This document shows, piece after piece, positions 1 to 64,000 of a stretch of DNA of 64,000 bases; within the stretch, counting starts at the first letter, position 1; every line of letters begins with the position of its first letter. Below the pieces are notes generated by a model, which was given only the letters and a program-made list of their open reading frames with translations, was not told where the DNA came from and ran no database searches. Source of the stretch: Eledone cirrhosa. Taxonomy: Eukaryota. The stretch spans positions 51,646,001-51,710,000 of the forward strand of contig OZ024744.1 in NCBI GenBank assembly GCA_964016885.1. The letters are read 5' to 3'. Position numbers and translations under genes: made by a program.

Positions 1-48
1 ACCTGTGTTACTGCAGTCCATGAAAATGTGTCATTTCTTAAATCACGA

Positions 49-128
49 ATAAATAAATAGATAAATAAATAAATAGACAGATTAATTAAGTAAATAAATA
101 TATCCATTAAATAAATAAAATAAATAAT
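49..128. repeat. (TAAA/TAGA)n-like AT-rich tetranucleotide tract
   Basis: Imperfect aaat/agat repeats read directly. Confidence 0.8.
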
Positions 129-564
129 ATTCCTGCAACCAAAAATGGTTATATTTTTCTCTCCAATTTACCTTTCTCAGACGAGCAGCCATGATCTGAT
201 TTTACAAAGGGGGTCAGTTGACCGGAGTCCGAGGATGTCTGATGGAAAGAGGCCCGGGAAGGGAGGTGGCTGTTGCAGCGTGTGTCTCTGGCCATTGTCC
301 GCAGAAATGCTTTTGCCATTTTGTCCGCGGGGCGTAGCCGAAACACAGCCCTGACTCGGGTATAGAGTCTGTTATACTCCCTCTTCCCCCTTTCTTTCTT
401 CCTTTGTCTTATAGCCCCTGCTCTTCTTCTCCTTTTCCTCTCATTTATGGTATTTATAGTCCTTTCCAATACTGCTTTCTTTTTCTGTATGTCTGATAAA
501 TTTATTTTCTGTTGACAAGAAAAAAACCCCATCAAATCTTTCTTTCACACATCACACATCCTCT

Positions 565-659
565 ATGTATACATATATATATGTATATATGGATATACCA
601 CACACACACACACATATACACACACACATATACACACACACACATATATATATATATAT

Positions 660-726
<67 letters not shown>
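565..726. repeat. Compound (CA)n/(TA)n microsatellite
   Basis: Alternating cacaca/tatata runs. Confidence 0.95.
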
Positions 727-1081
727 ATGCTCCTCCACACCAACGGTGGAGGATAAAGTACAATATCAAAATTAAGGATTTCTTTTGACCAAATAGTAAT
801 AATAATAATAAAATAATACCTATAACATCCTCATCAACATCATCAACAACAACAACAGAAATAAGTCTATCAAAAGTATTATCAAACGGAAAAGGAAAGG
901 AAAGAAGAAAGAAAACCATCCGAAACATACCAAAAATCTAACAAAGAAACAAACAAAAACAAACAATACTAATGTCTTTAATTAAATACCGGGATAATTC
1001 CTGGACTCATATTGCACAAAGCTTACCCCTTTTTATTTACTTTTTTTCCATTTATTTTACTTGTATTGCATTTACCTATTA

Positions 1082-1129
1082 ATCATCATCATCACCACCA
1101 CCACAACCACCACCACCACCACCACCACC

Positions 1130-1161
<32 letters not shown>

Positions 1162-1183
1162 AATCATCATCATTATTATTATT
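1082..1183. repeat. Compound (CAT)/(CAC)/(ATT) triplet microsatellite; its last ATT units form the left edge of the insertion nest
   Basis: Direct reading; ends cattattattatt immediately before the SINE head. Confidence 0.9.
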
Positions 1184-1355
1184 GTGGATTGGCAGTATCG
1201 GTAGAGGGTCGGACGCCATGCTTTGACGCATAGAGTTACGGCCCTTTCCATTCTGAGTACAAATCCCGCCGAGGTTAACTTTGCCTTTCATCCTTACGGG
1301 ATGTCAGCCCTTGATATCATCCCTTGATGTCAACCCTTGTGGCCAATAAAGAAAT
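1184..1355 (+). mobile_element. tRNA-derived SINE with a LINE-type 3' tail
   Basis: A-box-like TGGCAGTATCGG (1190-1201) and degenerate B-box GAGTACAAATCCC (1255-1267). The 3' end atgtcaacccttgtggccaataaagaaatc matches the Tx1-like LINE terminus at 27/30 and is followed by (ATT)n. The body resembles octopus SINEs from memory; not verified by search. Confidence 0.75.
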
Positions 1356-1386
1356 CATCATTATTATTATTATTATTATTATTATT
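1356..1386. repeat. (ATT)n shared tail between the + strand SINE and - strand Dong A (tail-to-tail)
   Basis: catcattattatt...attatt read directly. Confidence 0.9.
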
Positions 1387-3732
1387 GTTCTTTGAGTCTC
1401 AGTCATTGATGTTAGTTAACTGGAAAGTTTGTTGAAATGAATATCAAGCTACTACCTGCAGCCTCAGATATTCAGGACGTATCGGAGGGTTCTTGCTGTT
1501 CCCAGCAAGCATGCCTTTTGAAGCGTTCCAAAAAGCGTGAAGGGGCCAATTTTCTTTAACCATCCCTGGAAACTTTTTGAGATAGTCCCTAGTGCGCCTA
1601 TGACAATCGGGACCACTTTGACTTCATGGCAGTTCCAAATCCTTTTTACCTCCCACTTTAAGTCCTGGTATCGGTTAATTTTCTCCCTCTCCTTCTCTTG
1701 CACTCTCGTGTCGAATGGGCAGGCGACATCCACAATCAGGCACGATCTTTTTTCTTTGTCCCAAACCACCAGGTCAGGTCTACTGTGTTCCAGTTTCTTG
1801 TCCGTCTGTATCCTAAAATCCCACAGCACCTTCACCTGATCGTTTTCTATCACCGACTCTGGCTTATGCTCATACCACTTCTCAGAATGTGGTAAATTGT
1901 TTACTTTGCATAGGTGCCAGTGGATCACCCTGCCCATCACATCATGACTCCAGCCCTTATAGTGAGTCTGGGCTAGGTGTTTACACTCGGATACAATGTG
2001 AGCCACAGTCTCCTCTCTCTCTCCACAGATCCTGCACAGTGGGCTAGCCTCCTCCTTGTAAATATGGTGTTTCAACCACTTCGTTTTGAGGGCCTGCTCT
2101 TGCGCAGCCATTAACATTCCTTCTGTAGCCTTTTTAATGTCTCCTCTTTTCAACCAGTTCCATGCCTGTGGATCTCTGAATTCAGTTTTCTCAAAGACGG
2201 TACTATGAAGGGATTTTTCCTGAAGGCTGCTCTTTCTCCTTGTTATTTCCTCCTTGGACATCCCCTGGTCTATTGTCCTCTCCTTCCGTACAGTTCTGAG
2301 CATTGGCTCCTTACTATCAGTCACGTATTTATGTAGGTTGTTTTTCTCCATCTGAACACAGTCCTCTATGCTGATAAGACCTCTTCCACCTTCAGATCTC
2401 CTTAAGTAGAGTCTATCGACATCACTCCTCTTGTGAACATGTTGTAGATAGTCAATAGCTTCCTAGTCTTTCTATCCATTTCTTTTTGTTCAGCAACATT
2501 CCATCGTAGAATTCCCGCACTGTACCTAATAATAGACACAGCTCGGGAATTTACTGCATTTATGGCATTCCTACTGTTCAGATGTGACTCTAATACGCTC
2601 CTTACTCTCCGAATGTATTCAGATCTTATCAATTCCTTCATTTTTTTTGTTATTGATGTCGTCAGCCTCCAGAACACCCAAATACTTGTATCCTTCTTCA
2701 GTGTCAATTTCCTTTATCATCTCACCTGTTGGTACCTGGATTCCGTTGCTTCTGCTCAATTTACCCCTCTTCATCACAAGGACTCCACACTTACTAATAC
2801 CAAATTGCATACATATACCATTGCTGAAAATACGGTCAGTGTCAACAAGCACATCCAACTCCTTCTCACTCTTCCTGAAGAGCTTAAGATCGTCCATGAA
2901 GAGGAGGTGATTGATGGTAAGCTCTCCCTTTCCCAACTTGTATCCTGCTTTCACTTTTCGCAGTATAATGGTCAGGGGCATCAGGGCAAGGACAAACAAC
3001 AGAGGGGACAGACTATCTCCCTGGAAGATACCTCTCTTGATCTTCACGCCTCCCAAGGATTCTCCAGCTGATGTAAACTCTGTTTTCCAGGACTTCATAC
3101 TTTTGCCCAACAACTGTCTGATGTTATCTGCCACCTTGAAGATCTCTAGGCTTTTGGTGATCCAAGAATGAGACACCATGTCAAATGCCTTTTTGTAGTC
3201 TATCCATCCCATGGCAAGACCAGTGTGTCTCCTCTTGCAATTCCTCATTACCATCTTATCAATAAGTAACTGGTCCTTTGTACCACGGGACTTCTTTCGG
3301 CATCCTTTCTGTTCGTCCGGTAACAAGTTGTTTGTGTAGAGGTGATGGTAGATTTCCTGAGACACAATGCTTGTCAACAGTTTCCACATTACGGACAGAC
3401 ATGTGATAGGTCTATAGTTGGTAACATCATTACCCTTGATTCGGTCTTTCATTACCAGAACTGTGGTACCTTTTGTCAACCACTCTGGTACCTTACCTGA
3501 CATCAAGCAGTCATTGAACATGGTTGTCAGTTTCGGGTGGAGGGATGTTATATTTTTAATCCAATACTCCTGCACACCATCTGGGCCTGGTGATTTCCAG
3601 TTGGTTAGTTTTTTGGTCTGCCCCTTAAGAGTTTCAACTGTGATACTCAAATCAGTTTGTTGGTGTGCCTGTTCACTAATCTCCTTCTGTACTGTCTCAA
3701 TCCATACTGCCTGGTCATTATGTTTAACATCC
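1387..3732 (-). mobile_element. R4/Dong-clade RLE non-LTR retrotransposon, family A, 5'-truncated
   Basis: RT motifs KSPGPDG, NYRPITCL, WIDYKKAFD, GIFQGDSLSPLLF, FMDD, YKYLG; CCHC CRICGEREETVAHIVSEC; RLE SRPDLVVWD..IVDVACP. About 77-nt 3' UTR, then (TAA)n on its own strand. Confidence 0.9.
1464..3732 (-). pseudogene. Frameshifted RT-RLE ORF of Dong A
   Basis: Three ORF-track pieces join into one R4-type protein via two frameshifts: at the T-run ~2641-2648 (NNKK/MKELIR) and ~2433 (MF[H]KRSDVDRLYLRRSEGGRGL). The conserved RHD reads SHD. Confidence 0.85.
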
Positions 3733-3739
3733 TTATTAG

Positions 3740-3803
<64 letters not shown>
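3733..3803. repeat. (ATT)n spacer with two AGT interruptions, Dong A 5' end / Tx1 copy 1 5' end
   Basis: Direct reading. Confidence 0.95.
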
Positions 3804-4018
3804 GAATGCCATGGTTGACGGAGGCTCGGCTCTGTAAGGTATAGTAATTTTTAACCGTTAAAACAATTGTAAATTGTTTAAAACTTGAACCAAATTGTTG
3901 ATAAAGACACCCTCCTCCTCGTGAGAGGGGTCTTTCTGTCCGTTATTTGGCCCTTCGGGGTTAAATAACCAGTTATTGGGGTTTTGTACCCAAAATTTCA
4001 TTTTAAACAAAAAACAAC
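3804..4018 (+). promoter_or_regulatory. Structured LINE 5' UTR (probable internal promoter), with an 8-codon uORF MVDGGSAL at 3811-3837
   Basis: Hairpins at 3903-3935 (GTGA loop), 3942-3969 (cTTCGg loop) and 3976-3993. Promoter role inferred from L1-clade biology. Confidence 0.55.
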
Positions 4019-6112
4019 ATGGCTACAAAAAAGAAATTTCATACGTCACTCCCACTCATTCCGTCTTCTTCTTCCTCAATCATCACTACAGCAGAGAGAA
4101 GATTGTCTCTCTCCCTCCCTTCTTTAAATGTGTCTCTCTCCCTCCCTTCTCTTTCGCAAGTGACGAAAGAAAAGAAAAGTCTCGTGCAAAGCGTGCAAGG
4201 TTTCTCCACGACGACGACGACAGCGACGAAACAGGTGTGCGGGAAATACGAAAACCCAGTTCATTCGTCTGACGTCAGGAATAATAGCAGTAGCAGCCGT
4301 AATAACAACAGCAACAGTGACAATGAAAACAACAGTAGCAGCCGCAACAGCATCACCAGCAGCATAAACAACAACAGCATTAGCAGCAGCAACACCAACA
4401 ACAACCACAGCAACAGCGGCGGAGGCAGTAGTCGTAGTACCTGCAGCAACAAAAGTACCAGCAGCTCTGACGACAACAACAACAGCAGAGAAAAACCAAT
4501 CTCATTTGCAGGTATTGCGAAAAACCTGGAAACAATCCTCATAACAAATGAGGAATTAGAGGAAGCGAAGAAGATGGTGACAAAGAACGGACACCGAGCA
4601 ATCTGCAAGGCAGCGAAACATTTTTTCGAAACCCAAGAGCACTGTACGGTCACGTACCGTACAGTAAGTACAAAATCCCGTAGGGTGGAAAGAGCCACAG
4701 AGGCCCAAATACAAAAAGCCTTGGGGTCTGTGTGGCAGAGGAAAACGCACATCACCCGAGGCAAAAAATACGCCACCGTAGACGTACTTTTTGCCACACC
4801 CCAGGAGGCAAAGGCCCAATCAGTAGTGACCCTAAGGAGCGAGGAAATGGTGTTGGTGCCCTCCTACTGTGGGCAAAAAATTGTGAGGGTCAAACTGACC
4901 CACGTCCCCCCCGGAATGACCCCTTCTTGGCTGGCCGCGTCTGTCCTCGTCGGAATCGAGGACAAAACAACTGTACTGCAAGTACAGAAAAAAGTAAGAG
5001 AAGATTGGGTCGGCTCCTCCATTGAGATGCTAATCCAAACCAACCAGGAGTGCATCGAAGCTATCCCGGATGTGATAGACTTCGATAACGGCACTCAACT
5101 GCCCATAAGTGTTGAGGGCAAACGCCCGAAATGCTTTCGCTGTGGATCGAAGACTCACCTCAGGGCCTTCTGCAACGAGAAGACCATGAGAAAGGAGAAA
5201 ACCCCCCTCCTCCCGAATCCGGTTCCACGGCTACCAGCAACAGGACAAGCGGCAACCAGGAACGATAGGTCCGTGGCACCCACACCCACTCCACGGAAAT
5301 CAAAGACAGCAGCAGCAGTGGAAATATTAACAACAACAACAGCAATACCAAATGCAGCTGCAACAGAGACTCCAGTGCAAACATCACCAACAACAACAAG
5401 TGAAAGAGTGGAGCTGGTACCCCTCCCCGACCTTACAGAATCAGACATGGAGTGTGAGGTGGGAGAGGGATGGCAAAAGGTCGTAAGAAGGCACAAACGC
5501 AGAAGCAGCGCATCGTCGCCTTTGAAAAGGGAGGAAAGAAATGAGAAAAGGGTAAAGTCTACTGCAAAGAGACCCACAGCAGCAACACCACCAACACCAT
5601 CACCACCCACACCAGCACCACCATCACCACCGGCGACAACCCCACCGCCAACAACACCTTCAACACCACCACCACAAGCACCAACATCGCAAACACAACA
5701 ACAAAACACACACACCCAGCAACAACGACAAGAAAATAGCAGAACCACACCCCACCCCCAGAAAAACAAATGCACGGCAATAAACACACACAACAAGAAA
5801 CTAATGACTTACATAATTGAACACACAGACATTTCACAACAGGACTACATAATACCAGCACCAATCAAAACGCCAACTAACATAAGACTGCTAAAAATAG
5901 CACAGAAACAATACACAAACATTAAAACGAAATTCCCCAACGCAGTTGGTGATTTCAGGGACCTAGGAGGAACCATTAATCGAAGAGTATATTCAGACAT
6001 TCTCTTAGAAGAGCCGACGACCAGCCGAAGGGACGATTCAACGGTCCCTTCACCAGACGATCAAGTGAAAAGGGATGTAAAAACCATCCCTCCTCTACCA
6101 AAAGTACGGTAA
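4019..6112 (+). CDS. LINE ORF1 (gag-like nucleic-acid-binding protein), 697 aa
   Basis: CX2CX4HX4C knuckle CFRCGSKTHLRAFC; N/S-rich and P/T-rich disordered tracts; basic WQKVVRRHKRR motif; position upstream of ORF2. Confidence 0.9.
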   Translation: MATKKKFHTSLPLIPSSSSSIITTAERRLSLSLPSLNVSLSLPSLSQVTKEKKSLVQSVQGFSTTTTTATKQVCGKYENPVHSSDVRNNSSSSRNNNSNSDNENNSSSRNSITSSINNNSISSSNTNNNHSNSGGGSSRSTCSNKSTSSSDDNNNSREKPISFAGIAKNLETILITNEELEEAKKMVTKNGHRAICKAAKHFFETQEHCTVTYRTVSTKSRRVERATEAQIQKALGSVWQRKTHITRGKKYATVDVLFATPQEAKAQSVVTLRSEEMVLVPSYCGQKIVRVKLTHVPPGMTPSWLAASVLVGIEDKTTVLQVQKKVREDWVGSSIEMLIQTNQECIEAIPDVIDFDNGTQLPISVEGKRPKCFRCGSKTHLRAFCNEKTMRKEKTPLLPNPVPRLPATGQAATRNDRSVAPTPTPRKSKTAAAVEILTTTTAIPNAAATETPVQTSPTTTSERVELVPLPDLTESDMECEVGEGWQKVVRRHKRRSSASSPLKREERNEKRVKSTAKRPTAATPPTPSPPTPAPPSPPATTPPPTTPSTPPPQAPTSQTQQQNTHTQQQRQENSRTTPHPQKNKCTAINTHNKKLMTYIIEHTDISQQDYIIPAPIKTPTNIRLLKIAQKQYTNIKTKFPNAVGDFRDLGGTINRRVYSDILLEEPTTSRRDDSTVPSPDDQVKRDVKTIPPLPKVR

Positions 6113-6147
6113 GTGGTCTTTCCCATCTTTTCCACTCTATTTTAAAC

Positions 6148-9100
6148 ATGACCTCACTCAGAATAGGCAGCATAAATGCGCGTGGCTTGGGGTCGTCATG
6201 GAAGCAGGGTCACCTGCTCAACGACCTCAGGTCACTAAACATAGATGTAGTGGCCATCAGCGAGACCAGAATCTCCGAAGCACGGGCCTTCGCACCGATC
6301 TTCGGCGGCTACGATGTGTACGCATCTCCCAGCCGTCCTGGATCCGGTGGAGGAGTTGCTGTGCTTTTTCGGAGAGGTTTGGATCTCGCCATACGGGCCA
6401 TCTTCCTGGACCCAGAGGGTAAGCTGGTGGTGCTGGACGTGACCAGCGGAGACGGGCAAGCTTTCAGGCTAGTGGCCGTCTATGCCCCGACAGGAGCAGG
6501 GCGGCCTGATTTCTTCCGGCGTCTGGAGACCTTTCTTGGAACGTCCCGCTCTTTAGTGTTAGTGGGCGACTGGAACGGGATCTTAGATGCACGCTGGGAC
6601 TGTGTGGGATTAGCGGATAGGGGTGGAGGGTGCAAGAGCCTCACCAACCTGCTCAGGCGTTTTGAACTGTCTGACAGGTACCGATTGGATTTCCCGAATG
6701 TGCCAATGTGGACTTGGACAAACCGCATAGGGTCATCCAGATCATATCTAGATAGAGTATTTTGTAGGGAAATAGATAGGTCTAGCATAGGCTGTCCACA
6801 ATTCAAGATAGTCAGCTACACGGACCACAAATTCGTGACCTGTGTGCTTGACTTAGATAGGCTTCATAGACGAGGACCCGGCTACTGGAAGCTAAACGCG
6901 TCCTTACCAGCGCGCAAGGCCTACAGAGACCGGATTAGCGAACTAGTTAAGCGGGCGTTGACGGGGGCCATCGTCAACAACAAGTGGTGGTTTGCTCTGA
7001 AAAGAGCGATTAGAATAGAATCGATTAGGTTTAGTAAGGCTTTAGCAATAGAGAAAAATAGAGCAGAGGGAGAACTAGTTAGAAAATTAGACGAGGCGCT
7101 TAGCAAAGGCATTGCGACCGACGTGCTTGCGGCGAAATTGGCCCTTGACCAATTCTTCAATGCAAAGCACGAAGGCTGCGTTGTCAGAGCTAGGGTGCGT
7201 GCTCTCAGACACGAGGGGACGAAAGCCGTTCAATGGGCCCGAGTGGCGGAGGCGCGTCGTGGCAACAAAGCCACGATCCGGTCTTTGGTGGACCACGACG
7301 GGCGCATGCTACTCGATCCCGGGCAAATGTGTGAAGCTTTTCAGCGACACTTCGCTCAGCTGTTCGGGGGCAGCGGGGGGCCGGGTAGAGGGATGGACTT
7401 TAGTGTCTACCTCGACGGACTGCCGCGGCTCTCGGCCACTGAGGCGAAGTGTTGCGAAAAGCCGATAACAGCCGCTGAAGTACGGGAGGCAATGACTGGC
7501 TGCACAAGGGGTAAATCGCCTGGTTTGGATGGTCTGCCCTATGAACTTTACGTACAGATGCCAGACTTGTTCGGAGGCCTCTTGGCGGACGTCTACTGCA
7601 ACTGGCAACAGAACGGGAGAATTCCCAGTTCTGTGAGCCGAGGAGCGGTGGCACTGCTGAGAAAGGATCCGAACAAGGGGGATAACATAGACAATTTCCG
7701 GCCCATAACTCTGCTAAACACAGAGTTTAAGATTTTGGCCAAGGTGCTAGCAAAGAGGTTGGCGCTTGTCGTTGGTGGTCTGGTGGGAGAGGCGCAGACA
7801 TGCGCCATTCCCGACAGATCCATCCACGACAACCTCCACCTCATGCGATACATCGTAGAGAGGGTAGCTAGGGAACCTGGCACGGGTGGGTCCTTGATCA
7901 ATTTAGATCAGTCGAAAGCTTTCGATAGGGTCGACCATCGTTACCTAGCGGCAGTCCTGAGGGCGGCTGGCTTTGGGCCCGTCTTCAGAGGCTGGATCGC
8001 TGCCATGCACAGCGACATCTGCTCTGTGGTGAGAGTGAACGGTCACCTGTCGGAACCGTTCAACATCATGCGCTCGGTCCGCCAAGGATGTCCCCTCTCG
8101 TCCCTCTTGTACGTATTGACTCTCGAGCCATTACTGCACAAACTGGAGACGTTGAGGGGAGTCCCGCGCGAACTAGGATGCGGAAGATCCGTGTCAGCAT
8201 ATGCGGACGATGTCACCGTAGTGGTGTCGAACGCCAAACACATCGAGGCGATCGGCACTACACTAAGAGAATACGAAGCGGTGACAGGAGCAATGATCAA
8301 CCAGGAAAAGTCAGTGGGCCTGCAGCTCGGCACCTGGAGAGGCAGGTCCATGCCGTCCAACAGCGTCGTCGGGCGCTGGACGGACGGACCGGTTAAATTG
8401 CTAGGGGTCTGGTTCGGTCCGGACCTCCAGACGGACAAAAACTGGGACGAGGTGACGAGCAGGGTGGCTTCTCTCACCCAGAAATGGGCGGAGAGGAAGC
8501 TATCCCTGAAAGGTCGAGCGGAGGTGGCTAACGCGTACATCGCGTCTGTCATCTGCTACCGCCTAACCGTCGTACCTTGTCCTAAGCCTCGCCTGACTGC
8601 GCTGGAGCGTTTGCTCTTTCGCTTTTTGTGGAAGGGACGTGCTCCGATGGTCAGGCGGTCCATCTGTTGTCAACACCCGCTGCGTGGAGGGCTGGGCATG
8701 CCGTGGCTGATGATGCGCAGGCACGCGCTCAGGCTACGACATCTCCACCTCTTCCTCGACGGTGATCAGGTGTGGTCGCCGTTTGCTAGACGCGTTTTTC
8801 CCCAGCTCGTTTCCTTGACGGAGCTGCAGTCCTGGGTCAAGCGAAGACCGAGAGGGAGCGCCTGGAGACTGGAATGTCTTCAGGCGCTCACAGCCCTCGA
8901 CCAATCGGGCAATGTGATCGGTGGAAACTCCACCTCGGCGTTCTATAGAGGATTAGTGGAGGGGAAGAGCGACGACGTACTTGGGGAAACTCTAGGCGTC
9001 GACGAAAATCAACTAGCCAATCTCTTCGGAAGAACCTTCGGGCCAGGGCCTATGGACAACTTCCAGAAATCTCTGGCCTGGCAGTGCTACCGAGGAGCCT

Positions 9101-9567
9101 TGCCAGTTCGGGATAAACTCTACAGGCATGGAGGTGCCGTCAGCCGGGCATGTCCGAGATGCGCGCAGGGCGACGAAACCGTCCTGCACGCACTCGTCCA
9201 GTGTCCGAAAATTGCTGACTTGTGGGTTTATGTCGAACACCTGCTGTCGCGTTTAGGACGGATCCAGCTATCATCTGAGTCTATCGTGAGGATTGCCCCG
9301 CCCTCCTCCTTTAGCCGGGAAGGGCAGGCAGTTTTTATCTGTCTGGTGGCCATGGCGAAAGAGATAGTATGGTGGACACGTTTGAAAGGGCTGAAGACGA
9401 GCACTTACCTCTTCGGTGATGCTCTGATTGACTTTTTCAAATTTCATTTGAAAAGGAAAATCAGAGTAGAGAAGGAAGTGCTCTCTTCCCAGCATTTTGT
9501 TGAAAGATGGGTGAGAGAAGCAAGAATGGCCCGAGTGAATGGGCCGACTCTGAGTATATATCTGTAA
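6148..9567 (+). CDS. LINE ORF2 (APE endonuclease - reverse transcriptase - CCHC), 1139 aa
   Basis: APE motifs SINARG, ISET, VYAP, GDWN, LDRV, TDH; RT motifs KSPGLDG, NFRPITLLN, LDQSKAFDRV, RQGCPLS, YADD; C-terminal CPRC..H..C. Confidence 0.97.
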   Translation: MTSLRIGSINARGLGSSWKQGHLLNDLRSLNIDVVAISETRISEARAFAPIFGGYDVYASPSRPGSGGGVAVLFRRGLDLAIRAIFLDPEGKLVVLDVTSGDGQAFRLVAVYAPTGAGRPDFFRRLETFLGTSRSLVLVGDWNGILDARWDCVGLADRGGGCKSLTNLLRRFELSDRYRLDFPNVPMWTWTNRIGSSRSYLDRVFCREIDRSSIGCPQFKIVSYTDHKFVTCVLDLDRLHRRGPGYWKLNASLPARKAYRDRISELVKRALTGAIVNNKWWFALKRAIRIESIRFSKALAIEKNRAEGELVRKLDEALSKGIATDVLAAKLALDQFFNAKHEGCVVRARVRALRHEGTKAVQWARVAEARRGNKATIRSLVDHDGRMLLDPGQMCEAFQRHFAQLFGGSGGPGRGMDFSVYLDGLPRLSATEAKCCEKPITAAEVREAMTGCTRGKSPGLDGLPYELYVQMPDLFGGLLADVYCNWQQNGRIPSSVSRGAVALLRKDPNKGDNIDNFRPITLLNTEFKILAKVLAKRLALVVGGLVGEAQTCAIPDRSIHDNLHLMRYIVERVAREPGTGGSLINLDQSKAFDRVDHRYLAAVLRAAGFGPVFRGWIAAMHSDICSVVRVNGHLSEPFNIMRSVRQGCPLSSLLYVLTLEPLLHKLETLRGVPRELGCGRSVSAYADDVTVVVSNAKHIEAIGTTLREYEAVTGAMINQEKSVGLQLGTWRGRSMPSNSVVGRWTDGPVKLLGVWFGPDLQTDKNWDEVTSRVASLTQKWAERKLSLKGRAEVANAYIASVICYRLTVVPCPKPRLTALERLLFRFLWKGRAPMVRRSICCQHPLRGGLGMPWLMMRRHALRLRHLHLFLDGDQVWSPFARRVFPQLVSLTELQSWVKRRPRGSAWRLECLQALTALDQSGNVIGGNSTSAFYRGLVEGKSDDVLGETLGVDENQLANLFGRTFGPGPMDNFQKSLAWQCYRGALPVRDKLYRHGGAVSRACPRCAQGDETVLHALVQCPKIADLWVYVEHLLSRLGRIQLSSESIVRIAPPSSFSREGQAVFICLVAMAKEIVWWTRLKGLKTSTYLFGDALIDFFKFHLKRKIRVEKEVLSSQHFVERWVREARMARVNGPTLSIYL

Positions 9568-9818
9568 ACTAAAGGTGGAAAACTGGGAGAGGGCACTTGC
9601 CTTGGTGGTCAGGGTCATTGTGGCTTTTTACTGGGCTTTCTCCACAAATGTCCCTCCGAAGTCTCCCCCCTATTGGGGAATTTTTCATTGTTATTTTCAT
9701 TGTTATTTTTGTTACATCCTCTATTTTTGTTTTTTTTACACGCAGAAATGCCCATTTGTACCGTCCTGCATTGTCCTGCACTGTCCTTAATGTCTACTTT
9801 ATGTAAACCCTTGTGGTT

Positions 9819-9824
9819 AATAAA
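9819..9824 (+). terminator. AATAAA polyadenylation-like signal at the LINE 3' end (present in every copy)
   Basis: ggttAATAAAgaaatc directly before the (ATT)n tail. Confidence 0.55.
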
Positions 9825-9828
9825 GAAA

Positions 9829-9830
<2 letters not shown>

Positions 9831-9872
<42 letters not shown>
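9831..9872. repeat. (ATT)14 spacer, copy 1/copy 2
   Basis: Counted from sequence. Confidence 0.95.
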
Positions 9873-10087
9873 GAATGCCATGGTTGACGGAGGCTCGGCT
9901 CTGTAAGGTATAGTAATTTTTAACCGTTAAAACAATTGTAAATTGTTTAAAACTTGAACCAAATTGTTGATAAAGACACCCTCCTCCTCGTGAGAGGGGT
10001 CTTTCTGTCCGTTATTTGGCCCTTCGGGGTTAAATAACCAGTTATTGGGGTTTTGTACCCAAAATTTCATTTTAAACAAAAAACAAC

Positions 10088-12181
10088 ATGGCTACAAAAA
10101 AGAAATTTCATACGTCACTCCCACTCATTCCGTCTTCTTCTTCCTCAATCATCACTACAGCAGAGAGAAGATTGTCTCTCTCCCTCCCTTCTTTAAATGT
10201 GTCTCTCTCCCTCCCTTCTCTTTCGCAAGTGACGAAAGAAAAGAAAAGTCTCGTGCAAAGCGTGCAAGGTTTCTCCACGACGACGACGACAGCGACGAAA
10301 CAGGTGTGCGGGAAATACGAAAACCCAGTTCATTCGTCTGACGTCAGGAATAATAGCAGTAGCAGCCGTAATAACAACAGCAACAGTGACAATGAAAACA
10401 ACAGTAGCAGCCGCAACAGCATCACCAGCAGCATAAACAACAACAGCATTAGCAGCAGCAACACCAACAACAACCACAGCAACAGCGGCGGAGGCAGTAG
10501 TCGTAGTACCTGCAGCAACAAAAGTACCAGCAGCTCTGACGACAACAACAACAGCAGAGAAAAACCAATCTCATTTGCAGGTATTGCGAAAAACCTGGAA
10601 ACAATCCTCATAACAAATGAGGAATTAGAGGAAGCGAAGAAGATGGTGACAAAGAACGGACACCGAGCAATCTGCAAGGCAGCGAAACATTTTTTCGAAA
10701 CCCAAGAGCACTGTACGGTCACGTACCGTACAGTAAGTACAAAATCCCGTAGGGTGGAAAGAGCCACAGAGGCCCAAATACAAAAAGCCTTGGGGTCTGT
10801 GTGGCAGAGGAAAACGCACATCACCCGAGGCAAAAAATACGCCACCGTAGACGTACTTTTTGCCACACCCCAGGAGGCAAAGGCCCAATCAGTAGTGACC
10901 CTAAGGAGCGAGGAAATGGTGTTGGTGCCCTCCTACTGTGGGCAAAAAATTGTGAGGGTCAAACTGACCCACGTCCCCCCCGGAATGACCCCTTCTTGGC
11001 TGGCCGCGTCTGTCCTCGTCGGAATCGAGGACAAAACAACTGTACTGCAAGTACAGAAAAAAGTAAGAGAAGATTGGGTCGGCTCCTCCATTGAGATGCT
11101 AATCCAAACCAACCAGGAGTGCATCGAAGCTATCCCGGATGTGATAGACTTCGATAACGGCACTCAACTGCCCATAAGTGTTGAGGGCAAACGCCCGAAA
11201 TGCTTTCGCTGTGGATCGAAGACTCACCTCAGGGCCTTCTGCAACGAGAAGACCATGAGAAAGGAGAAAACCCCCCTCCTCCCGAATCCGGTTCCACGGC
11301 TACCAGCAACAGGACAAGCGGCAACCAGGAACGATAGGTCCGTGGCACCCACACCCACTCCACGGAAATCAAAGACAGCAGCAGCAGTGGAAATATTAAC
11401 AACAACAACAGCAATACCAAATGCAGCTGCAACAGAGACTCCAGTGCAAACATCACCAACAACAACAAGTGAAAGAGTGGAGCTGGTACCCCTCCCCGAC
11501 CTTACAGAATCAGACATGGAGTGTGAGGTGGGAGAGGGATGGCAAAAGGTCGTAAGAAGGCACAAACGCAGAAGCAGCGCATCGTCGCCTTTGAAAAGGG
11601 AGGAAAGAAATGAGAAAAGGGTAAAGTCTACTGCAAAGAGACCCACAGCAGCAACACCACCAACACCATCACCACCCACACCAGCACCACCATCACCACC
11701 GGCGACAACCCCACCGCCAACAACACCTTCAACACCACCACCACAAGCACCAACATCGCAAACACAACAACAAAACACACACACCCAGCAACAACGACAA
11801 GAAAATAGCAGAACCACACCCCACCCCCAGAAAAACAAATGCACGGCAATAAACACACACAACAAGAAACTAATGACTTACATAATTGAACACACAGACA
11901 TTTCACAACAGGACTACATAATACCAGCACCAATCAAAACGCCAACTAACATAAGACTGCTAAAAATAGCACAGAAACAATACACAAACATTAAAACGAA
12001 ATTCCCCAACGCAGTTGGTGATTTCAGGGACCTAGGAGGAACCATTAATCGAAGAGTATATTCAGACATTCTCTTAGAAGAGCCGACGACCAGCCGAAGG
12101 GACGATTCAACGGTCCCTTCACCAGACGATCAAGTGAAAAGGGATGTAAAAACCATCCCTCCTCTACCAAAAGTACGGTAA
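10088..12181 (+). CDS. LINE ORF1, copy 2
   Basis: Protein identical to copy 1 ORF1. Confidence 0.9.
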   Translation: MATKKKFHTSLPLIPSSSSSIITTAERRLSLSLPSLNVSLSLPSLSQVTKEKKSLVQSVQGFSTTTTTATKQVCGKYENPVHSSDVRNNSSSSRNNNSNSDNENNSSSRNSITSSINNNSISSSNTNNNHSNSGGGSSRSTCSNKSTSSSDDNNNSREKPISFAGIAKNLETILITNEELEEAKKMVTKNGHRAICKAAKHFFETQEHCTVTYRTVSTKSRRVERATEAQIQKALGSVWQRKTHITRGKKYATVDVLFATPQEAKAQSVVTLRSEEMVLVPSYCGQKIVRVKLTHVPPGMTPSWLAASVLVGIEDKTTVLQVQKKVREDWVGSSIEMLIQTNQECIEAIPDVIDFDNGTQLPISVEGKRPKCFRCGSKTHLRAFCNEKTMRKEKTPLLPNPVPRLPATGQAATRNDRSVAPTPTPRKSKTAAAVEILTTTTAIPNAAATETPVQTSPTTTSERVELVPLPDLTESDMECEVGEGWQKVVRRHKRRSSASSPLKREERNEKRVKSTAKRPTAATPPTPSPPTPAPPSPPATTPPPTTPSTPPPQAPTSQTQQQNTHTQQQRQENSRTTPHPQKNKCTAINTHNKKLMTYIIEHTDISQQDYIIPAPIKTPTNIRLLKIAQKQYTNIKTKFPNAVGDFRDLGGTINRRVYSDILLEEPTTSRRDDSTVPSPDDQVKRDVKTIPPLPKVR

Positions 12182-12216
12182 GTGGTCTTTCCCATCTTTT
12201 CCACTCTATTTTAAAC

Positions 12217-15200
12217 ATGACCTCACTCAGAATAGGCAGCATAAATGCGCGTGGCTTGGGGTCGTCATGGAAGCAGGGTCACCTGCTCAACGACCTCAGG
12301 TCACTAAACATAGATGTAGTGGCCATCAGCGAGACCAGAATCTCCGAAGCACGGGCCTTCGCACCGATCTTCGGCGGCTACGATGTGTACGCATCTCCCA
12401 GCCGTCCTGGATCCGGTGGAGGAGTTGCTGTGCTTTTTCGGAGAGGTTTGGATCTCGCCATACGGGCCATCTTCCTGGACCCAGAGGGTAAGCTGGTGGT
12501 GCTGGACGTGACCAGCGGAGACGGGCAAGCTTTCAGGCTAGTGGCCGTCTATGCCCCGACAGGAGCAGGGCGGCCTGATTTCTTCCGGCGTCTGGAGACC
12601 TTTCTTGGAACGTCCCGCTCTTTAGTGTTAGTGGGCGACTGGAACGGGATCTTAGATGCACGCTGGGACTGTGTGGGATTAGCGGATAGGGGTGGAGGGT
12701 GCAAGAGCCTCACCAACCTGCTCAGGCGTTTTGAACTGTCTGACAGGTACCGATTGGATTTCCCGAATGTGCCAATGTGGACTTGGACAAACCGCATAGG
12801 GTCATCCAGATCATATCTAGATAGAGTATTTTGTAGGGAAATAGATAGGTCTAGCATAGGCTGTCCACAATTCAAGATAGTCAGCTACACGGACCACAAA
12901 TTCGTGACCTGTGTGCTTGACTTAGATAGGCTTCATAGACGAGGACCCGGCTACTGGAAGCTAAACGCGTCCTTACCAGCGCGCAAGGCCTACAGAGACC
13001 GGATTAGCGAACTAGTTAAGCGGGCGTTGACGGGGGCCATCGTCAACAACAAGTGGTGGTTTGCTCTGAAAAGAGCGATTAGAATAGAATCGATTAGGTT
13101 TAGTAAGGCTTTAGCAATAGAGAAAAATAGAGCAGAGGGAGAACTAGTTAGAAAATTAGACGAGGCGCTTAGCAAAGGCATTGCGACCGACGTGCTTGCG
13201 GCGAAATTGGCCCTTGACCAATTCTTCAATGCAAAGCACGAAGGCTGCGTTGTCAGAGCTAGGGTGCGTGCTCTCAGACACGAGGGGACGAAAGCCGTTC
13301 AATGGGCCCGAGTGGCGGAGGCGCGTCGTGGCAACAAAGCCACGATCCGGTCTTTGGTGGACCACGACGGGCGCATGCTACTCGATCCCGGGCAAATGTG
13401 TGAAGCTTTTCAGCGACACTTCGCTCAGCTGTTCGGGGGCAGCGGGGGGCCGGGTAGAGGGATGGACTTTAGTGTCTACCTCGACGGGCTGCCGCGGCTC
13501 TCGGCCACTGAGGCGAGGTGTTGCGAAAAGCCGATAACAGCCGCTGAAGTACGGGAGGCAATGACTGGCTGCACAAGGGGTAAATCGCCTGGTTTGGATG
13601 GTCTGCCCTATGAACTTTACGTACAGATGCCAGACTTGTTCGGAGGCCTCTTGGCGGACGTCTACTGCAACTGGCAACAGAACGGGAGAATTCCCAGTTC
13701 TGTGAGCCGAGGAGCGGTGGCACTGCTGAGAAAGGATCCGAACAAGGGGGATAACATAGACAATTTCCGGCCCATAACTCTGCTAAACACAGAGTTTAAG
13801 ATTTTGGCCAAGGTGCTAGCAAAGAGGTTGGCGCTTGTCGTTGGTGGTCTGGTGGGAGAGGCGCAGACATGCGCCATTCCCGACAGATCCATCCACGACA
13901 ACCTCCACCTCATGCGATACATCGTAGAGAGGGTAGCTAGGGAACCTGGCACGGGTGGGTCCTTGATCAATTTAGATCAGTCGAAAGCTTTCGATAGGGT
14001 CGACCATCGTTACCTAGCGGCAGTCCTGAGGGCGGCTGGCTTTGGGCCCGTCTTCAGAGGTTGGATCGCTGCCATGCACAGCGACATCTGCTCTGTGGTG
14101 AGAGTGAACGGTCACCTGTCGGAACCGTTCAACATCATGCGCTCGGTCCGCCAAGGATGTCCCCTCTCGTCCCTCTTGTACGTATTGACTCTCGAGCCAT
14201 TACTGCACAAACTGGAGACGTTGAGGGGAGTCCCGCGCGAACTAGGATGCGGAAGATCCGTGTCAGCATATGCGGACGATGTCACCGTAGTGGTGTCGAA
14301 CGCCAAACACATCGAGGCGATCGGCACTACACTAAGAGAATACGAAGCGGTGACAGGAGCAATGATCAACCAGGAAAAGTCAGTGGGCCTGCAGCTCGGC
14401 ACCTGGAGAGGCAGGTCCATGCCGTCCAACAGCGTCGTCGGGCGCTGGACGGACGGACCGGTTAAATTGCTAGGGGTCTGGTTCGGTCCGGACCTCCAGA
14501 CGGACAAAAACTGGGACGAGGTGACGAGCAGGGTGGCTTCTCTCACCCAGAAATGGGCGGAGAGGAAGCTATCCCTGAAAGGTCGAGCGGAGGTGGCTAA
14601 CGCGTACATCGCGTCTGTCATCTGCTACCGCCTAACCGTCGTACCTTGTCCTAAGCCTCGCCTGACTGCGCTGGAGCGTTTGCTCTTTCGCTTTTTGTGG
14701 AAGGGACGTGCTCCGATGGTCAGGCGGTCCATCTGTTGTCAACACCCGCTACGTGGAGGGCTGGGCATGCCGTGGCTGATGATGCGCAGGCACGCGCTCA
14801 GGCTACGACATCTCCACCTCTTCCTCGACGGTGATCAGGTGTGGTCGCCGTTTGCTAGACGCGTTTTTCCCCAGCTCGTTTCCTTGACGGAGCTGCAGTC
14901 CTGGGTCAAGCGAAGACCGAGAGGGAGCGCCTGGAGACTGGAATGTCTTCAGGCGCTCACAGCCCTCGACCAATCGGGCAATGTGATCGGTGGAAACTCC
15001 ACCTCGGCGTTCTATAGAGGATTAGTGGAGGGGAAGAGCGACGACGTACTTGGGGAAACTCTAGGCGTCGACGAAAATCAACTAGCCAATCTCTTCGGAA
15101 GAACTTTCGGGCCAGGGCCTATGGACAACTTCCAGAAATCTCTGGCCTGGCAGTGCTACCGAGGAGCCTTGCCAGTTCGGGATAAACTCTACAGGCATGG

Positions 15201-15636
15201 AGGTGCCGTCAGCCGGGCATGTCCGAGATGCGCGCAGGGCGACGAAACCGTCCTGCACGCACTCGTCCAGTGTCCGAAAATTGCTGACTTGTGGGTTTAT
15301 GTCGAACACCTGCTGTCGCGTTTAGGACGGATCCAGCTATCATCTGAGTCTATCGTGAGGATTGCCCCGCCCTCCTCCTTTAGCCGGGAAGGGCAGGCAG
15401 TTTTTATCTGTCTGGTGGCCATGGCGAAAGAGATAGTATGGTGGACACGTTTGAAAGGGCTGAAGACGAGCACTTACCTCTTCGGTGATGCTCTGATTGA
15501 CTTTTTCAAATTTCATTTGAAAAGGAAAATCAGAGTAGAAAAGGAAGTGCTCTCTTCCCAGCATTTTGTTGAAAGATGGGTGAGAGAAGCAAGAATGGCC
15601 CGAGTGAATGGGCCGACTCTGAGTATATATCTGTAA
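12217..15636 (+). CDS. LINE ORF2 (APE-RT), copy 2
   Basis: Intact; TEARCC versus TEAKCC in copy 1. Confidence 0.97.
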   Translation: MTSLRIGSINARGLGSSWKQGHLLNDLRSLNIDVVAISETRISEARAFAPIFGGYDVYASPSRPGSGGGVAVLFRRGLDLAIRAIFLDPEGKLVVLDVTSGDGQAFRLVAVYAPTGAGRPDFFRRLETFLGTSRSLVLVGDWNGILDARWDCVGLADRGGGCKSLTNLLRRFELSDRYRLDFPNVPMWTWTNRIGSSRSYLDRVFCREIDRSSIGCPQFKIVSYTDHKFVTCVLDLDRLHRRGPGYWKLNASLPARKAYRDRISELVKRALTGAIVNNKWWFALKRAIRIESIRFSKALAIEKNRAEGELVRKLDEALSKGIATDVLAAKLALDQFFNAKHEGCVVRARVRALRHEGTKAVQWARVAEARRGNKATIRSLVDHDGRMLLDPGQMCEAFQRHFAQLFGGSGGPGRGMDFSVYLDGLPRLSATEARCCEKPITAAEVREAMTGCTRGKSPGLDGLPYELYVQMPDLFGGLLADVYCNWQQNGRIPSSVSRGAVALLRKDPNKGDNIDNFRPITLLNTEFKILAKVLAKRLALVVGGLVGEAQTCAIPDRSIHDNLHLMRYIVERVAREPGTGGSLINLDQSKAFDRVDHRYLAAVLRAAGFGPVFRGWIAAMHSDICSVVRVNGHLSEPFNIMRSVRQGCPLSSLLYVLTLEPLLHKLETLRGVPRELGCGRSVSAYADDVTVVVSNAKHIEAIGTTLREYEAVTGAMINQEKSVGLQLGTWRGRSMPSNSVVGRWTDGPVKLLGVWFGPDLQTDKNWDEVTSRVASLTQKWAERKLSLKGRAEVANAYIASVICYRLTVVPCPKPRLTALERLLFRFLWKGRAPMVRRSICCQHPLRGGLGMPWLMMRRHALRLRHLHLFLDGDQVWSPFARRVFPQLVSLTELQSWVKRRPRGSAWRLECLQALTALDQSGNVIGGNSTSAFYRGLVEGKSDDVLGETLGVDENQLANLFGRTFGPGPMDNFQKSLAWQCYRGALPVRDKLYRHGGAVSRACPRCAQGDETVLHALVQCPKIADLWVYVEHLLSRLGRIQLSSESIVRIAPPSSFSREGQAVFICLVAMAKEIVWWTRLKGLKTSTYLFGDALIDFFKFHLKRKIRVEKEVLSSQHFVERWVREARMARVNGPTLSIYL

Positions 15637-15896
15637 ACTAAAGGTGGAAAACTGGGAGAGGGCACTTGCCTTGGTGGTCAGGGTCATTGTGGCTTTTTAC
15701 TGGGCTTTCTCCACAAATGTCCCTCCGAAGTCTCCCCCCTATTGGGGAATTTTTCATTGTTATTTTCATTGTTATTTTTGTTACATCCTCTGTTTTTGTT
15801 TTTTTACACGCAGAAATGCCCATTTGTACCGTCCTGCATTGTCCTGCACTGTCCTTAATGTCTACTTTATGTAAACCCTTGTGGTTAATAAAGAAA

Positions 15897-15898
<2 letters not shown>

Positions 15899-15946
<48 letters not shown>
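15899..15946. repeat. (ATT)16 spacer, copy 2/copy 3
   Basis: Counted from sequence. Confidence 0.95.
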
Positions 15947-16161
15947 GAATGCCATGGTTGACGGAGGCTCGGCTCTGTAAGGTATAGTAATTTTTAACCG
16001 TTAAAACAATTGTAAATTGTTTAAAACTTGAACCAAATTGTTGATAAAGACACCCTCCTCCTCGTGAGAGGGGTCTTTCTGTCCGTTATTTGGCCCTTCG
16101 GGGTTAAATAACCAGTTATTGGGGTTTTGTACCCAAAATTTCATTTTAAACAAAAAACAAC

Positions 16162-18255
16162 ATGGCTACAAAAAAGAAATTTCATACGTCACTCCCACTC
16201 ATTCCGTCTTCTTCTTCCTCAATCATCACTACAGCAGAGAGAAGATTGTCTCTCTCCCTCCCTTCTTTAAATGTGTCTCTCTCCCTCCCTTCTCTTTCGC
16301 AAGTGACGAAAGAAAAGAAAAGTCTCGTGCAAAGCGTGCAAGGTTTCTCCACGACGACGACGACAGCGACGAAACAGGTGTGCGGGAAATACGAAAACCC
16401 AGTTCATTCGTCTGACGTCAGGAATAATAGCAGTAGCAGCCGTAATAACAACAGCAACAGTGACAATGAAAACAACAGTAGCAGCCGCAACAGCATCACC
16501 AGCAGCATAAACAACAACAGCATTAGCAGCAGCAACACCAACAACAACCACAGCAACAGCGGCGGAGGCAGTAGTCGTAGTACCTGCAGCAACAAAAGTA
16601 CCAGCAGCTCTGACGACAACAACAACAGCAGAGAAAAACCAATCTCATTTGCAGGTATTGCGAAAAACCTGGAAACAATCCTCATAACAAATGAGGAATT
16701 AGAGGAAGCGAAGAAGATGGTGACAAAGAACGGACACCGAGCAATCTGCAAGGCAGCGAAACATTTTTTCGAAACCCAAGAGCACTGTACGGTCACGTAC
16801 CGTACAGTAAGTACAAAATCCCGTAGGGTGGAAAGAGCCACAGAGGCCCAAATACAAAAAGCCTTGGGGTCTGTGTGGCAGAGGAAAACGCACATCACCC
16901 GAGGCAAAAAATACGCCACCGTAGACGTACTTTTTGCCACACCCCAGGAGGCAAAGGCCCAATCAGTAGTGACCCTAAGGAGCGAGGAAATGGTGTTGGT
17001 GCCCTCCTACTGTGGGCAAAAAATTGTGAGGGTCAAACTGACCCACGTCCCCCCCGGAATGACCCCTTCTTGGCTGGCCGCGTCTGTCCTCGTCGGAATC
17101 GAGGACAAAACAACTGTACTGCAAGTACAGAAAAAAGTAAGAGAAGATTGGGTCGGCTCCTCCATTGAGATGCTAATCCAAACCAACCAGGAGTGCATCG
17201 AAGCTATCCCGGATGTGATAGACTTCGATAACGGCACTCAACTGCCCATAAGTGTTGAGGGCAAACGCCCGAAATGCTTTCGCTGTGGATCGAAGACTCA
17301 CCTCAGGGCCTTCTGCAACGAGAAGACCATGAGAAAGGAGAAAACCCCCCTCCTCCCGAATCCGGTTCCACGGCTACCAGCAACAGGACAAGCGGCAACC
17401 AGGAACGATAGGTCCGTGGCACCCACACCCACTCCACGGAAATCAAAGACAGCAGCAGCAGTGGAAATATTAACAACAACAACAGCAATACCAAATGCAG
17501 CTGCAACAGAGACTCCAGTGCAAACATCACCAACAACAACAAGTGAAAGAGTGGAGCTGGTACCCCTCCCCGACCTTACAGAATCAGACATGGAGTGTGA
17601 GGTGGGAGAGGGATGGCAAAAGGTCGTAAGAAGGCACAAACGCAGAAGCAGCGCATCGTCGCCTTTGAAAAGGGAGGAAAGAAATGAGAAAAGGGTAAAG
17701 TCTACTGCAAAGAGACCCACAGCAGCAACACCACCAACACCATCACCACCCACACCAGCACCACCATCACCACCGGCGACAACCCCACCGCCAACAACAC
17801 CTTCAACACCACCACCACAAGCACCAACATCGCAAACACAACAACAAAACACACACACCCAGCAACAACGACAAGAAAATAGCAGAACCACACCCCACCC
17901 CCAGAAAAACAAATGCACGGCAATAAACACACACAACAAGAAACTAATGACTTACATAATTGAACACACAGACATTTCACAACAGGACTACATAATACCA
18001 GCACCAATCAAAACGCCAACTAACATAAGACTGCTAAAAATAGCACAGAAACAATACACAAACATTAAAACGAAATTCCCCAACGCAGTTGGTGATTTCA
18101 GGGACCTAGGAGGAACCATTAATCGAAGAGTATATTCAGACATTCTCTTAGAAGAGCCGACGACCAGCCGAAGGGACGATTCAACGGTCCCTTCACCAGA
18201 CGATCAAGTGAAAAGGGATGTAAAAACCATCCCTCCTCTACCAAAAGTACGGTAA
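16162..18255 (+). CDS. LINE ORF1, copy 3
   Basis: Protein identical to copies 1-2. Confidence 0.9.
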   Translation: MATKKKFHTSLPLIPSSSSSIITTAERRLSLSLPSLNVSLSLPSLSQVTKEKKSLVQSVQGFSTTTTTATKQVCGKYENPVHSSDVRNNSSSSRNNNSNSDNENNSSSRNSITSSINNNSISSSNTNNNHSNSGGGSSRSTCSNKSTSSSDDNNNSREKPISFAGIAKNLETILITNEELEEAKKMVTKNGHRAICKAAKHFFETQEHCTVTYRTVSTKSRRVERATEAQIQKALGSVWQRKTHITRGKKYATVDVLFATPQEAKAQSVVTLRSEEMVLVPSYCGQKIVRVKLTHVPPGMTPSWLAASVLVGIEDKTTVLQVQKKVREDWVGSSIEMLIQTNQECIEAIPDVIDFDNGTQLPISVEGKRPKCFRCGSKTHLRAFCNEKTMRKEKTPLLPNPVPRLPATGQAATRNDRSVAPTPTPRKSKTAAAVEILTTTTAIPNAAATETPVQTSPTTTSERVELVPLPDLTESDMECEVGEGWQKVVRRHKRRSSASSPLKREERNEKRVKSTAKRPTAATPPTPSPPTPAPPSPPATTPPPTTPSTPPPQAPTSQTQQQNTHTQQQRQENSRTTPHPQKNKCTAINTHNKKLMTYIIEHTDISQQDYIIPAPIKTPTNIRLLKIAQKQYTNIKTKFPNAVGDFRDLGGTINRRVYSDILLEEPTTSRRDDSTVPSPDDQVKRDVKTIPPLPKVR

Positions 18256-18290
18256 GTGGTCTTTCCCATCTTTTCCACTCTATTTTAAAC

Positions 18291-21200
18291 ATGACCTCAC
18301 TCAGAATAGGCAGCATAAATGCGCGTGGCTTGGGGTCGTCATGGAAGCAGGGTCACCTGCTCAACGACCTCAGGTCACTAAACATAGATGTAGTGGCCAT
18401 CAGCGAGACCAGAATCTCCGAAGCACGGGCCTTCGCACCGATCTTCGGCGGCTACGATGTGTACGCATCTCCCAGCCGTCCTGGATCCGGTGGAGGAGTT
18501 GCTGTGCTTTTTCGGAGAGGTTTGGATCTCGCCATACGGGCCATCTTCCTGGACCCAGAGGGTAAGCTGGTGGTGCTGGACGTGACCAGCGGAGACGGGC
18601 AAGCTTTCAGGCTAGTGGCCGTCTATGCCCCGACAGGAGCAGGGCGGCCTGATTTCTTCCGGCGTCTGGAGACCTTTCTTGGAACGTCCCGCTCTTTAGT
18701 GTTAGTGGGCGACTGGAACGGGATCTTAGATGCACGCTGGGACTGTGTGGGATTAGCGGATAGGGGTGGAGGGTGCAAGAGCCTCACCAACCTGCTCAGG
18801 CGTTTTGAACTGTCTGACAGGTACCGATTGGATTTCCCGAATGTGCCAATGTGGACTTGGACAAACCGCATAGGGTCATCCAGATCATATCTAGATAGAG
18901 TATTTTGTAGGGAAATAGATAGGTCTAGCATAGGCTGTCCACAATTCAAGATAGTCAGCTACACGGACCACAAATTCGTGACCTGTGTGCTTGACTTAGA
19001 TAGGCTTCATAGACGAGGACCCGGCTACTGGAAGCTAAACGCGTCCTTACCAGCGCGCAAGGCCTACAGAGACCGGATTAGCGAACTAGTTAAGCGGGCG
19101 TTGACGGGGGCCATCGTCAACAACAAGTGGTGGTTTGCTCTGAAAAGAGCGATTAGAATAGAATCGATTAGGTTTAGTAAGGCTTTAGCAATAGAGAAAA
19201 ATAGAGCAGAGGGAGAACTAGTTAGAAAATTAGACGAGGCGCTTAGCAAAGGCATTGCGACCGACGTGCTTGCGGCGAAATTGGCCCTTGACCAATTCTT
19301 CAATGCAAAGCACGAAGGCTGCGTTGTCAGAGCTAGGGTGCGTGCTCTCAGACACGAGGGGACGAAAGCCGTTCAATGGGCCCGAGTGGCGGAGGCGCGT
19401 CGTGGCAACAAAGCCACGATCCGGTCTTTGGTGGACCACGACGGGCGCATGCTACTCGATCCCGGGCAAATGTGTGAAGCTTTTCAGCGACACTTCGCTC
19501 AGCTGTTCGGGGGCAGCGGGGGGCCGGGTAGAGGGATGGACTTTAGTGTCTACCTCGACGGGCTGCCGCGGCTCTCGGCCACTGAGGCGAGGTGTTGCGA
19601 AAAGCCGATAACAGCCGCTGAAGTACGGGAGGCAATGACTGGCTGCACAAGGGGTAAATCGCCTGGTTTGGATGGTCTGCCCTATGAACTTTACGTACAG
19701 ATGCCAGACTTGTTCGGAGGCCTCTTGGCGGACGTCTACTGCAACTGGCAACAGAACGGGAGAATTCCCAGTTCTGTGAGCCGAGGAGCGGTGGCACTGC
19801 TGAGAAAGGATCCGAACAAGGGGGATAACATAGACAATTTCCGGCCCATAACTCTGCTAAACACAGAGTTTAAGATTTTGGCCAAGGTGCTAGCAAAGAG
19901 GTTGGCGCTTGTCGTTGGTGGTCTGGTGGGAGAGGCGCAGACATGCGCCATTCCCGACAGATCCATCCACGACAACCTCCACCTCATGCGATACATCGTA
20001 GAGAGGGTAGCTAGGGAACCTGGCACGGGTGGGTCCTTGATCAATTTAGATCAGTCGAAAGCTTTCGATAGGGTCGACCATCGTTACCTAGCGGCAGTCC
20101 TGAGGGCGGCTGGCTTTGGGCCCGTCTTCAGAGGTTGGATCGCTGCCATGCACAGCGACATCTGCTCTGTGGTGAGAGTGAACGGTCACCTGTCGGAACC
20201 GTTCAACATCATGCGCTCGGTCCGCCAAGGATGTCCCCTCTCGTCCCTCTTGTACGTATTGACTCTCGAGCCATTACTGCACAAACTGGAGACGTTGAGG
20301 GGAGTCCCGCGCGAACTAGGATGCGGAAGATCCGTGTCAGCATATGCGGACGATGTCACCGTAGTGGTGTCGAACGCCAAACACATCGAGGCGATCGGCA
20401 CTACACTAAGAGAATACGAAGCGGTGACAGGAGCAATGATCAACCAGGAAAAGTCAGTGGGCCTGCAGCTCGGCACCTGGAGAGGCAGGTCCATGCCGTC
20501 CAACAGCGTCGTCGGGCGCTGGACGGACGGACCGGTTAAATTGCTAGGGGTCTGGTTCGGTCCGGACCTCCAGACGGACAAAAACTGGGACGAGGTGACG
20601 AGCAGGGTGGCTTCTCTCACCCAGAAATGGGCGGAGAGGAAGCTATCCCTGAAAGGTCGAGCGGAGGTGGCTAACGCGTACATCGCGTCTATCATCTGCT
20701 ACCGCCTAACCGTCGTACCTTGTCCTAAGCCTCGCCTGACTGCGCTGGAGCGTTTGCTCTTTCGCTTTTTGTGGAAGGGACGTGCTCCGATGGTCAGGCG
20801 GTCCATCTGTTGTCAACACCCGCTACGTGGAGGGCTGGGCATGCCGTGGCTGATGATGCGCAGGCACGCGCTCAGGCTACGACATCTCCACCTCTTCCTC
20901 GACGGTGATCAGGTGTGGTCGCCGTTTGCTAGACGCGTTTTTCCCCAGCTCGTTTCCTTGACGGAGCTGCAGTCCTGGGTCAAGCGAAGACCGAGAGGGA
21001 GCGCCTGGAGACTGGAATGTCTTCAGGCGCTCACAGCCCTCGACCAATCGGGCAATGTGATCGGTGGAAACTCCACCTCGGCGTTCTATAGAGGATTAGT
21101 GGAGGGGAAGAGCGACGACGTACTTGGGGAAACTCTAGGCGTCGACGAAAATCAACTAGCCAATCTCTTCGGAAGAACTTTCGGGCCGGGGCCTATGGAC

Positions 21201-21710
21201 AACTTCCAGAAATCTCTGGCCTGGCAGTGCTACCGAGGAGCCTTGCCAGTTCGGGATAAACTCTACAGGCATGGAGGTGCCGTCAGCCGGGCATGTCCGA
21301 GATGCGCGCAGGGCGACGAAACCGTCCTGCACGCACTCGTCCAGTGTCCGAAAATTGCTGACTTGTGGGTTTATGTCGAACACCTGCTGTCGCGTTTAGG
21401 ACGGATCCAGCTATCATCTGAGTCTATCGTGAGGATTGCCCCGCCCTCCTCCTTTAGCCGGGAAGGGCAGGCAGTTTTTATCTGTCTGGTGGCCATGGCG
21501 AAAGAGATAGTATGGTGGACACGTTTGAAAGGGCTGAAGACGAGCACTTACCTCTTCGGTGATGCTCTGATTGACTTTTTCAAATTTCATTTGAAAAGGA
21601 AAATCAGAGTAGAGAAGGAAGTGCTCTCTTCCCAGCATTTTGTTGAAAGATGGGTGAGAGAAGCAAGAATGGCCCGAGTGAATGGGCCGACTCTGAGTAT
21701 ATATCTGTAA
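18291..21710 (+). CDS. LINE ORF2 (APE-RT), copy 3
   Basis: Intact; TEARCC and private IASII. Confidence 0.97.
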   Translation: MTSLRIGSINARGLGSSWKQGHLLNDLRSLNIDVVAISETRISEARAFAPIFGGYDVYASPSRPGSGGGVAVLFRRGLDLAIRAIFLDPEGKLVVLDVTSGDGQAFRLVAVYAPTGAGRPDFFRRLETFLGTSRSLVLVGDWNGILDARWDCVGLADRGGGCKSLTNLLRRFELSDRYRLDFPNVPMWTWTNRIGSSRSYLDRVFCREIDRSSIGCPQFKIVSYTDHKFVTCVLDLDRLHRRGPGYWKLNASLPARKAYRDRISELVKRALTGAIVNNKWWFALKRAIRIESIRFSKALAIEKNRAEGELVRKLDEALSKGIATDVLAAKLALDQFFNAKHEGCVVRARVRALRHEGTKAVQWARVAEARRGNKATIRSLVDHDGRMLLDPGQMCEAFQRHFAQLFGGSGGPGRGMDFSVYLDGLPRLSATEARCCEKPITAAEVREAMTGCTRGKSPGLDGLPYELYVQMPDLFGGLLADVYCNWQQNGRIPSSVSRGAVALLRKDPNKGDNIDNFRPITLLNTEFKILAKVLAKRLALVVGGLVGEAQTCAIPDRSIHDNLHLMRYIVERVAREPGTGGSLINLDQSKAFDRVDHRYLAAVLRAAGFGPVFRGWIAAMHSDICSVVRVNGHLSEPFNIMRSVRQGCPLSSLLYVLTLEPLLHKLETLRGVPRELGCGRSVSAYADDVTVVVSNAKHIEAIGTTLREYEAVTGAMINQEKSVGLQLGTWRGRSMPSNSVVGRWTDGPVKLLGVWFGPDLQTDKNWDEVTSRVASLTQKWAERKLSLKGRAEVANAYIASIICYRLTVVPCPKPRLTALERLLFRFLWKGRAPMVRRSICCQHPLRGGLGMPWLMMRRHALRLRHLHLFLDGDQVWSPFARRVFPQLVSLTELQSWVKRRPRGSAWRLECLQALTALDQSGNVIGGNSTSAFYRGLVEGKSDDVLGETLGVDENQLANLFGRTFGPGPMDNFQKSLAWQCYRGALPVRDKLYRHGGAVSRACPRCAQGDETVLHALVQCPKIADLWVYVEHLLSRLGRIQLSSESIVRIAPPSSFSREGQAVFICLVAMAKEIVWWTRLKGLKTSTYLFGDALIDFFKFHLKRKIRVEKEVLSSQHFVERWVREARMARVNGPTLSIYL

Positions 21711-21970
21711 ACTAAAGGTGGAAAACTGGGAGAGGGCACTTGCCTTGGTGGTCAGGGTCATTGTGGCTTTTTACTGGGCTTTCTCCACAAATGTCCCTCC
21801 GAAGTCTCCCCCCTATTGGGGAATTTTTCATTGTTATTTTCATTGTTATTTTTGTTACATCCTCTGTTTTTGTTTTTTTACACGCAGAAATGCCCATTTG
21901 TACCGTCCTGCATTGTCCTGCACTGTCCTTAATGTCTACTTTATGTAAACCCTTGTGGTTAATAAAGAAA

Positions 21971-21972
<2 letters not shown>

Positions 21973-22053
<81 letters not shown>
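21973..22053. repeat. (ATT)27 spacer
   Basis: Counted from sequence. Confidence 0.95.
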
Positions 22054-22532
22054 GTTGTCCATAGGCCCCGGCCCGAAAGTCCTTCCGAAGAGATTGGCTA
22101 GTTGATTTTCGTCGACGCCTAGAGTTTCTGCAAGTACGTCGTCGCTCTTCCCCTCCACTAATCCCCTATAGAACGCCAAGGTGGAGTTTCCACCGATCAC
22201 ATTGCCCGATTGGTCGAGGACTGTGAGCGCCTGAAGACATTCCAGTCTCCAAGCGCTCCCTCTCGGTCTTCGCTTGACCCAGGACTGCAGCTCCGTCAAG
22301 GAGACGAGCTGGGGAAAAACGTGTCTTGCAAACGGCGACCACACCTGATCACCGTCGAGGAAGAGGTGGAGATGTCGTAGCCTGAGCGCGTGTCTGCGCA
22401 TCATCAGCCACGGCATGCCCAGCCCTCCACGTTTTTTTTACACGCAGAAATGCCCATTTGTACCGTCCTGTATTGTCCTGTACTGTCCTTAATGTCTACT
22501 TTATTTGAACCCTTGTGGTTAATAAAGAAAAC
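22054..22532 (+). mobile_element. 5'-truncated, 5'-inverted copy of the Tx1-like LINE
   Basis: 22054-22432 is the reverse complement of ORF2 nt 20825-21203 (copy 3 coordinates). 22431-22532 is the forward final ~100 nt of the 3' UTR with AATAAA, followed by a degenerate ATT/GTT tail. More diverged than the full-length copies. Confidence 0.9.
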
Positions 22533-22554
22533 ATTATTATTGTTATTGTTATTA
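22533..22554. repeat. Degenerate (ATT/GTT)n shared tail
   Basis: attattattgttattgttatta. Confidence 0.85.
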
Positions 22555-22900
22555 CTTTTTGAGTCTCAGTCATTGATGCTAGTTAACTGGAAAGTTTGTT
22601 GAAATGAATATCAAGCCACTACCTGCCGCCTCAGATATTCAGGACGTATCGGAGGGTTCTTGCTGTTCCCAGCAAGCATGCCTTTTGAAGCGTTCCAAAA
22701 AGCGTGAAGGGGCCAATTTTCTTTAACCATCCCTGGAAACTGTTTGAGATAGTCCCCAGTGCGCCTATGACAATCGGGATCACTTTGACTTCATGGCAGT
22801 TCCAAATCCTTTTTACCTCCCACTTTAAGTCCTGGTATCGGTTAATTTTCTCCCTCTCCTTCTCTTGCACTCTCGTGTCGAATGGGCAGGCCACATCCAC
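22555..22900 (-). mobile_element. Short 5'-truncated Dong family A copy (RLE C-terminus + 3' UTR)
   Basis: Near-identical to 1387-1733; encodes VDVACPFDTRV...RYVLNI*; ends at (TAT)n. Confidence 0.9.

Positions 22901-22937
<37 letters not shown>
22901..22937. repeat. (TAT)n spacer / tail of Dong B
   Basis: Direct reading. Confidence 0.95.
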
Positions 22938-25900
22938 TGCATTTATCTTGCTTTATGTTTATACGAGTTATCACCAAGTCACAACCAGTGACCTCAAGAG
23001 ACAACAAGGTCCGCCATGTTCAAGAAAGAACACACATATTCACACATGCATCCTTAGTGTTTAGACTTGTGATGTACTTATATTGACAGGATCTTCCTTA
23101 GTATATGGGCAGTTCCCATTAGTACTATCTTTTGTATTTCTCCTATACGCGGGTTTCCTGGGATTTGCGATAAGTAGTCGTTAGACCCCTTAGGTATCAT
23201 TCCCAGAGCGCCTACAACCACTGGTATTGTTTTAGTTCTCAATTTCCACATTTTTCCAATTTCTATCTCCAGGTCCTTATACTTGCTCAATTTTTCAAAT
23301 GTTTTTATAGATACATTCTTGTCTATTGGAACAGACATATCAATTAGCAGGCATACCCTCCTTTGAAAGTCCTTCAATATTATATCAGGTCTATTTGCAT
23401 CTATTTTTCGGTCTGTTTGGATGCTAAAGTTCCACAAGATTGAGATGTGATCTTTTTCAAGTATGGGAGGTGGTTGATGCTCCCACCAATTCTTTTGATG
23501 GGGCAGGTCAAAATGCTTGCACATTATCCAATGTATGTATTGTGCAGCTCTGTCATGCCTGTTTAGGTATTCGGTTGGAGCTATAGGACTGCACATTGAA
23601 ATTATATGGTCAATGGTCTCTGGTTGTTTTTTGCATACACGGCATAATGGGCTGCACCCATCTTTTATTATGTTGGCTTGGTAATTTTTTGTTGGCAGAC
23701 ACTGATCTTGTGCGGATATAATCAGTCCTTCAGTCTCCGATTTCAGTCCAGAGGATGCCAACCACTGATGGGTTAAAGTTTTGTCAACATCAGGATTGTT
23801 AGCTCGCTCTGGGTATTTTCCATACAGAGGCTTTTCTTGCCATTTCTTAGCCAGTTTCTGTAGCAGTTCTTTCTTTGCAGTTACTTTTACCTGCTTTGCT
23901 TTTTCTGTGTTTTCCATTTCAGCAGTAAATGGGACTTCTGAAATTTGTAGTCCATTACTGTATCTTTGTGCATCTTTTGTAATGGAATATGATCTTTTGG
24001 TGCTTTCGTGTTTCAAAACGAGTTTGATCATCCAATCATGTGATTCCCTTAGATATGTGGATAATCCAATTGTTCCAGTTTTCAACGCAATGTCTAACTG
24101 GATTAACCCACGTCCTCCTTCTTTCCTAGGGAGATATATTCTATCTATGTCTGCCTTAGGGTGATGCATTCTGTGCATGGTTAAGAATTTTCGGATTTTT
24201 GTATCGAGCCTACGGATCTCTGTGCTTGACCAGTTGATGACATTGTAACTGTAGGTTACTACTGGTATGGCAAGCGTGTTTATGGCATCGATCCTATTCC
24301 TTGCATTCAATTCCGTTCTTAAGATTGCTCTGACTCTGCGGTAACATTCCTTCCTTATCCTTTCCCTCATTGTCGAGTGCTTGATTCCGTCTCCTTCACA
24401 AACACCTAGATATTTGTAAGTTTGTTCTTGATCAAGCTCTCTTATCACGTTCCCCCGATCAAGATTAATGTCTGAACTCTTCAGCAGCTTTCCTCTGGTG
24501 AACGTTGCTTTGGCGCATTTATCCAGTCCAAACTCCATTTTAATGTCATCACTGAACTGCTTCACAGTGGATAATAGCCCTTGCAATTGTTCATCATTTT
24601 TTGCAAATAGTTTCAGGTCATCCATGTAGAAAAGGTGATTAATGGTTTTGTCATAGACTCTATATCCATGTTTTGTTTCATTGAGCATTTTACTTAATGG
24701 TATAAGTGCGATGCAGAATAAAAGCGGTGATAAAGAGTCACCCTGAAAAATTCCACAATTAATGTTAACTTCTCCAGCTTCCAGTGATTTTGTTTCACTA
24801 TTCAAAAGGAGTGTCGTTCTCCATGTCCTCATACTGAATGACAAAAACCTCCTGATAACGGGGGATATTTTGAAAATCTCTAAACATTTTTCAATCCAAC
24901 TGTGTGGCAAACTATCAAATGCTTTTTTATAATCTATCCAAGCAATCGATAGATTTTTGTGTCTATTATGACAATCTTCCAGTATCATTTTGTTAACCAG
25001 AAGCTGATCCTTACAGCCATATGAGCCTCGTTTACACCCTTTCTGCTCAATGGGAAATAGGTCATTTGTTATCAGGTGGTCATATGTGTATTCAGTTAGG
25101 ACTGATGTTAAAATTTTATACATTGTGGTCAAGCAGGTTATCGGTCTGTAATTTTTGGGATTGTTTGTCTCATCATTCTTCGGTAGCAGGAATGTAATGC
25201 CGTTAACTAGCCATGATGGTATCTTTTCTGGCTCCTTAACTATTTCATTGTAAAGTTGGGCTAACAGCTCATGAGACTCGGTGAAGGCATTTATCCAAAA
25301 GTTTTGTATTTTGTCTTTTCCTGGGGATTTCCATTTGCTGGTTTTTCTTAGAGCCAAGCGCAGCTGTTCAACTGTTATATTTTCCCATGTTTGTTCTTCA
25401 AGGTGAGCTGTTTCTTTCATTTGTCTGTCTATCCATGGGGCATGTATGTTATGAACTTTTTCTTCGGCCCAGATCTTTTCCCAGAATTCTTGCACTTCCT
25501 CCTTGGGTGGTATTGATTTAGCAGTTATTGTTGACTTACCAATTTTTCTGTAGAAGTTTCTTTGGTTGTTTTTGAACATATTATTGTCCTTATAGAATCT
25601 AGATCGTTTTTCAAAGCGCCTTATACGAGCAGCTTTGGCCGACACTTTTTGCTTGATTGTTTCTATCAGCATGTCTATGTCACATGTTGATCTTATACTG
25701 TACTTTTTTTTCAATTTTCTAAGTTTAGTTTGTTTAACATGTTCACCTACTTTATAGTTTGTTAAAATTTCTATGTCAGATCGGAGAAGGTTTATTTGGC
25801 GATTGATGTTATCTTGCCAAGTAGATTTCTTGTGGGAATTCCTTTGTTTTTTCATCTTCACTCCACATAAGTGAGTGGTGACTTTAGCCGATGCATAATA

Positions 25901-26252
25901 GAGATGATTTAAGTCAGTAATGCTTAGTTTGTTTGTGATGATAATGTTTTTGAGAATTATGTTAGTCTTGTGTATTATCTTTTGGTTCTGTTTGGAGTTC
26001 TGGATCTTAGGGAGGGTGTCTCGTTCCCCCATGTCAGATTCTTTCATTTTCATCCATTCGATCATAATTTCATCCTTCAAGTTGGCAAGTTCATTCTCAT
26101 TCATTTCTTTATCATTTACGATCTCATTATTTTCATTTGGAGTTTCATCCTGAGCATGCACTCCCTCCACTTTTTCGCTCCTTTCTTTAATTTGTTCTGT
26201 TGTCAGTGATTCCGCCCCAACTCTGGGATTCGAAGTGTTACAGTTTACCTCG
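22938..26252 (-). mobile_element. R4/Dong-clade RLE non-LTR retrotransposon, family B, 5'-truncated but with an uninterrupted ORF
   Basis: About 140-nt 3' UTR unrelated to family A, followed by (TAA)n on its own strand. No 5' UTR; the ORF abuts the microsatellite. Confidence 0.92.
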
Positions 26253-26284
26253 TTATTATTATTATTATTATTATTGAATGCCAT
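23078..26284 (-). CDS. RT + CCHC + restriction-like endonuclease ORF (1068 aa); first 11 codons (MAF-N8) come from the neighbouring LINE 5' end and the microsatellite
   Basis: KSPGKD, NYRPITCL, WIDYKKAFDS, GIFQGDSLSPLLF, YMDD, YKYLG, GGRGL, CRVC..H..C, RHD, NRPDII..LIDMSVP..K..KY; no internal stops. Confidence 0.85.
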   Translation of the reverse strand: MAFNNNNNNNNEVNCNTSNPRVGAESLTTEQIKERSEKVEGVHAQDETPNENNEIVNDKEMNENELANLKDEIMIEWMKMKESDMGERDTLPKIQNSKQNQKIIHKTNIILKNIIITNKLSITDLNHLYYASAKVTTHLCGVKMKKQRNSHKKSTWQDNINRQINLLRSDIEILTNYKVGEHVKQTKLRKLKKKYSIRSTCDIDMLIETIKQKVSAKAARIRRFEKRSRFYKDNNMFKNNQRNFYRKIGKSTITAKSIPPKEEVQEFWEKIWAEEKVHNIHAPWIDRQMKETAHLEEQTWENITVEQLRLALRKTSKWKSPGKDKIQNFWINAFTESHELLAQLYNEIVKEPEKIPSWLVNGITFLLPKNDETNNPKNYRPITCLTTMYKILTSVLTEYTYDHLITNDLFPIEQKGCKRGSYGCKDQLLVNKMILEDCHNRHKNLSIAWIDYKKAFDSLPHSWIEKCLEIFKISPVIRRFLSFSMRTWRTTLLLNSETKSLEAGEVNINCGIFQGDSLSPLLFCIALIPLSKMLNETKHGYRVYDKTINHLFYMDDLKLFAKNDEQLQGLLSTVKQFSDDIKMEFGLDKCAKATFTRGKLLKSSDINLDRGNVIRELDQEQTYKYLGVCEGDGIKHSTMRERIRKECYRRVRAILRTELNARNRIDAINTLAIPVVTYSYNVINWSSTEIRRLDTKIRKFLTMHRMHHPKADIDRIYLPRKEGGRGLIQLDIALKTGTIGLSTYLRESHDWMIKLVLKHESTKRSYSITKDAQRYSNGLQISEVPFTAEMENTEKAKQVKVTAKKELLQKLAKKWQEKPLYGKYPERANNPDVDKTLTHQWLASSGLKSETEGLIISAQDQCLPTKNYQANIIKDGCSPLCRVCKKQPETIDHIISMCSPIAPTEYLNRHDRAAQYIHWIMCKHFDLPHQKNWWEHQPPPILEKDHISILWNFSIQTDRKIDANRPDIILKDFQRRVCLLIDMSVPIDKNVSIKTFEKLSKYKDLEIEIGKMWKLRTKTIPVVVGALGMIPKGSNDYLSQIPGNPRIGEIQKIVLMGTAHILRKILSI
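26253..26275. repeat. (TTA)n spacer, Dong B 5' end / Tx1 copy 4 5' end
   Basis: Direct reading. Confidence 0.95.
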
Positions 26285-26489
26285 GGTTGACGGAGGCTCG
26301 GCTCTGTAAGGTATAGTAATTTTTAACCGTTAAAACAATTGTAAATTGTTTAAAACTTGAACCAAATTGTTGATAAAGACACCCTCCTCCTCGTGAGAGG
26401 GGTCTTTCTGTCCGTTATTTGGCCCTTCGGGGTTAAATAACCAGTTATTGGGGTTTTGTACCCAATATTCATTTTAAACAAAAAACAAC

Positions 26490-28586
26490 ATGGCTACGAA
26501 AAAGAAATTTCATACGTCACTCCCACTCATTCCGTCTTCTTCTTCCTCAATCATCACTACAGCAGAGAGAAGATTGTCTCTCTCCCTCCCTTCTTTAAAT
26601 GTGTCTCTCTCCCTCCCTTCTCTTTCGCAAGCGACGAAAGAAAAGAAAAGTCTCGTGCAAAGCGTGCAAGGTTTCTCCACGACGACGACGACAGCGACGA
26701 AACAGGTGTGCGGGAAATACGAAAACCCAGTTCATTCGTCTGACGTCAGGAATAATAGCAGTAGCAGCCGTAATAACAACAGCAACAGTGACAATGAAAA
26801 CAACAGTAGCAGCCGCAACAGCATCACCAGCAGCATAAACAACAACAGCATTAGCAGCAGCAACACCAACAACAACCACAGCAACAGCGGCGGAGGCAGT
26901 AGTCGTAGTACCTGCAGCAACAACAAAAGTACCAGCAGCTCTGACGACAACAACAACAGCAGAGAAAAACCAATCTCATTTGCAGGTATTGCGAAAAACT
27001 TGGAAACAATCCTCATAACAAATGAGGAATTAGAGGAAGCGAAGAAGATGGTGACAAAGAACGGACACCGAGCAATCTGCAAGGCAGCGGAAAAATTTTT
27101 CAAAACCCAAGAGCACTGTACGGTCACGTACCGTACAGTAAGTACAAAATCCCGTAGGGTGGAAAGAGCCACAGAGGCCCAAATACAAAAAGCCTTGGGG
27201 TCTGTGTGGCAGCGGAAAACGCACATCACCCGAGGCAAAAAATATGCCACCGTAGACGTACTTTTTGCCACACCCCAGGAGGCAAAGGCCCAATCAGTAG
27301 TGACCCTAAGGAGCGAGGAAATGGTGTTGGTGCCCTCCTACTGCGGGCAAAAAATTGTGAGGGTCAAACTGACCCACGTCCCCCCCGGAATGACCCCTTC
27401 TTGGCTGGCCGCGTCTGTCCTAATCGGAATCGAGGACAAAACAACTGTACTGCAAGTACAGAAAAAAGTAAGAGAAGATTGGGTCGGCTCCTCCATTGAG
27501 ATGCTAATCCAAACCAACCAGGAGTGCATCGAAGCTATCCCGGATGTGATAGACTTCGATAACGGCACTCAACTACCCATAAGTGTTGAGGGCAAACGCC
27601 CGAAATGCTTTCGCTGTGGATCGAAGACTCACCTCAGGGCCTTCTGCAACGAGAAGACCCTGAGAAAGGAGAAAACCCCCCTCCTTCCGAATCCGGCTCC
27701 ACGGCTACCAGCAACAGGACAAGCGGCAACCAGGAACGATAGGTCCGTGGCACCCATACCCACGCCACGGAAATCAAAAACAGCAGCAGCAGTGGAAATA
27801 TTAACAACAACAACAGCAATACCAAATGCAGCTGCAACAGAGACTCCAGTGCAAACATCACCAACAACAACAAGTGAAAGAGTGGAGCTGGTACCCCTCC
27901 CCGACCTTACAGAATCAGACATGGAGTGTGAGGTGGGAGAGGGATGGCAAAAGGTCGCAAGAAGGCACAAACGCAGAAGCAGCGCATCGTCGCCTTTGAA
28001 AAGGGAGGAAAGAAATGAGAAAAGGGTAAAGTCTACTGCAAAGAGACCCACAGCAGCAACACCACCAACACCATCACCACCCACACCAGCACCACCATCA
28101 CCACCGGCGACAACCCCACCGCCAACAACACCTTCAACACCACCACCACAAGCACCAACATCGCAAACACAACAACAAAACACACACACCCAGCAACAAC
28201 GACAAGAAAATAGCAGAACCACACCCCACCCCCAGAAAAACAAATGCACGGCAATAAACACACACAACAAGAAACTAATGACTTACATAATTGAACACAC
28301 AGACATTTCACAACAGGACTACATAATACCAGCACCAATCAAAACGCCAACTAACATAAGACTGCTAAAAATAGCACAGAAACAATACACAAACATTAAA
28401 ACGAAATTCCCCAACGCAGTTGGTGATTTCAGGGACCTAGGAGGAACCATCAATCGAAGAGTATATTCAGACATTCTCTTAGAAGAGCCGACGACCAGCC
28501 GAAGGGACGATTCAACGGTCCCTTCACCAGACGATCAAGTGAAAAGGGATGTAAAAACCATCCCTCCTCTACCAAAAGTACGGTAA
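26490..28586 (+). CDS. LINE ORF1, copy 4 (698 aa)
   Basis: Intact knuckle; about 9 substitutions plus 1 inserted Asn versus copies 1-3. Confidence 0.9.
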   Translation: MATKKKFHTSLPLIPSSSSSIITTAERRLSLSLPSLNVSLSLPSLSQATKEKKSLVQSVQGFSTTTTTATKQVCGKYENPVHSSDVRNNSSSSRNNNSNSDNENNSSSRNSITSSINNNSISSSNTNNNHSNSGGGSSRSTCSNNKSTSSSDDNNNSREKPISFAGIAKNLETILITNEELEEAKKMVTKNGHRAICKAAEKFFKTQEHCTVTYRTVSTKSRRVERATEAQIQKALGSVWQRKTHITRGKKYATVDVLFATPQEAKAQSVVTLRSEEMVLVPSYCGQKIVRVKLTHVPPGMTPSWLAASVLIGIEDKTTVLQVQKKVREDWVGSSIEMLIQTNQECIEAIPDVIDFDNGTQLPISVEGKRPKCFRCGSKTHLRAFCNEKTLRKEKTPLLPNPAPRLPATGQAATRNDRSVAPIPTPRKSKTAAAVEILTTTTAIPNAAATETPVQTSPTTTSERVELVPLPDLTESDMECEVGEGWQKVARRHKRRSSASSPLKREERNEKRVKSTAKRPTAATPPTPSPPTPAPPSPPATTPPPTTPSTPPPQAPTSQTQQQNTHTQQQRQENSRTTPHPQKNKCTAINTHNKKLMTYIIEHTDISQQDYIIPAPIKTPTNIRLLKIAQKQYTNIKTKFPNAVGDFRDLGGTINRRVYSDILLEEPTTSRRDDSTVPSPDDQVKRDVKTIPPLPKVR

Positions 28587-28620
28587 GTGGTCTTTCCCAT
28601 CTTTTCCACTCTATTTAAAC

Positions 28621-31600
28621 ATGACCTCACTCAGAATAGGCAGCATAAATGCGCGTGGCTTGGGGTCGTCATGGAAGCAGGGTCACCTGCTCAACGACCT
28701 CAGGTCACTAAACATAGATGTAGTGGCCATCAGCGAGACCAGAATCTCCGAAGCACGGGCCTTCGCACCGATCTTCGGCGGCTACGATGTGTACGCATCT
28801 CCCAGCCGTCCTGGATCGGGTGGAGGAGTTGCTGTGCTTTTTCGGAGAGGTTTGGATCTCGCCATACGGGCCATCTTCCTGGACCCAGAGGGTAAGCTGG
28901 TGGTGCTGGACGTGACCAGCGGAGACGGGCAAGCTTTCAGGCTAGTGGCCGTCTATGCCCCGACAGGAGCAGGGCGGCCTGATTTCTTCCGGCGTCTGGA
29001 AACCTTTCTTGGAACGTCCCGCTCTTTAGTGTTAGTGGGCGACTGGAACGGGATCTTAGATGCACGCTGGGACTGTGTGGGATTAGCGGATAGGGGTGGA
29101 GGGTGCAAGAGCCTCACCAACCTGCTCAGGCGTTTTGAACTGTCTGACAGGTACCGATTGGATTTCCCGAATGTGCCAATGTGGACTTGGACAAACCGCA
29201 TAGGGTCATCCAGATCATATCTAGATAGAGTATTTTGTAGGGAAATAGATAGGTCTAGCATAGGCTGTCCACAATTCAAGATAGTCAGCTACACGGACCA
29301 CAAATTCGTGATCTGTGTGCTTGACTTAGATAGGCTTCATAGACGAGGACCCGGCTACTGGAAGCTAAACGCGTCCTTACCAGCGCGCAAGGCCTACAGA
29401 GACCGGATTAGCGAACTAGTTAAGCGGGCGTTGACGGGGGCCATCGTCAACAACAAGTGGTGGTTTGCTCTGAAAAGAGCGATTAGAATAGAATCGATTA
29501 GGTTTAGTAAGGCTTTAGCAATAGAGAAAAATAGAGCAGAGGGAGAACTAGTTAGAAAATTAGACGAGGCGCTTAGCAAAGGCATTGCGACCGACGTGCT
29601 TGCGGCGAAATTGGTCCTTGACCAATTCTTCAATGCAAAGCACGAAGGCTGCGTTGTCAGAGCTAGGGTGCGTGCTCTCAGACACGAGGGGACGAAAGCC
29701 GTTCAATGGGCCCGAGTGGCGGAGGCGCGTCGTGGCAACAAAGCCACGATCCGGTCTTTGGTGGACCACGACGGGCGCATGCTACTCGATCCCGGGCAAA
29801 TGTGTGAAGCTTTTCAGCGACACTTCGCTCAGCTGTTCGGGGGCAGCGGGGGGCCGGGTAGAGGGATGGACTTTAGTGTCTACCTCGACGGACTGCCGCG
29901 GCTCTCGGCCACTGAGGCGAAGTGTTGCGAAAAGCCGATAACAGCCGCTGAAGTACGGGAGGCAATGACTGGCTGCACAAGGGGTAAATCGCCTGGTTTG
30001 GATGGTCTGCCCTATGAACTTTACGTACAGATGCCAGACTTGTTCGGAGGCCTCTTGGCGGACGTCTACTGCAACTGGCAACAGAACGGGAGAATTCCCA
30101 GTTCTGTGAGCCGAGGAGCGGTGGCACTGCTGAGAAAGGATCCGAACAAGGGGGATAACATAGACAATTTCCGGCCCATAACTCTGCTAAACACAGAGTT
30201 TAAGATTTTGGCCAAGGTGCTAGCAAAGAGGTTGGCGCTTGTCGTTGGTGGTCTGGTGGGAGAGGCGCAGACATGCGCCATTCCCGACAGATCCATCCAC
30301 GACAACCTCCACCTCATGCGATACATCGTAGAGAGGGTAGCTAGGGAACCTGGCACGGGTGGGTCCTTGATCAATTTAGATCAGTCGAAAGCTTTCGATA
30401 GGGTCGACCATCGTTACCTAGCGGCAGTCCTGAGGGCGGCTGGCTTTGGGCCCGTCTTCAGAGGCTGGATCGCTGCCATGCACAGCGACATCTGCTCTGT
30501 GGTGAGAGTGAACGGTCACCTGTCGGAACCGTTCAACATCATGCGCTCGGTCCGCCAAGGATGTCCCCTCTCGTCCCTCTTGTACGTATTGACTCTCGAG
30601 CCATTACTGCACAAACTGGAGACGTTGAGGGGAGTCCCGCGCGAACTAGGATGCGGAAGATCCGTGTCAGCATATGCGGACGATGTCACCGTAGTGGTGT
30701 CGAACGCCAAACACATCGAGGCGATCGGCACTACACTAAGAGAATACGAAGCGGTGACAGGAGCAATGATCAACCAGGAAAAGTCAGTGGGCCTGCAGCT
30801 CGGCACCTGGAGAGGCAGGTCCATGCCGTCCAACAGCGTCGTCGGGCGCTGGACGGACGGACCGGTTAAATTGCTAGGGGTCTGGTTCGGTCCGGACCTC
30901 CAGACGGACAAAAACTGGGACGAGGTGACGAGCAGGGTGGCTTCTCTCACCCAGAAATGGGCGGAGAGGAAGCTATCCCTGAAAGGTCGAGCGGAGGTGG
31001 CTAACGCGTACATCGCGTCTGTCATCTGCTACCGCCTAACCGTCGTACCTTGTCCTAAGCCTCGCCTGACTGCGCTGGAGCGTTTGCTCTTTCGCTTTTT
31101 GTGGAAGGGACGTGCTCCGATGGTCAGGCGGTCCATCTGTTGTCAACACCCGCTACGTGGAGGGCTGGGCATGCCGTGGCTGATGATGCGCAGGCACGCG
31201 CTCAGGCTACGACATCTCCACCTCTTCCTCGACGGTGATCAGGTGTGGTCGCCGTTTGCTAGACGCGTTTTTCCCCAGCTCGTTTCCTTGACGGAGCTGC
31301 AGTCCTGGGTCAAGCGAAGACCGAGAGGGAGCGCCTGGAGACTGGAATGTCTTCAGGCGCTCACAGCCCTCGACCAATCGGGCAATGTGATCGGTGGAAA
31401 CTCCACCTCGGCGTTCTATAGAGGATTAGTGGAGGGGAAGAGCGACGACGTACTTGGGGAAACTCTAGGCGTCGACGAAAATCAACTAGCCAATCTCTTC
31501 GGAAGAACTTTCGGGCCAGGGCCTATGGACAACTTCCAGAAATCTCTGGCCTGGCAGTGCTACCGAGGAGCCTTGCCAGTTCGGGATAAACTCTACAGGC

Positions 31601-32040
31601 ATGGAGGTGCCGTCAGCCGGGCATGTCCGAGATGCGCGCAGGGCGACGAAACCGTCCTGCACGCACTCGTCCAGTGTCCGAAAATTGCTGACTTGTGGGT
31701 TTATGTCGAACACCTGCTGTCGCGTTTAGGACGGATCCAGCTATCATCTGGGTCCATCGTGAGGATTGCCCCGCCCTCCTCCTTTAGCCGGGAAGGGCAG
31801 GCAGTTTTTATCTGTCTGGTGGCCATGGCGAAAGAGATAGTATGGTGGACACGTTTGAAAGGGCTGAAGACGAGCACTTACCTCTTCGGTGATGCTCTGA
31901 TTGACTTTTTCAAATTTCATTTGAAAAGGAAAATCAGAGTAGAGAGGGAAGTGCTCTCTTCCCAGCATTTTGTTGAAAGATGGGTGAGAGAAGCAAGAAT
32001 GGCCCGAGTGAATGGGCCGACTCTGAGTATATATCTGTAA
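28621..32040 (+). CDS. LINE ORF2 (APE-RT), copy 4
   Basis: Intact; 4 aa differences seen versus copy 1. Confidence 0.97.
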   Translation: MTSLRIGSINARGLGSSWKQGHLLNDLRSLNIDVVAISETRISEARAFAPIFGGYDVYASPSRPGSGGGVAVLFRRGLDLAIRAIFLDPEGKLVVLDVTSGDGQAFRLVAVYAPTGAGRPDFFRRLETFLGTSRSLVLVGDWNGILDARWDCVGLADRGGGCKSLTNLLRRFELSDRYRLDFPNVPMWTWTNRIGSSRSYLDRVFCREIDRSSIGCPQFKIVSYTDHKFVICVLDLDRLHRRGPGYWKLNASLPARKAYRDRISELVKRALTGAIVNNKWWFALKRAIRIESIRFSKALAIEKNRAEGELVRKLDEALSKGIATDVLAAKLVLDQFFNAKHEGCVVRARVRALRHEGTKAVQWARVAEARRGNKATIRSLVDHDGRMLLDPGQMCEAFQRHFAQLFGGSGGPGRGMDFSVYLDGLPRLSATEAKCCEKPITAAEVREAMTGCTRGKSPGLDGLPYELYVQMPDLFGGLLADVYCNWQQNGRIPSSVSRGAVALLRKDPNKGDNIDNFRPITLLNTEFKILAKVLAKRLALVVGGLVGEAQTCAIPDRSIHDNLHLMRYIVERVAREPGTGGSLINLDQSKAFDRVDHRYLAAVLRAAGFGPVFRGWIAAMHSDICSVVRVNGHLSEPFNIMRSVRQGCPLSSLLYVLTLEPLLHKLETLRGVPRELGCGRSVSAYADDVTVVVSNAKHIEAIGTTLREYEAVTGAMINQEKSVGLQLGTWRGRSMPSNSVVGRWTDGPVKLLGVWFGPDLQTDKNWDEVTSRVASLTQKWAERKLSLKGRAEVANAYIASVICYRLTVVPCPKPRLTALERLLFRFLWKGRAPMVRRSICCQHPLRGGLGMPWLMMRRHALRLRHLHLFLDGDQVWSPFARRVFPQLVSLTELQSWVKRRPRGSAWRLECLQALTALDQSGNVIGGNSTSAFYRGLVEGKSDDVLGETLGVDENQLANLFGRTFGPGPMDNFQKSLAWQCYRGALPVRDKLYRHGGAVSRACPRCAQGDETVLHALVQCPKIADLWVYVEHLLSRLGRIQLSSGSIVRIAPPSSFSREGQAVFICLVAMAKEIVWWTRLKGLKTSTYLFGDALIDFFKFHLKRKIRVEREVLSSQHFVERWVREARMARVNGPTLSIYL

Positions 32041-32301
32041 ACTAAAGGTGGAAAACTGGGAGAGGGCACTTGCCTTGGTGGTCAGGGTCATTGTGGCTTT
32101 TTACTGGGCTTTCTCCACAAATGTCCCTCCGAAGTCTCCCCCCTATTGGGGAATTTTTCATTGTTATTTTCATTGTTATTTTTGTTACATCCTCTGTTTT
32201 TGTTTTTTTTACACGCAGAAATGCCCATTTGTACCGTCCTGCATTGTCCTGCACTGTCCTTAATGTCTACTTTATGTAAACCCTTGTGGTTAATAAAGAA
32301 A

Positions 32302-32303
<2 letters not shown>

Positions 32304-32354
<51 letters not shown>
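32304..32354. repeat. (ATT)17 tail; right edge of the insertion nest
   Basis: Counted from sequence. Confidence 0.95.
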
Positions 32355-32699
32355 GCAGTTGTTTTTATTTTCATCTCCATACATTTTACTCCTTTCTTTT
32401 TTTTCTTCTGTTCTTGTATTATATATTTTATTAGAGGGGGTGGTTGTGGTGGTGGTGGTGGTGTCTCTGACATATGTGGGAGTCCGGTCTAAACAAACAC
32501 GCAGAAACATTTTTATAGCAGCCCCCCCCCCCCCAAACCACCACCAATTCCTATCACCTCTACTGAAAAAAAATAAAAAGAAAGGAACGGAGACACCAAA
32601 CAATAAAATAAAATAAAAATTTGGAGGCGAAAATAATAACAATAATAATTGTTTCTACTTTTTGGAACAATGCCAGCAAATACCCAGTACATTACTGGT

Positions 32700-35600
32700 A
32701 CTAATAATGATGATGATATTGGTGATGATGTTGGAGATGATGTTGGTGTTGATGATGGTGGTGATGTTGGTGGTAAAGGTGGTGATGGTATTGGTAGTAA
32801 TTGTGGTGGTGATGATGTTGGTGGTAATGGTGGTGATGATGTTGGTGGTGGTGATGATGTTGGTGGTGATGATGGTGGTGATGGTGGTGGTGTTGGTGGT
32901 AAAGTTGGTGATGGTATTGGTAGTAATGGTGGTGATGTTGGTGGTAATGGTGGTGATGATGTTGGTGGTGGTGATGATGTTGGTGGTGATGATGGTGGTA
33001 ATGGTGGTGATGTTGGTGGTAAAGTTGGTGATGGTGTTGGTGGTAATAGTGATGATGTTTGTGGTAATGGTGGTGATGATATTGGTGGTGGTGATGATGT
33101 TGGTGGTGATGGTGGTAATGGTGGTGGTGATGTTGGTGGTAATGGTGGTGATGATGTTGGTGGTGGTGATGATGTTGGTGGTGATGATGGTGGTGGTGGT
33201 GGTGATGTTGGTGGTAATGGTGGTGGTGATGTTGGTGGTAATGGTGGTGGTGATGTTGGTGGTAATGGTGGTGGTGTTGTTGGTGGTAATAGTGATGATG
33301 TTGGTGGTAATGGTGGTGATGATGTTGGTGGTGGTGATGATGTTGGTGGTGATGGTGGTAATGGTGGTGGTGATGTTGGTGGTAATGGTGGTGATGGTGT
33401 TGGTGGTAATAGTGATGATGTTGGTGGTAATGGTGGTGATGATGTTGGTGGTGATGATGTTGGTGGTGATGATGGTGGTAATGGTGGTGGTGATGTTGGT
33501 GGTGATGATGGTGGTAATGGTGGTGGTGATGTTGGTGGTAATGGTGATGGTGGTGTTGGTGGTAATGGTGATGTTATTGGTGGTAATGGTGGTGATGTTA
33601 GTGGTAATGGTGGTGATGATGTTGGTGGTGGTAATGATGTTGGTGGTGATGATGGTGGTAATGGTGGTGGTGATGTTGGTGGTAATGGTGGTGGTGATGT
33701 TGGTGGTAATGGTGATGATGTTGGTGGTAATAGTGGTGGTAATGGTGGTGGTGATGTTGGTGGTAATGATGGTGGTGGTGTTGGTGGTAAAGTTGGTGAT
33801 GGTGTTGGTGGTAATGGTGATGATGTTGGTGGTAATGGTGGTGATGATGTTGGTGGTGGTGATGATGTTGGTGGTGATGGTGGTAATGGTGGTGGTAATG
33901 GTGATGGTGTTGGTGGTAATGGTGATGATGTTGGTGGTAATGGTGGTGATGATGTTGGTGGTGGTGATGATGTTGGTGGTGATGGTGGTAATGGTGGTGG
34001 TAATGGTGATGGTGTTGGTGGTAATGGTGATGATGTTGGTGGTAATGGTGGTGATGATGTTGGTGGTGGTGATGATGTTGGTGGTGATGATGGTGGTGGT
34101 GGTGGTGATGTTGGTGGTAATGGTGGTGGTGGTGGTGATGTTGGTGGTAATGGTGGTGATGATGTTTGTGGTGATGATGGTGGTAATGGTGATGTTGGTG
34201 GTAATGGTGGTGGTGGTGGTGATGTTGGTGGTAATGGTGATGTTGTTGGTGGTAAAGGTGGTGATGTTGGTGGTAATGGTGGTGGTAATGGTGGTGATGA
34301 TGTTGGTGGTGATGTTGGTGCTGGTGTTGGTGGTAATGGTGGTGATGTTGGTGGTAATGGTGGTGATGTTGGTGGTAATGGTGGTGGTGTTGGTGGTAAT
34401 GGTGGTGATGATGTTGGTGGTAATGGTGGTGATGTTGGTGGTAATGGTGGTGATGAGGTGGTGATGGTGATGATGTTGGTGGTAATGGTGGTGATGTTGG
34501 TGGTAATGGTGATGGTGTGGTAATGGTGGTGGTGGTGGTGGTGTTGGTGGTAATGGTGGTGATGTTGGTGGTAATGGTGGTGGTGCTGGTGGTAATGGTG
34601 GTGATGATGTTGGTGGTGGTGATGATGTTGGTGGTGATGATGGTGGTGGTGATGTTGGTGGTAATGGTGGTGGTGGTGGTGATGTTGGTGGTAATGGTGG
34701 TGATGATGTTGGTGGTGGTGATGATGTTGGTGGTGATGATGGTGGTAATGGTGATGTTGGTGGTAATGGTGGTGGTGGTGGTGGTGTTGGTGGTAATGGT
34801 GGTGACGAGGTGGTGATGGTGATGATGTTGGTGGTAATGGTGGTGGTAATGGTGGTGATGTTGGTGGTAATGGTGGTGCTGGTGTTGCTGGTAATGGTGG
34901 TGATGGTGTTGGTGGTAATGGTGGTGATGTTGGTGGTAATGGTGGTGATGAGGTGGTGATGGTGATGATGTTGGTGGTGATGATGGTGGTAATGGTGGTG
35001 ATGATGTTGGTGGTGATGATGTTGGCGGTAATGGTGGTAGTGATGTTGGTGGTGATGATGTTGTTGTTGTTGATGTTGGTGGTGGTGGTGGTGGTGGTGA
35101 TGTTGGTGGTAATGTTGGTGGTGATGTTGGTGGTGGTGGTGGTGATGATGTTGTTGTTGTTGGTGATGTTGGTGGTGGTGGTGATGATGTTGTTGTTGGT
35201 GATGTTGGTGGTGGTGCTGATGATGTTGTTGTTGTTGGTGATGTTGGTGATGGTGGTGATGTTGTTGTTGTTGATGTTGGTGGTAATGATGTTGGTGGTG
35301 GTGATGTTGGTGGTGATGATGTTGGTGGTGGTGGTGGGGGTGATGATGTTGTTGTTGATGTTGGTGGTGATGGTGGTGGTGGTGGTGATGATGTTGTTGT
35401 TGATGTTGGTGGTGGTGGTGGTGGTGATGATGTTGTTGTTGATGTTGGTGGTGATGGTTGTGGTGGTGGTGGTGGTGGTGATGATGTTGTTGTTGATGTT
35501 GGTGGTGGTGGTGGTGGTGATGATGTTGTTGTTGATGTTGGTGGTGATGGTGGTGGTGGTGGTGGTGGTGGTGGTGGTGATGATGTTGGTGTTGATGTTG

Positions 35601-35905
35601 GTGGTGATGATGGTGGTGGTGGTGGTGATGATGTTGTTGTTGATGTTGGTGGTGATGGTGGTGGTGATGTTGTTGTTGGTGGTGATGGTGATGTTGTTGT
35701 TGTTGATGTTGGTGGTGATGGTGATGTTGTTGTTGTTGATGTTGGTGGTGATGATGCTGGTGGTGATGTTGGTGGTGATGATGTTGGCGGTAATGGTGGT
35801 GGTGATGTTGGTGGTGGTGATGTTGGTGGTGATGAATTTGATGGTAATGGCGGTGGTGATGTTGGTGATGTTGGTGGTGGTGATGATGTTGTTGTTGATG
35901 GTGAG
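32700..35905. repeat. 3.2-kb cryptic triplet array (GGT/GAT/GTT/AAT)
   Basis: Built almost wholly from four NNT triplets; recurrent ggtggtaatggtggtgatgatgtt blocks. Confidence 0.95.
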
Positions 35906-36033
35906 ATAGTAATAATAAAAGCAACAACAATAGTAATAGTATAAACAAACAAACAATATAATGATTTCTCTCAATGTCTCTCTCTTTCTCTCCCTACTTC
36001 CCCACCCTCTCCCTCTCTTTCTTTTTTGTCTGT

Positions 36034-36036
<3 letters not shown>

Positions 36037-36102
<66 letters not shown>

Positions 36103-36120
36103 CACTCTCTCTATCTATCT
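36037..36120. repeat. (CT)n microsatellite
   Basis: Direct reading. Confidence 0.95.
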
Positions 36121-36287
36121 TTGGCATTATCTGATGTAGAAGCTACTGTTAAAACGCTAGTGATGCGAAGTCGGACACATGTAAACAACAGACTATTATT
36201 TCTACATAACGGTCGAGTCGATTCCATTTCGGAATCTAGTGGCAGTTCGCTCCGATGCTTACAACAGCTTTTGATGTTTTCTGCAAT

Positions 36288-36905
<618 letters not shown>

Positions 36906-37027
36906 TTCAAGGTTTTATAACCACACATTGGCTGATAGTAGAATATATCGCTTGGCAAACAAAAACTCTGACGGATACGTCTTCAGGGGTTAACTCTTTT
37001 AGCTTTGTATCGCTATTAAACAGCCAA

Positions 37028-37613
37028 AGCAACCACCACCACCATTGCCACTCCATCACCACCACAAGCACTAGCCACACCACAACCACCCCATCACCAT
37101 CAACATCACTAACCACACCACCATCATCATCCCCACTACCATCACGACCACCATCATTAGCCACATTCTCCCACCACAACCCCATCATTACCATTACAAC
37201 ACGATCAACACCACAACAACCACCATCATCAACACCAACACCACCATCATCCCCCCCACCAGCAACACCAGAATCATCACCATCATCACCACCAGCAACA
37301 ACAGTAACACCCGCAACATCACCACCACCACCACCACCACCACCACCACAATCACCAACTTCAACACCAACACGAACACCACCACCCTCAATACCACCAA
37401 CTCCAACATCAAACCCCCAGCACTCTCACTACCACCAACTCCAACATCACACCACCACCATCACCACCAACCATAACAACGGCAACAACAGCATCACCAG
37501 CACCACCAACGATAACAACAACAACAACAGCATCACCAACACCACCAACCATAACAACTACAACAACAGCATCACCAACCATAACAACGACATTAACACC
37601 AATAACAACACCA
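37028..37613. repeat. (CAC/CAT/CAA) cryptic triplet tract
   Basis: Direct reading; opposite polarity to the 32.7-35.9 kb array. Confidence 0.9.
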
Positions 37614-37711
37614 TGTGTTAGTTGTTAGTGTTCGCTTTATGACAAAGGTTTGCTTTGGTTTGGTAAAAGATTTTGGGAATTGCGAGTTTTTAGGCGGCAC
37701 AGAAAAGTTTG

Positions 37712-38488
37712 TTTCTTGTCATACATAACTCTTATACCGTGTCCTATTTCTTATCATACATAACTGTTAGACAGTGTCCTATTTCTTGTCATACATAACT
37801 CTGATACCGTGTCCTATTTCTTGTCATACATAACTGTTAGACAGTGTCCTATTTCTTGTCATACATAACTCTTATACCGTGTCCTATTTCTTGTCATACA
37901 TAACTGTTAGACCGTGTCCTATTTCTTGTCATACATAACTCTTATACCGTGTCCTATTTCTTGTCATACATAACTCTTATACCGTGTCCTATTTCTTGTC
38001 ATACATAACTCTTATACCGTGTCCTATTTCTTGTCATACAGAACTGTTAGACCGTGTCCTATTTCATGTCTTACATAACTGTTAGACCGTGTCCTATTTC
38101 ATGTCTTACATAACTGTTAGACCGTGTCCTATTTCATGTCTTACATAACTGTTAGACCGTGTCCTATTTCATGTCTTACATAACTGTTAGACCGTGTCCT
38201 ATTTCATGTCTTACATAACTGTTAGACCGTGTCCTATTTCATGTCTTACATAACTGTTAGACCGTGTCCTATTTCATGTCTTACATAACTGTTAGACCGT
38301 GTCCTATTTCATGTCTTACATAACTGTTAGACCGTGTCCTATTTCATGTCTTACATAACTGTTAGACCGTGTCCTATTTCATGTCTTACATAACTGTTAG
38401 ACCGTGTCCTATTTCATGTCTTACATAACTGTTAGACCGTGTCCTATTTCATGTCTTACATAACTGTTAGACCGTGTCCTATTTCATG
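37712..38488. repeat. 35-bp minisatellite, ~22 copies (ACCGTGTCCTATTTCATGTCTTACATAACTGTTAG)
   Basis: Period 35 counted directly. Confidence 0.95.
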
Positions 38489-38549
38489 CAGATTGCTTTT
38501 AAATCGACAAATATTTTCAAGGTTAAACCGTTTTTCTTCATAAACCGTG

Positions 38550-39090
38550 ATAACAACATCAACAACAATAACACAACCAAGAACAAAAACAACAATAACA
38601 ACAACAGCAACCATAGCAACAATAACAATAATAATAACAGCAACCATAGCAACAACAACAACTATAAAAGCAATAAACAATAACAATGATGATGATGATG
38701 ATGATGATGGGGAAAGTGATGAGGATGATGACGATGAGAATGATGATGATGATGACAACTGTTTATTCTATTTTCTCGTTAATGTTGAAATTGGTGTTGT
38801 TGTTGTCATTGTTTGCATAATTGTTGAGTTTATTGTAAAAGAAAAGAAAAAAAGTAGAACACAAAAATAAGACAAAACGAAACAAAAACAAAAATCAAAG
38901 GTAAAATATATTCTCCCAATGGCCTTGCTTCTAATAAAGAAAATCATCACCAACCATCCATCCATACACCCGCTCCCATCATCATCATCATCATCATCAT
39001 CATCACTGTCATTATCGTCTTCGTCATCATCATCATCATCATCATCATCATCAACATCATCATCATTATCATCACCGTCATCATCATTAC
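38550..39090. repeat. Mixed (CAA/TAA), (GAT), (CAT) triplet low-complexity region
   Basis: Direct reading. Confidence 0.85.
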
Positions 39091-39183
39091 TTTAGAATTG
39101 ATGGATAAAAAACGGTTGACGAGCGATATTTAAGTCTTAAACATGGCGTTTGCTCATTTCCTCGAGGCAAAACACAAAAACTG

Positions 39184-42100
39184 CGTTGGTGGAGTTATGG
39201 TACGGCTGTAAGACAGGAATGAGAGAAAGACGTTGTTGATGGAGTTATGGTACAGCTGTGAGAGAGGAACGAGAGGAAGAGGTCCTTGGTGGAGTTATGG
39301 TACAGCTGTGAGACAGTAATGAGAGAAAGATGTCGTTGGTGGAGTTATGGTACAGTTGTGAAACAGGAATGACAGGAAGAGGTCGTTGGTGGAGTTATGG
39401 TACGGTTGTGAAACAGGAATGAGAGGAAGAGGTCGTTGGTGGAGTTATGGTACGACTGTGAGACAAGAATGAGAGAAAGACGTCGTTGGTGGAGTTATAG
39501 TACGGCTGTGAGACAGGAATGAGAGGAAGACGTTATTGGTGGAGTTATAGTACGGCTGTGAGACAGGAATGAGAGGAAGACGTCGGTGGTGGAGTTATGG
39601 TACAGCTGTGAGACAGGAATGAGAGGAAGATCTCGTTGGTGGAGTTATGGTACAGCTGTGAGACAAGAATGAGAGGAAGATCTCGTTGGTGGAGTTATGG
39701 TACGGCTGTGAGACAAGAATGAGAGGAAGATCTCGTTGGTGGAGTTATGGTACGGCTGTGAGACAGGAATGAGAGGAAGATGTCGTTGGTGGAGTTATGG
39801 TACAGCTGTGAGACAAGAATGAGAGGAAGATCTCGTTGGTGGAGTTATGGTACAGCTGTGAGACAAGAATGAGAGGAAGATCTCGTTGGTGGAGTTATGG
39901 TACGGCTGTGAGACAAGAATGAGAGGAAGATCTCGTTGGTGGAGTTATGGTACGGCTGTGAGACAGGAATGAGAGGAAGATGTCGTTGGTGGAGTTATGG
40001 TACGGTTGTGAGACAGGAATGAGAGAAAGATGTCGTTGGTGGAGTTACGGTATGGTTGTGAGACAGGAATGAGAGAAAGACGTCGTTGGTGGAGTTATGG
40101 TATGGTTGTGAGACAAGAATGAGAGAAAGACGTCGTTGGTGGAGTTATGGTACGGCTGTAAGACAGGAATGAGAGGAAGACGTTGTTGGTGGAGTTATGG
40201 TACGGCTGTGAGACAGGAATGGGAAGAAGACGTCGTTGTTGGAGTTATGGTACGGCTGTGAGACAGGAATGAGAGAAAGACCTCGTTGGTGGAGTTATGG
40301 TACGGTTGTGAGACAGGAATGAGAGAAAGACGTCGTTGGTGGAGTTATGGTACAGTTGTGAGGCAGGAATGAGAGGAAGACGTCGTTGATGGAGTTATGG
40401 TACGACTGTGAGAGAGGAATGAGAGAAAGACGTCGCTGGTGGAGTTATGGTACGGCTGTGAGACAGGAATGAGAGAAAGACCTCCTTGGTGGAGTTATGG
40501 TACGGCTGTGAGACAGGAATGAGAGAAAGACCTCCTTGGTGGAGTTATGGTACGGTTGTGAGACAGGAATGAGAGGAAGATGTCGTTGGTGGAGTTATGG
40601 TACGGCTGTGAGACAGGAATGAGAGAAAGACGTCGTTGGTGGAGTTATGGTACGGCTGTGAGACAGGAATGAGAGGAAGACGTCGTTGGTGGAGTTATGG
40701 TACGGTTGTGAGACAGGAATGAGAGGAAGATGTCGTTGGTAAATTATGGTACGGCTGTGAGACAGGAATGAGAGAAAGACGTCGTTGGTGGAGTTATGGT
40801 ACGGCTGTGAGACAGGAATGAGAGGAAGACGTCGTTGGTGGAGTTATGGTACGGTTGTGAGACAGGAATGAGAGAAAGATGTCGTTGGTGGAGTTATGGT
40901 ACGGCTGTGAGACAGGAAAGAGAGAAAGATGTCGTTGGTGGAGTTATGGTACGGCTGTGAGACAAGAATGAGAAAAAGATGTCGTTGGTGGAGTTATAGT
41001 AATGCTGCGAGACAGGAATGAGAGGAAGACGTCGTTGGTGGAGTTATGGTATGGCTGTGAGACAAGAATGAGAGGAAGACGTCCTTGGTGGAGTTATGGT
41101 ACGGCTGTGAGACAGGAATGAGAGGAAGACGTCGTTGGTGGAGTTATGGTACGTCTGTGAGACAGGAGTTAGAGAAAGGTATTGGTGGAGTTATGGTACG
41201 GCTGTGAGACAAGAATGAGAAAAAGATGTCGTTGGTGGAGTTATAGTAATGCTGCGAGACAGGAATGAGAGGAAGACGTCCTTGGGGGAGTTATGGTACG
41301 GCTGTGAGACAGGAATGAGAAAAAGATGTCGATGGTGGAGTTATGGTAATGCTGTGAGACAGGAATTAGAGGAAGAAGTCGTTGGTGGAGTTATGGTATG
41401 GCTCTGAGACAGAAATAAGAGGAAGACGTCCTTGGTGGAGTTATGGTACGGCTGTGAGACAGGAATGAGACAAAGGCGTCGTTGGTGGAGTTATGGTACC
41501 GCTGTGAGAGAAATGAGAGAAAGATGTCGTTGGTGGAGTTATGGTACGGCTGTGAGACAAGAATGAGAGGAAGATGTCGTTGGTGGAGTTATGGTACGGC
41601 TGTGAGATAGGAATGAGAGAAAGACGTCGTTGGTGGAGTTATGGTAATGCTGTGAGACAGGAATGAGAGGAAGACGTCGTTGGTGGAGTTATGGTACGGC
41701 TGTGAGACAGGAATGAGGGAAAGACGTCGTTGGTGGAGTTATGGTACGGTTGTGAGACAGGAATGAGAGAAAGACGTCGTTGGTGGAGTTATGGTATGGC
41801 TGTGAGACAGGAATGAGAGAAAGACCTCGTTGGTGGAGTTATGGTACGGTCGTGAGACAGGAATGAGGGGAAGATGTCGTTGGTGGAGTTATGGTACGGC
41901 GGTGAGGGAAATGAGAGAAAGATGTCGTTGGTGGAGTTATGGTACGGCTGTGAGTATGAATGAGAGGAAGATGCCGTTGGTGGAGTTTTGGTACGGCTGT
42001 GAGACAGGAATGAGAGAAAGACCTCGTTGGTGGAGTTATGGTACGGCCGTGAGAGAGGAATGAGAGGAAGACGTCGTTGGTGGAGTTATGGTACGGCAGT

Positions 42101-45100
42101 GAGACAGGAATGAGAGAAAGATGTCGTTGGTGGATTTATGGTACGGCTGTGAGACATGAATGAGAGGAAGATCTCGTTGGTGGAGTTATGGTACGGTAGT
42201 GAGACAGGAATGAGAGGAAGATGTCGTTGGTGGAGTTATGGTACGGTTGTGAGATAGGAATGCGAGGAAGATGTCGTTGGTGGAGTTATGGTACGGTTGT
42301 GAGACAGGAATGAGAGAAAGACGTCGTTGGTGGAGTTATGATACGGCCGTGAGAGAAATGATAGAAAGACGTCGTTGCTGGAGTTATGGTACGGCTGTGA
42401 GACAGGAATGAGGGAAAGACGTATTGGTGGAGTTATGGTACGGTTGTGAGACAGGAATGAGAGAAAGACGTCGTTGGTGGAGTTATGGTACGGCTGTGAG
42501 ACAGGAATGAGAGAAAACCTCGTTGGTGCAGTTATGGTATGGCTGTGAGACAGGAATGAGAAAACAATATCGTTGGTGGAGTTATGGTAATGCTGTGAGA
42601 CAGGAATTAGAGGAAGACATCGTTGGTGGAGTTATGGTACGGCTGTGAGACAGGAATGAGAGAAAGGCGTCGTTGGTGGAGTTATGGTATCGCTGTGAGA
42701 GAAATGAGAGAAAGATGTCTTTGGTGGAGTTATGGTACGGCTGTGAGACAAGAATCAGAGGAAGATGTCGTTGGTGGAGTTATGGTACGGTTGTGAGATA
42801 GGAATGAGAGAAAGACGTCGTTGGTGGTGTTATGGTACGGCTGTGAGTTGGTGGAGTTAGGGTACGGTTGTGAGACAGGAATGAGAGGAAGATGTCGTTG
42901 GTGGTCTTATGGTACGGCTGTGAGACATGAATGAGAGGAAGATCTCGTTGGTGGAGTTATGGTACGGTAGTGAGACAGGAATGAGAGGAAGATGTCGTTG
43001 GTGGAGTTATGGTACGGTTGTGAGTTAGGAATGCGATGAAGATGTCGTTGGTGGAGTTATGGTACGGTTGTGAGACAGGAATGAGAGAAAGACGTCGTTG
43101 GTGGAGTTATGATACGGCCGTGAGAGAAATGATAGAAAGACGTCGTTGCTGGAGTTATGGTACGGCTGTGAGACAAGAATGAAAGGAAGATCTCGTTGGT
43201 GGAGTTATGGTACGACTTTGAGACAGGAATGAGAGGAAGATGTCGTTGGTGGAGTTATGGTAATGCTGTGAGACAGGAATGAGAGGAAGACGTCGTTGGT
43301 GGAGTTATGGTACGGCTGTGAGACAGGAATGAGAGAAAGATGTCGTTGGTGGAGTTACGGTACGGTTGTGAGACAAGAATGAGAAAAAGATGTCGTTGAT
43401 GGAGTTATAGTAATGCTGCGAGACAGGAATGAGAGGAAGACGTCGTTGGTGGAGTTATGGTATGGCTGTGAGACAGGAATGAGAGGAAGATGTCCTTGGT
43501 GGAGTTATGGTACGGCTGTGAGACAGGAATGAGAGGAAGACATCGTTGTTGGAGTTATGGTACGGTTGTGAGACAGCAGTGAGAGAAAGATGTCATTGGT
43601 GGAGTTATGGTACGGCTGTGAGACAGGAATGAGAGAAAGACGTCGTTGGTGGAGTTATGGTACGGCTGTGAGACAGGAATGAGAGGAAGATGTCGTTGGT
43701 GGAGTTATGGTACGGCTGTGAGACAGGAGTTAGAGAAAGATGTTGGTGGAGTTATGGTACGGCTGTGATACAGGAATGAGAAAAAAATGTCGTTGGTGGA
43801 GTTATGGTAATGCTGTAAGACAGGAATTAGAGGAAGACGTCGTTGGTGGAGTTATGGTACGGCTGTGAGACAGGAATGAGAGAAAGGCGTCGTTGGTAGA
43901 GTTATGGTATCGCTGTGAGAGAAATGAGAGAAAGATGTTGTTGGTGGAGTTATGGTACGGCTGTGATGGAGGAATGAGAGGAAGATGTCGTTGGTGGAGT
44001 TATGGTACGGTTGTGAGACAGGAATGAGAGGAAGATGTCGTTCGTGGAGTTATGGTACGGTTGTGAGATAGGAATGAGAGAAAGACGTCGTTGGTGGTGT
44101 TATGGTACGGCTGTGAGTTGGTGGAGTTAGGGTACGGTTGTGAGACAGGAATGAGAGGAAGATGTCGTTGGTGGTCTTATGGTACGGCTGTGAGACATGA
44201 ATGAGAGGAAGATCTCGTTGGTGGAGTTATGGTACGGTAGTGAGACAGGAATGAGAGGAAGATGTCGTTGGTGGAGTTATGGTACGGTTGTGAGATAGGA
44301 ATGCGAGGAAGATGTCGTTGGTGGAGTTATGGTACGGTTGTGAGACAGGAATGAGAGAAAGACGTCGTTGGTGAAGTTATGATACGGCCGTGACAGAAAT
44401 GATAGAAAGACGTCGTTGCTGGAGATATGGTACGGCTGTGAGACAAGAATGAGAGGAAGATCTCGTTGGTGGAGTTATGGTACGATTTTGAGACAGGAAT
44501 GAGAGGAAGATGTCGTTGGTGGAGTTATGGTAATGCTGTGAGACAGGAATGAGAGGAAGACGTCGTTGGTGGAGTTATGGTACGGCTGTGAGACAGGAAT
44601 GAATGAAAGACTTCGTTGGTGGAGTTATGGTACGGTTGTGAGACAGGAATGAGAGGAAGATGTCGTTGGTGGAGTTATGGTACGGCTGTGAGACCGGAAT
44701 GAGAGGAAGATGTCGTTGGTGGAGTTATGGTACGGTTGTGAGATAGGAATGCGAGGAAGATGTCGTTGGTGGAGTTATGGTACGGTTGTGAGACAGGAAT
44801 GAGAGAAAGACGTCGTTGGTGGAGTTATGGTACGGCTGTGAGACAGGAATGAGAGAAAACCTCGTTGGTGCAGTTATGGTATGGCTGTGAGACAGGAATG
44901 AGAGGAAGACGTCCTTAGTGGAGTTATGGTACGGCTGTGAGAGAAATGAGAGAAAGACGTCGTTGCTGGAGTTATGGTACGGCTGTGAGACAAGAATGAG
45001 AGGAAGATCTCGTTGGTGGAGTTATGGTACGACTTTGAGACAGGAATGAGAGGAAGATGTCGTTGGTGGAGTTATGGTAATGCTGTGAGACAAGAATGAG

Positions 45101-48100
45101 AGGAAGACGTCGTTGGTGGAGTTATGGTACGGCTGTGAGACAGGAATGAGGGAAAGACTTCGTTGGTGGAGTTATGGTACGGTTGTGAGACCGGAATGAG
45201 AGGAAGACGTCGTTGGTGGGGTTATGGTTCGGCTGTGAGTAAGAATGAGAGGAAGATGTCGTTGGTGGAGTTATGGTACGACTGTGAAAGAGGCATGAGA
45301 GAAAGACGTCGCTGGTGGAGTTATGGTACGGCAGTGAGACAGGAATGAGAGAAAGATGTCGTTGGTGGATTTATGGTACGGCTGTGAGACAGGAAAGAGA
45401 GAAAGATGTCGTTGGTGGAGTTACGGTACGGCTGTGAGACAAGAATGAGAAAAAGATGTCGTTGGTGGAGTTATAGTAATGCTGCGAGACAGGAATGAGA
45501 GGAAGACGTCGTTGGTGGAGTTATGGTATGGCTGTGAGACAGGAATGAGAGGAAGACGTCCTTGCTGGAGTTATGGTACGGCTGTGAGACAGGAATGAGA
45601 GGAAGACGTCGTTGTTGGAGTTATGGTACGGTTGTGAGACAGCAGTGAGAGAAAGATGTCATTGGTGGAGTTATGGTACGGCTGTGAGACAGGAATGAGA
45701 GAAAGACGTCGTTGGTGGAGTTATGGTACGGCTGTGAGACAGGAATGAGAGGAAGATGTCGTTGGTGGAGTTATGGTACGGCTGTGAGACAGGAGTTAGA
45801 GAAAGATGTTGGTGGAGTTATGGTACGGCTGTGATACAGGAATGAGAAAAAAATGTCGTTGGTGGAGTTATGGTAATGCTGTAAGACAGGAATTAGAGGA
45901 AGACGTCGTTGGTGGAGTTATGGTACGGCTGTGAGACAGGAATGAGAGAAAGGCGTCGTTGGTAGAGTTATGGTATCGCTGTGAGAGAAATGAGAGAAAG
46001 ATGTCGTTGGTGGAGTTATGGTACGGCTGTGAGACAAGAATGAGAGGAAGATGTCGTTGGTGGAGTTATGGTACGGTTGTGAGACAGGAATGAGAGGAAG
46101 ATGTCGTTCGTGGAGTTATGGTACGGTTGTGAGATAGGAATGAGAGAAAGACGTCGTTGGTGGTGTTATGGTACGGCTGTGAGTTGGTGGAGTTAGGGTA
46201 CGGTTGTGAGACAGGAATGAGAGGAAGATGTCGTTGGTGGTCTTATGGTACGGCTGTGAGACATGAATGAGAGGAAGATCTCGTTGGTGGAGTTATGGTA
46301 CGGTAGTGAGACAGGAATGAGAGGAAGATGTCGTTGGTGGAGTTATGGTACGGTTGTGAGATAGGAATGCGAGGAAGATGTCGTTGGTGGAGTTATGGTA
46401 GGGTTGTGAGACAGGAATGAGAGAAAGACGTCGTTGGTGGAGTTATGATACGGCCGTGACAGAAATGATAGAAAGACGTCGTTGCTGGAGTTATGGTACG
46501 GCCGTGAGACAGGAATGAGAGGAAGATGTCGTTGGTGGAGTTATGGTACGGCTGTGAGACCGGAATGAGAGGAAGACGTCGTTGGTGGGGTTATGGTACG
46601 GCTGTAAAAGAGGCATGAGAGAAAGACGTCGCTGGTGGAGTTATGGTACGGCAGTGAGACAGGAATGAGAGAAAGATGTCGTTGGTGGAGTTATGGTACG
46701 GCTGTGAGACAGGAAAGAGAGAAAGATGTCGTTGGTGGAGTTATGGTACGGCTGTGAGACAAGAATGAGAAAAAGATGTTGTTGGTGGAGTTATAGTAAT
46801 GCTGCGAGACAGGAATGAGAGGAAGACGTCGTTGGTGGAGTTATGGTATGGCTGTGAGACAGGAATGAGAGGAAGACGTCCTTGGTGGAGTTATGGTACG
46901 GCTGTGAGACAGGAATGAGAGGAAGACGTCGTTGTTGGAGTTATGGTACGGTTGTGAGACAGGAATGAGAGAAAGACGTCGTTGGTGGAGTTATGGTACG
47001 GCTGTGAGACAGGAGTTAGAGAAAGATGTTGGTGGAGTTATGGTAATGCTGTGATACAGGAATGAGAAAAAAATGTCGTTGGTGGAGTTATGGTAATGCT
47101 GTGAGACAGGAATTAGAGGAAGACGTCGTTGGTGGAGTTATGGTATCGCTGTGAGAGAAATGAGAGAAAGATATCGTTGGTGGAGTTATGGTACGGCTGT
47201 GAGACAAGAATGAGAGGAAGATATCGTTGGTGGAGTTATGGTACGGTTGTGAGACAGGAATGAGAGGAAGATGTCGTTCGTGGAGTTATGGTACGGTTGT
47301 GAGTTGGTGGAGTTATGGTACGGTTGTGAGACAGGAATGAGAGGAAGACGTCGTTGGTGGAGTTATGGTAATGCTGTGAGACAGGAATGAGAGGAAGACG
47401 TCGTAGGTGGAGTTATAGTACGGCTGTGAGACAGGAATGAGAGAAAACCTCGTTGGTGTAATTATGGTATGGCTCTGAGACAGGAATGAGAGAAAGATGT
47501 CGTTGGTGGAGTTATGGTACGGCTGTGTGACAAGAATGAGAGGAAGATGTCGTTGGTGGATTTATGGTACGGTTGTGAGACAGGAATGAGAGGAAGATGT
47601 CGTTGGTGGAGTTATGGTACGGCTGTGAGACAGGAATGAGAGAAAGACGTCGTTGGTGGAGTTATGGGACGGCTGTGAGACAGGAATGAGAGGAAGACGT
47701 CGTTGGTGGAGTTATGGTACGGTTGTGAGACAGGAATGAGAGAAAGATGTCGTTGGTGGAGTTATGGTACGGCTGTGAGACAGGAAAAAGAGAAAGATGT
47801 CGTTGGTGGAGTTATGGTACGGCTGTGAGACAAGAATGAGAAAAAGATGTCGTTGGTGGAGTTATAGTAATGCTGCGAGACAGGAATGAGAGGAAGACGT
47901 CGATGGTGGAGTTATGGTATGGCTGTGAGACAAGAATGAGAGGAAGACGTCGTTGGTGGAGTTATGGTACGTCTGTGAGACAGGAATGAGAAAAAGATGT
48001 CGTTGGTGGAGTTATGGTAATGCTGTGAGACAGGAATTAGAGGAAGAAGTCGTTGGTGGAGTTATGGTATGGCTGTGAGACTGAAATGAGAGGAAGACGT

Positions 48101-51100
48101 CCTTGGTGGAGTTATGGTACGGCTGTGAGACAGGAATGAGACAAAGGCGTCGTTGGTGGAGTTATGGTACCGCTGTGAGAGAAATGAGAGAAAGATGTCG
48201 TTGGTGGAGTTATGGTACGGCTGTGAGTCAAGAATGAGAGGAAGATGTCGTTGGTGGAGTTATGGTACGGTTGTGAGATAGGAATGAGAGAAAGACGTCG
48301 TTGGTGGAGTTATGGTAATGCTGTGAGACAGGAATGAGAGGAAGACGTCGTTGGTGGAGTTATGGTACGGCTGTGAGACAGGAATGAGAGAAAGACGTCG
48401 TTGGTGGAGTTATGGTATGGTTGTGAGACAGGAATGAGAGAAAGACGTCGTTGGTGGAGTTATGGTATGGCTGTGAGACAGGAATGAGAGAAAGACCTCG
48501 TTGGTGGAGTTATGGTACGGTTGTGAGACAGGAATGAGGGGAAGATGTCGTTGGTGGAGTTATGGTACGGTTGTGAGACAGGAATGAGAGGAAGACGTCG
48601 TTGATGGAGTTATGGTACGACTGTGAGACAGGAATGAGAGGAAGACGTCGTTGGTGGAGTTATGGTACGGTTGTGAGACAGGAATGAGAGGAAGATGTCG
48701 TTGGTGGAGTTATGGTACGGCTGTGAGAGAAATGAGAGAAAGATGTCGTTGGTGGAGTTATGGTACGGCTGTGAGACATGAATGAGAGGAAGACGTCGTT
48801 GGTGGAGTTATGGTACGGCTGTGAGACAAGAATGAGAAAAAGATGTCGTTGGTGGAGTTATAGTAATGCTGCGAGACAGGAATGAGAGGAAGACGTCGTT
48901 GGTGGAGTTATGGTACGGCTGTGAGACAAGAATGAGAGGAAGACGTCCTTGTTGGAGTTATGGTATGGCTGTGAGACAGGAATGAGAGGAAGACGTCGTT
49001 GGTGGAGTTATGGTAGGCTGTGAAACAGGAGTTAGAGAAAGATGTTGGTGGAGTTATGGTACGGCTGTGATACAGGAATGAGAAAAATATGTCGTTGGTG
49101 GAGTTATGGTAATGCTGTGAGACAGGAATTAGAGGAAGACGTCGTTGGTGGAGTTATGGTATGGCTGTGAGACAGGAATGAGAGGAAGACGTCCTTGGTG
49201 GAGTTATGGTACGGCTGTGAGACAGGAATGAGAAAAAGGCGTCGTTGGTGGAGTTATGGTACGACTGTGAAAGAGGCATGAGAGAAAGACGTCGCTGGTG
49301 GAGTTATGGTACGGCAGTGAGACAGGAATGAGAGAAAGATGTCGTTGGTGGAGTTATGGTACGGTTGTGAGACAGGAAAGAGAGAAAGATGTCGTAGGTG
49401 GAGTTATGGTACGGCTGTGAGACAAGAATGAGAAAAAGATGTCGTTGGTGGAGTTATAGTAATGCTGCGAGACAGGAATGAGAGGAAGACGTCGTTGGTG
49501 GAGTTATGGTATGGCTGTGAGACAGGAATGAGAGGAAGACGTCCTTGGTGGAGTTATGGTACGGGTGTGAGACAGGAATGAGAGGAAGACGTCGTTGTCG
49601 GAGTTATGGTACGGTTGTGAGACAGCAGTGAGAGAAAGATGTCATTGGTGGAGTTATGGTACGGCTGTGAGACAGGAATGAGAGAAAGACGTCGTTGGTG
49701 GAGTTATGGTACGTCTGTGAGACAGGAGTTAGAGAAAGATGTTGGTGGAGTTATGGTACGGCTGTGATACAGGAATGAGAAAAAAATGTCGTTGGTGGAG
49801 TTATGGTAATGCTGTGAGACAGGAATGCGAGGAAGACGTCGTTGGTGGAGTTATGGTACGGTTGTGAGACAGGAATGAGAGAAATACGTCGTTGGTGGAG
49901 TTATGATACGGCCGTGAGAGAAATGAGAGAAAGACGTCGTTGCTGGAGTTATGGTACGGCTGTGAGACAAGAATGAGAGGAAGATCTCGTTGGTGGAGTT
50001 ATGGTACGACTTTGAGACAGGAATGAGAGGAAGATGTCGTTGGTGGAATTATGGTAATGCTGTGAGACAGGAATGAGAGGAAGACGTCGTTGGTGGAGTT
50101 ATGGTACGGCTGTGAGACAGGAATGAGAGAAAGATGTCGTTGGTGGAGTTATGGTACGGCTGTGAGACAGGAATGAGAGAAAACCTCGTTGGTGTAGTTA
50201 TGGTATGGCTGTGAGACAGGAATGAGAGGAAGACGTCCTTGGTGGAGTTATGGTACGGCTGTGAGACAGGAATGAGAGAAAGATGTCGTTGGTGGAGTTA
50301 TGGTACGGCTGTGTGACAAGAATGAGAGGAAGATGTCGTTGGTGGAGTTATGGTACGGTTGTGAGACAGGAATGAGAGGAAGATGTCGTTGGTGGAGTTA
50401 TGGTACGGTTGTGAGATAGGAATGAGAGAAAGACGTCGTTGGCGGTCTTATGGTACGGTAGTGAGACAGGAATGAGAGGAAGATGTCGTTGGTGGAGTTA
50501 TGGTACGGCTGTGAGACAGGAATGAGAGAAAGACGTCGTTGGTGGAGTTATGGTACGGTTGTGAGACAGGAATGAGAGAAAGACGTCGTTGGTGGAGTTA
50601 TGGTATGGCTGTGAGACAGGAATGAGAGAAAGACCTCGTTGGTGGAGTTATGGTACGGTTGTGAGACAGGAATGAGGGGAAGATGTCGTTGGTGGAGTTA
50701 TGGTACGGCTGTGTGACAAGAATGAGAGGAAGATGTCGTTGGTGGATTTACGGTACGGTTGTGAGACAGGAATGAGAGGAAGATGTCGTTGGTGGAGTTA
50801 TGGTACGGTTGTGAGATAGGAATGAGAGAAAGACGTCGTTGGCGGTCTTATGGTACGGTAGTGAGACAGGAATGAGAGGAAGATGTCGTTGGTGGAGTTA
50901 TGGTACGGCTGTGAGACAGGAATGAGAGAAAGACGTCGTTGGTGGAGTTATGGTACGGTTGTGAGACAGGAATGAGAGAAAGACGTCGTTGGTGGAGTTA
51001 TGGTACGGTTGTGAGACAGGAATGAGAGAAAGACGTCGTTGGTGGAGTTATGGTACGGTTGTGAGACAGGAATGAGGGGAAGATGTCGTTGGTGGAGTTA

Positions 51101-54100
51101 TGGTACGGTTGTGAGACAGGAATGAGAGGAAGACGTCGTTGGTGGAGTTATGGTACGGTTGTGAGACAGGAATGAGAGGAAGATGTCGTTGGTGGAATTA
51201 TGGTACGGCTGTGAGAGAAATGAGAGAAAGATGTCGTTGGTGGAGTTATGGTACGGCTGTGAGACATGAATGAGAGGAAGACGTCGTTGGTGGAGTTATG
51301 GTATGGCTGTGAGACAGGAATGAGCGGAAGACGTCCTTGGTGGAGTTATGGTACGGCTGTGAGACAGGAATGAGAAAAAGACGTCGTTGGCGGTCTTATG
51401 GTACGGTAGTGAGACAGGAATGAGAGGAAGATGTCGTTGGTGGAGTTATGGTACGGTTGTGAGATAGGAATGAGAAAAAGACGTCGTTGGCGGTCTTATG
51501 GTACGGTAGTGAGACAGGAATGAGAGGAAGATGTCGTTGGTAGATTTATGGTACGGCTGTGAGACCGGAATGAGAGGAAGACGTCGTTGGTGGAGTTATG
51601 GTACGGCAGGTGAGAGAGGAATGAGAGAAAGACGTCGCTGGTGGAGTTATGGTACGGTTGTGAGACAGGAATGAGAGGAAGACGTCGTTGATGGAGTTAT
51701 GGTACGACTGTGAGAGAGGAATGAGAGAAAGACGTCGCTGGTGGAGTTATGGTACGGCTGTGAGACAGGAATGAGATAAAGATGTTGTTGGTGGAGTTAT
51801 GGTACGGCTGTGAGTAAGAATGAGAGGAAGATGTCGTTCGTGGAGTTATGGTACGGCTGTGAGACAGGAATGAGAGAAAGACCTCGTTGGTGGAGTTATG
51901 GTACGGTTGTGAGACAGGAATGAGAGAAAGACGTCGTTGGTGGAGTTATGGTACGGCTGTGAGACAGGAATGAGAGGAAGACGTCGTTGGTGGAGTTATG
52001 GTACTGTTGTGAGACAAGAATGAGAAAAAGATGTCGTTGGTGGAGTTATAGTAATGCTGCGAGACCGGAATGAGAGGAAGACGTCGTTGGTGGAGTTATG
52101 GTACGACTGTGAGAGAGGAATGAGAGAAAGACGTCGCTGGTGGAGTTATGGTACGGCAGTGAGACAGGAATGAGATAAAGATGTTGTTGGTGGAGTTATG
52201 GTACGGCTGTGAGACAGGAATGAGAGAAAGACGTCGCTGGTGGAGTTATGGTACGGCAGTGAGACAGGAATGAGATAAAGATGTTGTTGGTGGAGTTATG
52301 GTACGGCTGTGAAACAGGAAAGACAGAAAGATGTCGTTGGTGGAGTTATGGTACTACTGTGAGACAAGAATGAGAAAAAGATGTCGTTGGTGGAGTTATA
52401 GTAATGCTGCGAGACAGGAATGAGAGGAAGACGTCGTTGGTGGAGTTATGGTACAGCTGTGAGACAGGAATGAGGGAACGACGTCGTTGGTAGAGTTATA
52501 GTACGGCGGTGAGACAGGAATGAGAGAAAGACGTCGCTGGTGGAGTTATGGTACGGCAGTGAGACAGGAATGAGATAAAGATGTTGTTGGTGGAGTTATG
52601 GTACGGCTGTGAAACAGGAAAGACAGAAAGATGTCGTTGGTGGAGTTATGGTACTACTGTGAGACAAGAATGAGAAAAAGATGTCGTTGGCGGAGTTATG
52701 GTAATGCTGTGAGACAGGAATGAGAGGAAGACGTCGTTGTTGGAGTTATGGTACGGTTGTGAGACAGCAGTGAGAGAAAGATGTCATTGGGGGAGTTATG
52801 GTACGGCGGTGAGACAGGAATGAGAGAAAGACGTCGTTGGTGGATTTATGGTACGGCTGTGAGACAGGAATGAGAGGAAATGTCGTTGGTGGAGTTATGG
52901 TATGGTCGTGAGATAGGACTGAGAGAACGATGTCGTTGGTGGAGTTATAGTACGGCTGTGAGACAGGAATGAGAGGAAGATGTCGTTGGTGGAGATATGG
53001 TACGGCTGTGAGACAGGAATGAGAGGAAGACGTCGTTGGTGGAGTTATGGTACAGCTGTGAGACAGGAATGAGGGAAAGACGTCGTTGGTGGAGTTATGG
53101 TACGGCTGTGAGACAGGAATGAGAGGAAATGTCGTTGGTGGAGTTATGGTATGGTCGTGAGATAGGACTGAGAGAACGATGTCGTTGGTGGAGTTATAGT
53201 ACGGCTGTGAGACAAGAATGAGAGGAAGATGTCGTTGGTGGAGTTATGGTACGGTTGTGAGACAGGAATGAGATAAAGATGTCGTTGGTGGAGTGATGGT
53301 ACGGCTGTGAGTTGGTGGAGTTATGGTACGGTTGTGAGACAGGAATGAGAGGAAGATGTCGATGGTGGAGTTATGGTACGGTTGTGAGATAGGAATGAGA
53401 GAAAGACGTCGTTGGTGGAGTTATGGTACGGCTGTGAGACAGGAATGAGAGAAAGATGTCGTTGGTGGTGTTATGGTACGGCTGTGAGACAGGAATGAGA
53501 GGAAGATCTCGTTGGTGGAGTTATGGTATGGTAGTGAGACAGGAATGAGAGAAAGACGTCGTTGGTGGAGTTATGGTACGGCTGTGAGAGAAATGAAAGA
53601 AAGACGTCGTTGCTGGAGTTATGGTACGGCTGTGAGACAGGAATGAGAGAAAGATGTCGTTGGTGGTGTTATGGTACGGCTGTGAGACAGGAATGAGAGG
53701 AAGATCTCGTTGGTGGAGTTATGGTATGGTAGTGAGACAGGAATGAGAGAAAGACGTCGTTGGTGGAGTTATGGTACGGCTGTGAGAGAAATGAAAGAAA
53801 GACGTCGTTGCTGGAGTTATGGTACGGCTGTGAGACAGGAATGAGAGAAAGATTTTGTTGGTGGAGTTATGGTACGACTTTGAGACAGGAATCAGAGGAA
53901 AAGGGCATTGGTAGAGTTATGGTACCGTCGATGCTGGAGTGATTTTAAGGCTGTGAGAAAGGAATGAGAGAAAGATGTTGGTGGTATTATGGTACGGCTG
54001 TGATACAAGAATGAGAAAAAGATGTCGTTGGCGGAGTTATGGTAATGCTGTGAGACAGGAATGAGAGGAAGACGTCGTTGTTGGAGTTATGGTACGGTTG

Positions 54101-57100
54101 TGAGACAGCAGTGAGAGAAAGATGTCATTGGTGGAGTTATGGTACGGCTGTGAGACAGGAGTTAGAGAAAGATGTTGGTGGAGTTATGGTACGGCTGTGA
54201 TACAAGAATGAGAAAAAGATGTCGTTGGCGGAGTTATGGTAATGCTGTGAGACAGGAATGAGAGGAAGACGTCGTTGTTGGAGTTATGGTACGGTTGTGA
54301 GACAGCAGTGAGAGAAAGATGTCATTGGGGGAGTTATGGTACGGCGGTGAGACAGGAATGAGAGAAAGACGTCGTTGGTTGAATTATGGTACGGCTGTGA
54401 GAGAGGAATGAGAGGAAGACGTCGTTGGTGGAGTTATGGTATGGCTGTGAGACAGGAATGAGAGAAAGATGTCGTTGGTGGAGTTATGGTATGGTCGTGA
54501 GATAGGACTGAGAGAAAGATGTCGTTGGTTGAGTTACGGTACGACTGTGAGACAGGAATGAGAGAAAGATGTCGTTGGTGGAATTATGGTACGGTTGTGA
54601 GACAGGAATGAGAGGAAGATGTCGTTCGTGGAGTTATGGTATGGTTTTGAGACAAGAATGAGAGAAAGATGTCGTTGGTGGAGTTATGGTACGGCTGTGA
54701 GTAGGAATGAGAGAAAGACGTCGCTGGTGGAGTTATGGTATGGTTGTGAGACAGGAATGAGAGAAAGATGTCGTTGGTGGAGTTATGGTATCGTCGTGAT
54801 ATAGGACTGAGAGAAAGATGTCGTTGGTGGAGTTACGGTACGGCTGTGAGACAGGAATGAGAGAAAGTGTCGTTGGTGGAGCTATGGTACGGCTGTGAGA
54901 CAGGAATGAGAGGAAGATGTCGTTGTTGGAGTTATGGTACGGTTGTGAGACAGCAGTGAAAGAAAGATGTCATTGGTGGAGTTATGGTACGGCTGTGAGA
55001 CAGGAATGAGAGAAAGACGTCGTTGGTGGAGTTATGGTAATGCTGTGAGACAGGAATGAGAGGAAGACGTTGTTGGTGGATTTATGGTACGGGTGTGAGA
55101 GAAATGAGAGAAAGATATCGTTGGTGGAGTTATGGTATGGCTGTGAGACAGGAATGAGAGGAAGACGTCCTTGGTGGAATTATGGTACGGTTGTGAGACA
55201 AGAATGAGAGAAAATGTCGTTGGTGGAGTTATGGTACGGCTGTGAGACAGGAATGAGAGAAAGACGTCGTTGGTGGAGTTATGGTACGGCTGTGAAAGAA
55301 ATGAGAGAAAGATGTCGTTGGTGGAGTTATGGTACGGCTGTGAGTAGGAATGAGAGGAAGATGTCGTTGGTGGTGTTATGGTACGGCTGTGAAACAGGAA
55401 TGAGAGAAAGACCTCGTTGGTGGAGTCATGGTACGGCTGTGAGAGAGGAATTAGAGGAAGACGTCGTTGATGGAGTTATGGTACGACTGTGAGAGAGGAA
55501 TGAGAGAAAGACGTCGCTGGTGGAGTTATGGTACGGCTGTGAGACAGGAATGAGATAAAGATGTTGTTGGTGGAGTTATGGTACGGCTGTGAGTAAGAAT
55601 GAGAGGAAGATGTCGTTCGTGGAGTTATGGTACGGCTGTGAGACAGGAATGAGAGAAAGACCTCGTTGGTGGAGTTATGGTACGGTTGTGAGACAGGAAT
55701 GAGAGGAAGATGTCGTTGGTGGAGTTATGGTACGACTGTGAGAGAGGAATGAGAGAAAGACGTCGCTGGTGGAGTTATGGTACGGCAGTGAGACAGGAAT
55801 GAGATAAAGATGTTGTTGGTGGAGTTATGGTACGGCTGTGAGACAGGAATGAGAGAAAGACGTCGCTGGTGGAGTTATGGTACGGCAGTGAGACAGGAAT
55901 GAGGTAAAGATGTTGTTCGTGGAGATATGGTACGGCTGTGAGACAGGAAAGACAGAAAGATGTCGTTGGTGGAGTTATGGTACTACTGTGAGACAAGAAT
56001 GAGAAAAAGATGTCGTTGGTGGAGTTATAGTAATGCTGCGAGACAGGAATGAGAGGAAGACGTCGTTGGTGGAGTTATAGTACGGTTGTGAGACAGGAAT
56101 GAGAGAAAGACGTCGTTGGTGGAGTTATGGTACGGCTGTGAGACAGGAATGAGAGGAAGACGTCGTTGGTGGAGTTATGGTACAGCTGTGAGACAGGAAT
56201 GAGGGAAAGACGTCGTTGGTGGAGTTATGGTACGGCTGTGAGACAGGAATGACAGGAAATGTCGTTGGTGGAGTTATGGTATGGTCGTGAGATAGGACTG
56301 AGAGAACGATGTCGTTGGTGGAGTTATAGTACGGCTGTGAGACAAGAATGAGAGGAAGATGTCGTTGGTGGAGTTATGGTACGGTTGTGAGACAGGAATG
56401 AGAGGAAGATGTCGTTGGTGGAGTTATGGTACGGCTGTGAGTTGGTGGAGTTATGGTACGGTTGTGAGACAGGAATGAGAGGAAGATGTCGATGGTGGAG
56501 TTATGGTACGGTTGTGAGATAGGAATGAGAGAAAGACGTCGTTGGTGGAGTTATGGTACGGCTGTGAGAGAAATGAAAGAAAGACGTCGTTGCTGGAGTT
56601 ATGGTACGGCTGTGAGACAGGAATGAGAGAAAGATGTCGTTGGTGGTGTTATGGTACGGCTGTGAGAAAGGAATGAGAGGAAGATCTCGTTGGTGGAGTT
56701 ATGGTATGGTAGTGAGACAGGAATGAGAGAAAGACGTCGTTGTTGGAGTTACGGTACGGCTGTGAGAGAAATGAAAGAAAGACGTCGTTGCTGGAGTTAT
56801 GGTACGGGTGTGAGACAGGAATGAGAGAAAGATTTTGTTGGTGGAGTTATGGTACGACTTTGAGACAGGAATCAGAGGAAAATGTCATTGGTAGAGTTAT
56901 GGTACCGTCGATGCTGGAGTTATTTTAAGGCTGTGAGAAAGGAATGAGAGAAAGATGTTGGTGGTGTTATGGTACGGCTGTGATACAAGAATGAGAAAAA
57001 GATGTCGTTGGCGGAGTTATGGTAATGCTGTGAGACAGGAATGAGAGGAAGACGTCGTTGTTGGAGTTATGGTACGGTTGTGAGACAGCAGTGAGAGAAA

Positions 57101-60100
57101 GATGTCATTGGTGGAGTTATGGTACGGCTGTGAGACAGGAGTTAGAGAGAGATGTTGGTGCAGTTATGGTACGGCTGTGATACAAGAATGAGAAAAAGAT
57201 GTCGTTGGCGGAGTTATGGTAATGCTGTGAGACAGGAATGAGAGGAAGACGTCGTTGTTGGAGTTATGGTACGGTTGTGAGACAGCAGTGAGAGAAAGAT
57301 GTCATTGGGGGAGTTATGGTACGGCGGTGAGACAGGAATGAGAGAAAGACGTCGTTGGTTGAATTATGGTACGGCTGTGAGAGAGGAATGAGAGGAAGAC
57401 GTCGTTGGTGGAGTTATGGTATGGCTGTGAGACAGGAATGAGAGAAAGATGTCGTTGGTGGAGTTATGGTATGGTCGTGAGATAGGACTGAGAGAAAGAT
57501 GTCGTTGGTGGAGTTACGGTACGACTGTGAGACAGGAATGAGAGAAAGATGTCGTTGGTGGAATTATGGTACGGTTGTGAGACAGGAATGAGAGGAAGAT
57601 GTCGTTCGTGGAGTTATGGTATGGTTTTGAGACAAGAATGATAGAAAGATGTCGTTGGTGGAGTTATGGTACGGCTGTGAAAGAAATGAGAGAAAGATGT
57701 CGTTGGTGGAGTTATGGTACGGCTGTGAGTAGGAATGAGAGGAAGATGTCGTTGGTGGTGTTATTGTACGGCTGTGAAACAGGAATGAGAGAAAGACGTC
57801 GTTGGTGGAGTTATTGTACGGCTGTGAGAGAAATGAAAGAAAGACGTCGTTGCTGGAGTTATGGTACGGCTGTGAGACAGGAATGAGAGAAAGATTTTGT
57901 TGGTGGAGTTATGGTACGACTTTGAGACAGGAATCAGAGGAAAATGTCATTGGTAGAGTTATGGTACCGTCGAAGCTGGAGTTATTTTAAGGCTGTGAGA
58001 AAGGAATGAGAGAAAGATGTTGGTGGTGTTATGGTACGGCTGTGATACAAGAATGAGAAAAAGATGTCGTTGGCGGAGTTATGGTAATGCTGTGAGACAG
58101 GAATGAGAGGAAGACGTCGTTGTTGGAGTTATGGTACGGTTGTGAGACAGCAGTGAGAGAAAGATGTCATTGGTGGAGTTATGGTACGGCTGTGAGACAG
58201 GAGTTAGAGAAAGATGTTGGTGGAGTTATGGTACGGCTGTGATACAAGAATGAGAAAAAGATGTCGTTGGCGGAGTTATGGTAATGCTGTGAGACAGCAA
58301 TGAGAGGAAGACGTCGTTATTGGAGTTATGGTACGGTTGTGAGACAGCAGTGAGAGAAAGATGTCATTGGGGGAGTTATGGTACGGCGGTGAGACAGGAA
58401 TGAGAGAAAGACGTCGTTGGTTGAATTATGGTACGGCTGTGAGAGAGGAATGAGAGGAAGACGTCGTTGGTGGAGTTATGGTATGGCTGTGAGACAGGAA
58501 TGAGAGGAAGATCTCGTTGGTGGAGTTATGGTATGGTAGTGAGACAGGAATGAGAGAAAGACGTCGTGGGTGGAGTTATGGTACGGCTGTGAGAGAAATG
58601 AAAGAAAGACGTCGTTGCTGGAGTTATGGTACGGCTGTGAGACAGGAATGAGAGAAAGATTTTGTTGGTGGAGTTATGGTACGACTTTGAGACAGGAATC
58701 AGAGGAAAATGTCATTGGTAGAGTTATGGTACCGTCGAAGCTGGAGTTATTTTAAGGCTGTGAGAAAGGAATGAGAGAAAGATGTTGGTGGTGTTATGGT
58801 ACGGCTGTGATACAAGAATGAGAAAAAGATGTCGTTGGCGGAGTTATGGTAATGCTGTGAGACAGGAATGAGAGGAAGACGTCGTTGTTGGAGTTATGGT
58901 ACGGTTGTGAGACAGCAGTGAGAGAAAGATGTCATTGGTGGAGTTATGGTACGGCTGTGAGACAGGAGTTAGAGAAAGACGTCGTTACTGGAGTTATGGT
59001 ACGGCTGTGATACAAGAATGAGAAAAAGATGTCGTTGGCGGAGTTATGGTAATGCTGTGAGACAGGAATGAGAGGAAGACGTCGTTGTTGGAGTTATGGT
59101 ACGGTTGTGAGACAGCAGTGAGAGAAAGATGTCATTGGGGGAGTTATGGTACGGCGGTGAGACAGGAATGAGAGAAAGACGTCGTTGGTTGAATTATGGT
59201 ACGGCTGTGAGAGAGGAATGAGAGAAAGACGTCGTTGGTGGAGTTATGGTATGGCTGTGAGACAGGAATGAGAGAAAGATGTCGTTGGTGGAGTTATGGT
59301 ATGGTCGTGAGATAGGACTGAGAGAAAGATGTCGTTGGTGGAGTTACGGTACGTCTGTGAGACAGGAATGAGAGAAAGATGTCGTTGGTGGAATTATGGT
59401 ACGGTTGTGAGACAGGAATGAGAGGAAGATGTCGTTGTTGGAGTTATGGTACGGTTGTGAGACAGCAGTGAAAGAAAGATGTCATTGGTGGAGTTATGGT
59501 ACGGCTGTGAGACAGGAATGAGAGAAAGACGTCGTTGGTGGAGTTATGGTAATGCTGTGAGACAGGAATGAGAGGAAGACGTTGTTGGTGGATTTATGGT
59601 ACGGGTGTGAGAGAAATGAGAGAAAGATATCGTTGGTGGAGTTATGGTATGGCTGTGAGACAGGAATGAGAGGAAGACGTCATTGGTGGAATTATGGTAC
59701 GGTTGTGAGACAAGAATGAGAGAAAATGTCGTTGGTGGAGTTATGGTACGGCTGTGAGACAGGAATGAGAGAAAGACGTCGTTGGTGGAGTTATGGTACG
59801 GCTGTGAAAGAAATGAGAGAAAGATGTCGTTGGTGGAGTTATGGTACGGCTGTGAGTAGGAATGAGAGGAAGATGTCGTTGGTGGTGTTATGGTACGGCT
59901 GTGAAACAGGAATGAGAGAAAGACCTCGTTGGTGGAGTCATGGTACGGCTGTGAGAGAGGAATTAGAGGAAGACGTCGTTGGTGGAGTTATGGTATGGTT
60001 GTGAGACAGGAATGAGAGAAAGACGTCGTTGGTGGAGTTATGGTACGGTTGTGAGACAGGAATGAGAGGAAGACGTCATTGGTGGAGTTATGGTACTGCT

Positions 60101-63100
60101 GTGAGAGAGGAATGAGAGAAAGACGTCGCTGGTGAGGTTATGGTATGGTCGTGAGATAGGACTGAGAGAAAGATGTCGTTGGTGGAGTTACGGTACGGCT
60201 GTGAGACAGGAATGAGAGAAAGATGTCGTTGGTGGGGTTATGGTATGGTTTTGAGACAGGAATGAGACAAAGATGTCGTTGGTGGAGTTATGGTACGGTT
60301 GTGAGATAGGAATGAGGGAAAGACGTCGTTGGTGGAGTTATGGAATGGCTGTGAGTCAGGAATGAGAGGAAGGTGTCGTTGGTGGAGTTATGGTACGGCT
60401 GTGAGACAAGAATGAGAAAAAGATGTCGTTGGTGGAGTTATGGTAATGCTGTGAGACAGGAATGAGAGGAAGACGTCGTTGGTGGAGTTATGGTACGGTT
60501 ATGAGACAGTAATGAGAGGAAGACGTCGTTTTGGGAGTTATGGTACGGTTGTGAGACAGCAGTGAAAGAAAGATGTCATTGGTGGAGTTATGCTACGGCT
60601 GTGAGACAGGAATGAGAGAAAGACGTCGTTGGTGGAGATATGGTACGGCTGTGAGACAGGATTGAGTGGAAGATGTCATTGGTAGAGTTATGGTACCGTA
60701 GTTGCTGGAGTTATTTTAAGGCTGTGAGTCAGGAATGAGAGAAAGATGTCGTTGGTGGAGTTATGGTACGGCTGTGATACAAGAATGAGAAAAAGATGTC
60801 GTTGGTGGAATTATGGTACGGCTGTGAGACACGAATGAGAGGAAGATGTCGTTGGTGGAGTTATGGTACGGTTGTGAGACAGGAATGAGAGAAAGACGTC
60901 GTTGGTGGAGTTATGGTACGGCTGTGAGACAGGAATGAGAGGAAGACGTCGTTGGTGGAGTTATGGTACAGCTGTGAGACAGGAATGAGGGAAAGACGTC
61001 GTTGGTGGAGTTATGGTACGGCTGTGAGACAGGAATGAGAGGAAATGTCGTTGGTGGAGTTATGGTATGGTCGTGAGATAGGACTGAGAGAACGATGTCG
61101 TTGGTGGAGTTATAGTACGGCTGTGAGACAAGAATGAGAGGAAGATGTCGTTGGTGGAGTTATGGTACGGTTGTGAGACAGGAATGAGAGGAAGATGTCG
61201 TTGGTGGAGTTATGGTACGGCTGTGAGTTGGTGGAGTTATGGTACGGTTGTGAGACAGGAATGAGAGGAAGATGTCGATGGTGGAGTTATGGTACGGTTG
61301 TGAGATAGGAATGAGAGAAAGACGTCGTTGGTGGAGTTATGGTACGGCTGTGAGAGAAATGAAAGAAAGACGTCGTTGCTGGAGTTATGGTACGGCTGTG
61401 AGACAGGAATGAGAGAAAGATGTCGTTGGTGGTGTTATGGTACGGCTGTGAGACAGGAATGAGAGGAAGATCTCGTTGGTGGAGTTATGGTATGGTAGTG
61501 AGACAGGAATGAGAGAAAGACGTCGTTGTTGGAGTTACGGTACGGCTGTGAGAGAAATGAAAGAAAGACGTCGTTGCTGGAGTTATGGTACGGGTGTGAG
61601 ACAGGAATGAGAGAAAGATTTTGTTGGTGGAGTTATGGTACGACTTTGAGACAGGAATCAGAGGAAAATGTCATTGGTAGAGTTATGGTACCGTCGATGC
61701 TGGAGTTATTTTAAGGCTGTGAGAAAGGAATGAGAGAAAGATGTTGGTGGTGTTATGGTACGGCTGTGATACAAGAATGAGAAAAAGATGTCGTTGGCGG
61801 AGTTATGGTAATGCTGTGAGACAGGAATGAGAGGAAGACGTCGTTGTTGGAGTTATGGTACGGTTGTGAGACAGCAGTGAGAGAAAGATGTCATTGGTGG
61901 AGTTATGGTACGGCTGTGAGACAGGAGTTAGAGAGAGATGTTGGTGCAGTTATGGTACGGCTGTGATACAAGAATGAGAAAAAGATGTCGTTGGCGGAGT
62001 TATGGTAATGCTGTGAGACAGGAATGAGAGGAAGACGTCGTTGTTGGAGTTATGGTACGGTTGTGAGACAGCAGTGAGAGAAAGATGTCATTGGGGGAGT
62101 TATGGTACGGCGGTGAGACAGGAATGAGAGAAAGACGTCGTTGGTTGAATTATGGTACGGCTGTGAGAGAGGAATGAGAGGAAGACGTCGTTGGTGGAGT
62201 TATGGTATGGCTGTGAGACAGGAATGAGAGAAAGATGTCGTTGGTGGAGTTATGGTATGGTCGTGAGATAGGACTGAGAGAAAGATGTCGTTGGTGGAGT
62301 TACGGTACGACTGTGAGACAGGAATGAGAGAAAGATGTCGTTGGTGGAATTATGGTACGGTTGTGAGACAGGAATGAGAGGAAGATGTCGTTCGTGGAGT
62401 TATGGTATGGTTTTGAGACAAGAATGATAGAAAGATGTCGTTGGTGGAGTTATGGTACGGCTGTGAAAGAAATGAGAGAAAGATGTCGTTGGTGGAGTTA
62501 TGGTACGGCTGTGAGTAGGAATGAGAGGAAGATGTCGTTGGTGGTGTTATTGTACGGCTGTGAAACAGGAATGAGAGAAAGACGTCGTTGGTGGAGTTAT
62601 GGTACGGCTGTGAGAGAAATGAAAGAAAGACGTCGTTGCTGGAGTTATGGTACGGCTGTGAGACAGGAATGAGAGAAAGATTTTGTTGGTGGAGTTATGG
62701 TACGACTTTGAGACAGGAATCAGAGGAAAATGTCATTGGTAGAGTTATGGTACCGTCGAAGCTGGAGTTATTTTAAGGCTGTGAGAAAGGAATGAGAGAA
62801 AGATGTTGGTGGTGTTATGGTACGGCTGTGATACAAGAATGAGAAAAAGATGTCGTTGGCGGAGTTATGGTAATGCTGTGAGACAGGAATGAGAGGAAGA
62901 CGTCGTTGTTGGAGTTATGGTACGGTTGTGAGACAGCAGTGAGAGAAAGATGTCATTGGTGGAGTTATGGTACGGCTGTGAGACAGGAGTTAGAGAAAGA
63001 TGTTGGTGGAGTTATGGTACGGCTGTGATACAAGAATGAGAAAAAGATGTCGTTGGCGGAGTTATGGTAATGCTGTGAGACAGCAATGAGAGGAAGACGT

Positions 63101-64000
63101 CGTTATTGGAGTTATGGTACGGTTGTGAGACAGCAGTGAGAGAAAGATGTCATTGGGGGAGTTATGGTACGGCGGTGAGACAGGAATGAGAGAAAGACGT
63201 CGTTGGTTGAATTATGGTACGGCTGTGAGAGAGGAATGAGAGGAAGACGTCGTTGGTGGAGTTATGGTATGGCTGTGAGACAGGAATGAGAGGAAGATCT
63301 CGTTGGTGGAGTTATGGTATGGTAGTGAGACAGGAATGAGAGAAAGACGTCGTGGGTGGAGTTATGGTACGGCTGTGAGAGAAATGAAAGAAAGACGTCG
63401 TTGCTGGAGTTATGGTACGGCTGTGAGACAGGAATGAGAGAAAGATTTTGTTGGTGGAGTTATGGTACGACTTTGAGACAGGAATCAGAGGAAAATGTCA
63501 TTGGTAGAGTTATGGTACCGTCGAAGCTGGAGTTATTTTAAGGCTGTGAGAAAGGAATGAGAGAAAGATGTTGGTGGTGTTATGGTACGGCTGTGATACA
63601 AGAATGAGAAAAAGATGTCGTTGGCGGAGTTATGGTAATGCTGTGAGACAGGAATGAGAGGAAGACGTCGTTGTTGGAGTTATGGTACGGTTGTGAGACA
63701 GCAGTGAGAGAAAGATGTCATTGGTGGAGTTATGGTACGGCTGTGAGACAGGAGTTAGAGAAAGACGTCGTTACTGGAGTTATGGTACGGCTGTGATACA
63801 AGAATGAGAAAAAGATGTCGTTGGCGGAGTTATGGTAATGCTGTGAGACAGGAATGAGAGGAAGACGTCGTTGTTGGAGTTATGGTACGGTTGTGAGACA
63901 GCAGTGAGAGAAAGATGTCATTGGGGGAGTTATGGTACGGCGGTGAGACAGGAATGAGAGAAAGACGTCGTTGGTTGAATTATGGTACGGCTGTGAGAGA
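39184..64000. repeat. 50-bp tandem satellite, ~500 units, continues past the window end
   Basis: Consensus YGTCGTTGGTGGAGTTATGGTACGGCTGTGAGACAGGAATGAGAGRAAGA; shorter variant units are interspersed. Confidence 0.97.

Follow-up and report, generated by a model that had tools for sequence, protein, structure and literature searches.

The Eledone cirrhosa genome contains stacks of LINEs in (ATT)n microsatellites, in which Tx1-like APE-type elements and Dong-like RLE-type elements lie on opposite strands. As a whole, this pattern is probably best explained by co-targeting of the repeat by APE and RLE elements, renewal of the target, and completion of 5' ends templated by neighbouring copies. The stack described here lies in a window of 64,000 nucleotides (assembly GCA_964016885.1, contig OZ024744.1, positions 51,646,001-51,710,000 of the forward strand; feature positions are those of the window). 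The pattern is largely real and genome-wide, and the window holds one of many such stacks.

Organisation of the stack in the window

The left end is a compound (CAT/CAC)n microsatellite ending in (ATT)4 (1084..1183, + strand), probably the original seed of the stack. It is followed on the same strand by the 117-nt 5' part of a SINE, without its first few nucleotides and usual 3' part (1184..1300), a 3' tail of about 60 nt with a 13-nt stutter from Tx1B, a Tx1-like subfamily distinct from Tx1A (1300..1359), and (ATT)9 (1360..1386). A 5'-truncated RLE LINE, DongA, occupies 1387..3733 on the - strand; it retains an RT, CCHC and RPD..D..K region, its frame is broken near 2460-2620, and it matches, at 93% identity, the last 2.35 kb of a full copy that measures 4.55 kb. 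An ATT run of about 23 units with two interruptions (3734..3803; this and all later runs on the + strand) leads to three full-length Tx1A copies on the + strand, namely W1 (3804..9830; ORF1 4007-6112 with a CCHC knuckle, ORF2 5980-9567 with APE, RT and zf-RVT), W2 (9873..15898) and W3 (15947..21972), followed respectively by (ATT)14 (9831..9872), (ATT)16 (15899..15946) and (ATT)27 (21973..22053).

A short Tx1A-type insert (22054..22532, + strand, 97% identity) then combines an inverted ORF2 piece (22054-22432, element positions ~4880-5257) with the last ~100 nt in sense, an arrangement resembling the inversion that twin priming would produce. Beyond an interrupted ATT/GTT run (22533..22558) come a DongA 3' fragment of about 345 nt (22559..22900, - strand), a 12-unit ATT run (22901..22937), and DongB (22938..26252, - strand), a 5'-truncated RLE LINE whose frame is open through RT, CCHC and RPD..D..K and of which copies elsewhere in the genome reach further 5'. 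A 7-unit ATT run (26253..26275), a fourth full-length Tx1A copy, W4 (26276..32303, + strand), and (ATT)17 (32304..32354) complete the stack on the right. Both ORFs are open in all four window Tx1A copies, those of W2 and W3 included, and all three Dong copies are 5'-truncated. A large satellite adjoins the window.

The initial annotation, which described these positions as a landing pad, was partly upheld. ATT-type runs are present at 1172, 1360, 3733-3803, 9831, 15899, 21973, 22533, 22901, 26253 and 32304, and the order and strands are as given there: SINE(+), DongA(-), Tx1A(+) three times, inverted Tx1 fragment (tail +), DongA(-), DongB(-), Tx1A(+). Its statement that every boundary is an ATT run and no body is interrupted fails at ~1300, where the front of the SINE joins the Tx1 tail without ATT. 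The count of nine separate insertions was likewise not upheld, since the tandem copies W1-W3 are near-identical and not independent draws.

Two unrelated endonucleases and one repeat

Tx1A ORF2 matches Pfam Exo_endo_phos, RVT_1 and zf-RVT, corresponding to an N-terminal APE domain, an RT and a C-terminal zinc motif, and among proteins of solved structure L1 ORF2p gives the best match (E 1.7e-52). The separate ORF1 (701 aa; CFRCGSKTHLRAFC) contains a CCHC knuckle, as is typical of Tx1. The nearest relatives, at 41-44% identity, carry no clade name, and the placement in Tx1 rather than L1 is provisional. DongA and DongB have a single ORF with RT, CCHC and a C-terminal PD-(D/E)xK endonuclease, and no APE domain; the alignment of the protein to R2 protein extends across the RLE region. 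Relatives at 50-65% identity again carry no clade name; we provisionally take the elements to be R4, rather than R2, NeSL, HERO or CRE, on the basis of motifs and the target repeat. As judged from sequence, the Tx1A and Dong proteins both have catalytic-type motifs.

Genome-wide, (ATT)3 immediately precedes 1,539 of 1,606 exact Tx1A 5' ends, whereas no more than 26 runs of (ATT)4+ occur in 360 kb of DNA sampled at arbitrary positions. In PMC4494074, an element counts as target-specific when a single type of sequence makes up more than 20% of its flanks, a level that the 1,539 of 1,606 Tx1A flanks exceed. The repeat also precedes the head at 30/30 sampled Tx1A loci, most locus samples being the first matches on contig 1 and non-random. 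At the other end, three or more repeat units form the 3' tail at 28/30 Tx1A loci and at 58/60 Dong loci.

Truncated copies were scored separately, leaving out 53 of 90 loci at which the element ran past the 1.5-kb flank. At truncated Tx1A 5' junctions, (ATT)3+ was found in 5/8 and AAT in 0/8; among 29 truncated Dong junctions, 20 had (AAT)3+, three (AAG)n and six other sequence, with ATT at none. A clean run is absent at 3/8 and 9/29 of these junctions, respectively. DongA and DongB thus show insertion into TAA repeats at both ends (20/29 truncated 5' junctions, 58/60 3' ends), and at one locus (L062) an interruption of the run is duplicated around a Dong copy with a non-Dong 5' flank. An automatic classing of 5' junctions at all loci, in which internal deletions and subfamily boundaries are mixed, was used solely for marker duplications. 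The expectation that copies elsewhere would have the repeat at their 5' flank was borne out, truncated copies with arbitrary internal 5' ends included.

Repeat polarity, clustering and probable renewal

Of 78 pairs of elements less than 10 kb apart, 75 have the same repeat polarity, compared with 43 of 86 pairs separated by more than 25 kb, and neighbouring Tx1-Dong pairs lie on opposite strands in 38/39 cases. Orientation tracks repeat polarity genome-wide and is not random, and the two families occupy opposite orientations within one repeat, in the manner of TRAS and SART. Gaps below 10 kb number 78, compared with 6.3 expected under uniform placement. In one 120-kb region, all Tx1 matches are on one strand and all Dong matches on the other, with 34 ATT runs to 3 AAT runs; an identical DongB/ATT/Tx1 junction is present there twice, showing that rearrangement happens.

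The proposal that insertions renew their target gains support from inherited cluster polarity, the 120-kb polarised region and the duplicated interruption around the L062 Dong copy. A renewal (Yule) model predicts 0.04-26 stacks of at least nine elements and a non-renewing Poisson model fewer than 0.01, on rough, assumed inputs of 45,000-80,000 seeds and 20,000-35,000 insertions. Empty alleles were sought in two public runs from other organisms, which contained 0.07 and 0.40 of the words of the flank and whose contigs did not extend across the locus.

Probable origin of the seed runs

Of the initial interpretation, targeting, polarity and renewal are supported; the SINE as an (ATT)n specialist using the pad is not, (ATT)n being its 5' flank in only 3/22 sampled copies (30 matches minus 8 satellite-unit matches). 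The SINE inserts mostly in other DNA, and 15-20 nt non-repeat TSD-like duplications surround 10/22 copies. Its head has 31,418 exact genome matches, part of them in satellite arrays. The SINE/Tx1B junction occurs once in the genome, in the window, with 1 mismatch allowed, and 19/22 sampled SINEs end in another tail; these two results speak against a SINE family sharing the Tx1 tail. The short ATT tail of the SINE appears mainly to supply seed runs: adjacency is observed directly, and 17/20 long ATT runs start at a repeat-element end. A Tx1A tail precedes 10/30 Tx1A heads versus 4/20 long ATT runs, and any additional attraction to Tx1 tails, over the composition of the ATT pool, was not significant (p = 0.35 at 11/30, weaker at 10/30).

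Identical 5' parts in neighbouring Tx1A copies

Among W1, W2 and W3, pairwise differences amount to 7, 3 and 8 substitutions, all of them beyond nucleotide 3,615 of the element; the median for non-neighbour Tx1A pairs is 49. W1 equals W2 over the first 3,615 nt and W2 equals W3 over the first 4,744 nt. W4, with 32-34 differences from the triplet, is by this measure from a separate source. More generally, identity of 600+ nt starting at base 1 is shared by 10/26 head-to-tail Tx1 neighbour pairs and by 21 of 2,113 non-neighbour pairs, and by 4/13 neighbour pairs of a second set; 16/26 pairs lack such a tract. Identity anchored at the 3' end is not enriched among the neighbours (2/26 vs 9.4%). 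In one old neighbour pair, only 4 of 248 differences fall in the first 1,200 nt, and in two arrays the interruptions of the run recur ahead of every copy but are missing downstream of the last one. Frequent non-independence of tandem Tx1 copies had been overlooked in the initial annotation.

To our reading this 5'-anchored identity suggests that truncated cDNA may be completed on a neighbouring copy. On balance, we favour the view that the shared 5' parts arise when such a cDNA copies the neighbour's 5' end and upstream run, a route that the W1-W3 triplet fits. A 5'-intact upstream copy is present at 16/16 new junctions versus at most 22/30 tails in general (p = 0.037), a contrast given little weight because the sets differ in subfamily age.

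A less likely account, which deserves serious weight all the same, accepts targeting and places the sharing after insertion, either by tandem duplication of the run-plus-element unit through flanking repeats followed by cDNA-mediated 3' replacement, or by gene conversion begun by a break in the junction run. It likewise predicts 5'-anchored identity and repeated run markers, and the repeated DongB/ATT/Tx1 junction of the 120-kb region shows that rearrangement takes place. Also in its favour, the direction of transfer is mixed (in 12 cases the recipient is the upstream copy in 3, the downstream copy in 5 and undecided in 4, confounded by copy age), and Tx1A copies are widely mosaic: 67-92% of common site pairs fail the four-gamete test, to which homoplasy may contribute. 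Against it, no pair among the 26 is fully identical, the minimum being 3 differences, and simple unequal crossover predicts that the triplet share 3' identity with the upstream copy, which is absent in W1/W2.

That the W1-W3 triplet is an assembly artefact, by false duplication or a homogenised consensus, is improbable. Such an error would fit an 18-kb tandem, known from the assembly only, whose 6-kb copies are just 3-8 nt apart, but the spacer runs are unequal (14, 16 and 27 units), most of the differing sites have alleles that also occur in other copies, and 5'-only identity recurs at unrelated loci, including the 248-difference pair.

Slightly more improbable still is an origin without sequence targeting, in which each run would be a tail of the element itself or a product of the junction, and stacks would mark tolerant chromatin. 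In its favour, the repeat does form the 3' tail in both families (28/30 Tx1A, 58/60 Dong loci), the (AAG)n of three Dong 5' junctions may have been generated on the spot, and a large satellite adjoins the window. Against it, truncated copies bear the run, in the right polarity, at arbitrary 5' ends; jumping between sense RNAs could not yield the opposite-strand Tx1-Dong joins (38/39); a common polarity is not expected of tolerant regions; and at L062 a Dong copy with a non-Dong 5' flank lies between two copies of one run interruption.

Proposed mechanism and significance

In the mechanism that we propose, the sense strand of a Tx1-like APE LINE sits on (ATT)n while two Dong-like RLE LINEs occupy the (AAT)n strand, and each likely inserts by target-primed reverse transcription that starts at a nick in its own strand of the repeat. 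Seed runs would come largely from ATT tails of the non-targeting SINE and of another dispersed repeat, as their adjacency suggests. Repeat would then remain on either side of each insertion, renewing the target, which is likely why elements pile up into stacks; because a split run keeps its polarity, whole clusters are polarised, as observed. A truncated cDNA could then anneal to a neighbour and copy that neighbour's 5' end together with the upstream run.

A broader reading, which we advance tentatively and rate as somewhat short of probable, treats the stacks as LINE repair shops. Here, target sharing would set a cDNA beside a homologous copy, and truncated insertions would therefore be routinely completed into full-length, recombinant, potentially active elements carrying the neighbour's promoter and ORF1. 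As part of the same tentative reading, APE and RLE clades on opposite strands, seeded by SINE tails, would make most long (ATT)n runs, and sister lineages would do likewise on (ATCT)n (a Tx1-like family) and (CATA)n (an RLE family). Were this so, the sister lineages would form a natural series for the switching of repeat specificity.

A 2013 review describes the mechanism of microsatellite targeting as poorly understood (PMC3812793). The system described here offers young families with many intact copies, in which two unrelated endonucleases read one 3-bp repeat from opposite strands; together with sister families on other repeats, this makes specificity directly testable. For the formation of LINE 5' junctions, 5'-anchored identity between neighbours would offer a natural and countable mark of cDNA having switched to the DNA next to it. 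Long ATT microsatellites are here mostly element-flanked, which matters for marker design, assembly and annotation of such genomes.

Comparison with known systems

Precedents are known for parts of this system: Dong on TAA, Kibi and Koshi, tandem R1, and Keno with Utopia. In a search of the main texts of largely open-access papers, we found no APE element targeting ATT/TAA and no opposite-strand sharing by APE and RLE elements.

TRAS and SART occupy opposite orientations in silkworm (TTAGG)n, as Tx1A and the Dong-like elements do in (ATT)n. Both are R1-clade APE elements and (TTAGG)n is telomerase-made, whereas the pair here combines APE with RLE and the repeat is interstitial.

Dong of the R4 clade (B. 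mori Dong, DongAg and DongBg of the snail Biomphalaria) is described as targeting TAA microsatellites (PMC3812793). DongA and DongB are likewise single-ORF RT, CCHC and PD..D..K elements in (AAT)n; what differs is that two subfamilies here co-occupy the repeat with an APE element, which uses the opposite strand. In Octopus vulgaris, Dong-R4 and L1-Tx1 LINEs have been recently active (PMC13282606), and the available portions of two octopus accounts (PMC13282606, PMC8967140) name no LINE target. Like the microsatellite-targeting Tx1 families Kibi (TC), Koshi (TTC) and crocodilian Tx1 (TTCC/TTTC), Tx1A is APE-type, has two ORFs and is flanked by its target repeat (PMC4494074); its target, (ATT)n, is not listed for an APE element in the available part of that source.

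Keno (Tx1, APE) and Utopia (RLE) evolved in parallel to one target, the U2 snRNA genes (PMC4640811), and are similar in that an APE and an RLE element share a target. Theirs is a low-copy gene with a common 3' flanking sequence, which implies the same orientation, whereas the elements here use opposite strands of a repeat regenerated by both. Tandem R1 copies in 28S rDNA enter a target regenerated by the previous copy's TSD (PMC2718515); unlike (ATT)n stacks, they involve one family, a 14-bp gene-derived site and one orientation. Finally, L1 templated insertions and chimeric L1s comprise 22 reported cases, typically <250 bp, whereas the tracts shared by Tx1 neighbours are kilobases long, are anchored at the 5' end of the element and are found in 10/26 neighbour pairs.

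Composition of the insertion stack

The ten ATT-type runs of the window, the order of the elements between them and their strands match the initial annotation. Its statement that every boundary is an ATT run has one exception, the join between the 117-nt 5' part of an abundant SINE (1184..1300, + strand) and the tail of Tx1B, a second Tx1-like subfamily, where ATT is missing. This join occurs once in the genome, and is most simply explained by a template switch during Tx1B insertion or by a Tx1B fragment replacing the 3' part of the SINE.

The four full-length Tx1A copies (W1–W4, + strand) measure 6.03 kb each. Their ORF1 (701 aa) contains a CCHC knuckle, and their ORF2 carries APE, RT and a zinc motif; the best relative among solved structures is L1 ORF2p. 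DongA and DongB, the two Dong-like LINEs of the − strand, combine RT and CCHC with a PD..D..K region and can be aligned with the R2 protein; all three Dong copies of the window are 5' truncated. The clade names Tx1 and Dong/R4 are provisional, resting on architecture, target and characteristic motifs. The SINE presumably resembles octopus SINEs. Both LINE types have been recently active in Octopus vulgaris (PMC13282606).

In the family alignment, Tx1A subfamilies are about 96% alike in ORF2, yet their 5' ends and ORF1s differ (41–57%), and common variants are widely recombined across the family. Beyond the stack, 32700–38500 holds a degenerate (TGG)n of 3.2 kb, an (AG)n tract and (CAC)n, together with a 35-bp unit repeated 22 times in tandem at 37712–38488; a G-rich 50-bp satellite, present in about 490 copies and showing signs of higher-order structure, fills 39184–64000 and continues past the window end.

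Targeting of (ATT)n across the genome

The targeting extends over the whole genome. A 25-mer taken from the Tx1A 5' end has 1,606 exact matches, 1,539 of them with (ATT)3 directly upstream, and an ATT run precedes the head at all 30 fetched loci. Exact 3' motifs, whose counts are lower bounds, give at least 7,050 Tx1A-type, 2,855 DongA and 4,367 DongB copies in the 3.0-Gb genome. Truncated copies provide a sharper test because their 5' ends cannot hold a built-in run; the 5' junction was in view at 37 of 90 loci, these being the first matches on contig 1 and not a random sample. Dong junctions (n = 29) showed (AAT)3 or longer in 20, (AAG)n in three, other sequence in six (two of them imperfect AAT) and ATT in none, while the eight Tx1A junctions showed (ATT)3 or longer in five, (CTT)n in one, other sequence in two and AAT in none. 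The chance level is low, with 26 ATT runs of four or more units in 360 kb; V(ATT)6 starts number 44,308 in the whole genome. Separately, (AAG)n/(CTT)n runs adjoin Dong 5' ends or separate ATT runs at L089, L116, L120, L230 and L011, possibly as a slippage product at 5' junctions.

Origin of the target runs

Twenty long ATT runs, taken as every fifth entry among the first 100 in the list and inspected by eye, begin at Tx1 tails (6), a SINE tail (5), the ATT tail of another dispersed repeat of unnamed family (5; L197, L198, L203, L206, L213), a truncated Dong end (1) or elsewhere (3). Of thirty Tx1A heads, 10 come directly after the tail of a Tx1A and 3 after that of another Tx1; a Dong end precedes 8, the tail of a SINE 5, and other DNA the remaining 4. 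The excess behind Tx1A tails over the pool is not significant (p = 0.35, the test using 11 of 30); stacking therefore requires only an element-made target pool, without mutual attraction.

The SINE, for which the stack had been proposed to create sites, is not an (ATT)n specialist: among 22 scored copies (30 matches less 8 satellite units), three have (ATT)3 upstream, 19 carry the usual non-Tx1 tail and 10 are bounded by non-repeat, TSD-like duplications of 15–20 nt. Its first 45 nt also form tandem satellite arrays (L246–L249, L260–L263; contig 1, 10.53–10.54 Mb). Tails and TSDs of RTE-type SINEs are treated in PMC13295347.

Opposite strands and shared polarity

The 187 3' ends listed for the first 54.8 Mb of contig 1 leave 78 gaps shorter than 10 kb, where uniform placement would give 6.3. 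Repeat polarity is common to 75 of these 78 pairs, and 38 of 39 Tx1–Dong pairs within 10 kb lie in opposite orientation. Polarity is shared by 18 of 22 pairs at 10–25 kb and by 43 of 86 beyond 25 kb. Repeated splitting of one run predicts shared polarity, whereas independent seeds in tolerant chromatin would give 50:50.

A 120-kb region picked for a dense look (contig 1, 37,100,000–37,219,999; L223–L234) contains some 30 Tx1 and Dong elements, which belong to at least five subfamilies; all Tx1 matches lie on one strand and all Dong matches on the other. Its two element runs extend about 40 kb, and the window is therefore not exceptional. One DongB/ATT/Tx1 junction occurs twice in this region. 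At L062, an interruption of the run is found on both flanks of one Dong copy, the pattern that would be expected of target duplication. By the established logic of target-primed reverse transcription, the first nick would be made by Tx1A on the AAT strand and by Dong on the ATT strand.

Neighbouring Tx1A copies often share 5' ends

The independence of tandem Tx1 copies, as initially annotated, often does not hold. The tandem copies W1–W3 differ pairwise by 7, 3 and 8 substitutions, all within the 3' 40%, unlike the variable sites of Tx1A in general, which are evenly spread along the element. We scored 26 head-to-tail pairs: 13 in a first set, to which both window pairs belong, and 13 obtained from 19 additional places, six of which were dropped for having fewer than two delimited near-full Tx1A copies. 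Identity from base 1 reaches 600 nt or more in 10 of 26 pairs versus 21 of 2,113 non-neighbour pairs, and 2,500 nt or more in five versus none. Taken by itself, the new set has 4 of 13 pairs at 600 nt (p about 1e-5, with pairs only partly independent). No enrichment is seen for identity anchored at the 3' end (2 of 26 versus 9.4%). Independent insertion seems to account for the remaining 16 pairs. Two arrays have an interrupted upstream run, with the interruption repeated at equal distance before each copy and missing after the last.

These shared 5' tracts probably, though by no means certainly, reflect truncated cDNA completed on a neighbouring copy. A cDNA stopping early would anneal to the adjacent homologous Tx1A, copy its 5' end and upstream run, and then rejoin through the repeat. 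The same tracts may instead come from break-induced conversion, or from a duplication whose 3' part was later replaced; the test for the recipient copy was mixed (upstream 3, downstream 5, undecided 4). The W1–W3 triplet is not what simple unequal crossover would produce.

Sister families on other repeats

Some 14–18 kb upstream of the window (C28, about 51,628,450–51,631,750; L218) lies a further RLE family, 27–42% identical to DongB and flanked by (TATG)n/(CATA)n. It has 4,646 exact 3' motifs in the genome. The repeat is present at the 3' end in most of 20 loci (L307–L326); among the 14 truncated copies whose 5' junction could be viewed, about 9 have it there, as judged by eye. Adjacent to it (about 51,631,750–51,640,660; L218/L217) is a head-to-tail stack of sister Tx1-like elements, about 70% identical to Tx1A in DNA, with (ATCT)n tails behind a similar AATAAAGAAAT end; an ATCT-type repeat lies upstream of about 9 of 10 exact heads (L327–L336). 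Set against the ATT-linked Tx1A, these elements represent a target switch inside one lineage.

Comparison with known systems

In silkworm, TRAS and SART occupy one tandem repeat, (TTAGG)n, in opposite orientations. The literature describes Dong targeting TAA and APE elements targeting ACAY, AC, TC and TTC (PMC3812793) or TTCC/TTTC (PMC4494074), Keno and Utopia as APE and RLE elements sharing one U2 site (PMC4640811), R1 stacking within its own regenerated TSD (PMC2718515) and L1 cDNA sometimes copying nearby DNA (bioRxiv 10.1101/2024.08.27.596794); the octopus paper PMC8967140 gives no target. Neither an APE element with an ATT target nor an APE and an RLE element using opposite strands of one microsatellite were found in this literature, though Repbase, subscription papers or supplements may hold one. 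The system is real and genome-wide, a combination, not found described, of known parts. To these it adds a signature of its own, the 5'-anchored identity between neighbours, which is relevant to the way LINE 5' ends are completed.
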